Source of the DNA: Monocercomonoides exilis PA203
Taxonomy: Eukaryota > Protista > Preaxostyla
Assembly (NCBI GenBank): GCA_001643675.2
Contig: LSRY02000008.1
Location: forward strand, 1,612,001 to 1,676,000
Reading direction: 5' to 3'
Length of the DNA stretch: 64,000 nucleotides
Of this stretch, positions 1 through 64,000 are shown piece by piece. The notes beneath the pieces were generated by a model. That model had not been told where the DNA came from, did not search any database, and was given only the letters and a program-made list of their open reading frames with translations. Positions within the stretch are counted from its first letter, which is position 1. Each line of letters opens with the position of its first letter. The translations under genes and the position numbers were made by a program.

Positions 1-1932
1 ACATTGTATGTGAAAATTAATTTTTATCATTTCTATCTTTTCAAAAAGATCTTCAAAATAATGTTTTTGTTTTATTTTTATGATCAAAGACATGCTTGTA
101 TTCCCACAAGCTTTGTGTTTCTGTTGTTTTAAATGTTATCATTGTTGACATATTCACGATTTCAAAATTCAAAATTACAGGGTGGTCCATATTTCTTTGC
201 AAAAATATTAAAAAATGGGAAATCAAAAATAAAAATATCAAAAAATATTCGATAAAACTGAATTTTGTTTGTTAATCGGTTTGTAAACTGATCAAATACA
301 TGATAAGCTTCAATATGTTAAAGTTTGGAGCTTCCAGATATTTGAACAATTTGTTCCTGGAATACAAAAATTTTTCTGAAAATTTCAACAGATATGATTT
401 TTCAATGGTTTGATAGTTGGAAAAGGTGATTGCAATTTGTAACGACTCATAAAGGTGATTATTTTTATGAAAAATGTTTTTTAACAAAAATTAAAATACC
501 ATATTTTATTATTTTAACAAAATATTATGGACCACCCTATATTTTCTCTTTTTAATCTGTTTTCCCCCTTCATTTTTCTCATTTCACGTGAAACATGAAA
601 AATTGAATAACCTTCACAGATGGAAATGACTGAGATATTTTCTTTTCGACAATATGAGTATTGTCGAGTTCTTCAACACATTTTTCAATATCTTTTTAGT
701 GTTTGACAGATTCGATGGTTAAAGAGAAAAATAAACCCAACATCACCATTATCCGATTCGAGAGCTAAATGTTTTTATTATTAATTTTTCACAATCTCAA
801 AAACTAAGGAACTTAATTTATGATTTCATAATAACAAAAGATATCGAATAATAATTTTTTGTTCAACTTAAGTTGCATTTCAATTCTTTCCGATTTTTTC
901 CCAAAAGATTTTTATTTTCTGACAAACTGCTGCTTAATGCGATGTCATTATCAACAAATAAATAATTTGAAATGATTATTTTTATTAATACATAAAACAC
1001 TCGAATGCTTATCCAAAATGAATTAATTATTTCTGGAAACTTTCTTTTTATCTGTCAAAAGGGATTAATGTATTTTTCTTTTTATGAATTGATTGATTTT
1101 CCAATTTTTTTTTTATTTTTCTAAAATGGAACTTTTCAAAACGAACCACAGTAACATCTCTATATTTTTCACGTAACAGAAATAATGAGAAATTGGAAAA
1201 ATAATCAGATCAAAAGAAGATGATGATATTTATCCCTTTTGACAGATAAAAAGGATTTTTCCAGAAATAATTAATTCATTTTGGATAAGCATTCGAGTGT
1301 TTTATGTATTAATAAAAATTAACTTTTCAAATTATTTATTTGTTGATAATGGCATCGCATTAAGCAGCAGTCTGTCAGAAAACAAAAATTTCTTGGAAAA
1401 AAATCGGAAAGAATTGAAATGCAACTTAAGTTGAACAAAAAACTATTATTCGATATCTTTTGTTATTATGAAATCATAAATTAAGTTCCTTAGTTTTTGA
1501 GATTGTGAAAAATTAATAATAAAAACATTTAGCTCTCGAATCGGATAATGGTGATGTTGGGTTTATTTTTCTCTTTAACCATCGAATCTGTCAAACACTA
1601 AAAAGATATTGAAAAATGTGTTGAAGAACTCGACAATACTCATATTGTCGAAAAGAAAATATCTTAGTCATTTCCATCTGTGAAGGTTATTCAATTTTTC
1701 ATTTTTCACGTGAAATGAGAAAAATGAAGGGGGAAAACAGATTGAAAAGAGAAAATAATTTTGAATTTTGAAATCGTGAATATGTCAACAATGATAACAT
1801 TTAAAACAACAGAAACACAAAGCTTGTGGGAATACAAGCATGTCTTTGATCATAAAAATAAAACAAAAACATTATTTTGAAGATCTTTTTGAAAAGATAG
1901 AAATGATAAAAATTAATTTTCACATACAATGT
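1..1932. repeat. Palindrome P0, truncated by the window edge; centre ~1148, imperfect core ~1040-1257
   Basis: 1-177 is the reverse complement of ~1756-1932, and 542-1039 of ~1258-1755, with scattered substitutions. The left arm carries an extra insertion at 178-539. Confidence 0.95.
178..539. mobile_element. Tc1/mariner-superfamily-like MITE, 362 bp, TA target-site duplication
   Basis: TA|CAGGGTGGTCCATA ... TATGGACCACCCTA|TA: 14-bp TIR with one terminal mismatch. The mirror arm has the empty site with a single TA (rc of ~1745-1770 = caaaattcaaaatTAttttctctttt). Confidence 0.9.
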
Positions 1933-1967
1933 CACATCATATTTCAAAGATATTTGCGTATATATTA

Positions 1968-2224
1968 TGGGTTATCTTTTTTGAAATCAAATTATTTCTG
2001 TTAAAAATTTCGGTTTGAATATTTGTTTTGAGTATTCATAAATGAACACTAAAAAGTGATGGATCCGTTTTATGACGCCTCTACTATTTTTTCGTATCTA
2101 GCTTTGGCTTTTGTAATAATTGACATGCATTCAACATTCAGATGAAAATTATTTGGCTAATGACGAGAAACCTTTGGATATTCAACACACCGATAAAAGT
2201 TATGATTTGAAAAATAATTACCTA
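1968..2224. mobile_element. ~257-bp MITE family (TIR consensus TGGGTGATTATTTTTGAAATCATA), copy 1
   Basis: Degenerate TIRs tgggttatcttttttgaaatc / gatttgaaaaataattaccta, flanked by TA. Same length as, and internally homologous to, 62678-62934 (aaaaatttcggt, aaaagtga, catgc, caacacaccgataaaagttatgattt). Confidence 0.75.
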
Positions 2225-2867
2225 TATATATTCAAAAAATTTTTAAATGAAAATTAATAATAATAATAATAATAATAAAAGGAAAAAAAAAGTCACTAAT
2301 ATAATTCTGACATTATCTTCCAGAAGGCAAAAAAATATAAAAAAAAATATCACCAGAAAAAAATATTGTTGTGATGTGTAACATCAACTCATTGAAGGAG
2401 ATTGCAATAGATTTACACAGAATCATGATCTTAATAATCGCTTTTATGAGAACAAGGTCAGGATATAGCGCATAGTACAGAACTTAGCCCACGCCTTTTT
2501 AAAGAAGCAAATAATTAATCACCGTTTATCAAATTAATATCACCTTGAGTCAAATGAATCATGGAAAATACAATCGGTCTTATCAAAAACATAAATTTTA
2601 GAAGTTGAAATCAAAGTTATCAGCAAGCAGATCTGCTGGCTGTTTAATAAATAAATTCAGATAAAATAACAATGGCTCGTAAAACAGAGCTCTCCTTTCT
2701 CGCTCTCCTCCTTTTTCAAAAGAAAAAAAATATTCTATTTGCTATTTGTAATAAAGTTAGCTTATTTTTTCCTGTTGATATACCTCCCTTTTCACACAGC
2801 CTTATTCCAATAAAAATCATTCGCCTCTTAAATGCTTGTGCTGCTATCTTATAAATTCTCAAATGAT

Positions 2868-4433
2868 TCATACCAAAAATACATCTACGTACCCATCATT
2901 CCACTTACCCCAGCTGTCGTGCCAACCAAAGTAAATGGCGTCTTCTCTCGTGCTAAAGAAGAAGAAAAGAAAAAGAAGAAGAAAAGAAGAAGAAAAAGAA
3001 GAAATCTTTCCTGTTCCAATGACCGAAATCTTCTTTGATCCAATCACAATTATTGCTGCCTCACTTATGTGTTCCCCTTCCATCAGCGTAACAGACAGGC
3101 TCACCTGGATCTTGCTCTTATCAACTGCAACACCAATGGTTCTGCATGCACTTGGCTCATCCAATCCACACAACTCTTCTTCACCACCACCACTCACTGC
3201 CACAAATCGGTTGAGAATCCCTCTCTTCAGCCAATCATTTTTTGATGTTTCGTCATATGCCCAACTCCCCGAATTCGATGCATTGTATGCGTAGCACACT
3301 CTCTTGTCATCTGTGTTTGTGGTGTAACATTCATAGAATGGATTTCCTGAATTCAAATAGAGATTAAAATGATCTCCATATACCATATCGTGACCATAAG
3401 GAGGATTGGCCGAACATTTGCATTCACATTTATGGAAAAAAAGAAAATAACAATAGAAGCCATCATCTGGTGCCGTTGACAATTTCGGTTCCAATCTCAT
3501 TCCTCCTCCATACCCCATTGCCGAGCACGAAATGAACTGAATATTCCTCATTTTGAATTGAAAAGGAACGCCGTAGCAGTAAATGCCTCCTCCATGATAA
3601 GTTGAAACTGAGCATGAAGTGAAACAGCAGTCAAACACACACGCACTTTCCCCTTCTCCACTTTCTGTTCCAATGCACCCTGTTCCTGAAACATCAAAAG
3701 TATGAAGCAAAAGCCCTCCTCCTTGACTGTTTGCTTTACAATTCTGGAATTCACATCCACTGATCCGAACACACGTTGAAATCGTAAAAGCATACATTCC
3801 TCCCCCCAATTGATTTTGCGCGGTGCATGAATTGAAAGAATTGTTCATAACCTCAACGGATTTTATATTATAGCACATTATTCCCCCTCCCCGGCTGTAT
3901 GCAATGCATCCATTGAACACGCAATGCGAAACAGACACCGATGCCGACGACTGGCTGTACATGCAGATTGCCCCTCCGCTTGATATTCCATCAGCATACG
4001 AGTCGCTTTCTCCTGTTGTCCTCGATCCATCCCACTCGCACCAAGTGAATGAATTTGCTCCATTTTCTGTTTCGTTTTGTCTCCCTGGCTGTTTCTTATT
4101 GTCTTCAGTTCCAGCGCATTCAACATTTCTTGTCCTGCAGCATCCGATGAATGATGTGTTTGAGGCAGACAATGAAGCTAAAGGATTGTTGAAGGAATGA
4201 ACAATCCAGCCATCATATGCATCACAAACAGACGAAAATGAGCAGCTGCACATCATATATGAGGTTTGGGTTGATGTAGTTGCTGGGGACGGACAATCTG
4301 AAGATGCTGTTAAAATGTTAAAAAAAATGAGTTTGGAGAGAGAAGCAAAGGGCATCGAGGGAGTTGAGAGGAATGGACAAAAAGAATAGAGGTGTGATTC
4401 ATTCACAATAATTCTTCCTTTCTCTTCACCCAT
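2868..4433 (-). CDS. Cassette A: Cys-rich GGG-repeat parallel beta-helix-like surface protein core (possibly silent)
   Basis: 521-aa ORF with family motifs NTSF.GCCR, FTWCEW, GGAIC, RISGCEFQNCKA, ESACVFDC, YFLFFH, GNPFYECYTTNTD, KKISVIG. The tail is Ser/Phe low complexity. Confidence 0.8.
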   Translation of the reverse strand: MGEEKGRIIVNESHLYSFCPFLSTPSMPFASLSKLIFFNILTASSDCPSPATTSTQTSYMMCSCSFSSVCDAYDGWIVHSFNNPLASLSASNTSFIGCCRTRNVECAGTEDNKKQPGRQNETENGANSFTWCEWDGSRTTGESDSYADGISSGGAICMYSQSSASVSVSHCVFNGCIAYSRGGGIMCYNIKSVEVMNNSFNSCTAQNQLGGGMYAFTISTCVRISGCEFQNCKANSQGGGLLLHTFDVSGTGCIGTESGEGESACVFDCCFTSCSVSTYHGGGIYCYGVPFQFKMRNIQFISCSAMGYGGGMRLEPKLSTAPDDGFYCYFLFFHKCECKCSANPPYGHDMVYGDHFNLYLNSGNPFYECYTTNTDDKRVCYAYNASNSGSWAYDETSKNDWLKRGILNRFVAVSGGGEEELCGLDEPSACRTIGVAVDKSKIQVSLSVTLMEGEHISEAAIIVIGSKKISVIGTGKISSFSSSFLLLFLFFFFSTREDAIYFGWHDSWGKWNDGYVDVFLV

Positions 4434-4870
4434 TTACTATGTGCTTCTCTTGTATCTATCCGCAATTTTGTAATAAACTCGGAAAAGTTCAAATTCCATT
4501 TTCCTGCCTCTTTTGCACCTTCTGAAAAGTTTTTTGTAAAATAATAGAAATGCATCTTTCCCTTCAGCGCCTCAAAATGGAAATGCATTCCAACATTCTT
4601 CCTCATCTGTCTTTCCACAAAATCGCTTTTTTGGCTGTTGTCATCTTTTGCCTTCTTTCCAGCATCTCTCATTCCATATGTTTTCATCGGCTGTAAATCT
4701 TCTCGCTTAAATGTCCTAATTTCAGAATAAAATAATAAAATAATATTTATTATTTATTAAAAATAAATTCATGCCTTTTATAACAATCAATTTTCATGGC
4801 TTCTTTCTTTCTTTATTCTTCACATATTTTCCCTTTCAATCAACTCATCCATCTGCCTCATCTACGCTGC

Positions 4871-6421
4871 TCATCTGATTGCAGAATGAATTGATTCATT
4901 TCTGCTTCCAGCGGAATAACTCCAACAGACAAAAATCTTAAAAACAGGCAATAACAGTGATGAAAAAGATAAAGAAGAGAATGATGAAATACAAAAATTT
5001 GTTTCTGTTCCAATCGAACATGTTTCTCTTCTTTTCCCAATGACTGAAATCTTCTTTTCTCCAATCTCAATTGTTTCTGTCTCGCTTGTGTGATTCCCTT
5101 CCATCAGCGTAACAGACAGGCTCACTTGAATCACGCTCCGAATGACTGCAACACCAATGGTTCTGCATGCATATGATTCATTCACCCCACACAGATCTTC
5201 TTCACCACCTCCGCTTACAGCCACAAACCGATTGAGAATCCCTCTCTTCAGCCATTCCTTCTTTTCCGTGTGCTGAAATGTCCAACTTGTTGAACTCGAT
5301 GCAATATATCCATAGCACACTCTCTGATCATCTGTGTTTGTTGTGTAACATTCATGGAACGGATTCCCAGAATCCAAATATAAATTGTAATTATCTAAGT
5401 ATATCATATCGTGACCATGTGGAGGATCACCCAAGCATTTGCATTCATGGAAGAAGAGGAAATAGCAATAAAGCCCATTAGCTGGCACAGTTTTTTTTTC
5501 TGGCTCCAAATGAAATCCACCTCCCCTGGTCGATGCATTACACGAAATAAACCTGACGCTTCTAATCTTGAATTGATTGGGAACATTTCTGCAATACATG
5601 CCTCCACCCCATGTGCTTGTAATTGAACATGAAGTGAAACTGCAGTCAAACACACACGCGCTCTCTCCTCCTCCACTTTCTGTTCCAATGCATCCTTGTA
5701 CTGAAACCTGAAAATCATTAAGATAAAGTCCTCCTCCATAGCCATTTGCTTTACAATCCTGGAATTCACATCCGCTGATACGAACACATGTTGTAATTGC
5801 CACAACGCACATCCCTCCTCCAGCATTTCTTTGAGCTGTGCATGAGTTGAACGAATTGTTTTCAATCTCAACAGATTTAATATTTGCACACAATATTCCA
5901 CCTCCATCCCAATAAGCAAAACAGTTGTTGAATGAACAATGTGAAACTGATGCAGTGGCAGATGACTGATTGTACATACAAATTGCCCCTCCATTTGAGA
6001 CCCCATCGGTGTGAGTATTATTTGTTCCAGTCGTATTTGATCCATTCCACTCGCACCAAATAAATGAATTTTCTCCATTTTCTGTTTCATTCTGTCTCCC
6101 TGGAGTCAGCTTGTTGTCTGCAGTTCCTTCACATACAACATTTCTTGCCCGACAACACCCAACGAATGAGGTGTTTGACGCAGACAATGAAGCTAAAGGA
6201 TTGTTGAGGGAATGAACAATCCCTCCATCATACCCATTGCAAACTGATGAAAATGTGCAGCTGCTCATCAGACATGTAGCTTGGGTTGACATTGTGGTTG
6301 AAGGTGAACATGCCTCATTTGCTGTTGATATATTGAAAAATGTCAGGTGAGATAGGGATATAAGGGTAATGAAGATTGATGAGAGGAATGGGGTTGAAGA
6401 TTGGATAAGAGATTCTCTCAC
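4871..6421 (-). CDS. Cassette B, same family
   Basis: 516-aa ORF. The 5' part mirrors cassette E (outer P1 arm), the middle is near-identical to G, and the 3' module is identical in protein to H. Non-ATG start and decayed tail. Confidence 0.8.
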   Translation of the reverse strand: MRESLIQSSTPFLSSIFITLISLSHLTFFNISTANEACSPSTTMSTQATCLMSSCTFSSVCNGYDGGIVHSLNNPLASLSASNTSFVGCCRARNVVCEGTADNKLTPGRQNETENGENSFIWCEWNGSNTTGTNNTHTDGVSNGGAICMYNQSSATASVSHCSFNNCFAYWDGGGILCANIKSVEIENNSFNSCTAQRNAGGGMCVVAITTCVRISGCEFQDCKANGYGGGLYLNDFQVSVQGCIGTESGGGESACVFDCSFTSCSITSTWGGGMYCRNVPNQFKIRSVRFISCNASTRGGGFHLEPEKKTVPANGLYCYFLFFHECKCLGDPPHGHDMIYLDNYNLYLDSGNPFHECYTTNTDDQRVCYGYIASSSTSWTFQHTEKKEWLKRGILNRFVAVSGGGEEDLCGVNESYACRTIGVAVIRSVIQVSLSVTLMEGNHTSETETIEIGEKKISVIGKRRETCSIGTETNFCISSFSSLSFSSLLLPVFKIFVCWSYSAGSRNESIHSAIR

Positions 6422-9400
6422 AGAAATTTCTTTCCTTCAACGTTTCCTTCTCTTCCCCTTCATTCAGAAAAATTTTGCAAAATATCCCAATAAGTTTCAG
6501 TATCTTTTTTTGTCTTCGCTCGCCTCTTCTGATAGGAATGTTATCGCCTAAATCTTTTTTTTTTCCTTCTGTTTCCGTTTTCTTCCTTCTTTCCATATTC
6601 CATTCGCATTCATCCCTTTTGGATATTCATGCAAAACTCCCTGTCATCATAAAAAAAAAAAAGAAAAAAAATATTTTAAATGTAATACAAAATATCACAA
6701 ACCAGTACCATTTTCCTTTCGCAATCTGCTTCCTTTTCTTCATCTTCATATCCTTCTTGACTTCCTGTCACATTTCTTCTTCAGCCATTTCCTCAATTTT
6801 CCGATTACTCTTTTCTGTCGCTTCCCCTCCTTCTTTTTCAAATCGCTGCACAAATCTTCAAAGCCCTCCTCTTCCATTCATTTCATTGATTTCCTCCAGC
6901 TCATTCTTCGATATTCTCAAAAAAATTGTGTTGCCTGCTTTCTCAAAAGCATCAAATGTGCTCTTTTCCCCATGTTCATTCATTGCCTGAAAATGTCCTT
7001 CCATAAATCTTAATCTCTCAAAATAAATAAAAATAAATATGTGAAAAATTGGAGAAAAAAAATTAATACAAAACAAACTCTAAAAATATGTTTATTGCCA
7101 ATCTTCACACACTTTCTTCTTCTTCTTCGAGTGCCTCTCAAAATATTGTTCTTTTCTGCCAACAAAACTCGCCTTTTTTGCTTCTGCTGCCTATCTCAAC
7201 ATCAATGAAATCAATTCTGTTCTGCTTCCAAAAACTTGCTTTATTTCCAATTCTTGGCACTGATTCCACTCGAATAATACACAAATAATAAAAATGCTTC
7301 AATATAATTTTAATGAAGATGAGGATGATGATGACAGCGATGATGGCAATGACAGAGATGAAGATGATAAAGGTGGTGAATGCGATGTTATTTTCAAGTT
7401 TGAATACTATACATCTTCTGTCAGAAGATATTCTCAGCATCACTGCCTCGTTCTCTGCTCTTGTGAATAACGTTTCAATGATAGAAGGCTGAAGACAAAG
7501 GTCAAACGATAAAAGTCCATTTTGCCTGTAATTTGCCTCCAGCTGCCGTATTACGCAAAACTGTCCGTTTTTCTCGTTTTTTCGCCTCTCAACCCAAGCA
7601 ATGAAAAGCAGTTCCATCGCTCCCCTTGGTCCGTAAAATCAATGTCTTGCCCTTCTTCTCCAAAGAAAGGCTCCTTGTTCTGTCCAAACTGATTTCAATC
7701 TCCTGTTTCAGTTATTTGCCCCAATCTTTCCAACAAACTTAAAAATGAAAATGTCTTCTTCCTCTTTTTAAAAAACGCTCCCTTTTCATTGAATTTGGTT
7801 ATTCTTCCTTTTTGCCTTGGATATCTTCCAACCCCGTTGATTTCTGCTCCATTAAATTTCATTTTTCATCACATTTCTATCGATTGTGCATGTTGAGTTA
7901 ATAACAAGTCACATAAACATTTATGATAAAATACATTCTGGCTCTAATATATTTGTAACATAACATTTGTCTCGCTTCCTCGCTGTTCTGCTCTGCATGG
8001 AATAAATTGTTCATTTTAAATAAGTTGTCTGAATCACGACTTTGGAGAGGTTACGGATGATAACATCTTCACAATCAACAGAACAATAAAAATTACATAC
8101 ATTGAAAATTCATCATTTCCATCGAAAATATTGTTGCTCCACAGCCATTCATCAATCAATATGAACAATTTCATCTTTCATCAAGCAAACATTCTTTTGT
8201 AATACCCCACATTTTCACTGGAAATATATCATTTAGTCAACCTGTCTTTGTTTAAACCTCGGAATCTGACCCCGTTGACAGTTTCTGAGCATTTGACATT
8301 GCTTGATCATGTTCCATAACGAATAAGAGCCACAAAAGAAAAGAAAGTCCTACTCGATGTGCCGTGGCTGAATGGGCATATGAAGACAATGCGATAACAA
8401 TAGGATGGATTTGTGGTATGGGGTGAAGGAGTTGAGTTCTTGGAGGAGGCAGGGTTTAGAGAGGGAATGGAACGATTAAAGGATGGTTTTTTTGGGGGGA
8501 GAAAGAGGTGTTTTTGGGAGGTTTAAGAGGCATAATGGATGTGTAGGAGATGGATAGGGATAGACTTTTGTGGGGTAGTTTTTTCGATTTTTGTGAGTTG
8601 GAAGGTGTGGAAGTTGCGTTTATTATTTGAGAAAAGGAATTTGCTGTTGAGGAGGTGGGATAAGAGGGAACAGAGGGGAAGAAGATGAGTGGGGCTAATG
8701 GAATATATTTATTGGAGGAGAGGATTAGAGATGGAAAGGAAATGGAGAGATATGTGGAGGAGGTGTTTTTTTTTTTCAAATGCAGAGAGAGAGGGGGTTC
8801 ATATGGGGCAGGGCAAGAGGGAGAGTATTTGCGAACTGATGTTTGATAAGAAAGAGAAGTGGGGTTGAAGAAAAAAAAGTGAAGAAAAATTTTCTTCATA
8901 TTTTTATATAATTTATTTTGCGAACCGTTTGGCCGCGCCTCTCATTTGCAGGGCAAGTGTTGGAGGCGGAGGTGGAGAAAGACAGGAAGAAGGAACATCA
9001 GCGCTGGCACTTTGCATTGGAGGTGTGGAGACAGAGGAAGATGAAGGGCTGACAATGAGAGAGTATTTTGCAATGGAAAGAGACAGAAAAAGGATGGAGG
9101 TATTTATTTATTTATTTATTTTTTTGGTTGGAAGAAGGGCATGGGAGATGAGGAGACAGGGATTGTGATATTTGGTGGAGGGGCGTTGATATTTTAGAGG
9201 AAATGGAGAGAAGAAGAAGGCAATACAGCGGAAAGGGATGGGAAGGGGTTATTCTGATGGAATTATCTTCTTTTCCAGTTTTTTACAGAACGGAGTTTGT
9301 GAAGTTATTCAAGTGGAAATAAGACCAAGGATTGGAAGTAAATGATTTTTAGGAGTAGAAAGGAGCGAAGAAGGGGCAGATGGGCTTTGTTCGGTGAAAG

Positions 9401-9772
9401 AAGCGATATTTTGAAAGGTGCAAGAGGAAGAAGAGGAAGATACGATGAGAAAAGAAAATTCGAGCCAGAAGGTTAATATTCATGTTTATATCTTCAATGA
9501 GTCTGCGGATTGATTTTGATATATTTTTTAATATTTGAGCATTTTAATCATCAGAAGATTCTCTTGTTGTTCATCGGGCATTGGGATGGTTTGAGGAAAC
9601 ATGAACAGCCGGATTTGGATTTGCCCTTTTGAAAGAGAGGCTTTTTCCAAATATTCCAGAGAGAGAAAGAGAGAAGGAAAGAGAGAGAGAGAGAAAGAGA
9701 AAGAGAAAGAGAGAAATAAAAATAAAAATAAAGATAGAGCAGAAGATGGTAAATGAGGAATTATTTTGAGGA

Positions 9773-10075
9773 ATGTGTTTGATAGAAAAGGTGAAGGCCA
9801 TTTTCAGCAAAATGGAATTTGTATTTGAAGATTCTATTTGGATGTCTGGAGGAGATTCATTTTATAAGGAGTGGGGGAGGCAAAAGAGGGAGAGAAAAGA
9901 GAGCAGAGGGATAGGGATATTGAGGAACAACACATTGAAGAGATGGATGCGATGGGAGTGAAGGCAGAAAGGAACAACAATTGGGGAGGAGCAAAAAGAA
10001 GAAGAAGAAGAAGAAGAAGAAGAAGAAGAAGAAGAAGGGATAGTCAGCGAAGTGTGACCATTGTTAAAGGTGTGG
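9773..10075 (+). pseudogene. Decayed 5' fragment of a family cassette (mirror copy at ~24475-24773, minus strand)
   Basis: Translation GIGILRNNTLKRWMRWE matches SIGVLRNITLKGWRRGGE of cassettes D and I. It is broken by stops and followed by microsatellites, with no core. Confidence 0.55.
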
Positions 10076-10089
10076 ATTTGTTTATTTTG

Positions 10090-10204
10090 TTTTTCATCAT
10101 ATTTTTCATCATATTTTTTCATCATATTTTTCATCATATTTTTTCATCATATTTTTTCATCATATTTTTTCATCATATTTTTTCATCATATTTTTCATCA
10201 TATT
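10090..10204 (+). repeat. 13-bp minisatellite (TTTTTTCATCATA) x ~9
   Basis: Read directly from the sequence; units are 12-13 bp here and a regular 13 bp in the mirror copy. Confidence 0.95.
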
Positions 10205-10540
10205 TGTTATTTTTCCACCTCCACCTCCATCGAATTAAGAATTTTGCTTGGATATATTCTGTGAATGAATGAATGAATATGGAACATGGAAAGATTGCCA
10301 TTTGAAGGGTATTTTTGGAATGATGGCTGAGATGAATGAATGAAAGGGGTGAATAGAGGAGTGAGCAGGTGCAAAAATTGAAAGGGAGAAAAGAGGAGGG
10401 ATTTGAAGATTTGAACAGCGATTTGAAAAGAAGGAGTCGAAGCGATCGAATAAAGATCGGAAAACCGATGAAGCAATAAAAGGAGACATTTGGCTCAAGA
10501 TTGAGAAGAGGAAAAGAAATTTTATGAGGATGATGAGAAA

Positions 10541-11392
10541 AGAAGGGGAAGAAGAAGGGGAAGAAGAGGGGGAAGAAGAAGGGGAAGAAGAGGGGGAAGA
10601 AGAAGGGAAAAAGAAGTGGAAGAAGAAGGGGAAGAAGAAGGGGAAGAAGAAGGGGAAGAAGAGGGGAAGAAGAAGGGGAAGAAGAGGGGGAAAAAGAAGG
10701 GGAAGAAGAAGGGGAAGAAGAGGGGAAGAAGAAGGGGAAGAAGAGGGGGAAGAAGAAGGGGAAGAAGAAGGGGAAGAAGAAGGGGAAGAAGAAGGGGAAA
10801 AAGAAGTGGAAGAAGAAGGAAGAAGAAGGGGAAGAAGAGGGGGAAAAAGAAGGGGAAGAAGAAGGGGAAGAAGAAGGGGAAGAAGAAGGGGAAGAAGAGG
10901 GGGAAGAAGAAGGGGAAGAAGAGGGGGAAGAAGAAGGGGAAGAAGAAGGGGAAAAAGAAGTGGAAGAAGAAGGGGAAGAAGAGGGGAAAAAGAAGGGGAA
11001 GAAGAAGGGGAAGAAGAAGGGGAAGAAGAGGGGGAAGAAGAAGGGGAAGAAGAGGGGGAAGAAGAAGGGGAAGAAGAGGGGGAAGAAGAAGGGGAAGAAG
11101 AAGGGGAAGAAGAAGGGGAAGAAGAGGGGGAAGAAGAAGGGGAAGAAGAGGGGGAAGAAGAAGGGGAAGAAGAGGGGGAAGAAGAAGGGGAAAAGAAGTG
11201 GAAGAAGAAGGGGAAGAAGAAGGGGAAGAAGAAGGGAAAAAGAAGGGGAAGAAGAAGGGGAAAAAGAAGGGGAAAAAGAAGGGGAAGAAGAAGGGGAAGA
11301 AGAAGGGGAAGAAGAGGGGGAAGAAGAGGGGGAAGAAGAAGGGGAAGAAGAAGGGGAAGAAGAAGGGAAGAAGAAGGGAAGAAGAAGGGAAG
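10541..11392 (+). repeat. Polypurine 12-bp minisatellite (GAAGAAGAAGGG)n, ~850 bp
   Basis: Almost pure A/G tract. It produces the EEEG, KKKG and RRRG ORFs in three frames. Confidence 0.97.
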
Positions 11393-11943
11393 ATTGCGAA
11401 AAGTGAATGGTGCTGGTTTTCCGTATGTTTTATATTTAGTTTTAAATATTTTATTTCGAATTAATTTTCATATTTTCTTTCATATGTATATATTATGTGT
11501 ATTTCTTGATATTTAATTTAATATTTCTTCAGTTTTTTATTTCTTTCATATTTTTCTCCCATTTTTTTTTAAAAGATGATAAGATATTTGCTGAAATTTC
11601 AATGGAAATAGATGCGAATGGAATTTTGAAAGAAGGCAAAAGAAGAAAACAGTCGAAAAGAGAGAGATTTTGTTGAATGCGGATAGCGAAGTGCATTGGA
11701 ATGCTGTTTCTGATTGGTGATATTGAAGGGGGAAAATGCTTTTCTATTTTTTAATAAGATTCATTTAAAAAGCAGGATAAGAGAAAGAAGAAATTGGAGC
11801 AAACTTACAGGGATATTTTTTCGAGATTGCGCTCAGAGGCAAGGCAAGCTGATTGGAGGGAAATATCAGAAAATGGCAAATAAGTGAATATGAAGGAAGA
11901 ATTACAGTGAGAGAATCAAGCCCTATTCCTTTCAACTCCCTCA

Positions 11944-13397
11944 ATGCTCCTTGTATCCCTCTCTCACCTGACATTTTTCAATATTTCAACAGCAACATCG
12001 GAATGCTCGCCTTCAACAACTACGTCAACCCAAACCTCGTGTTTTATGAGCAGCTGCTCGTTCTCATCAGTTTGCGACGCATATGATGGCGGAATTGTTC
12101 CTTCTCTGAACAGCCCCTTGGCTTCCTTATCTGTTTCGAACACATCATTCATTGGGTGTTGTCGAACAAAAATGTTGTTTGCGAAGGAACATCAGACAGA
12201 AAGTTGACTCCAGGGAGACAAAACGCAACATTCAATGGAGCAAATTCATTCACTTGGTGCGAATGGAATGGATCAAAGACGACTGGAAACAAAGATGATT
12301 ACGCAGATGAAGCTTCTAACGGTGGAGCAATTCGAATGTTTAACCTCAATTCAGGAGAACTAACAGTTTCTCATTGTGCATTCAACGACTGCTATGCATA
12401 TTATGGCGGAGGCGGAATCATGTGCCGTTCAATCAAGTCAGTTGATATAACAAACAATTTATTCAACGCTTGCAATGCTCAAAACAATGCTGGAGGGGGA
12501 TTGTATGTTGTATTAATTTCATCATGTGTTCGGATCAGCGGATGTGAATTCCAGGATTGTAAAGCAAATGGCGCTGGAGGAGGACTTTATTTAGATAATT
12601 TTTATGTTTCAGGATCAGGATGCATTGGAGCTGAAAATGAAGGTGGGGAGGGTGCATGTGTGTTTGACTGCAGTTTCACTTCATGCTCGCTGTCTGGAAA
12701 TAGTGGCGGAGGGATGTGTTGTCAAAATATCCCTGCGACTCAGTTCAAAATGAGGAGCATTCAGTTTATTTCATGTTCAGCAATGGGATATGGAGGAGGA
12801 TTATATTTTCATCCAAATAAGCAAACAGATCAAAATAATACATTCTATTGTTATTTTTTGTTCTTCCATGAATGCAAGTGCAGAACTACATCCACTCCAT
12901 ATGGGCATGATGTTGAATATGTTGATACTTACGATGTCTATTTGAACTCAGGAAATCCATTTTGCGAATGCTACACCACAAACACGAATGAACAGAGAAT
13001 GTGTTATGCATACAACTACTCGAATGCAAACACCTGGTATTTTCAGTACACAGAAAAGAAGGAATGGCTGAAGGACAAGACGATCTATGTGTCAGCGAAT
13101 GGAAATGATACATCTCCACTTTGTGGGTCAAATGAATCAAATCCATGTCTGACAGTGAAGAAGGCGTTTGAGATGTGTGAGGTGCAGATTAGCTTGGCAA
13201 TCACGCTGATGGAAGGAAATCACACAAGCGAGACAACAACTATTAAGATTGGAGAAAAGAAGATTTCGGTCATTGGGACGGGCAAAGATAAAAGTTCGAT
13301 TGGAACAGGAGCATTTTCATCATCGTTATTTTTTTTCTCTTCCTCTTCTTCGCTTTCTTCGTCATACTCGTCAGTCTTTAAGATTTTGGTTGCATGA
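11944..13397 (+). pseudogene. Cassette C, left-arm copy, split by a 1-bp A-run difference (possible sequencing error)
   Basis: ORFs 11944-12207 plus 12156-13397 equal the intact mirror ORF 21528-22982. The run is A5 at ~12168 versus A6 in the mirror. Confidence 0.8.
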
Positions 13398-14127
13398 ATT
13401 GTTCGAGTGCGAGCGAAGCTGAGATTGGAAATAAGCAGCAATTTTTGGAGCAGAAGAGAAGCAATGCTATTGGCTGTGATACTGGCAGCTGAGACATAGC
13501 AGATGGGTTTTGCAAGCAGAAAGGAGCAATATTTTGAAAGACAAAAGATGATGATGAAGAAGAATATGTAAATGAAGTGTGATTATTTTTGAAGCTCATG
13601 AAATAAAAATGTTTCTTTTTCAATTTTTTCTTTTCAATTTTTCAAATATTTTCTTTTAATGATATTGGAATGTTTGCACAAATTCCCAATGCCAATGCAC
13701 TCGCAAGGAATATGGAAAGATGGCGTTTTGACATTTTTGCTCAGCAAAAGGTTCAACGGTTTTTGTATAGATAAAGGAAAATGCGGGCTCAACAATGGAA
13801 ACGAATAGAAGAGGAGTCCTTTTATTGCTTTGTGAGGCATATAGTGCAGTCATGCCAAAAGAAAAGAAAAAAAGAAAAACTGATGAAATGACAGAAGAAG
13901 GAGTCTGACGAGAGATTGAGAAGAAGAAATATTTTTTGGAACTTCGATTGAAAGAGAAAGTTTTATGAAAATCTGATGAAAGCGAAGAAAGAAGGGAAAG
14001 AGAAGATGGATTATATGATTTTGAGGGATGCTTGAAGAAAAATAGAAAGAAAGAAGAAGTGGAAGAAATATTTATATGAGAGAGTTGTGGAACTCAACTG
14101 TTGAGTTGAAGAGGGCAGGGCTGGTGG

Positions 14128-15858
14128 TTGGGGGTGAGTGGAAGGAAAGGGAGCGTGGTTGTGATGAGGGGGTGTGTTGTGGAGATGGGGAAGGACAATG
14201 AGGGAGGGGCATTTGATCTGAGTGGGAGCATTGGAGTGTTGAGGAACATCACATTGAAAGGGTGGAGAAGAGGGGGTGAGATATACTCGGGAAGGCTGTT
14301 TGGAGGGAAGGGATATGGAGGGGAGAAGGGTGGAAGTGAAGAAAAAGGAGGAGAAGGAGGAGAAAGAGATAGAGGAAAAGGAAGAGAAGGAGATGGATAT
14401 GGAGAAGGCATTGAAGGGAGTATTTCGGTGAGTGAATCACGCTTCTCTTCTTTTTGTGTCTCATCAGCCCCATTCCTTTCATCCCCTTCAATACCCCTTG
14501 TATCCCTCTCTCGCCTGACATTTTTCAACATCTCGACAGCAAATGAGGCATGCTTGCCTTCAACCACTTCCTCATCCCAAACCACTTGTTTTATGAGCAG
14601 CTGCTCCTTTTCATCAGTTTGCGACATATATGATGGCGGAATTGTTCCTTCCCTCAACAACCCCTATGCCTCTCTGACTGCCTCAAACACCTCATTTGTT
14701 GGGTGTTGCAGGACAAGAAATGTTGTTTGCGAAGGAACAAAAACTAATAAGCTGGCTCCAGGAAGACAAAATGAAACATTCAATGGAGCAAATTCATTTA
14801 TTTGGTGTGAATGGAATGGATCGAGGGCAACAGGAGAAAGTGACTCGTATACTGATGGAATATCGAGTGGAGGAGCCATCTGCATGTACAGTCAATCATC
14901 TGCCTCTGTGTCTGTTTCTCATTGTGTGTTTAATGGATGTATTGCACATTATGCTGGAGGAGGAATTAATTGCTTCAATATTTCATCAGTTGAGATTGTG
15001 AACAACACCTTTGATTCTTGTAACGCTCAAAATCGTTATGGTGGTGGAGTATTTGTTTATACGATTTCGTCGTGTGTTCGTATCAGCGGATGTGAATTTC
15101 AGAATTGCAAAACAGTTAATTATGGAGGAGGACTTTATCTTGATAATTTTAATGTTTCAGGAACAGGATGCATTCCAATAGAAAAGGGGGAGAGTGCGTG
15201 TGTTTGACTGTACTTTCACTCTATGTTCAGTCACAAACAATTATGGTGGAGGTATGTATTGCGTCACTATTCCTAATCCATTTAAAATGAGGAGCATTCA
15301 GTTTATTTCGTGCTCAGCATCTGCACATGGTGGAGGTTTGAGATTGCACCCAAACAGACCAACAGCACCTGATGATGGAATCTATTGTTATTTCCTTTTT
15401 TCCACGAGTGCAAATGTTCTAACAACCCCTCTTACGGCCATGATGTAATGTATCATGATTACTACAGTGTCTTTTTATCTTCTAATAATCCATTCTATGA
15501 ATGTTACACCACAAACACAGATGACAAGAGAGTGTGCTACGGATATAATTATGCAAATGCAAGTGCTTGGACATATCAGCACACGGAAAAGAAGGATTGG
15601 CTGAAGGACAAGACAATTTATGTGTCAGTGAGCGGGAATGACCTGAATAAGCTGTGTGGAGCAAATGAAACATTTCCTTGTCTGACAGTGAAGAAAGCGT
15701 TTGAGATGAGTAAGATACAAATTAGTTTGACAATCACACTGATGGACGGGAATCATCAAAGCAAACTTATTGCGATTAAGGCTAGTGATGCCAAAAATAA
15801 GTGGATGAAAAGCGTATTCGCTTTTATTGTAATGGCGATCATTCCAATTCTTACATAA
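14128..15858 (+). pseudogene. Cassette D, left-arm copy, split by simple-repeat indels (possible sequencing errors)
   Basis: ORFs 14128-15207, 15194-15448 and 15385-15858 together match the mirror ORF 19052-20791, apart from a 6-bp in-frame loss at ~15185. The frameshifts are -2 in a GT repeat (~15200) and -1 in a T run (~15398). Confidence 0.8.
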
Positions 15859-16852
15859 AGTCAGTTTCTTGCTCCTTTTTGTTGAATATCTTTTCTTTCA
15901 CAAACATGGAAAGAATATGGAATGTTTCTGGCTGAGAAGATGACGGAGCAACTTTAAAAAATTAAAAGATGAAGATGAAATGAAAATGACCCTCAGAGAA
16001 GATAGCTTCAAAGCACGTTCGGCTAGTGAATCTTAATCAAGAAAAAAGGAAAAGATAACACGCTTACAAAGGAAATGTTGAATGTGTTTGAGTATAATAA
16101 AAATTAACAAGCGATTTTTTTTATTTTTTTATGATTTACATATCCATTCATTTATATCGAAAGGCATCTTCATTACGCGTTTTCTTCAACAGCTACGTCC
16201 TGATATCCATATTTTTTTATATTTTTAAGATGGCGTAAGTGGTTTGCTTCTGAACGTAGAATTTAGAGTTATGATTTCTGTTTGGCCAATAAAGCAGTTA
16301 GAAAAAAATCAAAAATTTTTCGAGGTCATCATTTGTTTGAACTGAAGAGAGAAAGTTTAATGATAAAAAATTAATTTCAACTTACTCCCTTTTGATTTTG
16401 CAAATGTGTTGAAAAGATAAAGGAAAATGCTCGAAAGTCTGAAACAATAGCATTTTAACTTTAAGTTCATACTATAAATAAAATTCAATCTTAAAAAATA
16501 ATTATAAATTAAATATTAAATATTAAGCCTGTGTTGCAAGTGTAAAAATCCCTCACCACATCCGTCAAATTGAATTATTCTCGTTAAAGAAAAAAATATT
16601 TTGAAAAATCAAACAATAAAAATATATGATAAGCTTTCTTTAAATTCTTCGTCATGTTTATTTTGTTCCGGATCAATGTTTTCTGCAATGACAGAACTGA
16701 CAGCAGTTAACTTCATTGATAATTTTTGATCAAAACAATCCAATTATGTCATTACGGTCAATTTCCCATAATCGGTTACAAATCAATATTTTATTTTTAA
16801 TTTTTATGAAAAAAAGTAATATTTATTATTTTTGATCGTTTCAATTGTTTTT

Positions 16853-17108
16853 ATGGCAAATGGAGAAGATCCTGGTACCACATGATCAACGCCCTTAATT
16901 AATTAAATTTTGTTATTTATTCTTATTGTGCTCATAAGGTTTTAGGGTTTTGACGAATTAAACAAGTTCATATTGGATATTGTGATGGTTTATGGTTTTA
17001 CCGAGCAAAATAAGGGTTAGGGTTAACCCTAGAAGAGATTTTCAAAATGAAAATGATATAAATAGTGGGTAGGATCACCTTGGTACCAGGATCTACTCCA
17101 CTGGCCGT
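16853..17108. mobile_element. 256-bp imperfect-TIR element containing telomere-like repeats (mirror copy ~17787-18042)
   Basis: Left end atggcaaatggagaagatcctggtaccacatgatc versus rc of right end acggccagtggagtagatcctggtaccaaggtgatc. TTTT on both flanks; internal gggttagggttaaccctag. Confidence 0.65.
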
Positions 17109-17139
17109 TTTTATTATTAATAAAATTTATTTATTAATA

Positions 17140-17755
17140 CAGTCTAAATCGGATATAATCACATCGGTTTTTGCACAACTTTTTGTGATTATATCCGATT
17201 GTGATAATATGCGATGCTGCTTAACACAGAAAAAAATAAAAATTAATTACAGATATCGCATAAAATACCCGACATCGCACAAAATACCGGACAAGATCGA
17301 TTTCACAACAACTGCAAGAGGAATAATTCTGACAATTTTCCTCAAAATACATCTCTTCAATACAAACTCAATTGATAAATGTGACTTTCTAAACAGCTTC
17401 ATTTGTGCTCAGAAAAATTAAATGTCGAAAACTCGGAAAAACTCAAAATCCAATTTCTCCGAGATTTTTTAAATAATTTTCTGTTAGCACAAATGGAGCT
17501 ATTTTGAAAGTCTCGTTCATCAAATGAGTTTGTATTGATGAGATGTATTTTGAGGAAAATTGTCAGAATTATTCCTCTTGCAGTTGTTGTGAAATCGATC
17601 TTGTCCGGTATTTTGTGCGATGTCGGGTATTTTATGCGATATCTGTAATTAATTTTTATTTTTTTCTGTGTTAAGCAGCATCGCATATTATCACAATCGG
17701 ATATAATCACAAAAAGTTGTGCAAAAACCGATGTGATTATATCCGATTTAGACTG
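17140..17755. mobile_element. pogo/Tigger-like non-autonomous TIR element forming the centre of P1 (616 bp)
   Basis: TA|CAGTCTAAATCGGATATAATCACATCGG terminus (TA-CAGT ends are typical of pogo/Tc1-type elements) and a perfect 17-bp subterminal inverted repeat 17147-17163/17184-17200. End symmetry is not independent evidence, because the element lies on the palindrome axis. Confidence 0.55.
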
Positions 17756-19051
17756 TATTAATAAATAAATTTTATTAATAATAAAAACGGCCAGTGGAGT
17801 AGATCCTGGTACCAAGGTGATCCTACCCACTATTTATATCATTTTCATTTTGAAAATCTCTTCTAGGGTTAACCCTAACCCTTATTTTGCTCGGTAAAAC
17901 CATAAACCATCACAATATCCAATATGAACTTGTTTAATTCGTCAAAACCCTAAAACCTTATGAGCACAATAAGAATAAATAACAAAATTTAATTAATTAA
18001 GGGCGTTGATCATGTGGTACCAGGATCTTCTCCATTTGCCATAAAAACAATTGAAACGATCAAAAATAATAAATATTACTTTTTTTCATAAAAATTAAAA
18101 ATAAAATATTGATTTGTAACCGATTATGGGAAATTGACCGTAATGACATAATTGGATTGTTTTGATCAAAAATTATCAATGAAGTTAACTGCTGTCAGTT
18201 CTGTCATTGCAGAAAACATTGATCCGGAACAAAATAAACATGACGAAGAATTTAAAGAAAGCTTATCATATATTTTTATTGTTTGATTTTTCAAAATATT
18301 TTTTTTTTCTTTAACGAGAATAATTCAATTTGACGGATGTGGTGAGGGATTTTTACACTTGCAACACAGGCTTAATATTTAATATTTAATTTATAATTAT
18401 TTTTTTTTAAGATTGAATTTTATTTATAGTATGAACTTAAAGTTAAAATGCTATTGTTTCAGACTTTCGAGCATTTTCCTTTATCTTTTTCAACACATTT
18501 GCAAAATCAAAAGGGAGTAAGTTGAAATTAATTTTTTTATCATTAAACTTTCTCTCTTCAGTTCAAACAAATGATGACCTCGAAAAAATTTTTTTGATTT
18601 TTTTTTCTAACTGCTTTATTGGCCAAACAGAAATCATAACTCTAAATTCTACGTTCAGAAGCAAACCACTTACGCCATCTTAAAAATATAAAAAAAAATA
18701 TGGATATCAGGACGTAGCTGTTGAAGAAAACGCGTAATGAAGATGCCTTTCGATATAAATGAATGGATATGTAAATCATAAAAAAATAAAAAAAATCGCT
18801 TGTTAATTTTTATTATACTCAAACACATTCAACATTTCCTTTGTAAGCGTGTTATCTTTTTCTTTTTTCTTGATTAAGATTCACTAGCCGAACGTGCTTT
18901 GAAGCTATCTTCTCTGAGGGTCATTTTCATTTCATCTTCATCTTTTAATTTTTTAAAGTTGCTCCGTCATCTTCTCAGCCAGAAACATTCCATATTCTTT
19001 CCATGTTTGTGAAAGAAAAGATATTCAACAAAAAGGAGCAAGAAACTGACT

Positions 19052-20791
19052 TTATGTAAGAATTGGAATGATCGCCATTACAATAAAAGCGAATACGCTT
19101 TTCATCCACTTATTTTTGGCATCACTAGCCTTAATCGCAATAAGTTTGCTTTGATGATTCCCGTCCATCAGTGTGATTGTCAAACTAATTTGTATCTTAC
19201 TCATCTCAAACGCTTTCTTCACTGTCAGACAAGGAAATGTTTCATTTGCTCCACACAGCTTATTCAGGTCATTCCCGCTCACTGACACATAAATTGTCTT
19301 GTCCTTCAGCCAATCCTTCTTTTCCGTGTGCTGATATGTCCAAGCACTTGCATTTGCATAATTATATCCGTAGCACACTCTCTTGTCATCTGTGTTTGTG
19401 GTGTAACATTCATAGAATGGATTATTAGAAGATAAAAAGACACTGTAGTAATCATGATACATTACATCATGGCCGTAAGAGGGGTTGTTAGAACATTTGC
19501 ACTCGTGGAAAAAAAGGAAATAACAATAGATTCCATCATCAGGTGCTGTTGGTCTGTTTGGGTGCAATCTCAAACCTCCACCATGTGCAGATGCTGAGCA
19601 CGAAATAAACTGAATGCTCCTCATTTTAAATGGATTAGGAATAGTGACGCAATACATACCTCCACCATAATTGTTTGTGACTGAACATAGAGTGAAAGTA
19701 CAGTCAAACACACACGCACTCTCCCCTTCCCCTTTTTCTATTGGAATGCATCCTGTTCCTGAAACATTAAAATTATCAAGATAAAGTCCTCCTCCATAAT
19801 TAACTGTTTTGCAATTCTGAAATTCACATCCGCTGATACGAACACACGACGAAATCGTATAAACAAATACTCCACCACCATAACGATTTTGAGCGTTACA
19901 AGAATCAAAGGTGTTGTTCACAATCTCAACTGATGAAATATTGAAGCAATTAATTCCTCCTCCAGCATAATGTGCAATACATCCATTAAACACACAATGA
20001 GAAACAGACACAGAGGCAGATGATTGACTGTACATGCAGATGGCTCCTCCACTCGATATTCCATCAGTATACGAGTCACTTTCTCCTGTTGCCCTCGATC
20101 CATTCCATTCACACCAAATAAATGAATTTGCTCCATTGAATGTTTCATTTTGTCTTCCTGGAGCCAGCTTATTAGTTTTTGTTCCTTCGCAAACAACATT
20201 TCTTGTCCTGCAACACCCAACAAATGAGGTGTTTGAGGCAGTCAGAGAGGCATAGGGGTTGTTGAGGGAAGGAACAATTCCGCCATCATATATGTCGCAA
20301 ACTGATGAAAAGGAGCAGCTGCTCATAAAACAAGTGGTTTGGGATGAGGAAGTGGTTGAAGGCAAGCATGCCTCATTTGCTGTCGAGATGTTGAAAAATG
20401 TCAGGCGAGAGAGGGATACAAGGGGTATTGAAGGGGATGAAAGGAATGGGGCTGATGAGACACAAAAAGAAGAGAAGCGTGATTCACTCACCGAAATACT
20501 CCCTTCAATGCCTTCTCCATATCCATCTCCTTCTCTTCCTTTTCCTCTATCTCTTTCTCCTCCTTCTCCTCCTTTTTCTTCACTTCCGCCCTTCTCCCCT
20601 CCATATCCCTTCCCTCCAAACAGCCTTCCCGAGTATATCTCACCCCCTCTTCTCCACCCTTTCAATGTGATGTTCCTCAACACTCCAATGCTCCCACTCA
20701 GATCAAATGCCCCTCCCTCATTGTCCTTCCCCATCTCCACAACACACCCCCTCACCACAACCACGCTCCCTTTCCTTCCACTCACCCCCAA
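19052..20791 (-). CDS. Cassette D, right-arm copy, intact; ends in a hydrophobic tail
   Basis: 579-aa ORF with Gly/Glu-rich N-terminal region, full core, and C-terminus KWMKSVFAFIVMAIIPILT. Confidence 0.8.
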   Translation of the reverse strand: MGVSGRKGSVVVVRGCVVEMGKDNEGGAFDLSGSIGVLRNITLKGWRRGGEIYSGRLFGGKGYGGEKGGSEEKGGEGGERDRGKGREGDGYGEGIEGSISVSESRFSSFCVSSAPFLSSPSIPLVSLSRLTFFNISTANEACLPSTTSSSQTTCFMSSCSFSSVCDIYDGGIVPSLNNPYASLTASNTSFVGCCRTRNVVCEGTKTNKLAPGRQNETFNGANSFIWCEWNGSRATGESDSYTDGISSGGAICMYSQSSASVSVSHCVFNGCIAHYAGGGINCFNISSVEIVNNTFDSCNAQNRYGGGVFVYTISSCVRISGCEFQNCKTVNYGGGLYLDNFNVSGTGCIPIEKGEGESACVFDCTFTLCSVTNNYGGGMYCVTIPNPFKMRSIQFISCSASAHGGGLRLHPNRPTAPDDGIYCYFLFFHECKCSNNPSYGHDVMYHDYYSVFLSSNNPFYECYTTNTDDKRVCYGYNYANASAWTYQHTEKKDWLKDKTIYVSVSGNDLNKLCGANETFPCLTVKKAFEMSKIQISLTITLMDGNHQSKLIAIKASDAKNKWMKSVFAFIVMAIIPILT

Positions 20792-21527
20792 CCACCAGCC
20801 CTGCCCTCTTCAACTCAACAGTTGAGTTCCACAACTCTCTCATATAAATATTTCTTCCACTTCTTCTTTCTTTCTATTTTTCTTCAAGCATCCCTCAAAA
20901 TCATATAATCCATCTTCTCTTTCCCTTCTTTCTTCGCTTTCATCAGATTTTCATAAAACTTTCTCTTTCAATCGAAGTTCCAAAAAAAATATTTCTTCTT
21001 CTCAATCTCTCGTCAGACTCCTTCTTCTGTCATTTCATCAGTTTTTTTCTTTTTTTTTCTTTTCTTTTGGCATGACTGCACTATATGCCTCACAAAGCAA
21101 TAAAAGGACTCCTCTTCTATTCGTTTCCATTGTTGAGCCCGCATTTTCCTTTATCTATACAAAAACCGTTGAACCTTTTGCTGAGCAAAAATGTCAAAAC
21201 GCCATCTTTCCATATTCCTTGCGAGTGCATTGGCATTGGGAATTTGTGCAAACATTCCAATATCATTAAAAGAAAATATTTGAAAAATTGAAAAAGAAAA
21301 ATTGAAAAAGAAACATTTTTATTTCATGAGCTTCAAAAATAATCACACTTCATTTACATATTCTTCTTCATCATCATCTTTTGTCTTTCAAAATATTGCT
21401 CCTTTCTGCTTGCAAAACCCATCTGCTATGTCTCAGCTGCCAGTATCACAGCCAATAGCATTGCTTCTCTTCTGCTCCAAAAATTGCTGCTTATTTCCAA
21501 TCTCAGCTTCGCTCGCACTCGAACAAT

Positions 21528-22982
21528 TCATGCAACCAAAATCTTAAAGACTGACGAGTATGACGAAGAAAGCGAAGAAGAGGAAGAGAAAAAAAATAAC
21601 GATGATGAAAATGCTCCTGTTCCAATCGAACTTTTATCTTTGCCCGTCCCAATGACCGAAATCTTCTTTTCTCCAATCTTAATAGTTGTTGTCTCGCTTG
21701 TGTGATTTCCTTCCATCAGCGTGATTGCCAAGCTAATCTGCACCTCACACATCTCAAACGCCTTCTTCACTGTCAGACATGGATTTGATTCATTTGACCC
21801 ACAAAGTGGAGATGTATCATTTCCATTCGCTGACACATAGATCGTCTTGTCCTTCAGCCATTCCTTCTTTTCTGTGTACTGAAAATACCAGGTGTTTGCA
21901 TTCGAGTAGTTGTATGCATAACACATTCTCTGTTCATTCGTGTTTGTGGTGTAGCATTCGCAAAATGGATTTCCTGAGTTCAAATAGACATCGTAAGTAT
22001 CAACATATTCAACATCATGCCCATATGGAGTGGATGTAGTTCTGCACTTGCATTCATGGAAGAACAAAAAATAACAATAGAATGTATTATTTTGATCTGT
22101 TTGCTTATTTGGATGAAAATATAATCCTCCTCCATATCCCATTGCTGAACATGAAATAAACTGAATGCTCCTCATTTTGAACTGAGTCGCAGGGATATTT
22201 TGACAACACATCCCTCCGCCACTATTTCCAGACAGCGAGCATGAAGTGAAACTGCAGTCAAACACACATGCACCCTCCCCACCTTCATTTTCAGCTCCAA
22301 TGCATCCTGATCCTGAAACATAAAAATTATCTAAATAAAGTCCTCCTCCAGCGCCATTTGCTTTACAATCCTGGAATTCACATCCGCTGATCCGAACACA
22401 TGATGAAATTAATACAACATACAATCCCCCTCCAGCATTGTTTTGAGCATTGCAAGCGTTGAATAAATTGTTTGTTATATCAACTGACTTGATTGAACGG
22501 CACATGATTCCGCCTCCGCCATAATATGCATAGCAGTCGTTGAATGCACAATGAGAAACTGTTAGTTCTCCTGAATTGAGGTTAAACATTCGAATTGCTC
22601 CACCGTTAGAAGCTTCATCTGCGTAATCATCTTTGTTTCCAGTCGTCTTTGATCCATTCCATTCGCACCAAGTGAATGAATTTGCTCCATTGAATGTTGC
22701 GTTTTGTCTCCCTGGAGTCAACTTTCTGTCTGATGTTCCTTCGCAAACAACATTTTTTGTTCGACAACACCCAATGAATGATGTGTTCGAAACAGATAAG
22801 GAAGCCAAGGGGCTGTTCAGAGAAGGAACAATTCCGCCATCATATGCGTCGCAAACTGATGAGAACGAGCAGCTGCTCATAAAACACGAGGTTTGGGTTG
22901 ACGTAGTTGTTGAAGGCGAGCATTCCGATGTTGCTGTTGAAATATTGAAAAATGTCAGGTGAGAGAGGGATACAAGGAGCAT
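21528..22982 (-). CDS. Cassette C, right-arm copy, intact core
   Basis: 484-aa ORF with all family motifs, ending in a Ser/Phe low-complexity tail. Confidence 0.8.
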   Translation of the reverse strand: MLLVSLSHLTFFNISTATSECSPSTTTSTQTSCFMSSCSFSSVCDAYDGGIVPSLNSPLASLSVSNTSFIGCCRTKNVVCEGTSDRKLTPGRQNATFNGANSFTWCEWNGSKTTGNKDDYADEASNGGAIRMFNLNSGELTVSHCAFNDCYAYYGGGGIMCRSIKSVDITNNLFNACNAQNNAGGGLYVVLISSCVRISGCEFQDCKANGAGGGLYLDNFYVSGSGCIGAENEGGEGACVFDCSFTSCSLSGNSGGGMCCQNIPATQFKMRSIQFISCSAMGYGGGLYFHPNKQTDQNNTFYCYFLFFHECKCRTTSTPYGHDVEYVDTYDVYLNSGNPFCECYTTNTNEQRMCYAYNYSNANTWYFQYTEKKEWLKDKTIYVSANGNDTSPLCGSNESNPCLTVKKAFEMCEVQISLAITLMEGNHTSETTTIKIGEKKISVIGTGKDKSSIGTGAFSSSLFFFSSSSSLSSSYSSVFKILVA

Positions 22983-23534
22983 TGAGGGAGTTGAAAGGAA
23001 TAGGGCTTGATTCTCTCACTGTAATTCTTCCTTCATATTCACTTATTTGCCATTTTCTGATATTTCCCTCCAATCAGCTTGCCTTGCCTCTGAGCGCAAT
23101 CTCGAAAAAATATCCCTGTAAGTTTGCTCCAATTTCTTCTTTCTCTTATCCTGCTTTTTAAATGAATCTTATTAAAAAATAGAAAAGCATTTTCCCCCTT
23201 CAATATCACCAATCAGAAACAGCATTCCAATGCACTTCGCTATCCGCATTCAACAAAATCTCTCTCTTTTTCGACTGTTTTCTTCTTTTGCCTTCTTTCA
23301 AAATTCCATTCGCATCTATTTCCATTGAAATTTCAGCAAATATCTTATCATCTTTTAAAAAAAAATGGGAGAAAAATATGAAAGAAATAAAAAACTGAAG
23401 AAATATTAAATTAAATATCAAGAAATACACATAATATATACATATGAAAGAAAATATGAAAATTAATTCGAAATAAAATATTTAAAACTAAATATAAAAC
23501 ATACGGAAAACCAGCACCATTCACTTTTCGCAAT

Positions 23535-24002
23535 CTTCCCCTTCTTCTTCCCCTTCTTCTTCCCCTTCTTCTTCCCCTTCTTCTTCCCCTTCTTCTTCCC
23601 CTTCTTCTTCCCCTTCTTCTTCCCCTTCTTCTTCCCCTTCTTCTTCCCCTTCTTCTTCCCCCTCTTCTTCCCCTTCTTCTTCCCCTTCTTCTTCCCCTTC
23701 TTCTTCCCCTTCTTCTTCCCCCTCTTCTTCCCCTTCTTCTTCCCCCTCTTCTTCCCCTTCTTCTTCCCCTTCTTCTTCCCCTTCTTCTTCCCCCTCTTCT
23801 TCCCCTTCTTCTTCCCCCTCTTCTTCCCCTTCTTCTTCCCCTTCTTTTTCCCCCTCTTCTTCCCCTTCTTCTTCCCCCTCTTCTTCCCCTTCTTCTTCCC
23901 CTTCTTCTTCCCCTTCTTCTTCCACTTCTTTTTCCCCTTCTTCTTCCCCCTCTTCTTCCACTTCTTCTTCCCCCTCTTCTTCCCCTTCTTCTTCCCCTTC
24001 TT
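23535..24002 (-). repeat. Mirror copy of the (GAAGAAGAAGGG)n minisatellite, ~470 bp
   Basis: (CCCTTCTTCTTC)n tract, in frame throughout (EEEG ORF 23521-24018), about 380 bp shorter than the left-arm copy. Confidence 0.97.
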
Positions 24003-24340
24003 TTCTCATCATCCTCATAAAATTTCTTTTCCTCTTCTCAATCTTGAGCCAAATGTCTCCTTTTATTGCTTCATCGGTTTTCCGATCTTTATTCGATCGC
24101 TTCGACTCCTTCTTTTCAAATCGCTGTTCAAATCTTCAAATCCCTCCTCTTTTCTCCCTTTCAATTTTTGCACCTGCTCACTCCTCTATTCACCCCTTTC
24201 ATTCATTCATCTCAGCCATCATTCCAAAAAATACCCTTCAAATGGCAATCTTTCCATGTTCCATATTCATTCATTCATTCACAGAATATATCCAAGCAAA
24301 ATTCTTAATTCGATGGAGGTGGAGGTGGAAAAATAACAAA

Positions 24341-24456
24341 TATGATGAAAAAATATGATGAAAAAATATGATGAAAAAATATGATGAAAAAATATGATGA
24401 AAAAATATGATGAAAAAATATGATGAAAAAATATGATGAAAAAATATGATGAAAAA
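24341..24456 (-). repeat. 13-bp minisatellite, mirror copy (TATGATGAAAAAA x9)
   Basis: Read directly from the sequence. Confidence 0.95.
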
Positions 24457-27400
24457 CAAAATAAACAAATCCACACCTTTAACAATGGTCACACTTCGCT
24501 GACTATCCCTTCTTCTTCTTCTTCTTCTTCTTCTTCTTCTTCTTCTTCTTTTTGCTCCTCCCCAATTGTTGTTCCTTTCTGCCTTCACTCCCATCGCATC
24601 CATCTCTTCAATGTGTTGTTCCTCAATATCCCTATCCCTCTGCTCTCTTTTCTCTCCCTCTTTTGCCTCCCCCACTCCTTATAAAATGAATCTCCTCCAG
24701 ACATCCAAATAGAATCTTCAAATACAAATTCCATTTTGCTGAAAATGGCCTTCACCTTTTCTATCAAACACATTCCTCAAAATAATTCCTCATTTACCAT
24801 CTTCTGCTCTATCTTTATTTTTATTTTTATTTCTCTCTTTCTCTTTCTCTTTCTCTCTCTCTCTCTTTCCTTCTCTCTTTCTCTCTCTGGAATATTTGGA
24901 AAAAGCCTCTCTTTCAAAAGGGCAAATCCAAATCCGGCTGTTCATGTTTCCTCAAACCATCCCAATGCCCGATGAACAACAAGAGAATCTTCTGATGATT
25001 AAAATGCTCAAATATTAAAAAATATATCAAAATCAATCCGCAGACTCATTGAAGATATAAACATGAATATTAACCTTCTGGCTCGAATTTTCTTTTCTCA
25101 TCGTATCTTCCTCTTCTTCCTCTTGCACCTTTCAAAATATCGCTTCTTTCACCGAACAAAGCCCATCTGCCCCTTCTTCGCTCCTTTCTACTCCTAAAAA
25201 TCATTTACTTCCAATCCTTGGTCTTATTTCCACTTGAATAACTTCACAAACTCCGTTCTGTAAAAAACTGGAAAAGAAGATAATTCCATCAGAATAACCC
25301 CTTCCCATCCCTTTCCGCTGTATTGCCTTCTTCTTCTCTCCATTTCCTCTAAAATATCAACGCCCCTCCACCAAATATCACAATCCCTGTCTCCTCATCT
25401 CCCATGCCCTTCTTCCAACCAATAAAAAACAAATACCTCCATCCTTTTTCTGTCTCTTTCCATTGCAAAACACCCTCTCGTAGTCAGCCCTTCATCTTCC
25501 TCTGTCTCCACACCTCCAATGCAAAGTGCCAGCGCTGATGTTCCTTCTTCCTGTCTTTCTCCACCTCCGCCTCCAACACTTGCCCTGCAAATGAGAGGCG
25601 CGGCCAAACGGTTCGCAAAATAAATAATATAAAAATTTGAAGAATATTTTTCTTCACTTTTTTTTCTTCAATCCCACTTTTCCTTCTTATCAAACATAAG
25701 CCCACAAAATCTCTTCTCTTTGTTCCGCCTCATATGCCTCCCTCCTCTCTCTCCCTGCATTTGAAAAAAAAAAATATCCCTTTTCCATATCTCTCCATCT
25801 CTTATCCTCCTCTCCAATAAATATATTCCATTCACTCCACCTTTCTTGTTTTCCCTCTTATCCCACCTCCTCAACAGCAAATTCCTTTTCTCAAATAATA
25901 AACGCAACTTCCACACCTTCCAACTCACAAAAATCGAAAAAACTACCCCACAAAAGTCTATCCCTATCCATCTCCCACGTATCCATTTTGTCTCTTAAAC
26001 CTCCCAAAAACACCTCTTTCTCCCCCCAAAAAAATATCCTTTAATCGTTCCATTCCCTCTCTAAACCCTGCCTCCTCCAAGAACTCAACTCCTTCACCCC
26101 ACACCATAAATCCATCCTATTGTTATCGCATTGTCTTCATATGCCCATTCAGCCACGGCACATCGAGTAGGACTTTCTTTTCTTTTGTGGCTCTTATTCG
26201 TTATGGAACATGATCAAGCAATGTCAAATGCTCAGAAACTGTCAACGGGGTCAGATTCCGAGGTTTAAACAAAGACAGGTTGACCAAGTGAAATATTTCC
26301 AGTGAAAATGTGGGGTATTACAAAAGAATGTTTGCTTGATGAAAGATGAAATTGTTCATATTGATTGATGAATGGCTGTGGAGCAACAATATTTTCGATG
26401 GAAATGATGAATTTTCAATGTATGTAATTTTTATTGTTCTGTTGATTGTGAAGATGTTATCATCCGTAACCTCTCCAAAGTCGTGATTCAGACAACTTAT
26501 TTAAAATGAACAATTTATTCCATGCAGAGCAGAACAGCGAGGAAGCGAGACAAATGTTATGTTACAAATATATTAGAGCCAGAATGTATTTTATCATAAA
26601 TGTTTATGTGACTTGTTATTAACTCAACATGCACAATCGATAGAAATGTGATGAAAAATGAAATTTAATGGAGCAGAAATCAACGGGGTTGGAAGATATC
26701 CAAGGCAAAAAGGAAGAATAACCAAATTCAATGAAAAGGGAGCGTTTTTTAAAAAGAGGAAGAAGACATTTTCATTTTTAAGTTTGTTGGAAAGATTGGG
26801 GCAAATAACTGAAACAGGAGATTGAAATCAGTTTGGACAGAACAATGCGCCTTTCTTTGGAGAAGAAGGACAAGACATTGATTTTACGGACTGAGGAGAG
26901 GGATGGAACTGCTTTTCATTGCTTGGCTTGAGAGGCGAAAAAACGAGAAAAACAGACAGTTTTGCGTAATACGGCAGCTGGAGGCAAATTACAGGCAAAA
27001 TGGACTTTTATCGTTTGACCTTTGTCTTCAGCCTTCTATCATTGAAACGTTATTCACAAGAGCAGAGAACGAGGTTGCGATGCTGAGAATATCTTCTGAC
27101 AGAAGATACATAGTATTCAAACTTGAAAATAACATCGCATTCACCATCTTTATCGTCTTTATCTCTGTCATTGCCATCACCGCTGTCATTATCTTCTTCA
27201 TCTTCATTAAAATTATATTGAAGCATTTTTATTATTTGTGTATTATTCGAGCGGAATCAGTGCTCAGGATTGGAAATAAGCAAGTTGTTGGAAGCAGAAC
27301 AGAATCACTTTCATTGATGTTGAGATTGGCAGCAGAAGCAAAAAAGGCGAGTTTTGTTGGCAGAAAAGAACAATATTTTGAGAGGCACTCGAAGAAGAAG

Positions 27401-28099
27401 AAGAAAGTGTGTGAAGATTGGCAATAAATATATTTTTAGAGTTTGCTTTGTATTAATTTTTTTTCTCAAATTTTTCACATATTTATTTTTTTTATTTTTT
27501 TGAGGGATTAAGATTTATGGAAGGACATTTTCAGGCAATGAATGAACATGGGGAAAAGAGCACATTTGATGCTTTTGAGAAAGCAGGCAACACAATTTTT
27601 TTGAGAATATCGAAGAATGAGCTGGAGGAAATCAATGAAATGAATGGAAGAGGAGGGATTTGAAGATTTATGTTGAATTTTGAAAAAGAAGAAGGGGAAG
27701 CGACGGAAAAGAATAATCGGAAAATTGAAGAAATGGCTGAAGAAGAAATGTGACAGGAAGTCAAGAAGGAAATGAAGATGAAGAAAAGGAAGCAGATTGC
27801 GAAAGGAAAATGGTACTGGTTTGTGATATTTTGTATTACATTTAAAATATTTTTTTTCTTTTTTTTTTTTATGATGACAGGGAGTTTTGCATGAATATCC
27901 AAAAGGGATGAATGCGAATGGAATATGGAAAGAAGGAAGAAAACGGAAACAGAAGGAAAAAAAAAAGATTTAGGCGATAACATTCCTATCAGAAGAGGCG
28001 AGCGAAGACAAAAAAAGATACTGAAACTTATTGGGATATTTTGCAAAATTTTTCTGAATGAAGGGGAAGAGAAGGAAACGTTGAAGGAAAGAAATTTCT

Positions 28100-29668
28100 G
28101 TGAGAGAATCTCTTATCCAATCTTCAACCCCATTCCTCTCATCAATCTTCATTACCCTTATATCCCTATCTCACCTGACATTTTTCAATATATCAACAGC
28201 AAATGAGGCATGTTCACCTGCAACAACTACGTCAGCCCAAACTACATGTCTGATGAGCAGCTGTTCATTCTCATCAGTTTGCAATGGGTATGATGGAGGG
28301 ATTGTTCATTCCCTCAACAATCCTTTAGCTTCATTGTCTGCGTCAAACACCTCATTCGTTGGGTGTTGTCGGGCAAGAAATGTTGTATGTGAAGGAACTG
28401 CAGACAACAAGCTGACTCCAGGGAGACAGAATGAAACAGAAAATGGAGAAAATTCATTTATTTGGTGCGAGTGGAATGGATCGAGGACAACAGGAGAAAG
28501 CGACTCGTATGCTGATGGAATATCGAGCGGAGGGGCCATCTGCATGTACAATCTCAATTTCGGAGAACTATCTGTATCTCATTGCTCATTCAATGATTGT
28601 TATGCACATTATTCGGGAGGTGGTATTCATTGCTACAACATCAAATCTGTTGATATTACAAATAACATGTTCAATTCATGCACTGCTCAAACATGGATTG
28701 GGGGAGGAATGTGTATTTATGTGATTTCAACATGTGTTCGGATCAGCGGATGTGAATTTCAGGGTTGCAAAGCAAATTATTATGGAGGAGGACTTTTTCT
28801 TGAAAATTTTCAGGTATCTGGATCAGGATGCATTGGAAATGAAAATGGTGGAGGGGAGAGTGCATGTGTGTTTGACTGCTGTTTCACTTCATGCTCATTG
28901 ACAAACAATGGAGGTGGAGGCATGTTTTGTAAAACTGTTCCTGCGACGCAATTCAAAATGAGGAGCATTCAGTTTATTTCATGTTCTGCAATGACAAGGG
29001 GAGGAGGACTATATATGGAGCCAAACAAACAAACAGCACAAAATGAAACAATTTATTGCTATTTCCTCTTCTTCCATGAATGCAAATGTTCGGCCAATGT
29101 TCCATATGGCCATGACATAATCTATGCAGATTATTATAATGTCTTTTTGAATTCAGGCAATCCGTTCTATGAATGTTATACAACGAACACAGATGAGAAG
29201 AGAATGTGCTATGCGTATAATTACTCGAATGCAGGTGCCTGGACATTTGATCAATCAATGAAAAAGGATTGGCTGAAGGACAAGACGATATATGTTTCGG
29301 TGAATGGAAATGATAATTTTGAGTTGTGTGGGGCAAATGAAACATTTCCTTGTCTGACAGTGAAGAAGGCATTTGAAATGAGTGAGGTGCAGATAAACTT
29401 GGCAATCACGCTGCTGGATGGGAATCACAAAAGCGAGGCAACAACAATTGAGATTGGATCAAAGAAGATTTCAGTCATTGGGAGAGGCAAAGATAAGAGT
29501 TCGATTGGAACAGGAGCATTTTCATCAACAAGATCGCTGTTCAGCGTGTCAACAGGTCATCTTAGAATGAGTCATTTGAAAGTCGATTGTAACTCAAATA
29601 TAAATCCTTCGCCGAATGTGGCTGTGGTGTCTGATGGGAACTATTTATTTTGCTTAGAGGTTGTATAG
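28100..29668 (+). CDS. Cassette E, chimeric at the P1/P2 junction
   Basis: 522-aa ORF. The first ~127 aa are nearly identical to B; the 3' region is shared with F and F'. Confidence 0.8.
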   Translation: MRESLIQSSTPFLSSIFITLISLSHLTFFNISTANEACSPATTTSAQTTCLMSSCSFSSVCNGYDGGIVHSLNNPLASLSASNTSFVGCCRARNVVCEGTADNKLTPGRQNETENGENSFIWCEWNGSRTTGESDSYADGISSGGAICMYNLNFGELSVSHCSFNDCYAHYSGGGIHCYNIKSVDITNNMFNSCTAQTWIGGGMCIYVISTCVRISGCEFQGCKANYYGGGLFLENFQVSGSGCIGNENGGGESACVFDCCFTSCSLTNNGGGGMFCKTVPATQFKMRSIQFISCSAMTRGGGLYMEPNKQTAQNETIYCYFLFFHECKCSANVPYGHDIIYADYYNVFLNSGNPFYECYTTNTDEKRMCYAYNYSNAGAWTFDQSMKKDWLKDKTIYVSVNGNDNFELCGANETFPCLTVKKAFEMSEVQINLAITLLDGNHKSEATTIEIGSKKISVIGRGKDKSSIGTGAFSSTRSLFSVSTGHLRMSHLKVDCNSNINPSPNVAVVSDGNYLFCLEVV

Positions 29669-32222
29669 ATGAGCGTTTCTTTTTTCATCAGAGCCGAATC
29701 CTTTTTATTTTTTTTAAATTTAATTTGCGATTTTATTTCGATGGGCAGATTTTTGCGCAACTGAACTTTTCCATGTTATACTTCTTTTTACAATATTAAA
29801 ACAGTATTAAACAAATTGTACCATTTCTTATAACGTTTTCTTTTAGGCGCATGTAAAAAGAAAAATAAACTATTTCTTAAAAAATATGAAAAGTTCAAAT
29901 TTTAAACTTATATTTTTTTATTTTTATTTTTATTTCTTGAAATGAATACAGGTATTTATTTTTATTTTTATTTTATTTCATTTTTTATTTCATTTTTTTT
30001 TTTTTGATTAAATTTTTTCTTTGGTTTGTAAGCTAAGATGGTTATTAACTGTTCTATTTTATTTATTTTTATTGTGCTCTTTCAGATTTCTGTTTTCTTG
30101 TTCATTGCAGAATGTATTAATTACTAGTCAATTGAATTTAGTTTACTGAAGTGTTGGAAAGCCTTTGCTCTTTTATTGTGTTTTCTTTTTAAATTGAATA
30201 ATGTATGCTATTTGGTATGTTGTAATATTGCTGTGTGCAATTGCAGAAATGAAACAAGGAGCACTGTCAAAAATTAAAAAACAATTAAAAATCTATCACA
30301 ATGTGCTTTAATTCTTAAATCCAGAGTGATGATTTGAAACTGTAATTTGTAATCTCAACCATGTTTTTCAAGCTGTATACAGCTTGACGCAAACTTATTG
30401 ACGATTAAATATGCACAAAACATTTGTAATGCAGGAATTAATACGAATTTTCAAGTATTTTTGTACTGTTCATCAAAAATGTGTTATTAAAAAGAAAAAG
30501 AAAAATAATGTTCAAAAATATCAAATTAATCAAACTCTCAGCTATTTATTAGCTCAACAATTGTTCCACTTTATTGCTAATTTTCGTTTTATGCCTGAAA
30601 AACTGGGTTAAAAATTTTTGAAATCGTGTCCATTTAAAATAATTCAAAATTCAAAATTTCATAACTTAATTTCGAAACGAAAAAATGTGGGGGAAAATAT
30701 GAAACTTCAAGCTTTTTCATTGAAATAATTTGCACGGTGGATGAACTTTTTGTGATCCAAAAATATAAGCAAAACGGGTTTATTCATTCGAATCATTCAC
30801 ATGTGTGTGATTCTTTTTGAAAAGTCGCAAATGTTAAACATTTTGAATTAATGATAATGTTTCTAATTTGATCAGTGTTCACTTTAAATCCATCAAATTT
30901 TATCATTATTCAAACTTGATTTCACAAACCAATTTGATGCGAAAATATATCATCATGGAGAAATTTGATGGATTTAAAGTGAACACTGATCAAATTAGAA
31001 ACATTATCATTAATTCAAAATGTTTAACATTTGCGACTTTTCAAAAAGAATCACACACATGTGAATGATTCGAATGAATAAACCCGTTTTGCTTATATTT
31101 TTGGATCACAAAAAGTTCATCCACCGTGCAAATTATTTCAATGAAAAAGCTTGAAGTTTCATATTTTCCCCCACATTTTTTCGTTTCGAAATTAAGTTAT
31201 GAAATTTTGAATTTTGAATTATTTTAAATGGACACGATTTCAAAAATTTTTAACCCAGTTTTTCAGGCATAAAACGAAAATTAGCAAAACAATAAAGTGG
31301 AACAATTGTTGAGCTAATAAATAGCTGAGAGTTTGATTAATTTGATATTTTTGAACATTATTTTTTCTTTTTTCTTTTTTTAATAACACATTTTTTTGAT
31401 GAACAGTACAAAAAATACTTGAAAATTCGTATTAATTCCTGCATTACAAATGTTTTGTGCATATTTAATCGTCAATAAGTTTGCGTCAAGCTGTATACAG
31501 CTTGAAAAACATGGTTGAGATTACAAATTACAGTTTCAAATCATCACTCTGGATTTAAGAATTAAAGCACATTGTGATAGATTTTTAATTGTTTTTTTAA
31601 TTTTTTGACAGTGCTCCTTGTTTCATTTCTGCAATTGCACACAGCAATATTACAACATACCAAATAGCATACATTATTCAATTTAAAAAGAAAACACAAT
31701 AAAAGAGCAAAGGCTTTCCAACACTTCAGTAAACTAAATTCAATTGACTAGTAATTAATACATTCTGCAATGAACAAGAAAACAGAAATCTGAAAGAGCA
31801 CAATAAAAATAAATAAAATAGAACAGTTAATAACCATCTTAGCTTACAAACCAAAGAAAAAATTTAATCAAAAAAAAAAAAAATGAAATAAAAAATGAAA
31901 TAAAATAAAAATAAAAATAAATACCTGTATTCATTTCAAGAAATAAAAATAAAAATAAAAAAATATAAGTTTAAAATTTGAACTTTTCATATTTTTTAAG
32001 AAATAGTTTATTTTTCTTTTTACATGCGCCTAAAAGAAAACGTTATAAGAAATGGTACAATTTGTTTAATACTGTTTTAATATTGTAAAAAGAAGTATAA
32101 CATGGAAAAGTTCAGTTGCGCAAAAATCTGCCCATCGAAATAAAATCGCAAATTAAATTTAAAAAAAATAAAAAGGATTCTGCTCTGATGAAAAAAGAAA
32201 CGTTCATCTATACAACCTCTAA
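29655..32222. repeat. Palindrome P2: near-identical arms ~29655-30900 and 30961-32222, 60-bp spacer; diverged homology extends into cassettes E and F
   Basis: ...catcaaattt[60 bp]aaatttgatg... The arms differ mainly in homopolymer lengths. The mirrored stop codons are at 29668 and 32208. Confidence 0.95.
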
Positions 32223-33971
32223 GAAAAATAAATAGTTCCTATCGGATGTCTCAACCACATTCAGCGAAGGATTTATATTTGAATTACAATCAACCTTCAA
32301 ATGATTCATTCCAAGATGACCTGTTGATACACTGAACAACGCTCCAGTTGATGAAAGTGCCCCTGTTTCAATCGAACTCTCCGTCCTCCCTTTCCCAATG
32401 ACCGAAATCTTCTTTGATCCAATCTCAATTGTTGTTGCCTCGCTTTTGTGATTCCCATCCAGCAGCGTGATTGCCAAGTTTATCTGCACCTCACTCATTT
32501 CAAATGCCTTCTTCACTGTCAGACAAGGAAATGTTTCATTTGCCCCACACAACTCAAAATTATCATTTCCATTCACCGAAACATATAACGTTTTATCTTT
32601 CAGCCAATCCTTTTTCATTGATTGATCATATGCCCAACTCCCCGAATTCGATGCATTGTATCCGTAGCATACTCTCTTGTCATCTGTATTTGTGGTGTAA
32701 CATTCATGGAACGGATTTCCTGATTCCAAATAAAGATTAAAGTAATCATAATACATCACATCATGACCATATGGAGTGGATGTAATCCTGCACTTGCATT
32801 CATGAAAGAAAAGGAAAAAGCAATAAATCCCATCACCTGGTGGTGTTGGTTTATTCGGATCAAAGCTTAGCCCTCCACCATACGATGAAGCATTACATGA
32901 AATAAATTGAATGCTCCTCATTTTAAATGTGACAGGAACAGTTCGACAATACATGCCTCCGCCACTTGAACTTGAAAGGGAGCATGAAGTGAAACCGCAG
33001 TCAAACACACACGCACTCTCCCCTCCTCCATTTTCTGCTTCAATGCATCCTGTTCCTGAAACCTGAAAATCATTAAGATAAAGTCCTCCTCCATTATTAT
33101 TTGCTTTACAATTCTGGAATTCACATTCGCTGATCCGAGCACATGATAAAATCGAATAAGCATGAATTCCGCCACCTGTATTTGCTTGTGCTGTGCAGCT
33201 GCTGAATGTGCTGTTCTCACACACAATTGTCTTGATTGCATGGCAAAATACACCTCCGCCATGCGCATCAGAATAGCAGTTGTTGAACTTGCAAAACAAA
33301 ATAGACAACATTCCTTCTCCCAAATTGAACATGCATATCGCTCCCCCGCTCGATATACCATCATCCCATGAATCGCCTTTTCCCGCTGTTTTTGACCCAT
33401 CCCATTCGCACCAAATAAATGTATTTGCTCCATTGAATGTTTCATTTTGTCTTCCTGGAGCCAGCTTATTAGTTTTAGTTCCTTCGCAAACAACATTTCT
33501 TGTCCTGCAACACCCAACAAATGATGTGTTTGAGGGCAGACAAGGAGGCCAAGGGGTTATTGAGGGAAGGAACAATTCCTCCATCATACGCATCACAAAT
33601 CGATGAAAATGAGCAACTGCTCATAAAACAAGTGGTTTGGGCTGACGTAGTGGTTGAAGGCGAACATGCCTCATTTGCTGTTGAAATATTGAAAAACAAA
33701 TATGTTGGAAGAGAAAAATACAGAAAAAGAGAAATGCAGTTCGCTCACTGAAGCACTTCTTTCTTTGCCTCCTTCTCTTCTCAATGCTTCTTGGTGAAAT
33801 TTCACAAAATACCTCAACATGGTCGCATCCCTTTTTCCATCTTTTCTGCCCCTTCTTCATCGTCTGCTTTCCCCATATCTCTTTTTCTTCTATTGAAATC
33901 TTCTGCTTGTTTTCAAAAATCCATTTTCTGTCATCGCTTTTAAATATACATGCAAAAGTCCCTGCTATCAT
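32208..33971 (-). pseudogene. Cassette F, left-arm copy, split by homopolymer indels; 3' end belongs to P2
   Basis: ORFs 33621-33971, 33475-33699 and 32208-33596 equal the mirror ORF 52091-53854 up to LLDGNH. There is an extra G at ~33535 and a shorter A run at ~33726. Confidence 0.8.
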
Positions 33972-34704
33972 TAAAAAAATAAATTATAAATTTAGAAATA
34001 TTAAATAAAATAAAATACAAAATATAAATATAAACAAACAAACAAACAAATAAATAAAAATACAATACAAATTATGAAAAATCAGTACCGTTTTTTTATC
34101 GGCTTTTTCCACTTCATTTTCTGCTTCTTCTTCTTCTTCTTTTCCTCCTCCTCCTCCTCCTCTAAATATCGCTCCTTTTTGCTAACACACCCGCCTGCCC
34201 CATCTCTGCCGACGATCCAAATGCCAATAGCATTTTCCCCATTTTACTCCAAAAAAGAAAAGAAAAGAAAAGAAAAGAAAAGAAAATAGCCAAAGTCCAG
34301 TCCTCAGATTCCCTGAAACAAAAAACTTCAACAACTTGATTCCAATAAATAGACCAGAATGGCGAAGAAGGCAAAGAAGTAATTATTGAAGAAGACATTG
34401 AACGACAAATAGAAGGAGATGATAAAACTGATGAATCAGGAGAAGTGGATGATGATGATGATGATGATGACCAAGAAGAAGTTTTTATAAAAATTATCTA
34501 CAAAAAAGTTAGTGATTATAAATGAGCATTTGACAGCATTTTCACAGTTAGCAGCTCCAAATGCTCTTCCTCCGCCTTTCTGCTCCTTCTTTGCAATATC
34601 TAATGTCTGCTCGAAAAAATACCAAGAGAAGGGAAATTGAAAATTAGACGCTTGCAGATTTAAAGTTGACATGAAATGAGCTGAAGCTGTTGAATCACTT
34701 CTTT

Positions 34705-36177
34705 TTAGAGAAAAAATTGCAGGAAAAAGAAAGAAGGAGCAGATGAAGATGAGAAGGATGAAATATAAAAATTCGTTTTTGTTCCAATCGAATTTTTATT
34801 TTTGCCCGTCCCAATGACAGAAATCTTTTTTGATCCAATATTAATTGTTGTTGCCTCACTTTGATGATTCCCTTCCAGCAGCGTGACTGATGAGCTCAGC
34901 TCTTCCAAGCCCGTCTCCACTGCGTGTCCCACCGTCTTGCAAGGTGCTGGCTCACCCATCCCACACAGCCCACTCGAGTCGCTTCCATTAGCACCCACAT
35001 ACAGAACCTTCGTCCAATCCTTCAGCCAATCCCACTTTTCTGTGTGCTGAAATGTCCAACTTGTCGAACTCGATGCAATATATCCGTAGCACACTCTCTG
35101 ATCATCTGTGTTTGTTGTGTAACATTCATGGAACGGATTCCCAGAATCCAAATATAAATTGTAATAATCCAGATATATCATATCGTGACCATGTGGTGGA
35201 TCACCCAAGCATTTGCATTCATGGAAGAAGAGGAAATAGCAATAAAGCCCATCAGCTGGTACAGTTTGCTTTATTGGTTCCAAATGAAATCCGCCTCCCC
35301 TGGTCGATGCGTTACACGAAATAAACCTGACGCTTCTAATCTTGAATTGATTGGGAACATTTCTGCAATACATGCCTCCTCCCCATGTTCCAGTTATTGA
35401 GCATGAAGTGAAACAGCATTCAAACACGCACGCACTCTCCCCTTCTCCACTTTCTGTTCCAATGCATTCTTGCCCCGAAACATTAAAATTTTCAAGAAAA
35501 AGTCCTCCTCCATGGCTATATGCTTTGCAATTCTGGAATTCACATCCGCTGATCCGAACACATGTTGAAATAGTAAAAACGAACACCCCTCCTCCAATCC
35601 ATGTTTCAGAAGCACAAGCATTAAATGTGTTATTCACAATCTCAACTGATTTAATGCTATAGCATGAAATCCCTCCGCCTGCGTAATACGCAACACATTC
35701 ATTGAATGCACAATGCGAAACTGAAACAGTGGCAGACGATTGACCAAACATGAAAATAGCACCACCGTTCGAAGTGCCATCGGCATATGTGTTGCCGTTT
35801 CCTGTTGCCTTCGATTCACTCCACTCGCACCAAGTGAATGAATTTGCTCCATTGAATGTTTCATTCTGTCTGTCTGGTTTCAATAGAACCTCTGCAGTTC
35901 CTTCACATTTCACATTCCTTGTCCTGCAACACCCAACAAACGAGGTGTTTGAGGCTGTCAAAAAGACCAAGGGGTTGTTGAGTGAAGGAACAATACCTCC
36001 ATCATATATGTCGCAAACAGACGAAAATGAGCAACTGTTAATAAAACATGAGGTTTGGATTGACGTAGTGGTTGAAGGCGAACATGCATCATTTGCTGTT
36101 GAAATATTGAAAAATGTGAGTTGTGAGAAGGAAACAAGGAGCATTGAGGGAGTTGAAAGAAATGGAGCTTGATTCAC
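34705..36177 (-). CDS. Cassette G, left-arm copy
   Basis: 490-aa ORF, family core, with the third type of downstream module (WTKVLYVGANGSDSSGLCG). Confidence 0.8.
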   Translation of the reverse strand: MNQAPFLSTPSMLLVSFSQLTFFNISTANDACSPSTTTSIQTSCFINSCSFSSVCDIYDGGIVPSLNNPLVFLTASNTSFVGCCRTRNVKCEGTAEVLLKPDRQNETFNGANSFTWCEWSESKATGNGNTYADGTSNGGAIFMFGQSSATVSVSHCAFNECVAYYAGGGISCYSIKSVEIVNNTFNACASETWIGGGVFVFTISTCVRISGCEFQNCKAYSHGGGLFLENFNVSGQECIGTESGEGESACVFECCFTSCSITGTWGGGMYCRNVPNQFKIRSVRFISCNASTRGGGFHLEPIKQTVPADGLYCYFLFFHECKCLGDPPHGHDMIYLDYYNLYLDSGNPFHECYTTNTDDQRVCYGYIASSSTSWTFQHTEKWDWLKDWTKVLYVGANGSDSSGLCGMGEPAPCKTVGHAVETGLEELSSSVTLLEGNHQSEATTINIGSKKISVIGTGKNKNSIGTKTNFYISSFSSSSAPSFFFLQFFL

Positions 36178-39100
36178 TCACCAAAACATTTCCTTTCCCT
36201 CTCTCATTTTCCATAAGCCTACCATGCCTCTCAATGAGATGTTCATCAAGATTCAAATGAGCCTGAGCTCCCTTTTCCTTCCTCTTCTCCTGCTTCTGAA
36301 ATGCATATTTCCAAAAGAAAAACTTCTTTTCCTTCAGTGCCTCCAAATTGAAACAAGAACATAATCTTCTTCGTCATTTGCTTTCCCAATAATCTCTTTT
36401 TTCTTCTGTTGTCTTCTTCTGCCTTTTTCCCACATTCCATTCGCATCCATTGCTCTTGACGACTCATGCAAATGCACTTTTGCCATTAAAAAAATAACAA
36501 TAAAAATTCAGGGGAAAAAGATAAACCGAAGAAATATTAAATAACATATGGAAAAAAAGAAAAGAAAATTGAAAGAATATTTGAAAATAAATTTGAAATA
36601 AAATATCAAAAATATGACTTTTGAGATATAATCCTTATACCTTTTTCTTCTCGAAACCTTCCGCTTCATTTTCCGCTTCTTCATTTCCCTTCTCTTCTCC
36701 TCATTCTTCTTCTCCTTCTGTTGTTCCCTCGTTTCTCTCATCTCAGTCTCATAACCCTTCTTCTCTTCCTTGATTCTTTCAATCCATATCTTCCTTCTCT
36801 CTCTTCTGCCTTCCTCTCAAATAAAACAAGGCACTTCCATCCCTCCTTTCCTCATCCTCTCCAACCATGCAACTCACACAAAAAAGAACACTCATCCCGC
36901 CATTCCCTCTGCCTCGAGCACAGTCAACACAATACGTGTAGAAACAGCATGCATTGAGTGCTGTGTGCTGCTCCATAGCCGTAGTGCTGCTTCGCTCATC
37001 CCCAGCACTTCAAGCGCACATCCCATTTTCTGTCATGGCAATATCAGGAACATCAGGGACATGCCCGTCCTTTTATCCCTTGGCTCTCTTCACACATGTT
37101 GCATGTGCTTGCCTCAATTCATCCCTCGTTGCTGCCAATGCTCGTCTGCTTCAAAAATGACAAAAACGAAGAAGAAGAAGAAGAAGAAGAAGAAAGACTT
37201 ATCCGCCTGTTGCAGTTGGCGGCAGATATGACGAAGTCGCATTGTTGCCATCGCCCGCAACAACTGTAGCAAAACAGCCCAACCCTATATTAGCAGCCGA
37301 ACAGAGCCTCAAAAAATACTGAGCTTTGCCAGCAGAAGTCGAAATACTGTTGATGGAGACGGGAAGATGATAATTCCCAACTCAAATTGCTGTATTACTG
37401 CCCATGGCAACGAAACGCCAAGCTTTCCACTCGCCCTTGTAGCAGCTCGGTGAAGGTTAAAGAACGGTAACAGCTGCAGGGTGCTTCACTTGTCTTGCCA
37501 TTCTTGCAGGAACACAGGCAGAGACTGATGCTTTTGTCACAAATTATTCTTTTTTTCATTTAAGCACGAATTTTTGGAAAGTCTTGCTTCTCTGCGCATA
37601 TTCCACAAAACACACATGCATCTTTCCGACGGCAGCAACAGCTGTTTTACTCCCATTGATGTTGCTGATCTCCACTCTCATTGCTTTGCATTGTTTTCTA
37701 AGTTTTTATTCACAAAAATTGTCCTTCCCTCGATATCGCCTGCCACTTTCCTTGCCAAAAAAGCTTCTCCTCTGCCTAGCATTCCAAAATGCTATATAAT
37801 TTTGTGCAGATTTTGTCCTTCACAGAATTCCATCCACTTTTTGTCTTCATTCAACAAAACATCAGTTGAATTTGTTTTCACCTCTTGTTCCAAATAAAAA
37901 TCATATATCTTCCGTAACTTCATTTGATTCCCAATGGCTATACAATAACAAGCTCCGTTCTCATCGCATTGCTCTACAAAGCGGAGATTGGCCATTTCAA
38001 CAATAACTCACGTTCCTGCACTTGGGAGAGGATACAGATGGAAATATCTTCGCAATCAATAGAACAATGAAAATTACATACAATATCATTTTTGTGTGAT
38101 TGATGAAATTGTTGCATTCGCCTTGGCCATCCAATTGACAAAAGTCATCAGGCAGAATTCCAAAAATATTGCATCTCACCAATTTTTGTTGTCACACAGG
38201 AAATAATATTTCTAGCTTTACAGATAATGTGCATTCACGGATTTCTCATTCTGTGAATGGACGATTCCAGTTTTTTCAAATCTGATGATCATGAAATCCA
38301 TTACAAAAAAGACTCAAACCAACAAATCATTTTCATATTTTTTTTCTTGGCAATGGCTGAGTGAAAATGGAAGTTGTTGAGAGGGGCGTGTGGAAACAAA
38401 AATTAAACTTGTTTTGGGGATATTTTATTCATTTTCTGAATTTCGTGTGTTTTCCAGTGTTTGATTGAAAGGAGAGATTGTGGCTGATCAGAGAAGCGGA
38501 TGCGCACAAGAGAAAAAGGTGCTTGCAGCAGTAATGTTTGATGAGATGATTTTTCAGCAGTTCCTTTTTGGAAAAGAAAGGCGAACGAGGGAAACAATGT
38601 TTGTGAGAAGGAGCAGGAAAGGGGAGGGGGATGGAGAGCGTGGGGTGAAGTGCCTGCTTGGTGGAGGAACACATTGCAGCTGGGATTTATGCACACATAT
38701 ATTTTATTTTGAAGGAGGAGACAAAAGCGATTTGGATGATGTATTTTAGGGAGCTGACGAGTGGGGATGTTTGGGGATGCAGTCATGCTCATCTGGGCAG
38801 TCGAGGCAGCACAGGAAAGGGAATGTGCGATTGCTTTGTGAGCCTTTCATGGTGAAAGAGGAGACAGGTTTGATGATTTGTTTCATGAGAATTTATATAT
38901 TTTATATTTTTTATTTTGTTTTTTTTTTTTATTGAAGATATTGAGTGAATTGCCGAAAGATGCATGGAAAGCCATCATATGTTGCCTGAGTGATGTCGAT
39001 GGAGCACAGATTGTTTTTTTTAAGCCTTGCTCGAAGAATGAGGAATGAGAAGAAGAAGAGATATTTCATAATTTTTTTTGGATTGAAGACTGGATGGAGG

Positions 39101-39683
39101 AAGATGGGAAGAGAAGAATGGTGAGAGCGAGGTTGAATGGGCAATGGAAGAGCGGGCGAGAACAACATTTAATTTTACTTTATTTGGAATTGGGTTTGAA
39201 AGGCGAAGGCGTGGTGTGGTGTGGTGCTTGGAGTGGATGATGTTGGGGTGAGAGGTATTTGGAGAGAGGCAAACAGGGGACGAGGGGAGTGAAGGGAAAT
39301 GAAGATATCTGGAGGTATTTTATTCTTGTTTGTTCATTTTCTTCATGTTCCATTTTTTATTTTTATTTGCATATTTTAATTTCATTGATGTGTGATGCGA
39401 TCAGGTGTTATGAGAAGCGCTGGGGGAGCATGAAACATGGGATGTGGAAACAGAACTTTTTTCTGGGACATTCCTGGAAGAAATTGGGAGAAATCAGCAT
39501 TTAGAAGAGTGTTTGGCAGAATGAGCGAGGCGGAAAAAACTGAAGAGAATGGGAAAAGGAATTTTTGTGGAATTCATTTACAAAAATCTTTTCGGAAGCA
39601 GCATCAGAAGAGGCAGGAAAATGAATACAGCCACATAATGATATATTTTGGCATGGCGCTAAGAAGCATGGGGAAGGAGGAGA

Positions 39684-41599
39684 ATGTATAGGAAGAATTT
39701 TCTTAGAGAAAATCGCATTTCTCCTCTATTTGCCAATTTTTCTCTTCACCTTCCATCCCTTTTGTATCCCTCTCCCATCTGACTTTTTTCGACATCTCAA
39801 CAGCAAATGGGGCATGCTCGTCATTGGCCAATTTCTTTTCCCAAACCACATGTTTTATGAATAGCTGCTCATTCTCATCACTCTGCGATGCGTATGATGG
39901 AGGGATTGTCTCTTCCCTCAACAATCCCTTGGCCTTTCTGACTGTCTCGAACACCTCGTTTGTTGGATGTTGTCGTACAAGAAACGTTGTATGTGAAGGA
40001 AATGCAGATGTCAAGTTGACTCCAGGGAGACAAAATACAACAGATAATGGAGCAAATTCATTCACATGGTGTGAGTGGAGTGGATCGAAAACAACAGGAA
40101 CGAATGATTCGTGGGAAGATGGTGCTTCTAACGGAGGAGCAATTTGGATGTTCAATCTGAGAAATGGAGAACTTTTTGTTTCACATTGTTTATTTAACAA
40201 TTGTTTTGCACATTGGGATGGAGGCGGAATCATGTGCCATACAATTAAATCTATTCAAATCGAAAATAATTTTTTTAATTCATGCTCTGTTCAAAACAAT
40301 GCCGGAGGAGGATTGTATGTGAATACCATTTCATCATGTGCTCGGATCAGCGGATGTGAATTCCAGAATTGTAAAGCAAACAATCAAGGAGGAGGGCTTT
40401 TGCTTCATTCTTTTGATGTTTCAGGAACAGGGTGCATTGGAACAGAAAATGAGGGAGGAGAGAGTGCGTGTGTGTTTGACTGCAGTTTCACATCATGCTC
40501 AGTTACCAGTTCATATGGTGGGGGCATTAGTTTATATAATGTCCCAGTCCAATTCAAAATGAGGAACATTCAGTTTATTTCGTGTTCAGCAGTATCACGA
40601 GGTGGAGGTTTGAGGTTGGAGCCAAACAAACAAACAGCGCCAAATGAAACAATTTATTGCTATTTCCTCTTCTTCCATGAATGCAAATGTTCGGCCAATC
40701 CTCCTTATGGTCACGATGCGTATTATGTTGATTATTATAATGTTTTTTTGAATTCAGGCAATCCGTTCTATGAATGCTACACCACAAACACAGATGACCA
40801 GAGAGTGTGCTATGCATACAATTATGCAAGTGCAAGTGCTTGGTCATATCAGCACACGGAAAAGAAGGATTGGCTGAAGAGAGGGATTCTCAATCGGTTT
40901 GTGGCTGTAAGCGGAGGTGGTGAAGAAGATCTGTGTGGGGTGAATGAATCATATGCATGCAGAACCATTGGTGTTGCAGTCATTCGGAGCGTGATTCAAG
41001 TGAGCCTGTCTGTTACGCTGATGGAAGGGAATCACACAAGCGAGACAGAAACAATTGAGATTGGAGAAAAGAAGATTTCAGTCATTGGGAAAAGAAGAGA
41101 AACATGTTCGATTGGAACAGGAGCCCTTTCATCTGTAGGAACGCTGTTCAGTGTGACGACAGGTCACCTTGGTTTATTGCACATGAAGGTTGATTGTAAC
41201 TCAAATATAAATCCTTCGCCGAGTGTGGTTGTGGTGTCTGATGGAGGTGGGTCACTCTCATTGGAGGATGTTGTGATCACCACGAGTAAAACAGGAGGCT
41301 ATGTGATGTCGTCGTCAGTGTTTGTGACGCCGCTGTCGCAGCTGTCGATGGTTGATGTGGAGATCAAAAATATGAATGTCTCAAAACCATTGTTTTCTGA
41401 GACGGATCTCTCTTCTTCTTCTTCTTCTTCATTGTCGTCATTGTTGTCATCTGCACCGTATCTGACAGCCACAGCATCAGAAGAGAGCATGGTGGTGAAT
41501 ATGAATGAGAAAGATTTGAGTTTGATTGAGGAGATCAGAGTTATTTGTGCAAATACAATCAGAGAAGAAGATTATATACTGCAACATGGAATGCAATGA
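39684..41599 (+). CDS. Cassette H, left-arm copy (ORF 39824-41599; 5' extension offset by a T-run indel at ~39738)
   Basis: 591-aa ORF with the core plus a longer downstream region (GHLGLLHMKVDCNSN...SLSLEDVVITTS) shared with I. Confidence 0.8.
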
Positions 41600-42586
41600 G
41601 AAGTGAATTTGTGATGAGTATTTATAAAATACGACTTTTTATCTAAAAGTTGAATTTTTAGATGTTGTTAGCTGCAGTTTTATTACGAATTGTCAAAGCC
41701 AGTAGCATTAAAAACTAACGAATAGATAATATGATTATAATATTGACATTGATGATTGGCGAATTTGAGATATGGTAAAATTAGTTAATTTTAATATTTA
41801 CAGTTTGTATTGTACAATTTTAACGGAACACTGAAAATCAACAGAAATAATTTATTATTTTTGTTGGGTAGGGTGAGTAATTTATTTGACCCTATTTTTT
41901 TTTCTCGTATATCTTTAAACAGTGCTTAAACATGATAAATATAATTTTAAAGTAATGAACGAAATAATTAAAAGATTAAACATTGATATTTTTAGCATGT
42001 AGTTTCTTTAGGAGAACCAATAAAATTGTAAATTTATTTGATTTTTTTATTAGTTAGCATTCTGCGCATGCATTCATATTCCGTATTAATGATGAAATTG
42101 AATTTTTTTTTTATCTTTTGACATTTTTAGTGTTTTCCTCAAAAGAAAAAAATGCCACTTTTTGAAAAATTTCATATATTTTGAAGCTTATATTTTTTTA
42201 CTGATTTAAAAAGTTTTTAGGCTGTTTTATTGACTTAAAATGGATGTTTGCTTTTCGTTAGTGTTCAAAATTGCTGATGATACGCAAAAAATTATTCGAA
42301 ACGAGAATTTTTCCACTTAAAATAATAATTGTTTAAAACCTTTCAAAATTTTGTTCACTGTCTCATGAAAAATTGTAAAAACAGATTTTTTTTATTCTTT
42401 TTGTTTTTAAACAGCATTAACATAAACTTTGTGGACGGATAAAAAATTTTTGAAAATTTTCATTTTTTTCGTGGAAAAAATTTTTTTCTCCAATAATTTT
42501 TTCTAATGAAATTGTGTGAAATTTGGGTGCATATTTGCTTATTTGAAAAAGCCCATGCTCTGTTCCAAACATTAACTGTTAATATA

Positions 42587-42822
42587 TGGATGATTATTTT
42601 TAATTCCATATTATCTCTAATAATAATATCGGTTTGAGAATTCACTTTGAATATTGATAAATGAACACTGAAAAGTGAAAAGGATTATTAAAGACATCAT
42701 CATCTTAATTTCAGCTTCGACATTAATTTTTTTTTAAAGTTGTTAAAAATCAACAACTTGATTGCAAAATCTCTTCCCAATGACAAACAATTGCTGAAAA
42801 GTCTACTACCCAAAAATATATT
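42587..42822. mobile_element. Degenerate copy of the ~257-bp MITE family straddling the P3 arm/spacer boundary (mirror ~43258-43471)
   Basis: TIR-like start tatatggatgattatttttaattccatatt. The stretch tcggtttgagaattcactttgaatattgataaatgaacactgaaaagtga matches ~2010-2059 (tcggtttgaatatttgttttgagtattcataaatgaacactaaaaagtga). Confidence 0.65.
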
Positions 42823-44457
42823 CGAAATCCTTTGATTATTCTGCATTTATTGTAAAATTATAAATATTTTTGTTGTATTGAAAATTCGAAAGTGTTATTT
42901 ATTTATCAAAATGATATTTCTAATAAATGATATATTAATTGTGATTGTGTTGAAAATCAATATTTGATATAAACGATTGTCGAATATTATATTCAATGAA
43001 TTTTTTGTTTTTCTGTGTTCATTTGCAAAAAAAGAAAGAAAATATTATTGAAAAGGATTTTGCAAATAGAATTTAAAATTTTGCAGTTAATCAATAATTA
43101 GAATAATATTAAATCATTTTTTCACATTTATTCAATATTTCTTTTATGAATCTTTAGAACAATCCAATAATTTTTCTGTATTTTCATCATAAAAACTATC
43201 TTCCTATTGGCTTAAACAGAAAATTCTCTTCATAATAATTGTAATAGGAAAGAAGATTTTTCAGCAATTGTTTGTCATTGGGAAGAGATTTTGCAATCAA
43301 GTTGTTGATTTTTAACAACTTTAAAAAAAAATTAATGTCGAAGCTGAAATTAAGATGATGATGTCTTTAATAATCCTTTTCACTTTTCAGTGTTCATTTA
43401 TCAATATTCAAAGTGAATTCTCAAACCGATATTATTATTAGAGATAATATGGAATTAAAAATAATCATCCATATATTAACAGTTAATGTTTGGAACAGAG
43501 CATGGGCTTTTTCAAATAAGCAAATATGCACCCAAATTTCACACAATTTCATTAGAAAAAATTATTGGAGAAAAAAATTTTTTCCACGAAAAAAATGAAA
43601 ATTTTCAAAAATTTTTTATCCGTCCACAAAGTTTATGTTAATGCTGTTTAAAAACAAAAAGAATAAAAAAAATCTGTTTTTACAATTTTTCATGAGACAG
43701 TGAACAAAATTTTGAAAGGTTTTAAACAATTATTATTTTAAGTGGAAAAATTCTCGTTTCGAATAATTTTTTGCGTATCATCAGCAATTTTGAACACTAA
43801 CGAAAAGCAAACATCCATTTTAAGTCAATAAAACAGCCTAAAAACTTTTTAAATCAGTAAAAAAATATAAGCTTCAAAATATATGAAATTTTTCAAAAAG
43901 TGGCATTTTTTTCTTTTGAGGAAAACACTAAAAATGTCAAAAGATAAAAAAAAAATTCAATTTCATCATTAATACGGAATATGAATGCATGCGCAGAATG
44001 CTAACTAATAAAAAATCAAATAAATTTACAATTTTATTGGTTCTCCTAAAGAAACTACATGCTAAAAATATCAATGTTTAATCTTTTAATTATTTCGTTC
44101 ATTACTTTAAAATTATATTTATCATGTTTAAGCACTGTTTAAAGATATACGAGAAAAAAAAATAGGGTCAAATAAATTACTCACCCTACCCAACAAAAAT
44201 AATAAATTATTTCTGTTGATTTTCAGTGTTCCGTTAAAATTGTACAATACAAACTGTAAATATTAAAATTAACTAATTTTACCATATCTCAAATTCGCCA
44301 ATCATCAATGTCAATATTATAATCATATTATCTATTCGTTAGTTTTTAATGCTACTGGCTTTGACAATTCGTAATAAAACTGCAGCTAACAACATCTAAA
44401 AATTCAACTTTTAGATAAAAAGTCGTATTTTATAAATACTCATCACAAATTCACTTC

Positions 44458-46374
44458 TCATTGCATTCCATGTTGCAGTATATAATCTTCTTCTCTGATT
44501 GTATTTGCACAAATAACTCTGATCTCCTCAATCAAACTCAAATCTTTCTCATTCATATTCACCACCATGCTCTCTTCTGATGCTGTGGCTGTCAGATACG
44601 GTGCAGATGACAACAATGACGACAATGAAGAAGAAGAAGAAGAAGAGAGATCCGTCTCAGAAAACAATGGTTTTGAGACATTCATATTTTTGATCTCCAC
44701 ATCAACCATCGACAGCTGCGACAGCGGCGTCACAAACACTGACGACGACATCACATAGCCTCCTGTTTTACTCGTGGTGATCACAACATCCTCCAATGAG
44801 AGTGACCCACCTCCATCAGACACCACAACCACACTCGGCGAAGGATTTATATTTGAGTTACAATCAACCTTCATGTGCAATAAACCAAGGTGACCTGTCG
44901 TCACACTGAACAGCGTTCCTACAGATGAAAGGGCTCCTGTTCCAATCGAACATGTTTCTCTTCTTTTCCCAATGACTGAAATCTTCTTTTCTCCAATCTC
45001 AATTGTTTCTGTCTCGCTTGTGTGATTCCCTTCCATCAGCGTAACAGACAGGCTCACTTGAATCACGCTCCGAATGACTGCAACACCAATGGTTCTGCAT
45101 GCATATGATTCATTCACCCCACACAGATCTTCTTCACCACCTCCGCTTACAGCCACAAACCGATTGAGAATCCCTCTCTTCAGCCAATCCTTCTTTTCCG
45201 TGTGCTGATATGACCAAGCACTTGCACTTGCATAATTGTATGCATAGCACACTCTCTGGTCATCTGTGTTTGTGGTGTAGCATTCATAGAACGGATTGCC
45301 TGAATTCAAAAAACATTATAATAATCAACATAATACGCATCGTGACCATAAGGAGGATTGGCCGAACATTTGCATTCATGGAAGAAGAGGAAATAGCAAT
45401 AAATTGTTTCATTTGGCGCTGTTTGTTTGTTTGGCTCCAACCTCAAACCTCCACCCTCGTGATACTGCTGAACACGAAATAAACTGAATGTTCCTCATTT
45501 TGAATTGGACTGGGACATTATATAAACTAATGCCCCCACCATATGAACTGGTAACTGAGCATGATGTGAAACTGCAGTCAAACACACACGCACTCTCTCC
45601 TCCCTCATTTTCTGTTCCAATGCACCCTGTTCCTGAAACATCAAAAGAATGAAGCAAAAGCCCTCCTCCTTGATTGTTTGCTTTACAATTCTGGAATTCA
45701 CATCCGCTGATCCGAGCACATGATGAAATGGTATTCACATACAATCCTCCTCCGGCATTGTTTTGAACAGAGCATGAATTAAAAAAATTATTTTCGATTT
45801 GAATAGATTTAATTGTATGGCACATGATTCCGCCTCCATCCCAATGTGCAAAACAATTGTTAAATAAACAATGTGAAACAAAAAGTTCTCCATTTCTCAG
45901 ATTGAACATCCAAATTGCTCCTCCGTTAGAAGCACCATCTTCCCACGAATCATTCGTTCCTGTTGTTTTCGATCCACTCCACTCACACCATGTGAATGAA
46001 TTTGCTCCATTATCTGTTGTATTTTGTCTCCCTGGAGTCAACTTGACATCTGCATTTCCTTCACATACAACGTTTCTTGTACGACAACATCCAACAAACG
46101 AGGTGTTCGAGACAGTCAGAAAGGCCAAGGGATTGTTGAGGGAAGAGACAATCCCTCCATCATACGCATCGCAGAGTGATGAGAATGAGCAGCTATTCAT
46201 AAAACATGTGGTTTGGGAAAAGAAATTGGCCAATGACGAGCATGCCCCATTTGCTGTTGAGATGTCGAAAAAAGTCAGATGGGAGAGGGATACAAAAGGG
46301 ATGGAAGGTGAAGAGAAAAAATTGGCAAATAGAGGAGAAATGCGATTTTCTCTAAGAAAATTCTTCCTATACAT
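44458..46374 (-). pseudogene. Cassette H, right-arm copy, with two compensating homopolymer indels
   Basis: ORFs 45409-46374 and 44458-45309; +1 at ~45455 and -1 at ~45310 relative to the left copy. Confidence 0.8.
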
Positions 46375-49300
46375 TCTCCTCCTTCCCCATGCTTCTTAGC
46401 GCCATGCCAAAATATATCATTATGTGGCTGTATTCATTTTCCTGCCTCTTCTGATGCTGCTTCCGAAAAGATTTTTGTAAATGAATTCCACAAAAATTCC
46501 TTTTCCCATTCTCTTCAGTTTTTTCCGCCTCGCTCATTCTGCCAAACACTCTTCTAAATGCTGATTTCTCCCAATTTCTTCCAGGAATGTCCCAGAAAAA
46601 AGTTCTGTTTCCACATCCCATGTTTCATGCTCCCCCAGCGCTTCTCATAACACCTGATCGCATCACACATCAATGAAATTAAAATATGCAAATAAAAATA
46701 AAAAATGGAACATGAAGAAAATGAACAAACAAGAATAAAATACCTCCAGATATCTTCATTTCCCTTCACTCCCCTCGTCCCCTGTTTGCCTCTCTCCAAA
46801 TACCTCTCACCCCAACATCATCCACTCCAAGCACCACACCACACCACGCCTTCGCCTTTCAAACCCAATTCCAAATAAAGTAAAATTAAATGTTGTTCTC
46901 GCCCGCTCTTCCATTGCCCATTCAACCTCGCTCTCACCATTCTTCTCTTCCCATCTTCCTCCATCCAGTCTTCAATCCAAAAAAAATTATGAAATATCTC
47001 TTCTTCTTCTCATTCCTCATTCTTCGAGCAAGGCTTAAAAAAAACAATCTGTGCTCCATCGACATCACTCAGGCAACATATGATGGCTTTCCATGCATCT
47101 TTCGGCAATTCACTCAATATCTTCAATAAAAAAAAAAAAACAAAATAAAAAATATAAAATATATAAATTCTCATGAAACAAATCATCAAACCTGTCTCCT
47201 CTTTCACCATGAAAGGCTCACAAAGCAATCGCACATTCCCTTTCCTGTGCTGCCTCGACTGCCCAGATGAGCATGACTGCATCCCCAAACATCCCCACTC
47301 GTCAGCTCCCTAAAATACATCATCCAAATCGCTTTTGTCTCCTCCTTCAAAATAAAATATATGTGTGCATAAATCCCAGCTGCAATGTGTTCCTCCACCA
47401 AGCAGGCACTTCACCCCACGCTCTCCATCCCCCTCCCCTTTCCTGCTCCTTCTCACAAACATTGTTTCCCTCGTTCGCCTTTCTTTTCCAAAAAAGGAAC
47501 TGCTGAAAAATCATCTCATCAAACATTACTGCTGCAAGCACCTTTTTCTCTTGTGCGCATCCGCTTCTCTGATCAGCCACAATCTCTCCTTTCAATCAAA
47601 CACTGGAAAACACACGAAATTCAGAAAATGAATAAAATATCCCCAAAACAAGTTTAATTTTTGTTTCCACACGCCCCTCTCAACAACTTCCATTTTCACT
47701 CAGCCATTGCCAAGAAAAAAAATATGAAAATGATTTGTTGGTTTGAGTCTTTTTTGTAATGGATTTCATGATCATCAGATTTGAAAAAACTGGAATCGTC
47801 CATTCACAGAATGAGAAATCCGTGAATGCACATTATCTGTAAAGCTAGAAATATTATTTCCTGTGTGACAACAAAAATTGGTGAGATGCAATATTTTTGG
47901 AATTCTGCCTGATGACTTTTGTCAATTGGATGGCCAAGGCGAATGCAACAATTTCATCAATCACACAAAAATGATATTGTATGTAATTTTCATTGTTCTA
48001 TTGATTGCGAAGATATTTCCATCTGTATCCTCTCCCAAGTGCAGGAACGTGAGTTATTGTTGAAATGGCCAATCTCCGCTTTGTAGAGCAATGCGATGAG
48101 AACGGAGCTTGTTATTGTATAGCCATTGGGAATCAAATGAAGTTACGGAAGATATATGATTTTTATTTGGAACAAGAGGTGAAAACAAATTCAACTGATG
48201 TTTTGTTGAATGAAGACAAAAAGTGGATGGAATTCTGTGAAGGACAAAATCTGCACAAAATTATATAGCATTTTGGAATGCTAGGCAGAGGAGAAGCTTT
48301 TTTGGCAAGGAAAGTGGCAGGCGATATCGAGGGAAGGACAATTTTTGTGAATAAAAACTTAGAAAACAATGCAAAGCAATGAGAGTGGAGATCAGCAACA
48401 TCAATGGGAGTAAAACAGCTGTTGCTGCCGTCGGAAAGATGCATGTGTGTTTTGTGGAATATGCGCAGAGAAGCAAGACTTTCCAAAAATTCGTGCTTAA
48501 ATGAAAAAAAGAATAATTTGTGACAAAAGCATCAGTCTCTGCCTGTGTTCCTGCAAGAATGGCAAGACAAGTGAAGCACCCTGCAGCTGTTACCGTTCTT
48601 TAACCTTCACCGAGCTGCTACAAGGGCGAGTGGAAAGCTTGGCGTTTCGTTGCCATGGGCAGTAATACAGCAATTTGAGTTGGGAATTATCATCTTCCCG
48701 TCTCCATCAACAGTATTTCGACTTCTGCTGGCAAAGCTCAGTATTTTTTGAGGCTCTGTTCGGCTGCTAATATAGGGTTGGGCTGTTTTGCTACAGTTGT
48801 TGCGGGCGATGGCAACAATGCGACTTCGTCATATCTGCCGCCAACTGCAACAGGCGGATAAGTCTTTCTTCTTCTTCTTCTTCTTCTTCTTCGTTTTTGT
48901 CATTTTTGAAGCAGACGAGCATTGGCAGCAACGAGGGATGAATTGAGGCAAGCACATGCAACATGTGTGAAGAGAGCCAAGGGATAAAAGGACGGGCATG
49001 TCCCTGATGTTCCTGATATTGCCATGACAGAAAATGGGATGTGCGCTTGAAGTGCTGGGGATGAGCGAAGCAGCACTACGGCTATGGAGCAGCACACAGC
49101 ACTCAAGGCATGCTGTTTCTACACGTATTGTGTTGACTGTGCTCGAGGCAGAGGGAATGGCGGGATGAGTGTTCTTTTTTGTGTGAGTTGCATGGTTGGA
49201 GAGGATGAGGAAAGGAGGGATGGAAGTGCCTTGTTTTATTTGAGAGGAAGGCAGAAGAGAGAGAAGGAAGATATGGATTGAAAGAATCAAGGAAGAGAAG

Positions 49301-49884
49301 AAGGGTTATGAGACTGAGATGAGAGAAACGAGGGAACAACAGAAGGAGAAGAAGAATGAGGAGAAGAGAAGGGAAATGAAGAAGCGGAAAATGAAGCGGA
49401 AGGTTTCGAGAAGAAAAAGGTATAAGGATTATATCTCAAAAGTCATATTTTTGATATTTTATTTCAAATTTATTTTCAAATATTCTTTCAATTTTCTTTT
49501 CTTTTTTTCCATATGTTATTTAATATTTCTTCGGTTTATCTTTTTTCCCCTGAATTTTTATTGTTATTTTTTTAATGGCAAAAGTGCATTTGCATGAGTC
49601 GTCAAGAGCAATGGATGCGAATGGAATGTGGGAAAAAGGCAGAAGAAGACAACAGAAGAAAAAAGAGATTATTGGGAAAGCAAATGACGAAGAAGATTAT
49701 GTTCTTGTTTCAATTTGGAGGCACTGAAGGAAAAAGAAGTTTTTCTTTTGGAAATATGCATTTCAGAAGCAGGAGAAGAGGAAGGAAAAGGGAGCTCAGG
49801 CTCATTTGAATCTTGATGAACATCTCATTGAGAGGCATGGTAGGCTTATGGAAAATGAGAGAGGGAAAGGAAATGTTTTGGTGA

Positions 49885-51357
49885 GTGAATCAAGCTCCAT
49901 TTCTTTCAACTCCCTCAATGCTCCTTGTTTCCTTCTCACAACTCACATTTTTCAATATTTCAACAGCAAATGATGCATGTTCGCCTTCAACCACTACGTC
50001 AATCCAAACCTCATGTTTTATTAACAGTTGCTCATTTTCGTCTGTTTGCGACATATATGATGGAGGTATTGTTCCTTCACTCAACAACCCCTTGGTCTTT
50101 TTGACAGCCTCAAACACCTCGTTTGTTGGGTGTTGCAGGACAAGGAATGTGAAATGTGAAGGAACTGCAGAGGTTCTATTGAAACCAGACAGACAGAATG
50201 AAACATTCAATGGAGCAAATTCATTCACTTGGTGCGAGTGGAGTGAATCGAAGGCAACAGGAAACGGCAACACATATGCCGATGGCACTTCGAACGGTGG
50301 TGCTATTTTCATGTTTGGTCAATCGTCTGCCACTGTTTCAGTTTCGCATTGTGCATTCAATGAATGTGTTGCGTATTACGCAGGCGGAGGGATTTCATGC
50401 TATAGCATTAAATCAGTTGAGATTGTGAATAACACATTTAATGCTTGTGCTTCTGAAACATGGATTGGAGGAGGGGTGTTCGTTTTTACTATTTCAACAT
50501 GTGTTCGGATCAGCGGATGTGAATTCCAGAATTGCAAAGCATATAGCCATGGAGGAGGACTTTTTCTTGAAAATTTTAATGTTTCGGGGCAAGAATGCAT
50601 TGGAACAGAAAGTGGAGAAGGGGAGAGTGCGTGCGTGTTTGAATGCTGTTTCACTTCATGCTCAATAACTGGAACATGGGGAGGAGGCATGTATTGCAGA
50701 AATGTTCCCAATCAATTCAAGATTAGAAGCGTCAGGTTTATTTCGTGTAACGCATCGACCAGGGGAGGCGGATTTCATTTGGAACCAATAAAGCAAACTG
50801 TACCAGCTGATGGGCTTTATTGCTATTTCCTCTTCTTCCATGAATGCAAATGCTTGGGTGATCCACCACATGGTCACGATATGATATATCTGGATTATTA
50901 CAATTTATATTTGGATTCTGGGAATCCGTTCCATGAATGTTACACAACAAACACAGATGATCAGAGAGTGTGCTACGGATATATTGCATCGAGTTCGACA
51001 AGTTGGACATTTCAGCACACAGAAAAGTGGGATTGGCTGAAGGATTGGACGAAGGTTCTGTATGTGGGTGCTAATGGAAGCGACTCGAGTGGGCTGTGTG
51101 GGATGGGTGAGCCAGCACCTTGCAAGACGGTGGGACACGCAGTGGAGACGGGCTTGGAAGAGCTGAGCTCATCAGTCACGCTGCTGGAAGGGAATCATCA
51201 AAGTGAGGCAACAACAATTAATATTGGATCAAAAAAGATTTCTGTCATTGGGACGGGCAAAAATAAAAATTCGATTGGAACAAAAACGAATTTTTATATT
51301 TCATCCTTCTCATCTTCATCTGCTCCTTCTTTCTTTTTCCTGCAATTTTTTCTCTAA
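49885..51357 (+). CDS. Cassette G, right-arm copy
   Basis: 490-aa protein identical to 34705-36177. Confidence 0.8.
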   Translation: MNQAPFLSTPSMLLVSFSQLTFFNISTANDACSPSTTTSIQTSCFINSCSFSSVCDIYDGGIVPSLNNPLVFLTASNTSFVGCCRTRNVKCEGTAEVLLKPDRQNETFNGANSFTWCEWSESKATGNGNTYADGTSNGGAIFMFGQSSATVSVSHCAFNECVAYYAGGGISCYSIKSVEIVNNTFNACASETWIGGGVFVFTISTCVRISGCEFQNCKAYSHGGGLFLENFNVSGQECIGTESGEGESACVFECCFTSCSITGTWGGGMYCRNVPNQFKIRSVRFISCNASTRGGGFHLEPIKQTVPADGLYCYFLFFHECKCLGDPPHGHDMIYLDYYNLYLDSGNPFHECYTTNTDDQRVCYGYIASSSTSWTFQHTEKWDWLKDWTKVLYVGANGSDSSGLCGMGEPAPCKTVGHAVETGLEELSSSVTLLEGNHQSEATTINIGSKKISVIGTGKNKNSIGTKTNFYISSFSSSSAPSFFFLQFFL

Positions 51358-52090
51358 AAAGAAGTGATTCAACAGCTTCAGCTCATTTCATGTCAACTTT
51401 AAATCTGCAAGCGTCTAATTTTCAATTTCCCTTCTCTTGGTATTTTTTCGAGCAGACATTAGATATTGCAAAGAAGGAGCAGAAAGGCGGAGGAAGAGCA
51501 TTTGGAGCTGCTAACTGTGAAAATGCTGTCAAATGCTCATTTATAATCACTAACTTTTTTGTAGATAATTTTTATAAAAACTTCTTCTTGGTCATCATCA
51601 TCATCATCATCATCCACTTCTCCTGATTCATCAGTTTTATCATCTCCTTCTATTTGTCGTTCAATGTCTTCTTCAATAATTACTTCTTTGCCTTCTTCGC
51701 CATTCTGGTCTATTTATTGGAATCAAGTTGTTGAAGTTTTTTGTTTCAGGGAATCTGAGGACTGGACTTTGGCTATTTTCTTTTCTTTTCTTTTCTTTTC
51801 TTTTCTTTTTTGGAGTAAAATGGGGAAAATGCTATTGGCATTTGGATCGTCGGCAGAGATGGGGCAGGCGGGTGTGTTAGCAAAAAGGAGCGATATTTAG
51901 AGGAGGAGGAGGAGGAGGAAAAGAAGAAGAAGAAGAAGCAGAAAATGAAGTGGAAAAAGCCGATAAAAAAACGGTACTGATTTTTCATAATTTGTATTGT
52001 ATTTTTATTTATTTGTTTGTTTGTTTGTTTATATTTATATTTTGTATTTTATTTTATTTAATATTTCTAAATTTATAATTTATTTTTTTA

Positions 52091-53854
52091 ATGATAGCAG
52101 GGACTTTTGCATGTATATTTAAAAGCGATGACAGAAAATGGATTTTTGAAAACAAGCAGAAGATTTCAATAGAAGAAAAAGAGATATGGGGAAAGCAGAC
52201 GATGAAGAAGGGGCAGAAAAGATGGAAAAAGGGATGCGACCATGTTGAGGTATTTTGTGAAATTTCACCAAGAAGCATTGAGAAGAGAAGGAGGCAAAGA
52301 AAGAAGTGCTTCAGTGAGCGAACTGCATTTCTCTTTTTTCTGTATTTTTCTCTTCCAACATATTTGTTTTTCAATATTTCAACAGCAAATGAGGCATGTT
52401 CGCCTTCAACCACTACGTCAGCCCAAACCACTTGTTTTATGAGCAGTTGCTCATTTTCATCGATTTGTGATGCGTATGATGGAGGAATTGTTCCTTCCCT
52501 CAATAACCCCTTGGCCTCCTTGTCTGCCTCAAACACATCATTTGTTGGGTGTTGCAGGACAAGAAATGTTGTTTGCGAAGGAACTAAAACTAATAAGCTG
52601 GCTCCAGGAAGACAAAATGAAACATTCAATGGAGCAAATACATTTATTTGGTGCGAATGGGATGGGTCAAAAACAGCGGGAAAAGGCGATTCATGGGATG
52701 ATGGTATATCGAGCGGGGGAGCGATATGCATGTTCAATTTGGGAGAAGGAATGTTGTCTATTTTGTTTTGCAAGTTCAACAACTGCTATTCTGATGCGCA
52801 TGGCGGAGGTGTATTTTGCCATGCAATCAAGACAATTGTGTGTGAGAACAGCACATTCAGCAGCTGCACAGCACAAGCAAATACAGGTGGCGGAATTCAT
52901 GCTTATTCGATTTTATCATGTGCTCGGATCAGCGAATGTGAATTCCAGAATTGTAAAGCAAATAATAATGGAGGAGGACTTTATCTTAATGATTTTCAGG
53001 TTTCAGGAACAGGATGCATTGAAGCAGAAAATGGAGGAGGGGAGAGTGCGTGTGTGTTTGACTGCGGTTTCACTTCATGCTCCCTTTCAAGTTCAAGTGG
53101 CGGAGGCATGTATTGTCGAACTGTTCCTGTCACATTTAAAATGAGGAGCATTCAATTTATTTCATGTAATGCTTCATCGTATGGTGGAGGGCTAAGCTTT
53201 GATCCGAATAAACCAACACCACCAGGTGATGGGATTTATTGCTTTTTCCTTTTCTTTCATGAATGCAAGTGCAGGATTACATCCACTCCATATGGTCATG
53301 ATGTGATGTATTATGATTACTTTAATCTTTATTTGGAATCAGGAAATCCGTTCCATGAATGTTACACCACAAATACAGATGACAAGAGAGTATGCTACGG
53401 ATACAATGCATCGAATTCGGGGAGTTGGGCATATGATCAATCAATGAAAAAGGATTGGCTGAAAGATAAAACGTTATATGTTTCGGTGAATGGAAATGAT
53501 AATTTTGAGTTGTGTGGGGCAAATGAAACATTTCCTTGTCTGACAGTGAAGAAGGCATTTGAAATGAGTGAGGTGCAGATAAACTTGGCAATCACGCTGC
53601 TGGATGGAAATCATCAAAGTGAGGCAACAACAATTGAGATTGGATCAAAGAAGATTTCAGTCATTGGGAGAGGCAAAGATAAGAGTTCGATTGGAACAGG
53701 AGCATTTTCATCAACAAGATCGCTGTTCAGTGTATCAACAGGTCATCTGGGAATGAGAAAGCTGAAGATTGATTGTAACTCAAATGCAAATCCTTCTTCA
53801 CCGAGTGTGGTTGTAGTGTCTTATAGAAGTGGAACACTTTCACTTGAATTTTAA
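52091..53854 (+). CDS. Cassette F' (right-arm copy, intact; 3' end differs from F)
   Basis: 587-aa ORF matching F until ~53607, then RGKDKSSIGTGAFSSTRSLFSVSTGHL as in E. Confidence 0.8.
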   Translation: MIAGTFACIFKSDDRKWIFENKQKISIEEKEIWGKQTMKKGQKRWKKGCDHVEVFCEISPRSIEKRRRQRKKCFSERTAFLFFLYFSLPTYLFFNISTANEACSPSTTTSAQTTCFMSSCSFSSICDAYDGGIVPSLNNPLASLSASNTSFVGCCRTRNVVCEGTKTNKLAPGRQNETFNGANTFIWCEWDGSKTAGKGDSWDDGISSGGAICMFNLGEGMLSILFCKFNNCYSDAHGGGVFCHAIKTIVCENSTFSSCTAQANTGGGIHAYSILSCARISECEFQNCKANNNGGGLYLNDFQVSGTGCIEAENGGGESACVFDCGFTSCSLSSSSGGGMYCRTVPVTFKMRSIQFISCNASSYGGGLSFDPNKPTPPGDGIYCFFLFFHECKCRITSTPYGHDVMYYDYFNLYLESGNPFHECYTTNTDDKRVCYGYNASNSGSWAYDQSMKKDWLKDKTLYVSVNGNDNFELCGANETFPCLTVKKAFEMSEVQINLAITLLDGNHQSEATTIEIGSKKISVIGRGKDKSSIGTGAFSSTRSLFSVSTGHLGMRKLKIDCNSNANPSSPSVVVVSYRSGTLSLEF

Positions 53855-55317
53855 AGTAATTTTGTCAAATGAGAAATGGAGAAAAAATATATCTCAAAAG
53901 TTATGTATTATTTGTTGAAATCTTTTTTTTTTTGATATTTTTATGTTTTGTTGGATTTTGTGTTCAAATACATGTTTTCATCATTTCACGATAATTATTT
54001 GATTTTTTGTGAAATATCAAAATAATTTTACAAAAATGCAAACATTTTTCATCATGAAATGAAATTTTCAAATAAAAATATGAAACATATTATTGAATTG
54101 AAAAATTTTCCATATTTGAAAGTTTGAAATATTTTGAAAAAGAAATGAAACAAATGAGTTGAGATTAAGGAACTCTTTTTTTTCAATCAAATCTTAATCC
54201 TTGAAAATGAGACAATCAAAATTATTTGCTTAATATTACAAATTAACAAGTAATGAGAGAAAAAGCTGAATTAAATTTCTTTTTCTGAGAAATTGATTTC
54301 AATAAGAAAGTTCATTATCGAGATTATTGAATCTCAACGAAATAACACAAATTTCTTTGAAAAGAAATAAAATAGTGTCGTTTTGTTGATGACTTTTTCA
54401 AATCCCAAAAAGTTTCTTAATAGTTTTGTTAATTATGGAATAGTTATTTGCATTGAAAATTCATATTGCAGCTCTAACTCATTTCAATTATTTTTATCAT
54501 TGAGCAGTCCTTTTATTTTGAAAAGTCAAAAACGATATAAATTGGTTTTTGATGAAAATAATATTGAATGATAACATTGTTTTCAATGACGTTAACTCAT
54601 TTCAGTTGAATTTCTGTGAATTTGTTTCAAAACACAAATTTGTTATAATCTTGTTTTGATTTTTCTCAGTTCAAAAATTAGTTCATTTTTTCTCAGAGGG
54701 CTCAATATGTGGAAAGTGATTTTTGAAAAAAACAAAAATGTTCCTCAATTCTTAAATTTAAAAAATATGTTAAGCTATCAATAATTTTGACAAATTTTTA
54801 TTTTTGATTAATTTGAAGATATCTTTCATTCAAAATTAAATCAAACATCATTTCTCATTATTTCTTTTCTGGTTAAAATTTTTTTTCCGAACCAATTTTT
54901 TTTCAATTTTTTCATTAATATCAATAAAGTGTCATTATTGAAAGATCGATATTGCAGAAAAAGAAAATGAACAAAAACTCAAAGGTTATTATGAAAGGAT
55001 TTTCAATCAAATTTATTTTATTAAAAATGAAGGATTTGATGGTTATTTGATATTCTGCAAAAATGTCAAAATTTTTGAGAAACAACAAAGCAATCACTGA
55101 ACAAAATGCGGTCTCAATTCTCGTTGGTTTAATATTTGCATATTGAATTTTACTTTTTCTCTTTTTAAATAAAAAGTGTCTCTTTTTTATTCTCAAAGTT
55201 TCGATTATATGAATGAAAAAATCGATAAAATGTTTTGAACATTTTCAACGTTCGATAAATTAAAAATAATGTTGATGTTGAGAAAAATGAATATTTTCAT
55301 TTTCCACAACCAAATAA

Positions 55318-55579
55318 TGGGTGATTCTTTTTGAAATCATTTTTTTTATTGAACAATCTTTCGGTTTGCAAATTCTTCATTCTGTGAAAGAAAAGAATAA
55401 AAAAAGAGATGATATCACCGTTTCGATTCAGTGTCTTTCATTTGTCTCTCATATTGTTTTCATTAATAAACATCAATGTGTTGAACATTTCTTTTTTAAT
55501 AAAGACATTTTTTTATTTGAAACTGTCCAGCTGTCTTCGCTATGGAGAAAAAACTTATGATTTCAACAATAATCACCCA
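55318..55579. mobile_element. ~257-bp MITE family, diverged copy (262 bp)
   Basis: TIRs tgggtgattctttttgaaatcat / atgatttcaacaataatcaccca, with internal tttcggtttg at the same offset as in the other copies. Confidence 0.7.
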
Positions 55580-58500
55580 AAAGATTTGTGAAGAGAATAT
55601 TCATTTTGTTTTGTCACTTCGTCTTTTTCATCAAAAGAAATTGACAATTCTCTGAACAAAACCAACTTTCTTTGAATTGTTCAGTTTTTCATCTGTTCCA
55701 AAATAATTTGGAATGATTTTTATAATTGTTGATTCTTGGTATCAGAGTTTGTCTTTTGGCTCTTTCTTTCTCTTTGTTTTCCGATCATATTCATTCAAAC
55801 ATTTTAAAAAGAAATCAACTCCAATTGTATCTTTCACTCATTTTGAGCATTTGAACTCCAATGTCATTTGGAGAAAAGATTCTTTAATAATGATAATTTT
55901 TATTTATGTTTTCCTTCAGATATTTCCCATTTTTTCTGAAAGATAGCATTTAAATATTTGAAAAAAAAAATAACATTATTTGAAAGAAAAGTGTTGAAAA
56001 ACAAGTGCCTGTTTTGTGAACCTGTTGAAAATAATGAGAAATCATCAAATATAGATTGGATAAAAAATAAAAAAATTGAAAGAGAGATATTTATATTTCC
56101 TTTCATGCAATTCAAAAAAAAATAGAATTGAATGAGGAGAAATGTGTGAAAGAAGCATTTTTGGTGAAGAAATGAAAAACATGAAGATTTTTGTGATATT
56201 TGAATAAGGTGAAAAAGAAGAAGAAGAAGAAGTTAGAAATTTGATAAAATCTTCCCTTTTCCTTCCCTCCTTTCTCTTTGATTTCTCTTGTTTGCCAATC
56301 TCCCAAGCTGCCCTTCACACACAATCTTCTGTGTCTCATCTCTTCTCATTTTTTGTGATGTGATTGACAAAATATGAACTCCCAAAAAAAAGAGAGACAT
56401 TTCCATCATTCTCTTCCTCCAAACAAATATTGCTCTTCCATCTCAATCAAACATCCTCCTTTTTTAAACCATCTTTTATTTCCTCTCTTTCTCTCTCTTC
56501 CACTCATCCCTTTCCTTTTCCAGTGATAACACTCTTTCTCCCTCCTCTCTTTCCACATTCTATCGCTCACAGGTCATTCAACCCCTCAAATTTTCGATTT
56601 CTATTTTTCTTTTTCTTTCTCTCTCTCAATATATATATAACTCACTCTAAACACACCTCTCATCAGAATTTCTCCCCAAATTTGTGTTTTGCTCCCTCAA
56701 CCCCCGTTTCCCTTCCTCCACTCTCCTCAAACAAATTCAGAACTTGTTCAGAGGAAACATTGCTTGTCCTTTTCTGTTCCAATACGAAATCAGCCTCCAC
56801 TTCATGGCTCTCAATTTCCATCCCCCTTTTCTTCTCATAGCAAATGGCATTCTTGCACATTTCTCTCACAGATGCATTCCCTTTCCCTCTAAAAATGTGT
56901 TGTTCCCTCTGCCTTTGCGATGCTGTAGTAGCCCTGCCAGGCTTTTCTGCAACTGTCATCCATTAATCGAGTTTCGTAGCCAATTGCAAGGCATCCAAAA
57001 CACTGTGGCCTGCCGCCTGACGCTCGCAGTCGCTAAGCACCCCACTTCTATTTTCACCCAACCAGCCAATTGATAATTTTCTCATTGTGAACAAACATAA
57101 TAATCTGTGTTTTTGATAGAATATTGTTGTATTTTCCACAAAATCAGATTGCGAACAGAGGCATCTGGCAACGCCACGAACTGCAGAAAATCTTTGGTGC
57201 TCATGTCTCCACAGATCGCGAGCAAATGGCTTCCTCGCACCCTGCTTTGGGATATCTCAGCTCTCAGCCAAAATAATAATAATGATTTATCTTTTCTCCT
57301 TTCAAACCAACAAGCATCAAATAGAATGTCCTCCAACCCCGTCACGGCTTTCCTTGCTTTTCGTTGTCCCTGGTCAGTTGCTGCGCCCATCGAAATAAAA
57401 CATATTCCTCCTCAAATATGTCCTCGTTCTGCTGTTCTTCAAACAACAAAAAAATACGATGCCATTTCCAAAAGCATGCACAGAATGAGCAACAGCCATG
57501 AAAACAACAAACACACACAAACACATTTCACCCCGTCACATCCCGCTTCACACTGCAAACAGCGTTGCGGCCATCAAAATATTCCGAATGTCTTGATCAT
57601 AATACATACTTAAATCCTTCAAAGCTGTTGATAAAACAAGTTTTTTAATGAGCAGACTCTCCGCACATCAACAAGCCATGATTATTGATATTTCATGAAA
57701 CCGATGCAATTTGGAGTGAAACCAAGTCTGTGGCTGACAGATTTCAGAACATCCGAGTATTTTCATATAATTGATGTATTTTGTGAAATCTGAAATCAAA
57801 GATAGAAATTGAAACATAATTGAAAATCTTTTTCAAAATGAATTGTGCACGAATAAATATTTTTTTTTGAAAAATGCAATGCGTGTGTATTTCATTTTAT
57901 TTTTGCCATTCATTAACAACCACTTTCTATCTTTTTTTGTTGGCCTTTCGTTTTTGAAGCAAGTTGAGCAGCAGAGGCAACGGAGTTTGAATGACTGTTG
58001 TTGTTTGAGCTTGCAATTGCTTTCTGTCTGCTGCTTGGCAGTTGCCACTACAAAATCCCTGCAAGCTAAATTATCGGGTGATGTTGAGTCAGGGGAAGCA
58101 TGGAGATGCAAAAGAGGCAGATGCATTTGAGTTTGTGTGCCATGAGGCTAATTCGATATTTGATGAGCATTTCAGATTTTTCAGCTGATATGACAGGATT
58201 ATTCGGGAAACTGGGGCGATGCTGAGACACAGGGTGAAAAAGGGGGAAGACACGAGAGAAAGAGAGATGCAATTCAACATTTTCAGAGGAACTGTTGAAT
58301 GGAATGGGCAAAATGGCAGGGGATAATAAGATGTCATTGGACAACACGATGTTGTTGGAGAAGCACACTGGGTGTTTGGGCTTGAGAAAAAAAAATGATT
58401 CATTTTCAGTTCAATCTGATCTATTTGTCGAGCATAAGGTTTGAGAAATTGATTTATGAAAAAAGGAAGAAAGGAAGGCAGGCAGACGAAATGAATGATT

Positions 58501-60002
58501 ATTTGAAGTTATGTCTTTGTGAGAACTTTCTGATGCACAATGATGGCTGCAAAAACAAAGAAATGAAAGCGATCTGTGCTTGATGTGCTGAGGAAGTTGC
58601 CTCAAGCAGAGACGAAACAGAAGAAGTACAGAAAGAAGAAGAAGAAGAAGAAGAAGAAGAAGGTCTTCTGGCTCTGAGCCACTTGAGCTTGTGAGATGGA
58701 GTGGCATTGCTTGGGTGTTTGATGTTTGATGAAATTTTTGAGTTTGCATGAACTCAAAAAAAAAAAATAATAAATAAATAGATAAATAAATAAATTGGAA
58801 AGTGGACAAGAAATTGCATTTGAAGGAGATTGGGGAGAGGAGGAAATACAATGAGCTGCACCACAATCTGACGCATCTGGAGTGCCAGCTGGTGTGGGAG
58901 TTTTTGATGAGCAGAATGTTGGAGGAGAGAGAATGAGAAAGTGTTGTTGTGAGAGACCGAAGATTTGGGAGAGATGTGCCAAAAGAATAGGAAGAGGCGT
59001 TGAGATGAGTGGATTTGACGAGAAAGGGGAGGAAGAAGGGGAAGAGAAAGGGGAAGAGTTGGAAGAGGGAGTTTTGTTTTGATGGGCAAATGCATTTGAA
59101 ATTCTTTTTGTGGGAAAGAATAAAAAAAGAAAATAGAAAAAAGAAAAAAGAAAAAAGAAAAAAGAAAGCATGAACGGCGAACATTATAGAATATCCGATT
59201 GGAAATGAATGGAACGGAGAAATATAGCCACAGAGCAGGTTTTCAATTCTGGCATATGCTTCGATTTGAGGCAAGGTTAAGGCAAGAGAATGAGGGACTT
59301 TGAACTTGTTGGACTTATTAATCAACACTTATGATTTTTGATGGCAAATGTTTTTCCGAACAATTTCGATAAGACGAATTTTTGACAAAAGAAGAATTAG
59401 AAGAATATTGAATTGGAGCATCGAAAAGGATGCTTCAATCTTTCAGGTTTATTATCAATGTGTGCAACTCCTTCCTTTTTTTAAATCAAATCTGATTTTT
59501 TTCAAATGACAATTAATTTATTGTTCGTGTTTAAAAATTTGATGTTATGTCCAACGCCAGTTCATAAACATGGAACGTGAAAAGATGATTTTTGAGCACT
59601 TTTTGAAAATACAGTTGAAACGAATTGAGAGCGAATGGAGGAATTAATTAAAGAAAATATATGAAATGAATGGAAGAGGAAAGACTTGAAGATTAATACA
59701 AAATTTTGAAAAGGGGGAAGGGAAGAAGCAAAGGAGAGAGCGGAAAATTGATGATTTGATAAAAGAAAGATTCTGGCAAGAATTAGAGAAGACGAAGAAG
59801 AATGATGAAGACGAAGAAGATATTAACAAAAAATAGAATAAAAGAGAATATTAAATGAAGGCGAAGAAAGAAGGGAAAGAGAAGATGGATTATATGATTT
59901 TTTGAGGGATGCTTGAAGAAAAATAGAAAGAAAGAAGAAGTGGAAGAAATATTTATATGAGAGAGTTGTGGAACTCATCAGTTGAGATGAAGAGGACAGG
60001 GC

Positions 60003-62459
60003 TTGTGGTTGGGGGAGTGTGGAAGGAAGGGGAGTGTGGTTGTGGTGAGGGGGTGTGCTGTGGGGATGGGGAAGGATGTTGAGGCAGGGGCATTTGATGT
60101 GAGTGGGAGCATTGGGGTGTTGAGGAACATCACATTGAAAGGGTGGAGAAGAGGGGGAGAGATCTATTCAGGCAGGCTGTTTGGAGGGAAGGGATATGGA
60201 GGGGAGAAGGGTGGAGGTGAAGAAAAAGCGAGTGAAGGAGAAGGAGGAGAAAGAGGAAGAGGAAGAGAAGGAGATGGAGATGGAGAAGGCATTGAAGGGA
60301 GTATTTCGGTGAGTGAATCACATTTCTCTTCTTTTTGTGTCTCGTCAGCCCCATTCCTTTCGTCCCCTTCAATACCCCTAATATCCCTCTCCAAACTCAC
60401 TTTTTTCAATATTTCAACAGCAAATGATGCATGTTCACCTTCAACAACTACGTCAACCCAAGCCTCATGTTTGATGAGCAGTTGTTCATTCTCATCTGTT
60501 AATGATGCATATGATGGAGGAATTGTTCCTTCTCTGAACAACCCCTATGCCTCTCTGACTGCCTCAAACACCTCATTTGTTGGGTGTTGCAGGACAAGAA
60601 ATGTTGTTTGCGAAGGAACTAAAACTAATAAGCTGGCTCCAGGAAGACAAAATGAAACATTCAATGGAGCTAATACATTCACTTGGTGCGAATGGAATGG
60701 ATCGAAGACAACAGGAGAAGCTGACTCGTATGCTGATGGAATATCTAGCGGAGGGGCCATCTGCATGTACAGTCAATCATCTGCCTCTGTGTCTGTTTCT
60801 CATTGCTCTTTCAACAACTGTTATGCTTATTATGCAGGAGGCGGTATTTATTGTTACAATATCAAATCTGTTGAGATTGTGAACAACACCTTTGATTCTT
60901 GTACTGCACAAAGTTATCGTGGTGGCGGGATGTTCATTCATACTATAAAATTGTGTGTTCGGATCAGCGGATGTGAATACCAGAATTGCAATGGAAGAGA
61001 ATGTGGAGGAGGACTTTATCTTGATTATTTTAATGTTTCAGGAACTGATTGCATTGGAACAGAAAATGGAGGAGGGGAGAGTGCGTGTGTGTTTGACTGC
61101 AGTTTCACTTCATGCTCATTGACAAACAATGGAGGTGGAGGCATGTGTTGTGCTACTGTTCCTGCGACACAATTCAAAATGAGGAGCATTCAGTTTATTT
61201 CATGTTCGGCATTTTCATATGGAGGAGGATTTTATTTAAATCCAAATCAACCAACAACGCCAAATGATAAAATATATTGTTATTTTTTATTTTTTCATGA
61301 ATGCAAATGTTCGGCCAATCCTCCTTATGGGCATGATGTGATGTATTATGATCGCTATGAACTTTTTAATTCATCTGGAAATCCATTTCATGAATGTTAC
61401 ACAACGAATACAGACAGCAGGAGGGTATGTTATGGATATAATTACACGGGAAGTAGCTGGCTATTTCAACACACAGAAAAGAAGGATTGGCTGAAAGACA
61501 AGACGTTATATGTTTCTGTGAATGGAAATGATAATTTTGAGTTGTGTGGGGCAAATGAATCAAATCCGTGTTTGACAGTGAAGAAGGCGTTTGAGATGTG
61601 TGAGGTGCAGATAAGCTTGTCAGTCACGCTGATGGAAGGGAATCACACAAGCGAGGCAACAACAGTTGAGATTGGAGAAAAGAAGATTTCAGTCATTGGG
61701 AAAGGGAGGACGGAGAGTTCGATTGGAACAGGAGCACTTTCATCTGTAGGAACGCTGTTCAGTGTGACGACAGGTCACCTTGGTTTATTGCACATGAAGG
61801 TTGATTGTAACTCAAATATAAATCCTTCGCCGAGTGTGGTTGTGGTGTCTGATGGAGGTGGGTCACTCTCATTGGAGGATGTTGTGATCACCACAAGTAT
61901 TTCTTCAGGAAACTATGTGATGTCTTCGTCAGTGTTTGTGGTGCCGCTGTCGCAGCTGTCGATGGTTGGTGTGGAGATCATAAATATGAATGTCTCAAAG
62001 CCATTGTTCTCTGAGCCGGATCCATCTTCTCCTTCTCCTTCTTCTTCTTCTTCATTGCCGTCATCTGCACTGTATCTGACAGCCACAGCATCAGGAGAGA
62101 GCGTGCTGGCGAATGTGAAGGTGACGAATGTGAAGTTGACTGAAGGAGATGGGGTGGTTGTGGCAAAGAGTGTGAAGGCTGGAGAGACATTTGGGATGAT
62201 GAGCACGAGAACAGAAGGGGGGCAGAGTGGTTGTATGTTTGGGAAGGGCGATTCTGAGATGAATTTTTGGTCACATGCGAATTTGGAGGGAGGAATAAAA
62301 AATCATAGGTGCGTTGTGAATTTGTTTCTGTTTTGCTGCAACTCGTGCAACCCACATAAAATAAGCATCATAACTGCTGCAAAACTCGAAATCTCCTGTT
62401 TTATCAAGGAGCAGAAAATCGGGTTTATTTGTGAAAAGGAAAGGAAGCAAGGTGAGTAA
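60003..62459 (+). CDS. Cassette I, the longest family member in the window
   Basis: 818-aa ORF with a D-like N-terminus, the core, and an H-like extension to ...EGDGVVVAKSVKAGETF. The last ~90 aa look non-family or decayed. Confidence 0.82.
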   Translation: MWLGECGRKGSVVVVRGCAVGMGKDVEAGAFDVSGSIGVLRNITLKGWRRGGEIYSGRLFGGKGYGGEKGGGEEKASEGEGGERGRGREGDGDGEGIEGSISVSESHFSSFCVSSAPFLSSPSIPLISLSKLTFFNISTANDACSPSTTTSTQASCLMSSCSFSSVNDAYDGGIVPSLNNPYASLTASNTSFVGCCRTRNVVCEGTKTNKLAPGRQNETFNGANTFTWCEWNGSKTTGEADSYADGISSGGAICMYSQSSASVSVSHCSFNNCYAYYAGGGIYCYNIKSVEIVNNTFDSCTAQSYRGGGMFIHTIKLCVRISGCEYQNCNGRECGGGLYLDYFNVSGTDCIGTENGGGESACVFDCSFTSCSLTNNGGGGMCCATVPATQFKMRSIQFISCSAFSYGGGFYLNPNQPTTPNDKIYCYFLFFHECKCSANPPYGHDVMYYDRYELFNSSGNPFHECYTTNTDSRRVCYGYNYTGSSWLFQHTEKKDWLKDKTLYVSVNGNDNFELCGANESNPCLTVKKAFEMCEVQISLSVTLMEGNHTSEATTVEIGEKKISVIGKGRTESSIGTGALSSVGTLFSVTTGHLGLLHMKVDCNSNINPSPSVVVVSDGGGSLSLEDVVITTSISSGNYVMSSSVFVVPLSQLSMVGVEIINMNVSKPLFSEPDPSSPSPSSSSSLPSSALYLTATASGESVLANVKVTNVKLTEGDGVVVAKSVKAGETFGMMSTRTEGGQSGCMFGKGDSEMNFWSHANLEGGIKNHRCVVNLFLFCCNSCNPHKISIITAAKLEISCFIKEQKIGFICEKERKQGE

Positions 62460-62677
62460 TTTGATGGAACATGAACGATTTATTTTTTCTTTGAAAAAAA
62501 GAGTATTCGAATTATTTTTCCATTTTCGATGTTTTGCAGAAACAAAAAGTGGACAAGTTTCTTTATTGAATCCTTCTTTTTTTCTATGAAACAATTCATA
62601 TGATTTTTATTTTTTCATTCATTGGCCAACTGCTTTTGAATGATTTTTTAGACTACAATAGTTATTAAAAATATATA

Positions 62678-62934
62678 TGGGTGATTATTTTTGAAATCAT
62701 ATTTTTTCTTACAAAAATTTCGGTGCAAAAATTTTTCTTGAAAATCAATAAAAAAAATTGAAAAGTGAAAAGGCTTATTGAATGCATTTTTATCTTTGAT
62801 TCGGATCAACCATTTGTTTTGAAAAACAATTATCATGCTTTTTCTCTTTTGAATTTAAATTTCTTTCGAAAAACTAACAATCTTTGAAAAATTAACACCC
62901 CGAAAAAAGATATGATTTCAAAAATAACCACCCA
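62678..62934. mobile_element. ~257-bp MITE family, best-preserved copy
   Basis: TA|TGGGTGATTATTTTTGAAATCATAT ... ATATGATTTCAAAAATAACCACCCA|TA: 25-bp TIR with one mismatch. Confidence 0.85.
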
Positions 62935-64000
62935 TATCGATCTTTTCTTTTTCATGCTTTTTTTTTTTCAAATGTGATTTTCACAACAACATTTTTTTAT
63001 TACAAAATGAAAAAATCAAACAGTTCCCTTGTTTGAAAAGAAATATGAAATTTCGGAACAAACTGTTGAAGAACTTCAAAAATGATTTGTTGATGAACAA
63101 ACAAACAAATGGATAAATGAATGGATGAAAAACATCAAACAATAGTATTTTCACAACAACTGATGAATGGAAAAAAAAAAAATTATTCGATTTTTTTTTG
63201 TATTTTTGTCAAATAATATCAAACTCTTCTGATTTGTCAATCATTCATTTTCATTTTGACAGGGGAAAATAAAAATGAAAACAATTATTCATTGAGAAAT
63301 CAGAGGAATTAGAAAATGGGTTCAATCTTAATTATTTAATGAAATATTTATCAAAATGAAAAATTAAAATTAAAAAATAGATCTCTTTTATAATGAAAAT
63401 AATTTTTCTTCGTTAATGGTTTATTTTTTTGTCTTTATTTTCCAATTTCAACCAAAAGGCACTCAATGGCTTTCAAAGTTATGATTTCAAAATTAATCAC
63501 TCATATTGATTTTTTCGAATTGAATGTTTGTTTTTTATTTATTTTGTTTTCTTCTTTTTTTTTATCAAAACAAATAATTCTTTCACAAAACGATGAAAAA
63601 GAAGTTTTTGAAATGCATCAACACTGATTTATTTGTTCCTTTTTTATTTTTGTTTTCCAGTCACACTTTTAACAGTTTATTTTGATGAGGGTGATTGCTT
63701 ATCTTATCCCACAAGTTTTCTGTCAAAAACGTCGATTTGAAATTGAGATTGGGACACTTGGAAATGGACACTTGAAATTGATAACTACATAGTGACAGTT
63801 CATTATTTGACTTTTTTTGTCTCAAATATAAGGTTTGTTTGGTTATTGAAAATCCTATTACACTTCAACTGAATATTCACAAGTCAATCTCGAAAAGCTG
63901 TATGATCATCCATTCTCCAATTTATTTTCTGATCTCATAACTCATTTTCCATATTCATCTCGATTATTTCTTTTCATTTGATTCAATGATTATGGAATTG

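Follow-up and report, generated by a model that had tools for sequence, protein, structure and literature searches.

Results

The window, a 64,000-nt stretch of the Monocercomonoides exilis contig LSRY02000008.1, is an array of shortened gene copies, each of which corresponds to the outer tip of receptors from a large cell-surface family. Nine cassette types (A to I) were distinguished, with 69-80% nucleotide identity overall in a codon alignment of the nine cores (437-441 codons). Cassette A (2868..4433, reverse strand) has an open frame covering receptor positions of about -39 to +449, and spliced RNA contigs lie over A or its twin. Cassette B (4871..6436, reverse) joins a start identical to E, a middle of its own in common with P0007, G-like codons 243-364 and a stretch identical to H at codons 360-446. 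The open copy 2 of cassette C (21528..23015, reverse) is accompanied by a copy 1 (11914..13397, forward) with a one-base deletion relative to it. In the same way, copy 2 of cassette D (19052..20809, reverse), which is open and reaches ~130 codons further into the receptor N-terminal sequence, has a counterpart in copy 1 (14110..15858, forward), whose frame is broken by the loss of 8+1 bases. Cassette F is open in copy 2 (52300..53854, forward) and departs from it in copy 1 (32208..33729, reverse) by two one-base indels and a different tail; cassette G is open in both copies (34705..36177, reverse, and 49885..51357, forward); and cassette H is open in copy 1 (39707..41599, forward), where the slice extends to about +600, and carries two one-base indels in the frame of copy 2 (44458..46395, reverse). 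Cassette E (28085..29668, forward) is a mosaic in the order B (arm of palindrome P1), A, I, H and F (arm of palindrome P2). Cassette I (59991..62459, forward), the longest remnant, spans receptor positions -153 to +638 and is predicted to form a right-handed beta-helix. The reading frame has been preserved, with all nine types open in one copy and core indels of whole codons, and the dN/dS of the cassettes was 0.32.

The assembled sequence contains three palindromes, and their arms terminate at matching codons inside cassettes: P1 (6039..28482, spacer 17410-17485) at codon ~100 in each of B and E, P2 (29248..32628, spacer 30901-30960) at codon ~360 of E and of F copy 1, and P3 (32393..53669, spacer 42801-43257) at codon ~440 of the two F copies. 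The arms of P3, a palindrome known from the assembled sequence alone, differ by 6 substitutions in 10.4 kb, and those of the inner palindromes mostly by homopolymer indels. Uncalibrated read depth over a P1 arm (138-154, run X4) was the lowest in the covered stretch, compared with 241-449 over A and B, and the inner palindromes may for this reason be duplications introduced by the assembly. Every one of the 30 bins over A and B was covered by DNA contigs, and neither core had a fixed disagreement listed. The C, D, E and G proteins and the twin of B were identical letter for letter in two sources that probably represent two assemblies, since they differ at other loci.

RNA contigs from one run showed transcription and splicing of cassette A or its twin, unlike a silent archive: a 59-nt GC-AG intron upstream of the frame of A (4716..4774, reverse) and a 205-nt GT-AG intron downstream of it (2579..2783, reverse) had been removed. 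An RNA contig over B presented three differences, one of which is the P0007 residue, and none of the proteins compared accounts for the stretch in full.

The original prediction was that different cassettes share blocks with different partners along the protein, and all nine blocks that it listed were found. Blocks between cassettes measure 50-350 nt at 93-100% identity, synonymous sites included. The B-G block (5263..5614 in B, reverse; partner 35037-35388 in G) is identical at 336 of 354 nt and also has a protein-level match in the full-length receptor P0158. B further shares 281 nt at 98.9% with H (5005..5285, reverse; partner 40840-41120). Cassette A shares 75 nt at 97% with E (3956..4031, reverse; 28475-28550), 92 nt at 98% with H (3668..3758, reverse; 40352-40442) and 114 nt at 93% with F (3254..3368, reverse; 53321-53435), and cassette E shares 136 nt at 95% with I (28850..28985, forward; 61071-61206) and 82 nt at 98% with H (29015..29096, forward; 40616-40697). 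A tract common to D, F and I (52523..52634, forward; partners 20131-20242 and 60558-60669) covers 111-112 nt at 98-99%, and the ninth block, which lies outside the aligned core, unites H and I over 183 nt at 98.9% (41106..41288, forward; 61717-61899). That the tracts are internal to the gene held for B-G, B-H, A-E, A-H, A-F, E-I, E-H, D-H and F-I; the B-E and E-F tracts turned out to be palindrome arm ends. Part of the D-I sharing belongs to an older duplication that reaches into the upstream DNA. At the protein level, the best-matching partners of cassettes were frequently located beyond the window.

Eight of the nine blocks fall inside the codon-aligned core and gave 10 pair tests of synonymous identity. 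Nucleotide identity was 94-100% within blocks and 71-79% outside them in the same pair, and codons for the same amino acid were identical in 89-100% of cases within and 64-75% outside. This contrast was significant in nine of the ten tests (Fisher p<0.02), the exception being the short A-F block (p=0.07). When blocks were compared with other pairs at the same columns, seven of ten tests gave p<0.05, and A-H, A-F and D-I did not. Breakpoints were also significant, and both features are those that the earlier analysis had expected.

In agreement with its further claim that no single tree fits the cassettes, PHI, AU tests and a simulation without recombination all rejected one tree. A GENECONV-style permutation detected 36 fragments on 764 polymorphic sites and 12 on 354 third positions (global p<=0.05 in each case), and one (B-G) on 124 silent codons. 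PHI gave p<0.001 on all sites, on third positions and with B and E left out; restricted to the third positions of codons whose amino acid is invariant (90 informative sites), it was not significant (p=0.77). Each of five segments, with borders picked after the fragments had been seen, rejected the five other trees in the AU test (25/25, p-AU<0.05). In 300 simulated runs without recombination and with position-specific rates, identical runs reached at most 59 nt, compared with 231 nt observed, and at most one pair contained a 75-nt window of at least 96% identity, compared with 11 of 36 observed. Along the cassette gene, divergence at synonymous sites rises and falls with amino-acid divergence (rho 0.45).

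Across 6039-6749, nine sites separate B from its mirror E, all in 6251-6301. Likewise, B and its twin P0022 are alike in all but 6 of 473 residues; these six fall inside a stretch of 30 residues, and at five of them B equals H. At the sequence level, such clustered differences between near-identical twin or mirror copies show short templated tracts. Where tracts contain mismatches, both alleles were present in other cassettes in 64 of 81 cases (29.5% expected; overlapping tracts counted separately). Nine switch points each had 2-9 nt of common sequence and long homology was not enriched, for which reason we claim no special junction signal. The tracts, the rejection of one tree and the templated clusters together support the frequent short-tract gene conversion between non-mirror copies that had been proposed. 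To judge from their sequences, the cassettes are likely patchworks of one another made by gene conversion; that transfer between copies was non-reciprocal, and its direction, we infer.

In sequence comparisons, made at the protein level beyond the window, every cassette corresponded to one and the same slice, of ~470 codons, from the N-terminal ectodomain of kinase-like, single-pass receptors of 2,200-3,900 aa. We found 148 long homologs on many contigs, with identity to cassettes of up to 74% over the full core; none is a near copy of the cassettes in the window. Among 101 long proteins, cassettes matched receptor positions of about -40 to +450 only (extremes -153 and +638), apart from two weak repeat hits. 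There are more than 100 annotated short members, and 95 of 101 end at +418 to +540. In about half, the annotated start is the earliest in-frame ATG that the domain contains (46/101 at +10 to +30). A membrane segment was present in 88 of 94 receptors of at least 2200 aa and in none of 101 short members, and a signal-like start in 50 of 69 receptors and 3 of 101 short members. All four receptors scanned matched a kinase C-lobe, and PF07714/PF00069 occurred in about 79 of 120 long homologs among the matches listed. The window contained no trace of the signal-bearing receptor exon. Lacking signal peptide, membrane segment and kinase-like tail, the cassettes are fragments and not receptors.

The slice was modelled with a pLDDT of 69.8 as a predicted right-handed beta-helix. 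The model matched 8ja4_A with Z 18.2 (rmsd 3.8, 224 aligned, residues 73-366) and other beta-helices with Z 14-18 among the 50 entries listed. Foldseek with this model returned no match at E<=0.001, a Pfam scan of the core and of four cassette frames was likewise negative, and Rfam gave no match. The predicted fold is that of right-handed parallel beta-helix proteins such as the alginate epimerase/lyase 8ja4, phage tailspikes and the adhesin PfbA, which share only 5-15% identity with the slice; the modelled fold alone indicates no function.

We then compared median protein identity in 35 non-overlapping sister receptor pairs and 45 non-sister pairs. Sister receptors were 86% identical upstream, 79% at -25 to 100, 60% at 100 to 425, 81% at 450 to 600 and 83% far downstream, versus 30, 58, 54, 65 and 49% for non-sisters, so that inside the slice sisters are nearly as different as non-sisters. 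The 100-425 window diverged more than both flanks in 22 of 30 pairs, not in all. Receptor scrambling was thus greatest within the span covered by cassettes, weaker on either flank of it and weakest farther out (coupling 0.80/0.50/0.15/0.47/0.67 along the five regions).

Receptor tracts were scored where a 30-residue window was at least 93% identical to a candidate donor and the sister at most 70%. Cassette-matching tracts where the sister differs occurred in 51 of 79 receptors (null 15). By pairs, 360 of 8848 receptor-cassette (null 33, max 62) and 129 of 7268 receptor-receptor combinations (null 15) were positive, a cassette match thus being 2.3 times as frequent per pair as a match to another receptor; cassettes of the window took part in 22 pairs, with eight of the nine types represented (null 2.2). 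In receptor P0157, 12 of 13 windows paint at 92-100% to different cassettes. Similar matches would be expected were cassettes the recipients, and homogenised cassettes lie nearer every family member. Runs of at least 20 variable residues gave another picture: 97 of 112 short members shared one with another short member (null 2.3), 20 of 94 receptors with any short member and 33 of 94 receptors shared tracts with other receptors, and the nine cassettes of the window had no such run in common with a receptor among the 94 (median best 16, null 9). When identity was matched, runs between cassettes were 3-4 times commoner (22.8% vs 6.0%; 6.0% vs 1.5%). An early impression of little exchange with long genes, drawn from 32 mid-length proteins, was superseded when receptors >2185 aa were added.

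Discussion

We read the cassettes as truncated versions of a single ectodomain slice that are mosaics of one another, likely made through non-allelic homologous recombination, and that likely serve the receptors as a donor pool; on the sequences compared, we hold this reading as a whole to be somewhat probable. M. exilis is described as lacking non-homologous end joining and possessing homologous recombination repair (PMC6759080). Breaks would be repaired from a 70-80% identical paralogue, with 50-350 nt copied by gene conversion. Palindromes would arise when a fold-back duplication is ended by a template switch between two cassettes, which would leave chimeric cassettes at the arm ends. Over evolutionary time, tracts would pass from cassette to receptor and vary a surface domain that is probably glycan-facing. 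More tentatively, and short of calling it probable, the palindromic arrays and the >100 leaderless, anchorless cassettes could be a selected germline archive rewriting the ligand-facing beta-helix of ~150 receptor kinases. No firmer is the corollary that segmental gene conversion might act in this mitochondrion-free gut commensal as a repertoire generator for sensing, not for immune escape.

The donor-pool reading is weakened by the greater frequency of exchange among cassettes and by the lack of a long run between window cassettes and receptors. Both fit an account that we hold to be unlikely, in which inverted duplication multiplied a single truncated receptor fragment whose copies, a sink or by-product, convert each other because they are close and alike, while the receptors, under selection, shuffle tip sequence with one another. 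Receptors do exchange with receptors, and a common slice would follow from one truncated ancestor. However, scrambling peaks inside the cassette span, changed receptor tracts match cassettes more often per pair than receptors, and the open frame is maintained solely within the slice.

It is improbable that the short genes encode proteins with a function of their own, as soluble decoys or lectins, and owe their diversity to conversion as other multigene families do. The open frames, the low dN/dS, the spliced transcripts over A and the number of annotated short members would suit it, but signal peptide, anchor and, in the window, signal-bearing exon are absent, about half of the annotated starts are an ATG inside the domain, and the 3′ ends have decayed at differing points. 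It is very improbable that the mosaics are chimeras from assembly or polishing of many similar repeats: in C, D, F and H, one-base indels disrupt one of the two mirror copies, and the inner arms show homopolymer differences and low P1 depth, as such errors would predict, whereas identical proteins recur in two likely assemblies, DNA contigs cover A and B, the tracts, 93 to 100% identical, keep the frame, and the pattern is family-wide. Protein-level constraint or convergence as the sole cause is scarcely credible and was refuted for B-G, B-H, A-E, E-H and E-I, whose synonymous identity exceeded both controls: the silent-site PHI, the single silent fragment and the covariation of divergences would fit it, but codon identity in blocks, the long identical run and the switching of partners along the gene speak against it.

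In the portions of the M. exilis kinase accounts bearing on the family (PMC6759080, PMC8767320), 320 of 332 kinases are tyrosine-kinase-like and overlap unclassified repeats according to the assembly paper, and the ectodomain, truncated cassette arrays, palindromes and conversion are not described. We found no description of cassette arrays or conversion in M. exilis or oxymonads in a search of mainly open-access literature; PMC10463195 does not mention M. exilis, and passages from PMC10703272 contain nothing relevant. What is new here is the common receptor slice, the scrambled receptor window and the cassette-matching receptor tracts. They give concrete structure to the largest, unexplained gene family of M. 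exilis and also to some of its unclassified repeats. Were the array no more than a bystander, the 325 residues scrambled in the receptors would still mark their likely binding domain.

Pathogens that vary a single exposed antigen provide known examples of cassette archives read by segmental conversion. In msp2, pilS/pilE, tprK and mosaic VSG, partial donor copies and segmental gene conversion produce mosaic surface domains, whereas in M. exilis, a gut commensal, the candidate targets are receptors of a signalling type that carry a kinase-like tail. These comparison systems, the Anaplasma msp2 pseudogenes, Neisseria pilS/pilE, Treponema tprK and trypanosome mosaic VSG, are named in PMC11499132. 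Borrelia vls resembles our array in its in-frame truncated copies over the central variable region of a surface protein, inverted repeats, segmental exchange and variable window between conserved parts (PMC11499132). It differs in having a single expression site instead of about 150 dispersed full-length genes, ~90% instead of 62-75% protein identity among cassettes, and contiguous cassettes instead of cassettes kilobases apart in both orientations; in M. exilis, moreover, at least one cassette is transcribed, GC skew is modest (0.10-0.21) and exchange is chiefly among cassettes. Yeast fold-back inverted duplications stabilised by repeat-mediated recombination (PMC10622511) likewise form short-spacer palindromes with the far junction in a repeat, but in M. 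exilis the part of the repeats is taken by the cassettes, and there are several palindromes that overlap. The same anatomy as in the pathogens, found in a commensal oxymonad, points at a large signalling-type receptor family and, if this is true, would constitute a receptor-diversifying system.

Cassette cores are mosaics of one another

The window is AT-rich eukaryotic DNA and carries nine cassette types (A to I) in 14 copies, whose cores of 437-441 codons are 69-80% identical in nucleotide sequence. The original prediction held that different partners share near-identical blocks along the protein and that no single tree fits them. The listed blocks were confirmed, with nucleotide identities of 94-100% inside versus 71-79% outside, and the agreement extended to synonymous sites, since codons for the same residue were identical in 89-100% of cases inside versus 64-75% outside. 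Block-versus-outside tests gave p<0.02 in nine of ten cases (the exception was A-F, p=0.07), and seven of ten tests passed when blocks were compared with other pairs in the same columns. A fragment permutation test returned 36 significant fragments when all polymorphic sites were used, 12 with third positions and one with silent codons. PHI reached significance with all sites, with third positions and after removal of B and E, but not with silent sites alone. Each of five segments, with borders set after the fact, rejected the trees of the others, and the longest identical run reached 231 nt versus at most 59 nt in simulations without recombination. We consider it very likely that the mosaics are of recombinational origin.

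At finer scale, B and E differ at nine sites, every one of them inside 51 nt, and B differs from its twin P0022 at six residues within 30, carrying the H residue at five. Mismatches inside tracts were clustered (35 close pairs, null 17.7), and 64 of 81 were alleles found in other cassettes, versus 29.5% expected. Partner switch points were sharp, and a search for long homology at these points found none. The best partner frequently lay outside the window; examples over ~76 residues are P0042 for A and P0027 for I. Family-wide, 97 of 112 short members (truncated, cassette-like proteins) had a long shared run (null 2.3).

Several partner switches, some of them one event seen twice, fall at core codons 96-101 and 358-370. 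These positions are the 5′ margin of the variable window in the receptors and the point where the predicted beta-helix ends, respectively. Codons 181-240 of all cassettes (e.g. 60940-61120) are a homogenised block: synonymous divergence at same-residue codons is low in every pair, 15-21% versus ~50% at codons 106-180.

Some blocks are palindrome arm ends

As assembled, the array consists of successive palindromes. The arms of P1 (6039-28482) end at codon ~100 of B/E, those of P2 (29248-32628) at codon ~360 of E/F1, and those of P3 (32393-53669) at codon ~440 of F1/F2, the mirror copies of F. Because arms end at matching codons within cassettes, the B-E and E-F blocks are arm ends. The D-I block takes in an older duplication with upstream DNA (92-94%). 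The remaining blocks (B-G, B-H, A-E, A-H, A-F, E-I, E-H, D-H, F with D/I, and H-I) form bounded tracts of ~75-350 nt, in line with the predicted short-tract gene conversion.

A fourth palindrome, centred near 1150 and extending beyond the window, pairs 1-177 with 1756-1932 and 540-1065 with 1232-1757; this region (1-1932) points to mirror copies of both cassettes A and B beyond the left edge of the window, and P0022 may be B's mirror. Both P1 arms hold a purine-rich 12-nt tandem array of extreme GC skew, at 10540-11393 (72 copies) and 23534-24002 (39 copies).

Cassettes correspond to a slice of receptor-like proteins

Cassette H had 120 listed matches, 115 named M. exilis proteins and five of the window itself; four of these were placed on a 1.96-Mb contig alongside dozens of other short members. 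P0001 is annotated as a 968-aa protein with two cores in tandem. A search among longer proteins yielded 148 homologs of 1433-4090 aa, with a kinase family on ~79 of the 120 listed. Receptors carry the core at about residues 240-675, a membrane segment near the C-terminus in 88 of 94 (at least 2200 aa, with core) and a signal-like start in 50 of 69. Since the kinase match covers the C-terminal half of the profile only (positions ~157-257 in P0157, P0159, P0160 and P0239), the receptors may be pseudokinases, and these four are probably degenerate kinases. By their kinase-family label they fall in the tyrosine-kinase-like group, described in part of PMC6759080 as the largest family of M. exilis.

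The window carries only the receptor slice from about -40 to +450 (longer in D, H and I). Among 101 short members, 95 terminate between +418 and +540; none of the 101 has a membrane segment and three have a signal-like start. The slice is predicted to fold as a right-handed beta-helix (pLDDT 69.8, Z up to 18.2). All nine types have an open frame in one copy, and cassette dN/dS is 0.32. In one RNA run, two introns flanking A or its twin were spliced out.

The intron at 4716-4774 has GC-AG ends and lies on an RNA contig extending from B's tail into A. An RNA contig from run X5 over B (5661-5998) differs at three sites, two of which (5948 and 5952) are absent from the listings of three DNA runs; one difference yields the residue of the family protein P0007, and none of the family proteins compared fits the whole stretch. 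This contig would come either from a copy missing from the assembly or from a more recent variant.

The slice is scrambled between sister receptors

Sister receptors were defined on a region further downstream than the slice. Across 35 non-overlapping pairs, identity was 86% upstream, 79% at -25 to 100, 60% at 100 to 425, 81% at 450 to 600 and 83% far downstream, versus 30, 58, 54, 65 and 49% in non-sisters; a larger set of 60 overlapping pairs was also compared. The variable window was the least identical of three regions in 22 of 30 sister pairs. Where a receptor departs from its sister, it is often near-identical to another family member: this was so for 360 of 8848 pairings of a receptor with a cassette (null 33) and for 129 of 7268 pairings of two receptors (null 15). 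The column-shuffling null is blind to local conservation, the analysis covered 94 long members out of at least 148, and receptor-cassette matches carry no direction of transfer. Cassettes of the window took part in 22 of the 360 pairs, and the B-G block is also present in the full-length receptor P0158. No run of 20 variable residues was common to any window cassette and any of the 94 receptors, and cassette-cassette runs were 3-4 times commoner than receptor-cassette runs at equal identity; both results, together with the limits named above, count against reading the cassettes as an archive.

Assembly artefacts

NCBI and EukProt give identical proteins for C, D, E, G and the twin of B, and differ for F and other loci. 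The two protein sets probably stem from two assemblies, since the genome exists in 454 and Nanopore versions, as stated in part of PMC8767320. Three DNA runs from a single sample gave contigs over A and B with few differing bases; these contigs may be the assembly's own source data and cannot phase segments. One-base indels in single mirror copies look like residual errors. Contig depth in run X4 was 138-154 on one P1 arm (9225-10390), the lowest of the stretch and one third to one half of the 241-449 over A and B (2293-6534). This points either to duplication of the inner palindrome during assembly or to copies of A and B missing from the assembly.

Discussion

The observations comprise mosaic tracts, arm ends within cassettes, a common slice, a scrambled receptor window and receptor-cassette tracts. 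According to published work, homologous recombination is present in M. exilis and end joining is absent (PMC6759080), and yeast fold-back duplications are completed at repeats (PMC10622511). We propose that repair from a paralogue would copy short tracts, that template switching between cassettes would complete inverted duplications and leave chimeras, and that cassettes may supply receptor tips gradually, at the germline level, and not by way of a single switching site. Taken as a whole, recombinational mosaics with cassettes as donors to receptors seem to us somewhat favoured.

Gene conversion among paralogues is ordinary; what is out of the ordinary is oxymonad cassette arrays that match the scrambled window of ~150 receptor kinases. 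Our search of the literature on oxymonads and Monocercomonoides found no published description of these arrays. In anatomy they are like the vls/msp2 archives, as far as these are described in part of PMC11499132. In contrast to those archives, the M. exilis array is without a single expression site, at least one of its cassettes is transcribed, and transfer from cassettes to receptors is putative; we therefore place it outside the vls/msp2 archives.

Follow-up and report, generated by a model that had tools for sequence, protein, structure and literature searches.

The stretch of DNA analysed here (the window) is 64 kb long, has a GC content of 36% and contains large inverted repeats chained along its length, with axes near positions 1148, 17447, 30930 and 43030 that we refer to as palindromes P0, P1, P2 and P3, respectively. 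Comparison of the window with itself revealed chained and overlapping arms of 1-12 kb and no recent triplicated segment. GC skew, evaluated across the whole window, flips sign at each axis and midway between axes, tracking gene orientation. Among the palindrome cores no homology was detected between C1, C2 and the rest, Rfam yielded 0 matches in the window, and the telomere hexamer TTAGGG was found nowhere in it as a tandem repeat.

The long ORFs of the window belong to one Cys-rich family and point towards the AT-rich axes. Those relatives that have names are Monocercomonoides exilis proteins without a characterised function (159 matches, the best 120 of 159 at 55-76% identity); what the arms carry is an expanded Monocercomonoides gene family. 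The ORFs of this family nearest to the P1 axis lie at 14110-15858 on the plus strand and, in mirror image, at 19052-20809 on the minus strand, forming a tail-to-tail pair defined as ORFs only. Pfam returned 0 families for 17 window ORFs; among 46 family members it recognised 4 families, each in a single protein, one of these being Beta_helix (E 0.008). A PDB sequence search returned 0 matches. A structure model of a family protein (mean pLDDT 60) has an all-strand core at about residues 93-394, for which Foldseek found no match at E<=0.001 and weak rows that were mostly parallel beta-helix proteins. We take these predictions as a hint that the fold is probably a parallel beta-helix.

Evaluating the P1 arms further, we found 11 substitutions and 13 small indels between the inner arms (10919-24002) across the 5962 bp of 11394-17355 (0.185% substitutions), which leaves these arms >99% identical around an unconverted centre. 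The outer left arm (6100-10539, partner 24003-28421, with weaker similarity to 5005/29513) is instead a mosaic of identical and diverged tracts. Here we counted 116 substitutions in 4409 columns (ts/tv 78/38), with identical runs of 1416, 553 and 448 bp that were as clumped in 0 of 5000 permutations, and with divergence per 250-bp bin ranging over 0-12.4% (4-12% in the diverged tracts). This pattern, in which conversion is read from one sequence, fits the arms of an older palindrome that would have been homogenised tract by tract through arm-to-arm conversion. A 12-bp tandem array at 10540-11393 / 23534-24002, which counts 72 copies in one P1 arm and 39 in its partner, is seen as the step between the inner and outer arms in the self-comparison. 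All 13 of the P1 arm indels (11655-16589) shorten the same arm, and 9 of the 11 one-base indels in P3 (33534-42042) shorten or alter one arm. These indels fall at homopolymer-rich sites, some break the ORFs of one arm only (e.g., 14110-15858 versus 19052-20809), and they are probably residual assembly errors. A 915-nt contig from one of four assembled runs (X2) equals 18317-19231 without difference at a depth of 224.5, roughly twice that of other single-locus contigs (60-118), and this doubled depth is a hint of two real arms.

The P1 axis lies between 17447 and 17448 (axis sum 34895). No arm difference occurs over 16590-17355 and the first mismatch is at 17356/17539, and thus the preliminary description was right that the arms are essentially identical up to 17355/17540. 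It had further described the 184-bp core (17356-17539) as self-complementary with mismatches increasing inward, and this is borne out by 68 of 92 ungapped mirror pairs (24 mismatched) as compared with 26.6 +/- 4.4 in dinucleotide shuffles (0/1000 reach 68), by a single-strand DNA fold at z = -12.3, and by mismatches that rise from 0/106 (17250-17355) through 8/54 (17356-17409) to 16/38 (17410-17447; Fisher p 1.2e-4 and 4.2e-3). The 54-nt core comparison that it quoted is correct, and the shuffle check that it named places core self-similarity above shuffled sequence at both P1 and P0 (each 0/1000). A smooth decay of the mismatch profile was preferred over a single step, by only ~7 BIC units. 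As had also been described, a 6-bp stem CTCGGA/TCCGAG sits on the exact axis (17432-17463; 17432-37/17458-63) around a 20-nt loop, within which symmetry is at chance (115/1000 shuffles). In MAFFT register the core differences are 24 substitutions and no indel; the arms, by contrast, have homopolymer indels.

The core is the un-homogenised interior of a larger unit, namely a 396-bp element at 17250-17645 whose centre coincides exactly with the P1 axis. It has ends CAG...CTG, a TA on each side, no coding capacity and a high copy number. To evaluate its copies, contigs assembled from four runs (from one sample at most) were compared with 17340-19400 at 85% likeness. In the four runs the summed contig depth of the element was 5 to 3343 times as high as in the unique arm bin 18444-18512 (depth not being equivalent to copy number), and the innermost P1 core bin stood at 5- to 155-fold arm depth and is therefore common to many other loci. 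The stretch that is repeated genome-wide comprises the P1 core and its flanks to ~17760. At the right end, where this was examined, other copies match as far as the TA at 17646-47, beyond which come dissimilar AT-rich flanks, with loose ends behind 17647 in 28 and 21 contigs (agreement 0.44-0.49). Four X2 contigs of single-locus depth match the left half and then the right half on one strand around a different interior (skips of 72, 97, 97 and 109), and because they join both halves in this way the other copies are foldbacks too. The two ORFs of the element overlap, encode 118 and 143 aa and have no Pfam match. A 19-bp tandem lies in the element's end (17255-17293), and loose ends behind 17621 suggest many element copies with only one 19-bp unit.

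The element is therefore short and non-coding, with terminal inverted repeats and dispersed copies that share fixed ends and have unlike flanks; on these testable features it is a MITE, and we refer to it as a MITE-like foldback. The TA at 17248-17249 (mirrored at 17646-17647), which is kept in other copies, is a candidate target duplication, with the reservation that the right flank at P1 is a mirror copy. A TA target duplication together with CAG ends is characteristic of the Tc1/mariner superfamily, and by these general end and TA rules a Tc1/mariner-type assignment is likely. A literature search for a cognate transposase gave only a Merlin survey, and a Merlin-like identity was rejected, as Merlin elements are described there with GG ends and 8-9-bp duplications (PMC8101967). 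The Merlin elements that this survey describes from the genus Monocercomonoides likewise have ends that differ from those of the 396-bp element (PMC8101967). That the core is part of a family of dispersed repeats had not been seen in the preliminary description, and this membership accounts for much of the P1 gradient.

The surroundings of the element are themselves repetitive. Positions 17140-17247 on the plus strand are the end of another TA|CAG repeat of high copy number, the second repeat, and are mirrored at 17648-17755 in place of its usual continuation. The 396-bp element appears to have inserted in this end of the second repeat. Depth is high over 17685-17753, loose ends lie behind 17758/17759, and before 17647 there is a common different continuation in 10 X2 contigs (agreement 0.85), which are other copies of the second repeat. 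A 16-nt motif from the usual continuation had 0 matches in the window; at P1 that continuation is missing and its mirror image stands instead, a picture that an insertion into an already existing palindrome would yield as well. The second repeat contains a small internal palindrome at 17147-17200. A third short element at 16857-17104, with 26-nt inverted ends at 88%, is mirrored at ~17791-18038 and is moderately repeated (raised depth over 17823-18029).

The other copies served as an outgroup for the letters of the element, using 40 listed variant sites of 232 rows, 16 of them within the element. All 12 of the listed core sites where P1 departs from the family majority fall on mismatched pairs (48/184 positions; P 3e-8), and at 10 of these 12, 5 per side, the family carries the letter found in the other half (binomial p 5e-4 versus 1/3 and 0.02 versus 1/2), a pattern that is partly built in when one consensus covers both halves. 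As far as these letters go, this shows that where the element halves agree, they agree with the family. The remaining 14 of the 24 mismatched pairs (3/8 outer, 11/16 inner), which have no row among those listed, may reflect the element family's own asymmetry. In the outer 106 bp (17540-17645, 0/106 mismatches against 17250-17355), 4 of 4 listed sites share one letter in both arms that is unlike other copies, with the other letter holding family shares of 0.85, 0.94, 0.39 and 0.98 in X2; three of the shared letters thus stand against the majority and one is the commoner letter in X2 (other letter 0.39). These letters could be subfamily traits. Given non-family letters common to both halves and 0 mismatches across the outer 106 bp, we infer that one side overwrote the other, and the simplest reading of the element would have its halves age independently at first, with the sequence of one side later replacing that of the other from ~17540 outwards.

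The core is spanned at full identity by no listed contig piece in the four runs, and in X3 and X4 all depth at core sites 17418, 17431, 17483 and 17496 carries another letter than the window. In X2, residual depth of at least 261 remains at each listed core site, above single-locus depth, and is consistent with the window's core letters without proving them. The earlier argument that a fold-back read artefact could not give a mismatched core holds for the arms; some of the core letters could be base errors.

The remaining palindromes differ from P1 in their centres, and an element-centred axis is shown at one of the four axes (P1). P0 (540-1757, axis sum 2297) has a graded core at 1040-1257 in which 69 of 109 mirror pairs match as compared with 34.8 +/- 4.9 in shuffles (0/1000), and mismatches number 10/190 in 850-1039 and 16/69 in 1040-1108, with the innermost 78 bp at chance (176/1000). 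The gradient formerly proposed for P0 over 1040-1257 is thus present, whereas its scattered mismatches begin further out than had been proposed, at 854. The P0 left arm alone holds a decayed 364-bp TIR element (178-541; 47-nt ends, 81% complementary) with a TA on both sides of the filled site and one TA at the empty site in the right arm (1756-1757), and hence a TA duplication. To the left and right of this one-sided insertion the P0 arms remain nearly identical, as expected if conversion skips heterologies. A P0 flank (895-1003, 1294-1402) bears a weak resemblance to the part of the P1 flank that spans the junction of the two repeats, in the same orientation and at a similar distance from the axis, with a right-half score of 52 (0-1/300 shuffles) and a left-half score of 35 that is not significant. 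Homology of the P0 and P1 centres was considered and found to be weak, with a likeness confined to the right half among 35 comparisons. A TA-flanked candidate end occurs at 991/1306 in P0. By analogy, P0 likely works as P1 does.

Any residual symmetry in the P2 and P3 spacers had earlier been called weak, and none was found. The 60-bp P2 spacer (30901-30960) has an abrupt edge and 12 of 30 mirror pairs (119/1000 shuffles), the ~460-bp P3 spacer (42800-43259) has a gapped score reached by 122/400 shuffles, and the arms end abruptly with no symmetry above chance beyond them; P2 and P3 are ordinary spacer palindromes. Over 32455 to ~42800 a single substitution and 11 one-base indels separate the P3 arms, and at ~42800 the arm edge lies inside, and off the centre of, a decayed 262-bp TIR repeat copy (42583-~42845). 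This copy belongs to a decayed ~262-bp element family with 30-41-bp inverted ends that sits in AT-rich regions (1966-2227, 42583-42845 with mirror 43256-43476, 55317-55579, 62675-62937, and an end at 63475-63514), and the P3 spacer may contain one more remnant, in reverse orientation (42845-43046, E 3e-5). A copy of this repeat at the centre of P2 was considered and rejected, there being no significant alignment. A scan of the window for TA-C...G-TA found palindrome-internal pairs only, and such a scan misses decayed elements. The gene common to P2 and P3 is a mosaic, and the paralogue ends at 29300-29680, 32190-32600 and 53460-53860 form a three-way mosaic with tracts in common pairwise, which we read as a probable sign of conversion between genes of neighbouring palindromes.

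Taken together, we consider it reasonably probable that the ends of the MITE primed an inverted duplication and that later conversion kept the arms identical to 17355/17540 while the interior mismatches were kept. The course of events would begin with what is seen at P1 today, a 396-bp repeat with inverted ends and symmetry fading inward, sitting at a TA inside another repeat's end, each half of which would then have gathered private substitutions. A break or stalled fork on one side would have let a single strand fold back on the element's two ends or, with the same product, the element ends of sister chromatids may have crossed over. Trimming of the unmatched tail and copying of the other flank would then have put at least 11 kb of mirror image where the original flank had been. 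Patchy arm conversion may then have erased differences in tracts that end where mismatches become denser in the MITE interior, a pattern that is visible in the arms. On this reading the gradient would be a conversion or priming edge at 17355/17540 plus the element's own fading symmetry. In yeast, fold-back on diverged inverted repeats is described as working to ~25% heterology, with flap trimming and synthesis (PMC10164571), and foldback inversions are described as being primed by hairpins with large loops and imperfect stems (PMC7467729). At the P1 junction a pre-existing inverted repeat of this kind is present. Two of the three origins offered in the preliminary description therefore look right as successive steps: an imperfect inverted repeat that primed fold-back, since the core is the pre-existing imperfect interior of a high-copy MITE-like element, and old palindromes with homogenised arms, as reflected in the patchy homogenisation, the mosaic outer arms and the non-family letters shared across the outer 106 bp.

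The main rival inverts this order, with a spacer-less inverted duplication arising at a self-complementary AT run and the MITE then hitting the central TA, a palindromic target and perhaps an extruded hairpin tip, and stabilising the palindrome before conversion advanced over its outer 106 bp. If the element is taken out together with one TA, a perfect palindrome centred on TA does remain, the end product is the same as with the element coming first, and the unconverted outer-arm bins reach 12.4%, near the 15% of the outer core. The insertion would nevertheless have to hit one TA of 121 in one intergenic half, unless hairpin tips are preferred, and a perfect multi-kb palindrome would have to persist until then, in spite of the instability described for such structures (PMC10766186); we therefore regard this order as unlikely. 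A further alternative gives the repeat family no role and has an old palindrome, perfect at first, simply decay at a tip that conversion does not reach; it may well describe P0, and it agrees with the slightly better fit of smooth decay over steps and with the age and conversion recorded in the mosaic outer arms. As an account of P1 it is a slim prospect, since even the innermost bin recurs at many loci (depth 5- to 155-fold that of the arm) and the ends are the same in other copies. Alternative transposition of cut-and-paste elements yields inverted duplications, and exact centring would be explained if one element end had been cut on one chromatid and joined to the same-side flank of its sister, with conversion over the outer 106 bp following later. 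DNA transposons make up 3.72 Mb of the published M. exilis assembly (PMC8767320), which also speaks for such an event. The identity edge, however, would be expected at the element end (17645) and is observed 106 bp inside, and no cognate transposase was identified, making this origin quite unlikely.

We also weighed whether base-calling failure at the inverted junction had put errors in the core, or polishing had evened out the arms. Nanopore accuracy is described as falling after inverted-duplication junctions (PMC7229812), and the published assembly is nanopore-based, with its authors noting uneven polishing of multi-copy parts (PMC8767320). The one-sidedness of the arm indels (13/13) and the lack of the core letters in X3 and X4 point the same way. 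An artefact is nonetheless very unlikely, because the core differs by 24 substitutions and no indel, unlike the homopolymer indels of the arms, because X2 shows the residual depth given above (261 or more) wherever a core site is listed and its arm contig stands at ~2x single-locus depth, and because an outer-arm mosaic with ts/tv 78/38 is impossible from a fold-back read; the repeat nature of the element is, moreover, independent of exact core letters. The third origin offered previously, concatemer junctions of incompletely paired, poxvirus-like flip/flop hairpin telomeres, shares with the cores only their AT-rich and mismatched look, and we give it almost no credence. Such ends would be terminal with an identical junction per end. 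What the window holds are four different axes within 64 kb, all of them internal, with cores that show no homology to one another. Host genes surround them on a contig of 1.96 Mb, the arms fade outward into diverging chromosomal paralogues, and there are no telomere arrays or tandem TTAGGG.

Each ingredient of this arrangement is known from other systems. Human Made1 is described as a Tc1/mariner-type palindromic MITE (PMC1784062), and the P1 element resembles MITEs of this type in being short, non-coding, hairpin-forming and dispersed in many copies, with long inverted ends and TA beside them. It differs in being 396 bp and symmetric over almost its whole length, in having chromosomal flanks mirrored for at least 11 kb, and in that no cognate transposase was found. 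The fold-back inversions described for the yeast Alu-IR system (PMC10164571) and in PMC7467729 have an imperfect inverted repeat at the centre, a perfect copy outside the priming point and a lost original distal flank, the last being a proposal at P1. These are induced, unstable laboratory or tumour rearrangements, whereas P1 is a natural, apparently old and persisting palindrome in which both repeats lie within one small element. The interrupted palindromes described at ODIRA junctions (PMC10766186) are also similar, and the 60-bp P2 spacer is within their 40-80-bp range, but P1 has ~170-bp inverted arms inside the element as opposed to 5-6-bp repeats; neither 5-6-bp inverted repeats split by 40-80 bp nor three identical copies were found there.

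The closest parallels for the arms are conversion palindromes. Those described on the Y chromosome (PMC3723533) share near-identical gene-bearing arms, an unconverted centre and tract-wise homogenisation, and they differ in having arms of ~100 kb, as compared with chained and overlapping arms of 1-12 kb here, and a unique spacer in place of an imperfect inverted repeat. The mosaic patterns of P1, P0 and P2-P3 fit old palindromes with tract-wise conversion, as described for human P6 (PMC3723533), and the same likeness extends to the palindromes that PMC5490193 reports for Folsomia candida and cites for Adineta vaga. The VSP pairs described in Giardia muris (PMC7641422) are also identical inverted pairs of a Cys-rich gene family in a metamonad, head-to-head or tail-to-tail. 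The proteins are unrelated as far as compared (no Pfam match), and the intervening DNA in G. muris holds kinase or ankyrin genes where P1 holds a foldback repeat.

In the published account of the M. exilis genome, 35% of the repeats are unclassified (PMC8767320). The words 'haploid', 'ploidy', 'inverted' and 'tandem' are absent from the article text, and its supplementary repeat tables could name these families (PMC8767320). In the open literature searched, by listings and the opening lines of abstracts, neither palindromes nor these repeats were reported for Monocercomonoides, and no natural gene palindrome was described with a MITE on its axis; each ingredient is known and the combination in a natural locus was not found there. 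Our observations point to an undescribed architecture in this genome, made of chained palindromes and several MITE-like families. More tentatively, and as an idea that we hold to be rather doubtful, foldback MITEs in AT-rich intergenic DNA might nucleate inverted duplication of the beta-helix family genome-wide, with chained palindromes being kept and reshuffled by arm conversion and the gradients recording the order and age of events. The birth of natural gene palindromes is usually hidden because conversion erases its trace, whereas at the P1 axis the founding repeat seems preserved and its sister copies provide an outgroup, such that origin, order and tract ends may be read from the sequence. 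If the genome-wide idea is true, concerted evolution in this protist would be driven by an engine that transposons seed and that resembles the one on Y chromosomes.

Follow-up and report, generated by a model that had tools for sequence, protein, structure and literature searches.

In a 64,000-nt stretch of the Monocercomonoides exilis PA203 genome (contig LSRY02000008.1, positions 1,612,001-1,676,000, forward strand; one genome), hereafter the window, palindrome arms end inside paralogous gene cassettes, and all three ends that could be located (3/3) lie in register and in frame, as expected of the homologous joins proposed by an earlier sequence-only reading of the region. Because each of these ends joins two cassettes at the same codon, homology is needed to account for them. 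Judged by sequence comparison, the palindrome ends are a few among the many switch points of a family that is mosaic throughout. We consider it probable that the three ends represent stopping points of long, homology-anchored arm copying, forming a minority of the switch points, with ectopic gene conversion the likely process.

An array of truncated ectodomain cassettes

Fourteen cassettes were located in the window (Table 1), their cores taking up 30% of its length. They correspond to N-terminal 400–700-aa pieces of receptor-like M. exilis proteins of 2,300–2,600 aa, and most start at about residue 137 of the relative P0124. All 14 map to residues 1-734 of relatives of 2,447-2,545 aa, and carry the same N-terminal part of the ectodomain with the rest absent; when two full-length relatives were searched against the window by tblastn, only their residues 1-734 were matched, and no transmembrane or kinase part was found inside it. 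Stop codons are absent from nine of nine cores and dN/dS for the cassettes is 0.27, values by which the cassette frames are open and under purifying selection. A split of dN/dS by column type (conserved 0.08, variable 0.68) was discarded as circular. None of 12 window ORFs matched a Pfam family, a metagenome scan yielded no relative, and short gene models are concentrated on few contigs of the genome.

Table 1. Positions of palindromes, cassettes and junction features within the window
Feature	Position	Strand	Description
Cassette array (n = 14)	2871..62456		A, B, C', D', D, C, E, F, G, H, H', G', F', I; tblastn
Cassette B	4874..6436	-	N-terminus of E type, followed by segments of P0033 type, G type (5614-5268) and H type (5276-5005)
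Palindrome P1	6039..28482		Decayed inverted repeat at the centre (17356-17539), flanked by the arms 6039-17355 and 17540-28482
Cassette E	28085..29665	+	527-codon open frame
P1 outer junction, WCEWNGS motif	28463..28482	+	Mirror 6058-6039
Palindrome P2	29289..32587		3' ends of E and F, and AT-rich non-coding arm of ~1.2 kb; 60-bp spacer 30901-30960
Block r1	29289..29421	+	133 bp without a mismatch among E, F (32587-32455) and F' (53475-53607)
Patch r2	29422..29434	+	E = F; four sites differ in F', whose protein is P0016-type here
Exact E/F' tract, 110 bp (direct copies)	29435..29544 = 53621-53730	+	F differs at 16 sites, 29473-29537
Cassette F	32211..33696	-	One extra base at ~33534 in a short run
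Palindrome P3	32455..53607		Arms 32455-42800 and 43258-53607 with F/F', G/G', H/H'; 457-bp spacer
Cassette F'	52079..53851	+	F-type as far as 53607; r2 and tail P0016-type; 53621-53730 E-type

The full-length relatives of 2,300-2,600 aa are hydrophobic over a stretch near residue 2,000. A match to PF07714 passed the cut-off in four of the five relatives tested (one had no match), through the C-terminal 95 positions of the profile only, spanning just positions 161-257 of 258. By this partial match they appear receptor-kinase-like, with putative kinase activity. Their length class, hydrophobic stretch and PF07714 match also liken them to the tyrosine-kinase-like family of M. exilis, reported as the largest of the genome and as overlapping its unclassified repeats; the available text of the published family descriptions makes no mention of truncated arrays, palindromes or mosaicism (PMC6759080, PMC8767320). 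The cassette product may fold as a right-handed beta-helix (beta-solenoid): a predicted structure (mean pLDDT 65) has short strands repeating across residues 45-333. No PDB entry matched this model at E<=0.001, the top rows being mostly tailspike and pectinase beta-helices; PF13229 scored below its cut-off on the cassette product, and single-sequence fold prediction reached a pLDDT of just 30.

Palindrome arms end in register inside cassettes

The symmetry of P1 had been read as ending at WCEWNGS, at 6041/28482. The exact inverted match does stop at this motif, at the last C of tggtgcgagtggaatggatc, and at 28482, with the opposite coordinate shifted by 2 bp to 6039. Cassettes B and E are also alike in their N-terminal part only, as had been claimed: past the P1 end they are 70.8% identical, which is family background (rank 17/36 among cassette pairs; median 70.9%), and before it they share exact blocks at 28271-28482 and 27772-28219, separated by a patch of nine substitutions (B 6251-6301). 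Past WCEW, the nearest relative of B is MONOS_14448 (P0033), whose N-terminus differs, and B is identical to MONOS_14641 across 344+99 aa. E is B-type as far as 28482, followed by A/D-like, I-like, H-like, F-type and F'-type segments.

P1 differs along its length, with seven substitutions over 5,700 bp of the inner arms and 115, clustered, over 4,068 bp of the outer arms. Identical blocks between these clusters reach 983 bp, compared with a null 99.9th percentile of 405 bp. A single formation event is insufficient to produce this patchwork, which suits repeated tracts in an older duplication; one arm might instead have been overwritten ectopically. Arm identity is likewise not uniform in P0; it is uniform in P3, where the arms carry one substitution and 10 single-base indels per 10,346 bp. 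The centres vary as well: those of P1 (halves 75% alike, z=13.1) and P0 (z=9.3) are decayed inverted repeats, and the spacers of P2 (z=0) and P3 (z=1.7) have no symmetry. One P0 arm carries a 362-bp insertion, beyond which the flank is identical.

For P3, the exact match stops at 32455/53607, at ctgctggatgg (LLDG), as originally read. The observation that E resembles F and then, for about 100 bp, F' also held at every informative site, with E=F at 4/4 sites in 29422-29434 and E=F' at 16/16 sites in 29473-29537; F=F' is regained at 29545 and 29548. Past the P3 end, F' differs from MONOS_16543 (P0016) at 0/5 residues in r2 and 0/27 in the tail. The sequence QINLAITLLDG is limited to E, F/F' and P0016 among 202 proteins, and BLAST found no match between the AT-rich regions flanking F and F'. 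Since LLDG marks the first mismatch after the 133-bp block shared by E, F and F' (and by P0016 at the protein level), the P3 crossover could sit anywhere in r1. The extra base in F is likely a sequencing error.

A reciprocal exchange between F and F' of a 65-bp patch, r4, through two successive inversions of the P3 interior, would fit F' being P0016-type on either side of r4 and E-type inside, and F being E-type at r2 and nearer to P0016 than to E within r4 (3 vs 8 of 23 aa). We regard it as quite improbable: the r4 of F is a common type, with one of 124 proteins nearer to it (2 differences) and five as near as P0016, and a single E-to-F' conversion accounts for the pattern.

The outer end of P2 falls near a KKDWLK motif, in register inside E and F, at 29289/32587, or at 29248/32628 once four substitutions are tolerated. 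Beyond it, E and F are 73.8% identical (rank 17/36, family background), and the non-coding arms differ by three substitutions over 1,225 bp.

Read-derived contigs at the junctions

Mis-assembly between paralogues, in which an assembler or polisher joined cassettes that are separate in the genome, had been named as the finding that would undo these junctions. We examined the E-side junction at 28482 and the F'-side junction at 53607 in read-derived, filtered contigs, which do not contradict either. Runs X1-X4 represent one sample, perhaps the source of the window itself, and address presence at read level and not biological replication. In all three DNA runs (X2, X3, X4) contigs fork at 53607: contigs stop exactly there at depths of 384, 16 and 19, and an exact F'-type piece continues past it (53589/53590-53650) at lower depths of 176, 6.5 and 8.9, respectively. 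In X2, an exact 99-bp contig bridges the E-type patch and the F' tail, with 40 and 34 letters per side. A contig from an RNA run of a second study (X5; 28375-28482, 0 differences) stops exactly at the P1 junction, in agreement with prediction from the 31-mer copy number of the window. Contigs of RNA runs match parts of E; level and source are not readable from them.

Protein sets provide a further line of evidence. The E and B proteins, which cross the P1 junction, agree letter for letter between NCBI and EukProt (471 aa for E), two sets apparently built on different assemblies, and the EukProt F' model P0051 breaks off 11 bp short of the fork at 53607. In favour of an artefact, homopolymer indels are mostly confined to one arm per palindrome, the long-read assembly of the species is reported to be poorly polished in multi-copy regions (PMC8767320), none of the contigs listed bridges 28482 or 53607 with 31 letters per side, 53722-53748 has no contig cover in X3 and X4, and a joint 28439>28581 (depth 3-10, side 22) skips the P1 junction in three runs. 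Set against the contig ends, the F'-type continuation, the bridging contig, the agreement between protein sets and a mosaicism that is in frame and family-wide, these points leave mis-assembly an unlikely source of the junctions, and one to which we assign very little weight. Cover gaps (29647-29985 in X3; 53722-53748 in X3 and X4; most of the F' end in X5) are uninformative, as the contigs are filtered.

Motif conservation at arm ends

The proposal that arms end at conserved motifs was borne out in part. Against a null in which a random switch point is extended up to the first mismatch, the conservation percentile is the 96th for WCEWNGS, the 52nd for LLDG and the 19th-64th for the P2 end; by this comparison LLDG is not unusually conserved, and is a mere marker of the first mismatch after a shared block. 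Tract ends across the family reach about twice their expectation in the three end zones: 13 vs 5.9 in the WCEW zone for tracts of at least 50 aa (16 vs 10.8 for at least 40 aa), 11 vs 4.7 in the LLDG zone and 13 vs 5.7 in the KKDWL zone. None of these counts passes the 95% limit for the whole scan, and the ends are not mutually independent, yet the excess may lend some weight to the motifs favoured by the sequence-only reading. Conserved windows showed no overall enrichment of tract ends, either in DNA (46 non-mirror ends, p=0.10) or in protein (314 right ends, p=0.16; 291 left ends, p=0.76).

Mosaicism across the family

Mirror partners account for four of the 30 non-redundant near-identity tracts in the window; the other 26 link non-mirror copies (15 same-strand, 11 opposite-strand) and include the E/F' match of direct copies. 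The notion that arm ends create chimeric genes stands as regards in-frame hybrids at the ends, and is not supported as regards palindrome formation as the source of variants, a claim that is a minor part of the overall finding. In triplets free of mirror pairs, all 10 cassettes are significantly mosaic (best z 9.3-17.6 each), and 96 of 279 such triplets, which are not independent, reach the minimum p possible (1/2001). Across 170 paralogues that average 61% identity, exact tracts of at least 28, 45 and 60 aa number 775, 112 and 45, compared with 158, 4.1 and 0.1 expected under a pair-by-column null that ignores lineage-specific rates and two-allele modules and so overstates the excess of short tracts.

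These counts bear on a model in line with the sequence-only reading, in which a broken DNA end folds back at a short inverted repeat, an arm is copied, and its free end recombines with a cassette, repeated rounds giving rise to the array and its chimeras. Such de novo formation would suit the near-identical P3 arms ending in a homologous cassette and the imperfect inverted repeats at the P0 and P1 centres, and fold-backs in yeast are reported to be resolved mostly through homology-mediated second steps (PMC7467729). It explains at most four of the 30 tracts in the window, and fails for the patchy outer arm of P1, the direct-copy tract of E and F', and the G- and H-type segments of B; we hold it to be unlikely.

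By analogy with the cassettes of Borrelia vls and the VSG pseudogenes of trypanosomes, the array might instead be a donor archive that feeds expressed full-length receptor genes, with palindromes storing and remixing the copies. The uniform truncation of all 14 cassettes, their open frames under purifying selection, the grouping of short models on few contigs, and five exact tracts of at least 45 aa between short models and full-length proteins are consistent with such a role. However, short-to-long tracts are tenfold rarer per pair than short-to-short tracts (1.4 vs 14.1 per 1000, at least 45 aa), and none of at least 33 aa touches a window cassette. The full-length proteins are also at most 81% identical to any other member, compared with about 90% reported for vls (PMC11499132): for 31 long proteins, the best identity to any member is 59-81% and the mean to window cassettes 52-66%. 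In a search that covered 7,988 candidates, lengths up to 2,610 aa and 120 of 159 near-length matches, nothing qualified as an expression site closely resembling the cassettes. An archive seems to us a doubtful reading.

Proposed mechanism

Under the preferred reading of homology-anchored arm copying, the cassettes would act as anchors: they are the sole homology between the flanks of each end, where the joins preserve the frame. A break would be repaired off the opposite arm, anchored on the inside by the existing inverted centre and on the outside by a paralogous cassette, such that the arm is extended or refreshed as far as that cassette; P3 might represent one recent 10-kb tract, and the outer arm of P1 several shorter ones. 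In addition, tracts of 50-270 bp pass between any two cassettes in either orientation, a pattern seen in the window for which the process may be conversion-like copying that creates perfect blocks such as r1, which later serve as anchors, and frays arm ends. Selection would maintain the open cassette frames. Homology-anchored ends would be favoured in M. exilis, as non-homologous end joining (NHEJ) is reported missing (PMC6759080) and a full homologous-recombination set is reported.

One genome yields neither the direction nor the order of events. The near-perfect P3 arms fit one de novo fold-back equally well, and the decayed P0 and P1 centres could be pre-existing priming sites as opposed to signs of age.

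Comparison with known systems

The cassettes give an identity to part of the 35% of the genome classed as unclassified repeats, and indicate that many short gene models in M. exilis are cassettes, a warning for annotation. The exact junctions also offer a means to test how palindromes are built and maintained in a eukaryote reported to be without end joining. If cassettes do feed expressed receptors, they would amount to a vls/VSG-like means of diversifying a signalling-type receptor, in a gut flagellate devoid of mitochondria whose lineage has no such system described, with palindromes used for storage and mixing.

The VSG archive of trypanosomes comprises arrays of partial copies with segmental mosaicism, as do the M. 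exilis cassettes. Borrelia vls offers a similar likeness, its arrays holding segmentally mosaic, open-frame partial copies of the variable portion of a larger surface protein (PMC11499132); for M. exilis that surface protein is predicted. In contrast to both, M. exilis has dozens of full-length genes and no expression site ~90% identical to cassettes was found among those searched; its cassettes alternate in orientation within palindromes.

Like P0 and P1, yeast fold-back inversions have an imperfect central inverted repeat, and, like the located ends in the window, their outer ends lie at dispersed repeats (PMC7467729). They are single selected rearrangements, whereas in the window the arm of P1 combines patches of different ages, P2 and P3 lack central symmetry, and the majority of switch points lie away from arm ends. 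Mammalian Y and X palindromes (human P6) are reported to have arms above 10 kb and more than 99% alike, a spacer, gene copies and multi-kilobase conversion tracts (PMC3723533); arms more than 99% identical around a spacer are found here in P3, the inner P1 and the non-coding P2. Unlike these, the M. exilis palindromes follow one another in a chain, have cassettes in common at their borders and end in register inside paralogues, and the cassettes also swap short tracts with non-mirror copies, so that exchange appears to be diversifying and not just homogenising. Chained cassette palindromes were not found in the available literature, including the searched text of oxymonad genome papers. The processes are already known; the arrangement, of chained palindromes of truncated, selected and heavily shuffled ectodomain cassettes in an oxymonad, is without precedent in that literature.

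Palindrome ends and chimeric cassettes

The junctions at which palindrome arms end within cassettes (partial receptor-like gene copies) are present, anchored in homology, and produce chimeras. A sequence-only reading had placed these ends at two conserved motifs, WCEWNGS and LLDG, and both were located at the ends of palindromes P1 and P3 mapped by exact matching, with a single slip of 2 bp on the side of cassette B. Every end of P1, P2 and P3 unites two cassettes at an identical codon. Outside P1, partner identity is 70.8%, and outside P2 it is 73.8% (each ranking 17 of 36 cassette pairs), such that partners are no closer there than any two cassettes; regions beyond the 3' ends of cassettes are unrelated to each other.

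Since an identity run always reaches the first mismatch, its visible end is not equivalent to a crossover. Against a null in which runs were extended to the first mismatch, the WCEWNGS end lay at the 96th percentile of conservation, consistent with the proposed placement at conserved motifs, which did not extend to the LLDG end (52nd) or the P2 end (19th-64th). Tract ends overall showed no enrichment in conserved windows in DNA or protein tests. Across the family, the three palindrome-end zones contained approximately twice the expected long-tract ends, with observed counts reached in 1-36 of 400 simulations depending on zone and length cut-off, none exceeding the scan-wide limit, and with related sequences counted repeatedly.

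Diagnostic sites among cassettes E, F and F' revealed the composition of F'. F and F' agree up to 29288, all three are equal across 29289-29421, E matches F at 4 sites in a patch at 29422-29434, E matches F' at 16 sites (29473-29537), and F again matches F' at 29545 and 29548, with mixed agreement afterwards. Among 202 proteins compared, the block ahead of LLDG occurs only in E, F, F' and another cassette, MONOS_16543, with which F' is identical at the 29422-29434 patch and through its final 27 residues. From these matches, the best reading of F' is that its F-type arm was joined, anywhere in a 133-bp perfect block, to a cassette of MONOS_16543 type and was patched afterwards with 110 bp from E.

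Coordinates of palindromes and associated features
Feature	Positions	Basis
P1 arms	6039-17355/17540-28482	exact-match mapping
P2 arms	29289-30900/30961-32587	exact-match mapping
P3 arms	32455-42800/43258-53607	exact-match mapping
P1 low-complexity/tandem arrays	10090-10208, 24338-24456, 10524-11400, 23534-24004	
Insertion, P0 left arm	178-539 (right arm 1756/1757 without)	
AT-rich motif	1960-2227, 42582-42706, 43352-43476, 55317-55405, 62671-62937	
Head-to-head inverted homology	6663-6912 vs 10353-11457, 23470-24189 vs 27609-27858	
Frameshifts in C', D', F, H'	12167, 15184-15197, 33534, 45314-45456	
Depth increase adjoining P2 centre	30777-30880	
RNA contig, E/F 3' end	29607-29843	

Support for the junctions

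On the E and F' sides, the window was compared with assembled contigs of public runs, comprising three DNA runs of one sample (X2, X3, X4) and an RNA run of a second study (X5). From the window, 31-mer copy number is expected to fall from three to one beyond 53607; beyond 28482, the expected fall is from two to one. In 3/3 DNA runs a contig ends precisely at 53607, beyond which an exact piece of F' type continues at 0.40-0.47 times the preceding depth. An exact 99-bp contig of X2 connects the E-type patch with the F' tail, a stretch without cover in X3 and X4 and scarcely covered in X5. On E, an exact X5 contig terminates at 28482; no contig bridging this position was present among 32 pieces listed of 4,155. 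A joint of low depth (28439>28581), one side of which has 22 letters, occurs in three runs and is probably a paralogue. Mis-assembly is, in view of these contigs, an unlikely origin of the junctions. Two assemblies, one short-read and one long-read, are described for M. exilis in PMC8767320, and from header style and numbering we infer that EukProt holds the set of the earlier one. Proteins E, B, C, D and G are identical letter for letter between NCBI and EukProt; the EukProt F' model breaks off at LAIT, 11 bp short of the P3 end.

Frameshifts in four cassettes sit in base runs, and likely represent unpolished long-read errors, not pseudogenes. Indels of P2 and the inner part of P1 are nearly all left-arm deletions. 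Three DNA runs show a 10- to 25-fold rise in contig depth adjoining the P2 centre, as a multi-copy element situated at that centre would produce. A 237-bp X5 contig spans the E/F 3' end into the AT-rich arm, which may mean that a truncated cassette is transcribed or that the library contains DNA.

The cassette family

The window (GC 36%) carries a 1.4-kb coding cassette in 14 copies that alternate in orientation and together occupy 30% of the window. Among near-length matches of cassette E, each of the best 120 of 159 was either an M. exilis gene model or an unnamed record encoded by the window, sharing, E itself apart, 55-76% identity with it; the model MONOS_14641 is identical to cassette B across 344+99 residues. 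Longer relatives (81 matches) include many of 2,000-2,600 aa, several with a PF07714 match that spans only the last ~95 profile positions. Because two full-length relatives match the window with residues 1-734 only, the cassettes represent N-terminal fragments; in the same comparison no membrane or kinase part was found within 64 kb. A predicted model of E (99 sequences; pLDDT 65) comprises repeated short beta strands, and its structure matches to beta-helix proteins were all non-significant. All nine cassette cores examined are open, with 0 stops, and dN/dS is 0.27 at dS 0.86, indicating either selection on the cassettes themselves or their renewal from genes under selection.

The regions that cassettes point to have an AT-rich motif in common (68-77% identity), and strong GC skew reverses at each palindrome centre and head region. 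Head-to-head regions display faint inverted homology (69-77%), given which divergent cassette pairs may lie inside still older palindromes.

Segmental exchange across the family

Ten distinct cassettes yielded 41 near-identity tracts, 36 touching the core; removal of 6 that F' only repeats from F left 30. Only 4 of these link mirror partners (cassettes paired across a palindrome) and 26 do not, 15 of the latter joining cassettes on the same strand. Cassette B, for example, is E-type, then G-type for ~350 bp, then H-type for 272 bp. By a triplet permutation test that is insensitive to how conserved sites cluster, 96/279 triplets without a mirror pair reached p=1/2001, and for each cassette at least one triplet had a z score no lower than 9.

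Extending the analysis to proteins, 195 non-window records provided 163 segments (at least 330 aa aligned, at least 50% identity), which with 10 window cassettes, minus 3 short or near-duplicate rows, gave 170 sequences. We identified 775 exact tracts of at least 28 aa, in 155 sequences. Relative to a no-recombination null, tracts of at least 45 aa numbered 112 versus 4.1 expected, and those of at least 60 aa 45 versus 0.1. F and MONOS_15630 have 120 residues in common from WCEW onward, although F has no arm end there. The proposal that arm ends are homologous joins yielding chimeras is upheld; with 26/30 tracts non-mirror, that palindrome formation is the main source of variants is not. Instead, palindrome formation is one visible instance of family-wide segmental exchange. 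On another contig, P0012/P0022 (MONOS_15868/15866) share an exact 67-aa tract ending at the WCEWNGS position of B/E, and 'c2'-suffixed locus tags among the matches suggest more duplicated arms elsewhere.

Short and full-length proteins share 5 exact tracts of at least 45 aa, per pair ten times rarer than among short proteins, and no exact tract of at least 33 aa links full-length proteins to the window's cassettes. Three pairs of a short model and a full-length receptor-like protein that have exact 45-64-aa tracts in common (P0079/P0150, P0101/P0152, P0096/P0154) are the best candidate leads for transfer from cassettes to receptors. A vls-type donor archive, as outlined in PMC11499132, requires an expression site close to its cassettes, whereas none was seen close to the window's cassettes among the full-length relatives compared. 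We found no published description of the array in main texts, coverage excluding most subscription journals.

Age and formation of the palindromes

Decayed inverted repeats form the centres of P0, a small palindrome, and P1, but not those of P2 or P3. The left arm of P0 carries a 362-bp insertion, bounded by terminal inverted repeats and by TA at each end, which we take to resemble a Tc1/mariner-type MITE, and the arms continue for 177 identical bases past it. The outer 4 kb of P1 contains 115 substitutions in clusters, separated by identical blocks as long as 983 bp. The two P1 arms also carry repeat arrays that differ in length between them, one type a 13-bp tandem repeat and the other low-complexity, purine-rich and 12-mer-like. 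P3 has the look of a single recent copy, and the 10 indels in it, single bases in runs, are likely sequencing errors.

Such features are consistent with old inverted centres whose arms have been refreshed or lengthened through homology-anchored copying. For P3, fold-back formation with homologous resolution may offer an alternative by analogy with yeast, in which fold-backs resolved by homology are described in PMC7467729. M. exilis is reported, in PMC6759080, to be without non-homologous end joining. The homology-anchored arm refreshing proposed here would parallel mammalian palindromes, whose arms are refreshed by copying according to PMC3723533.
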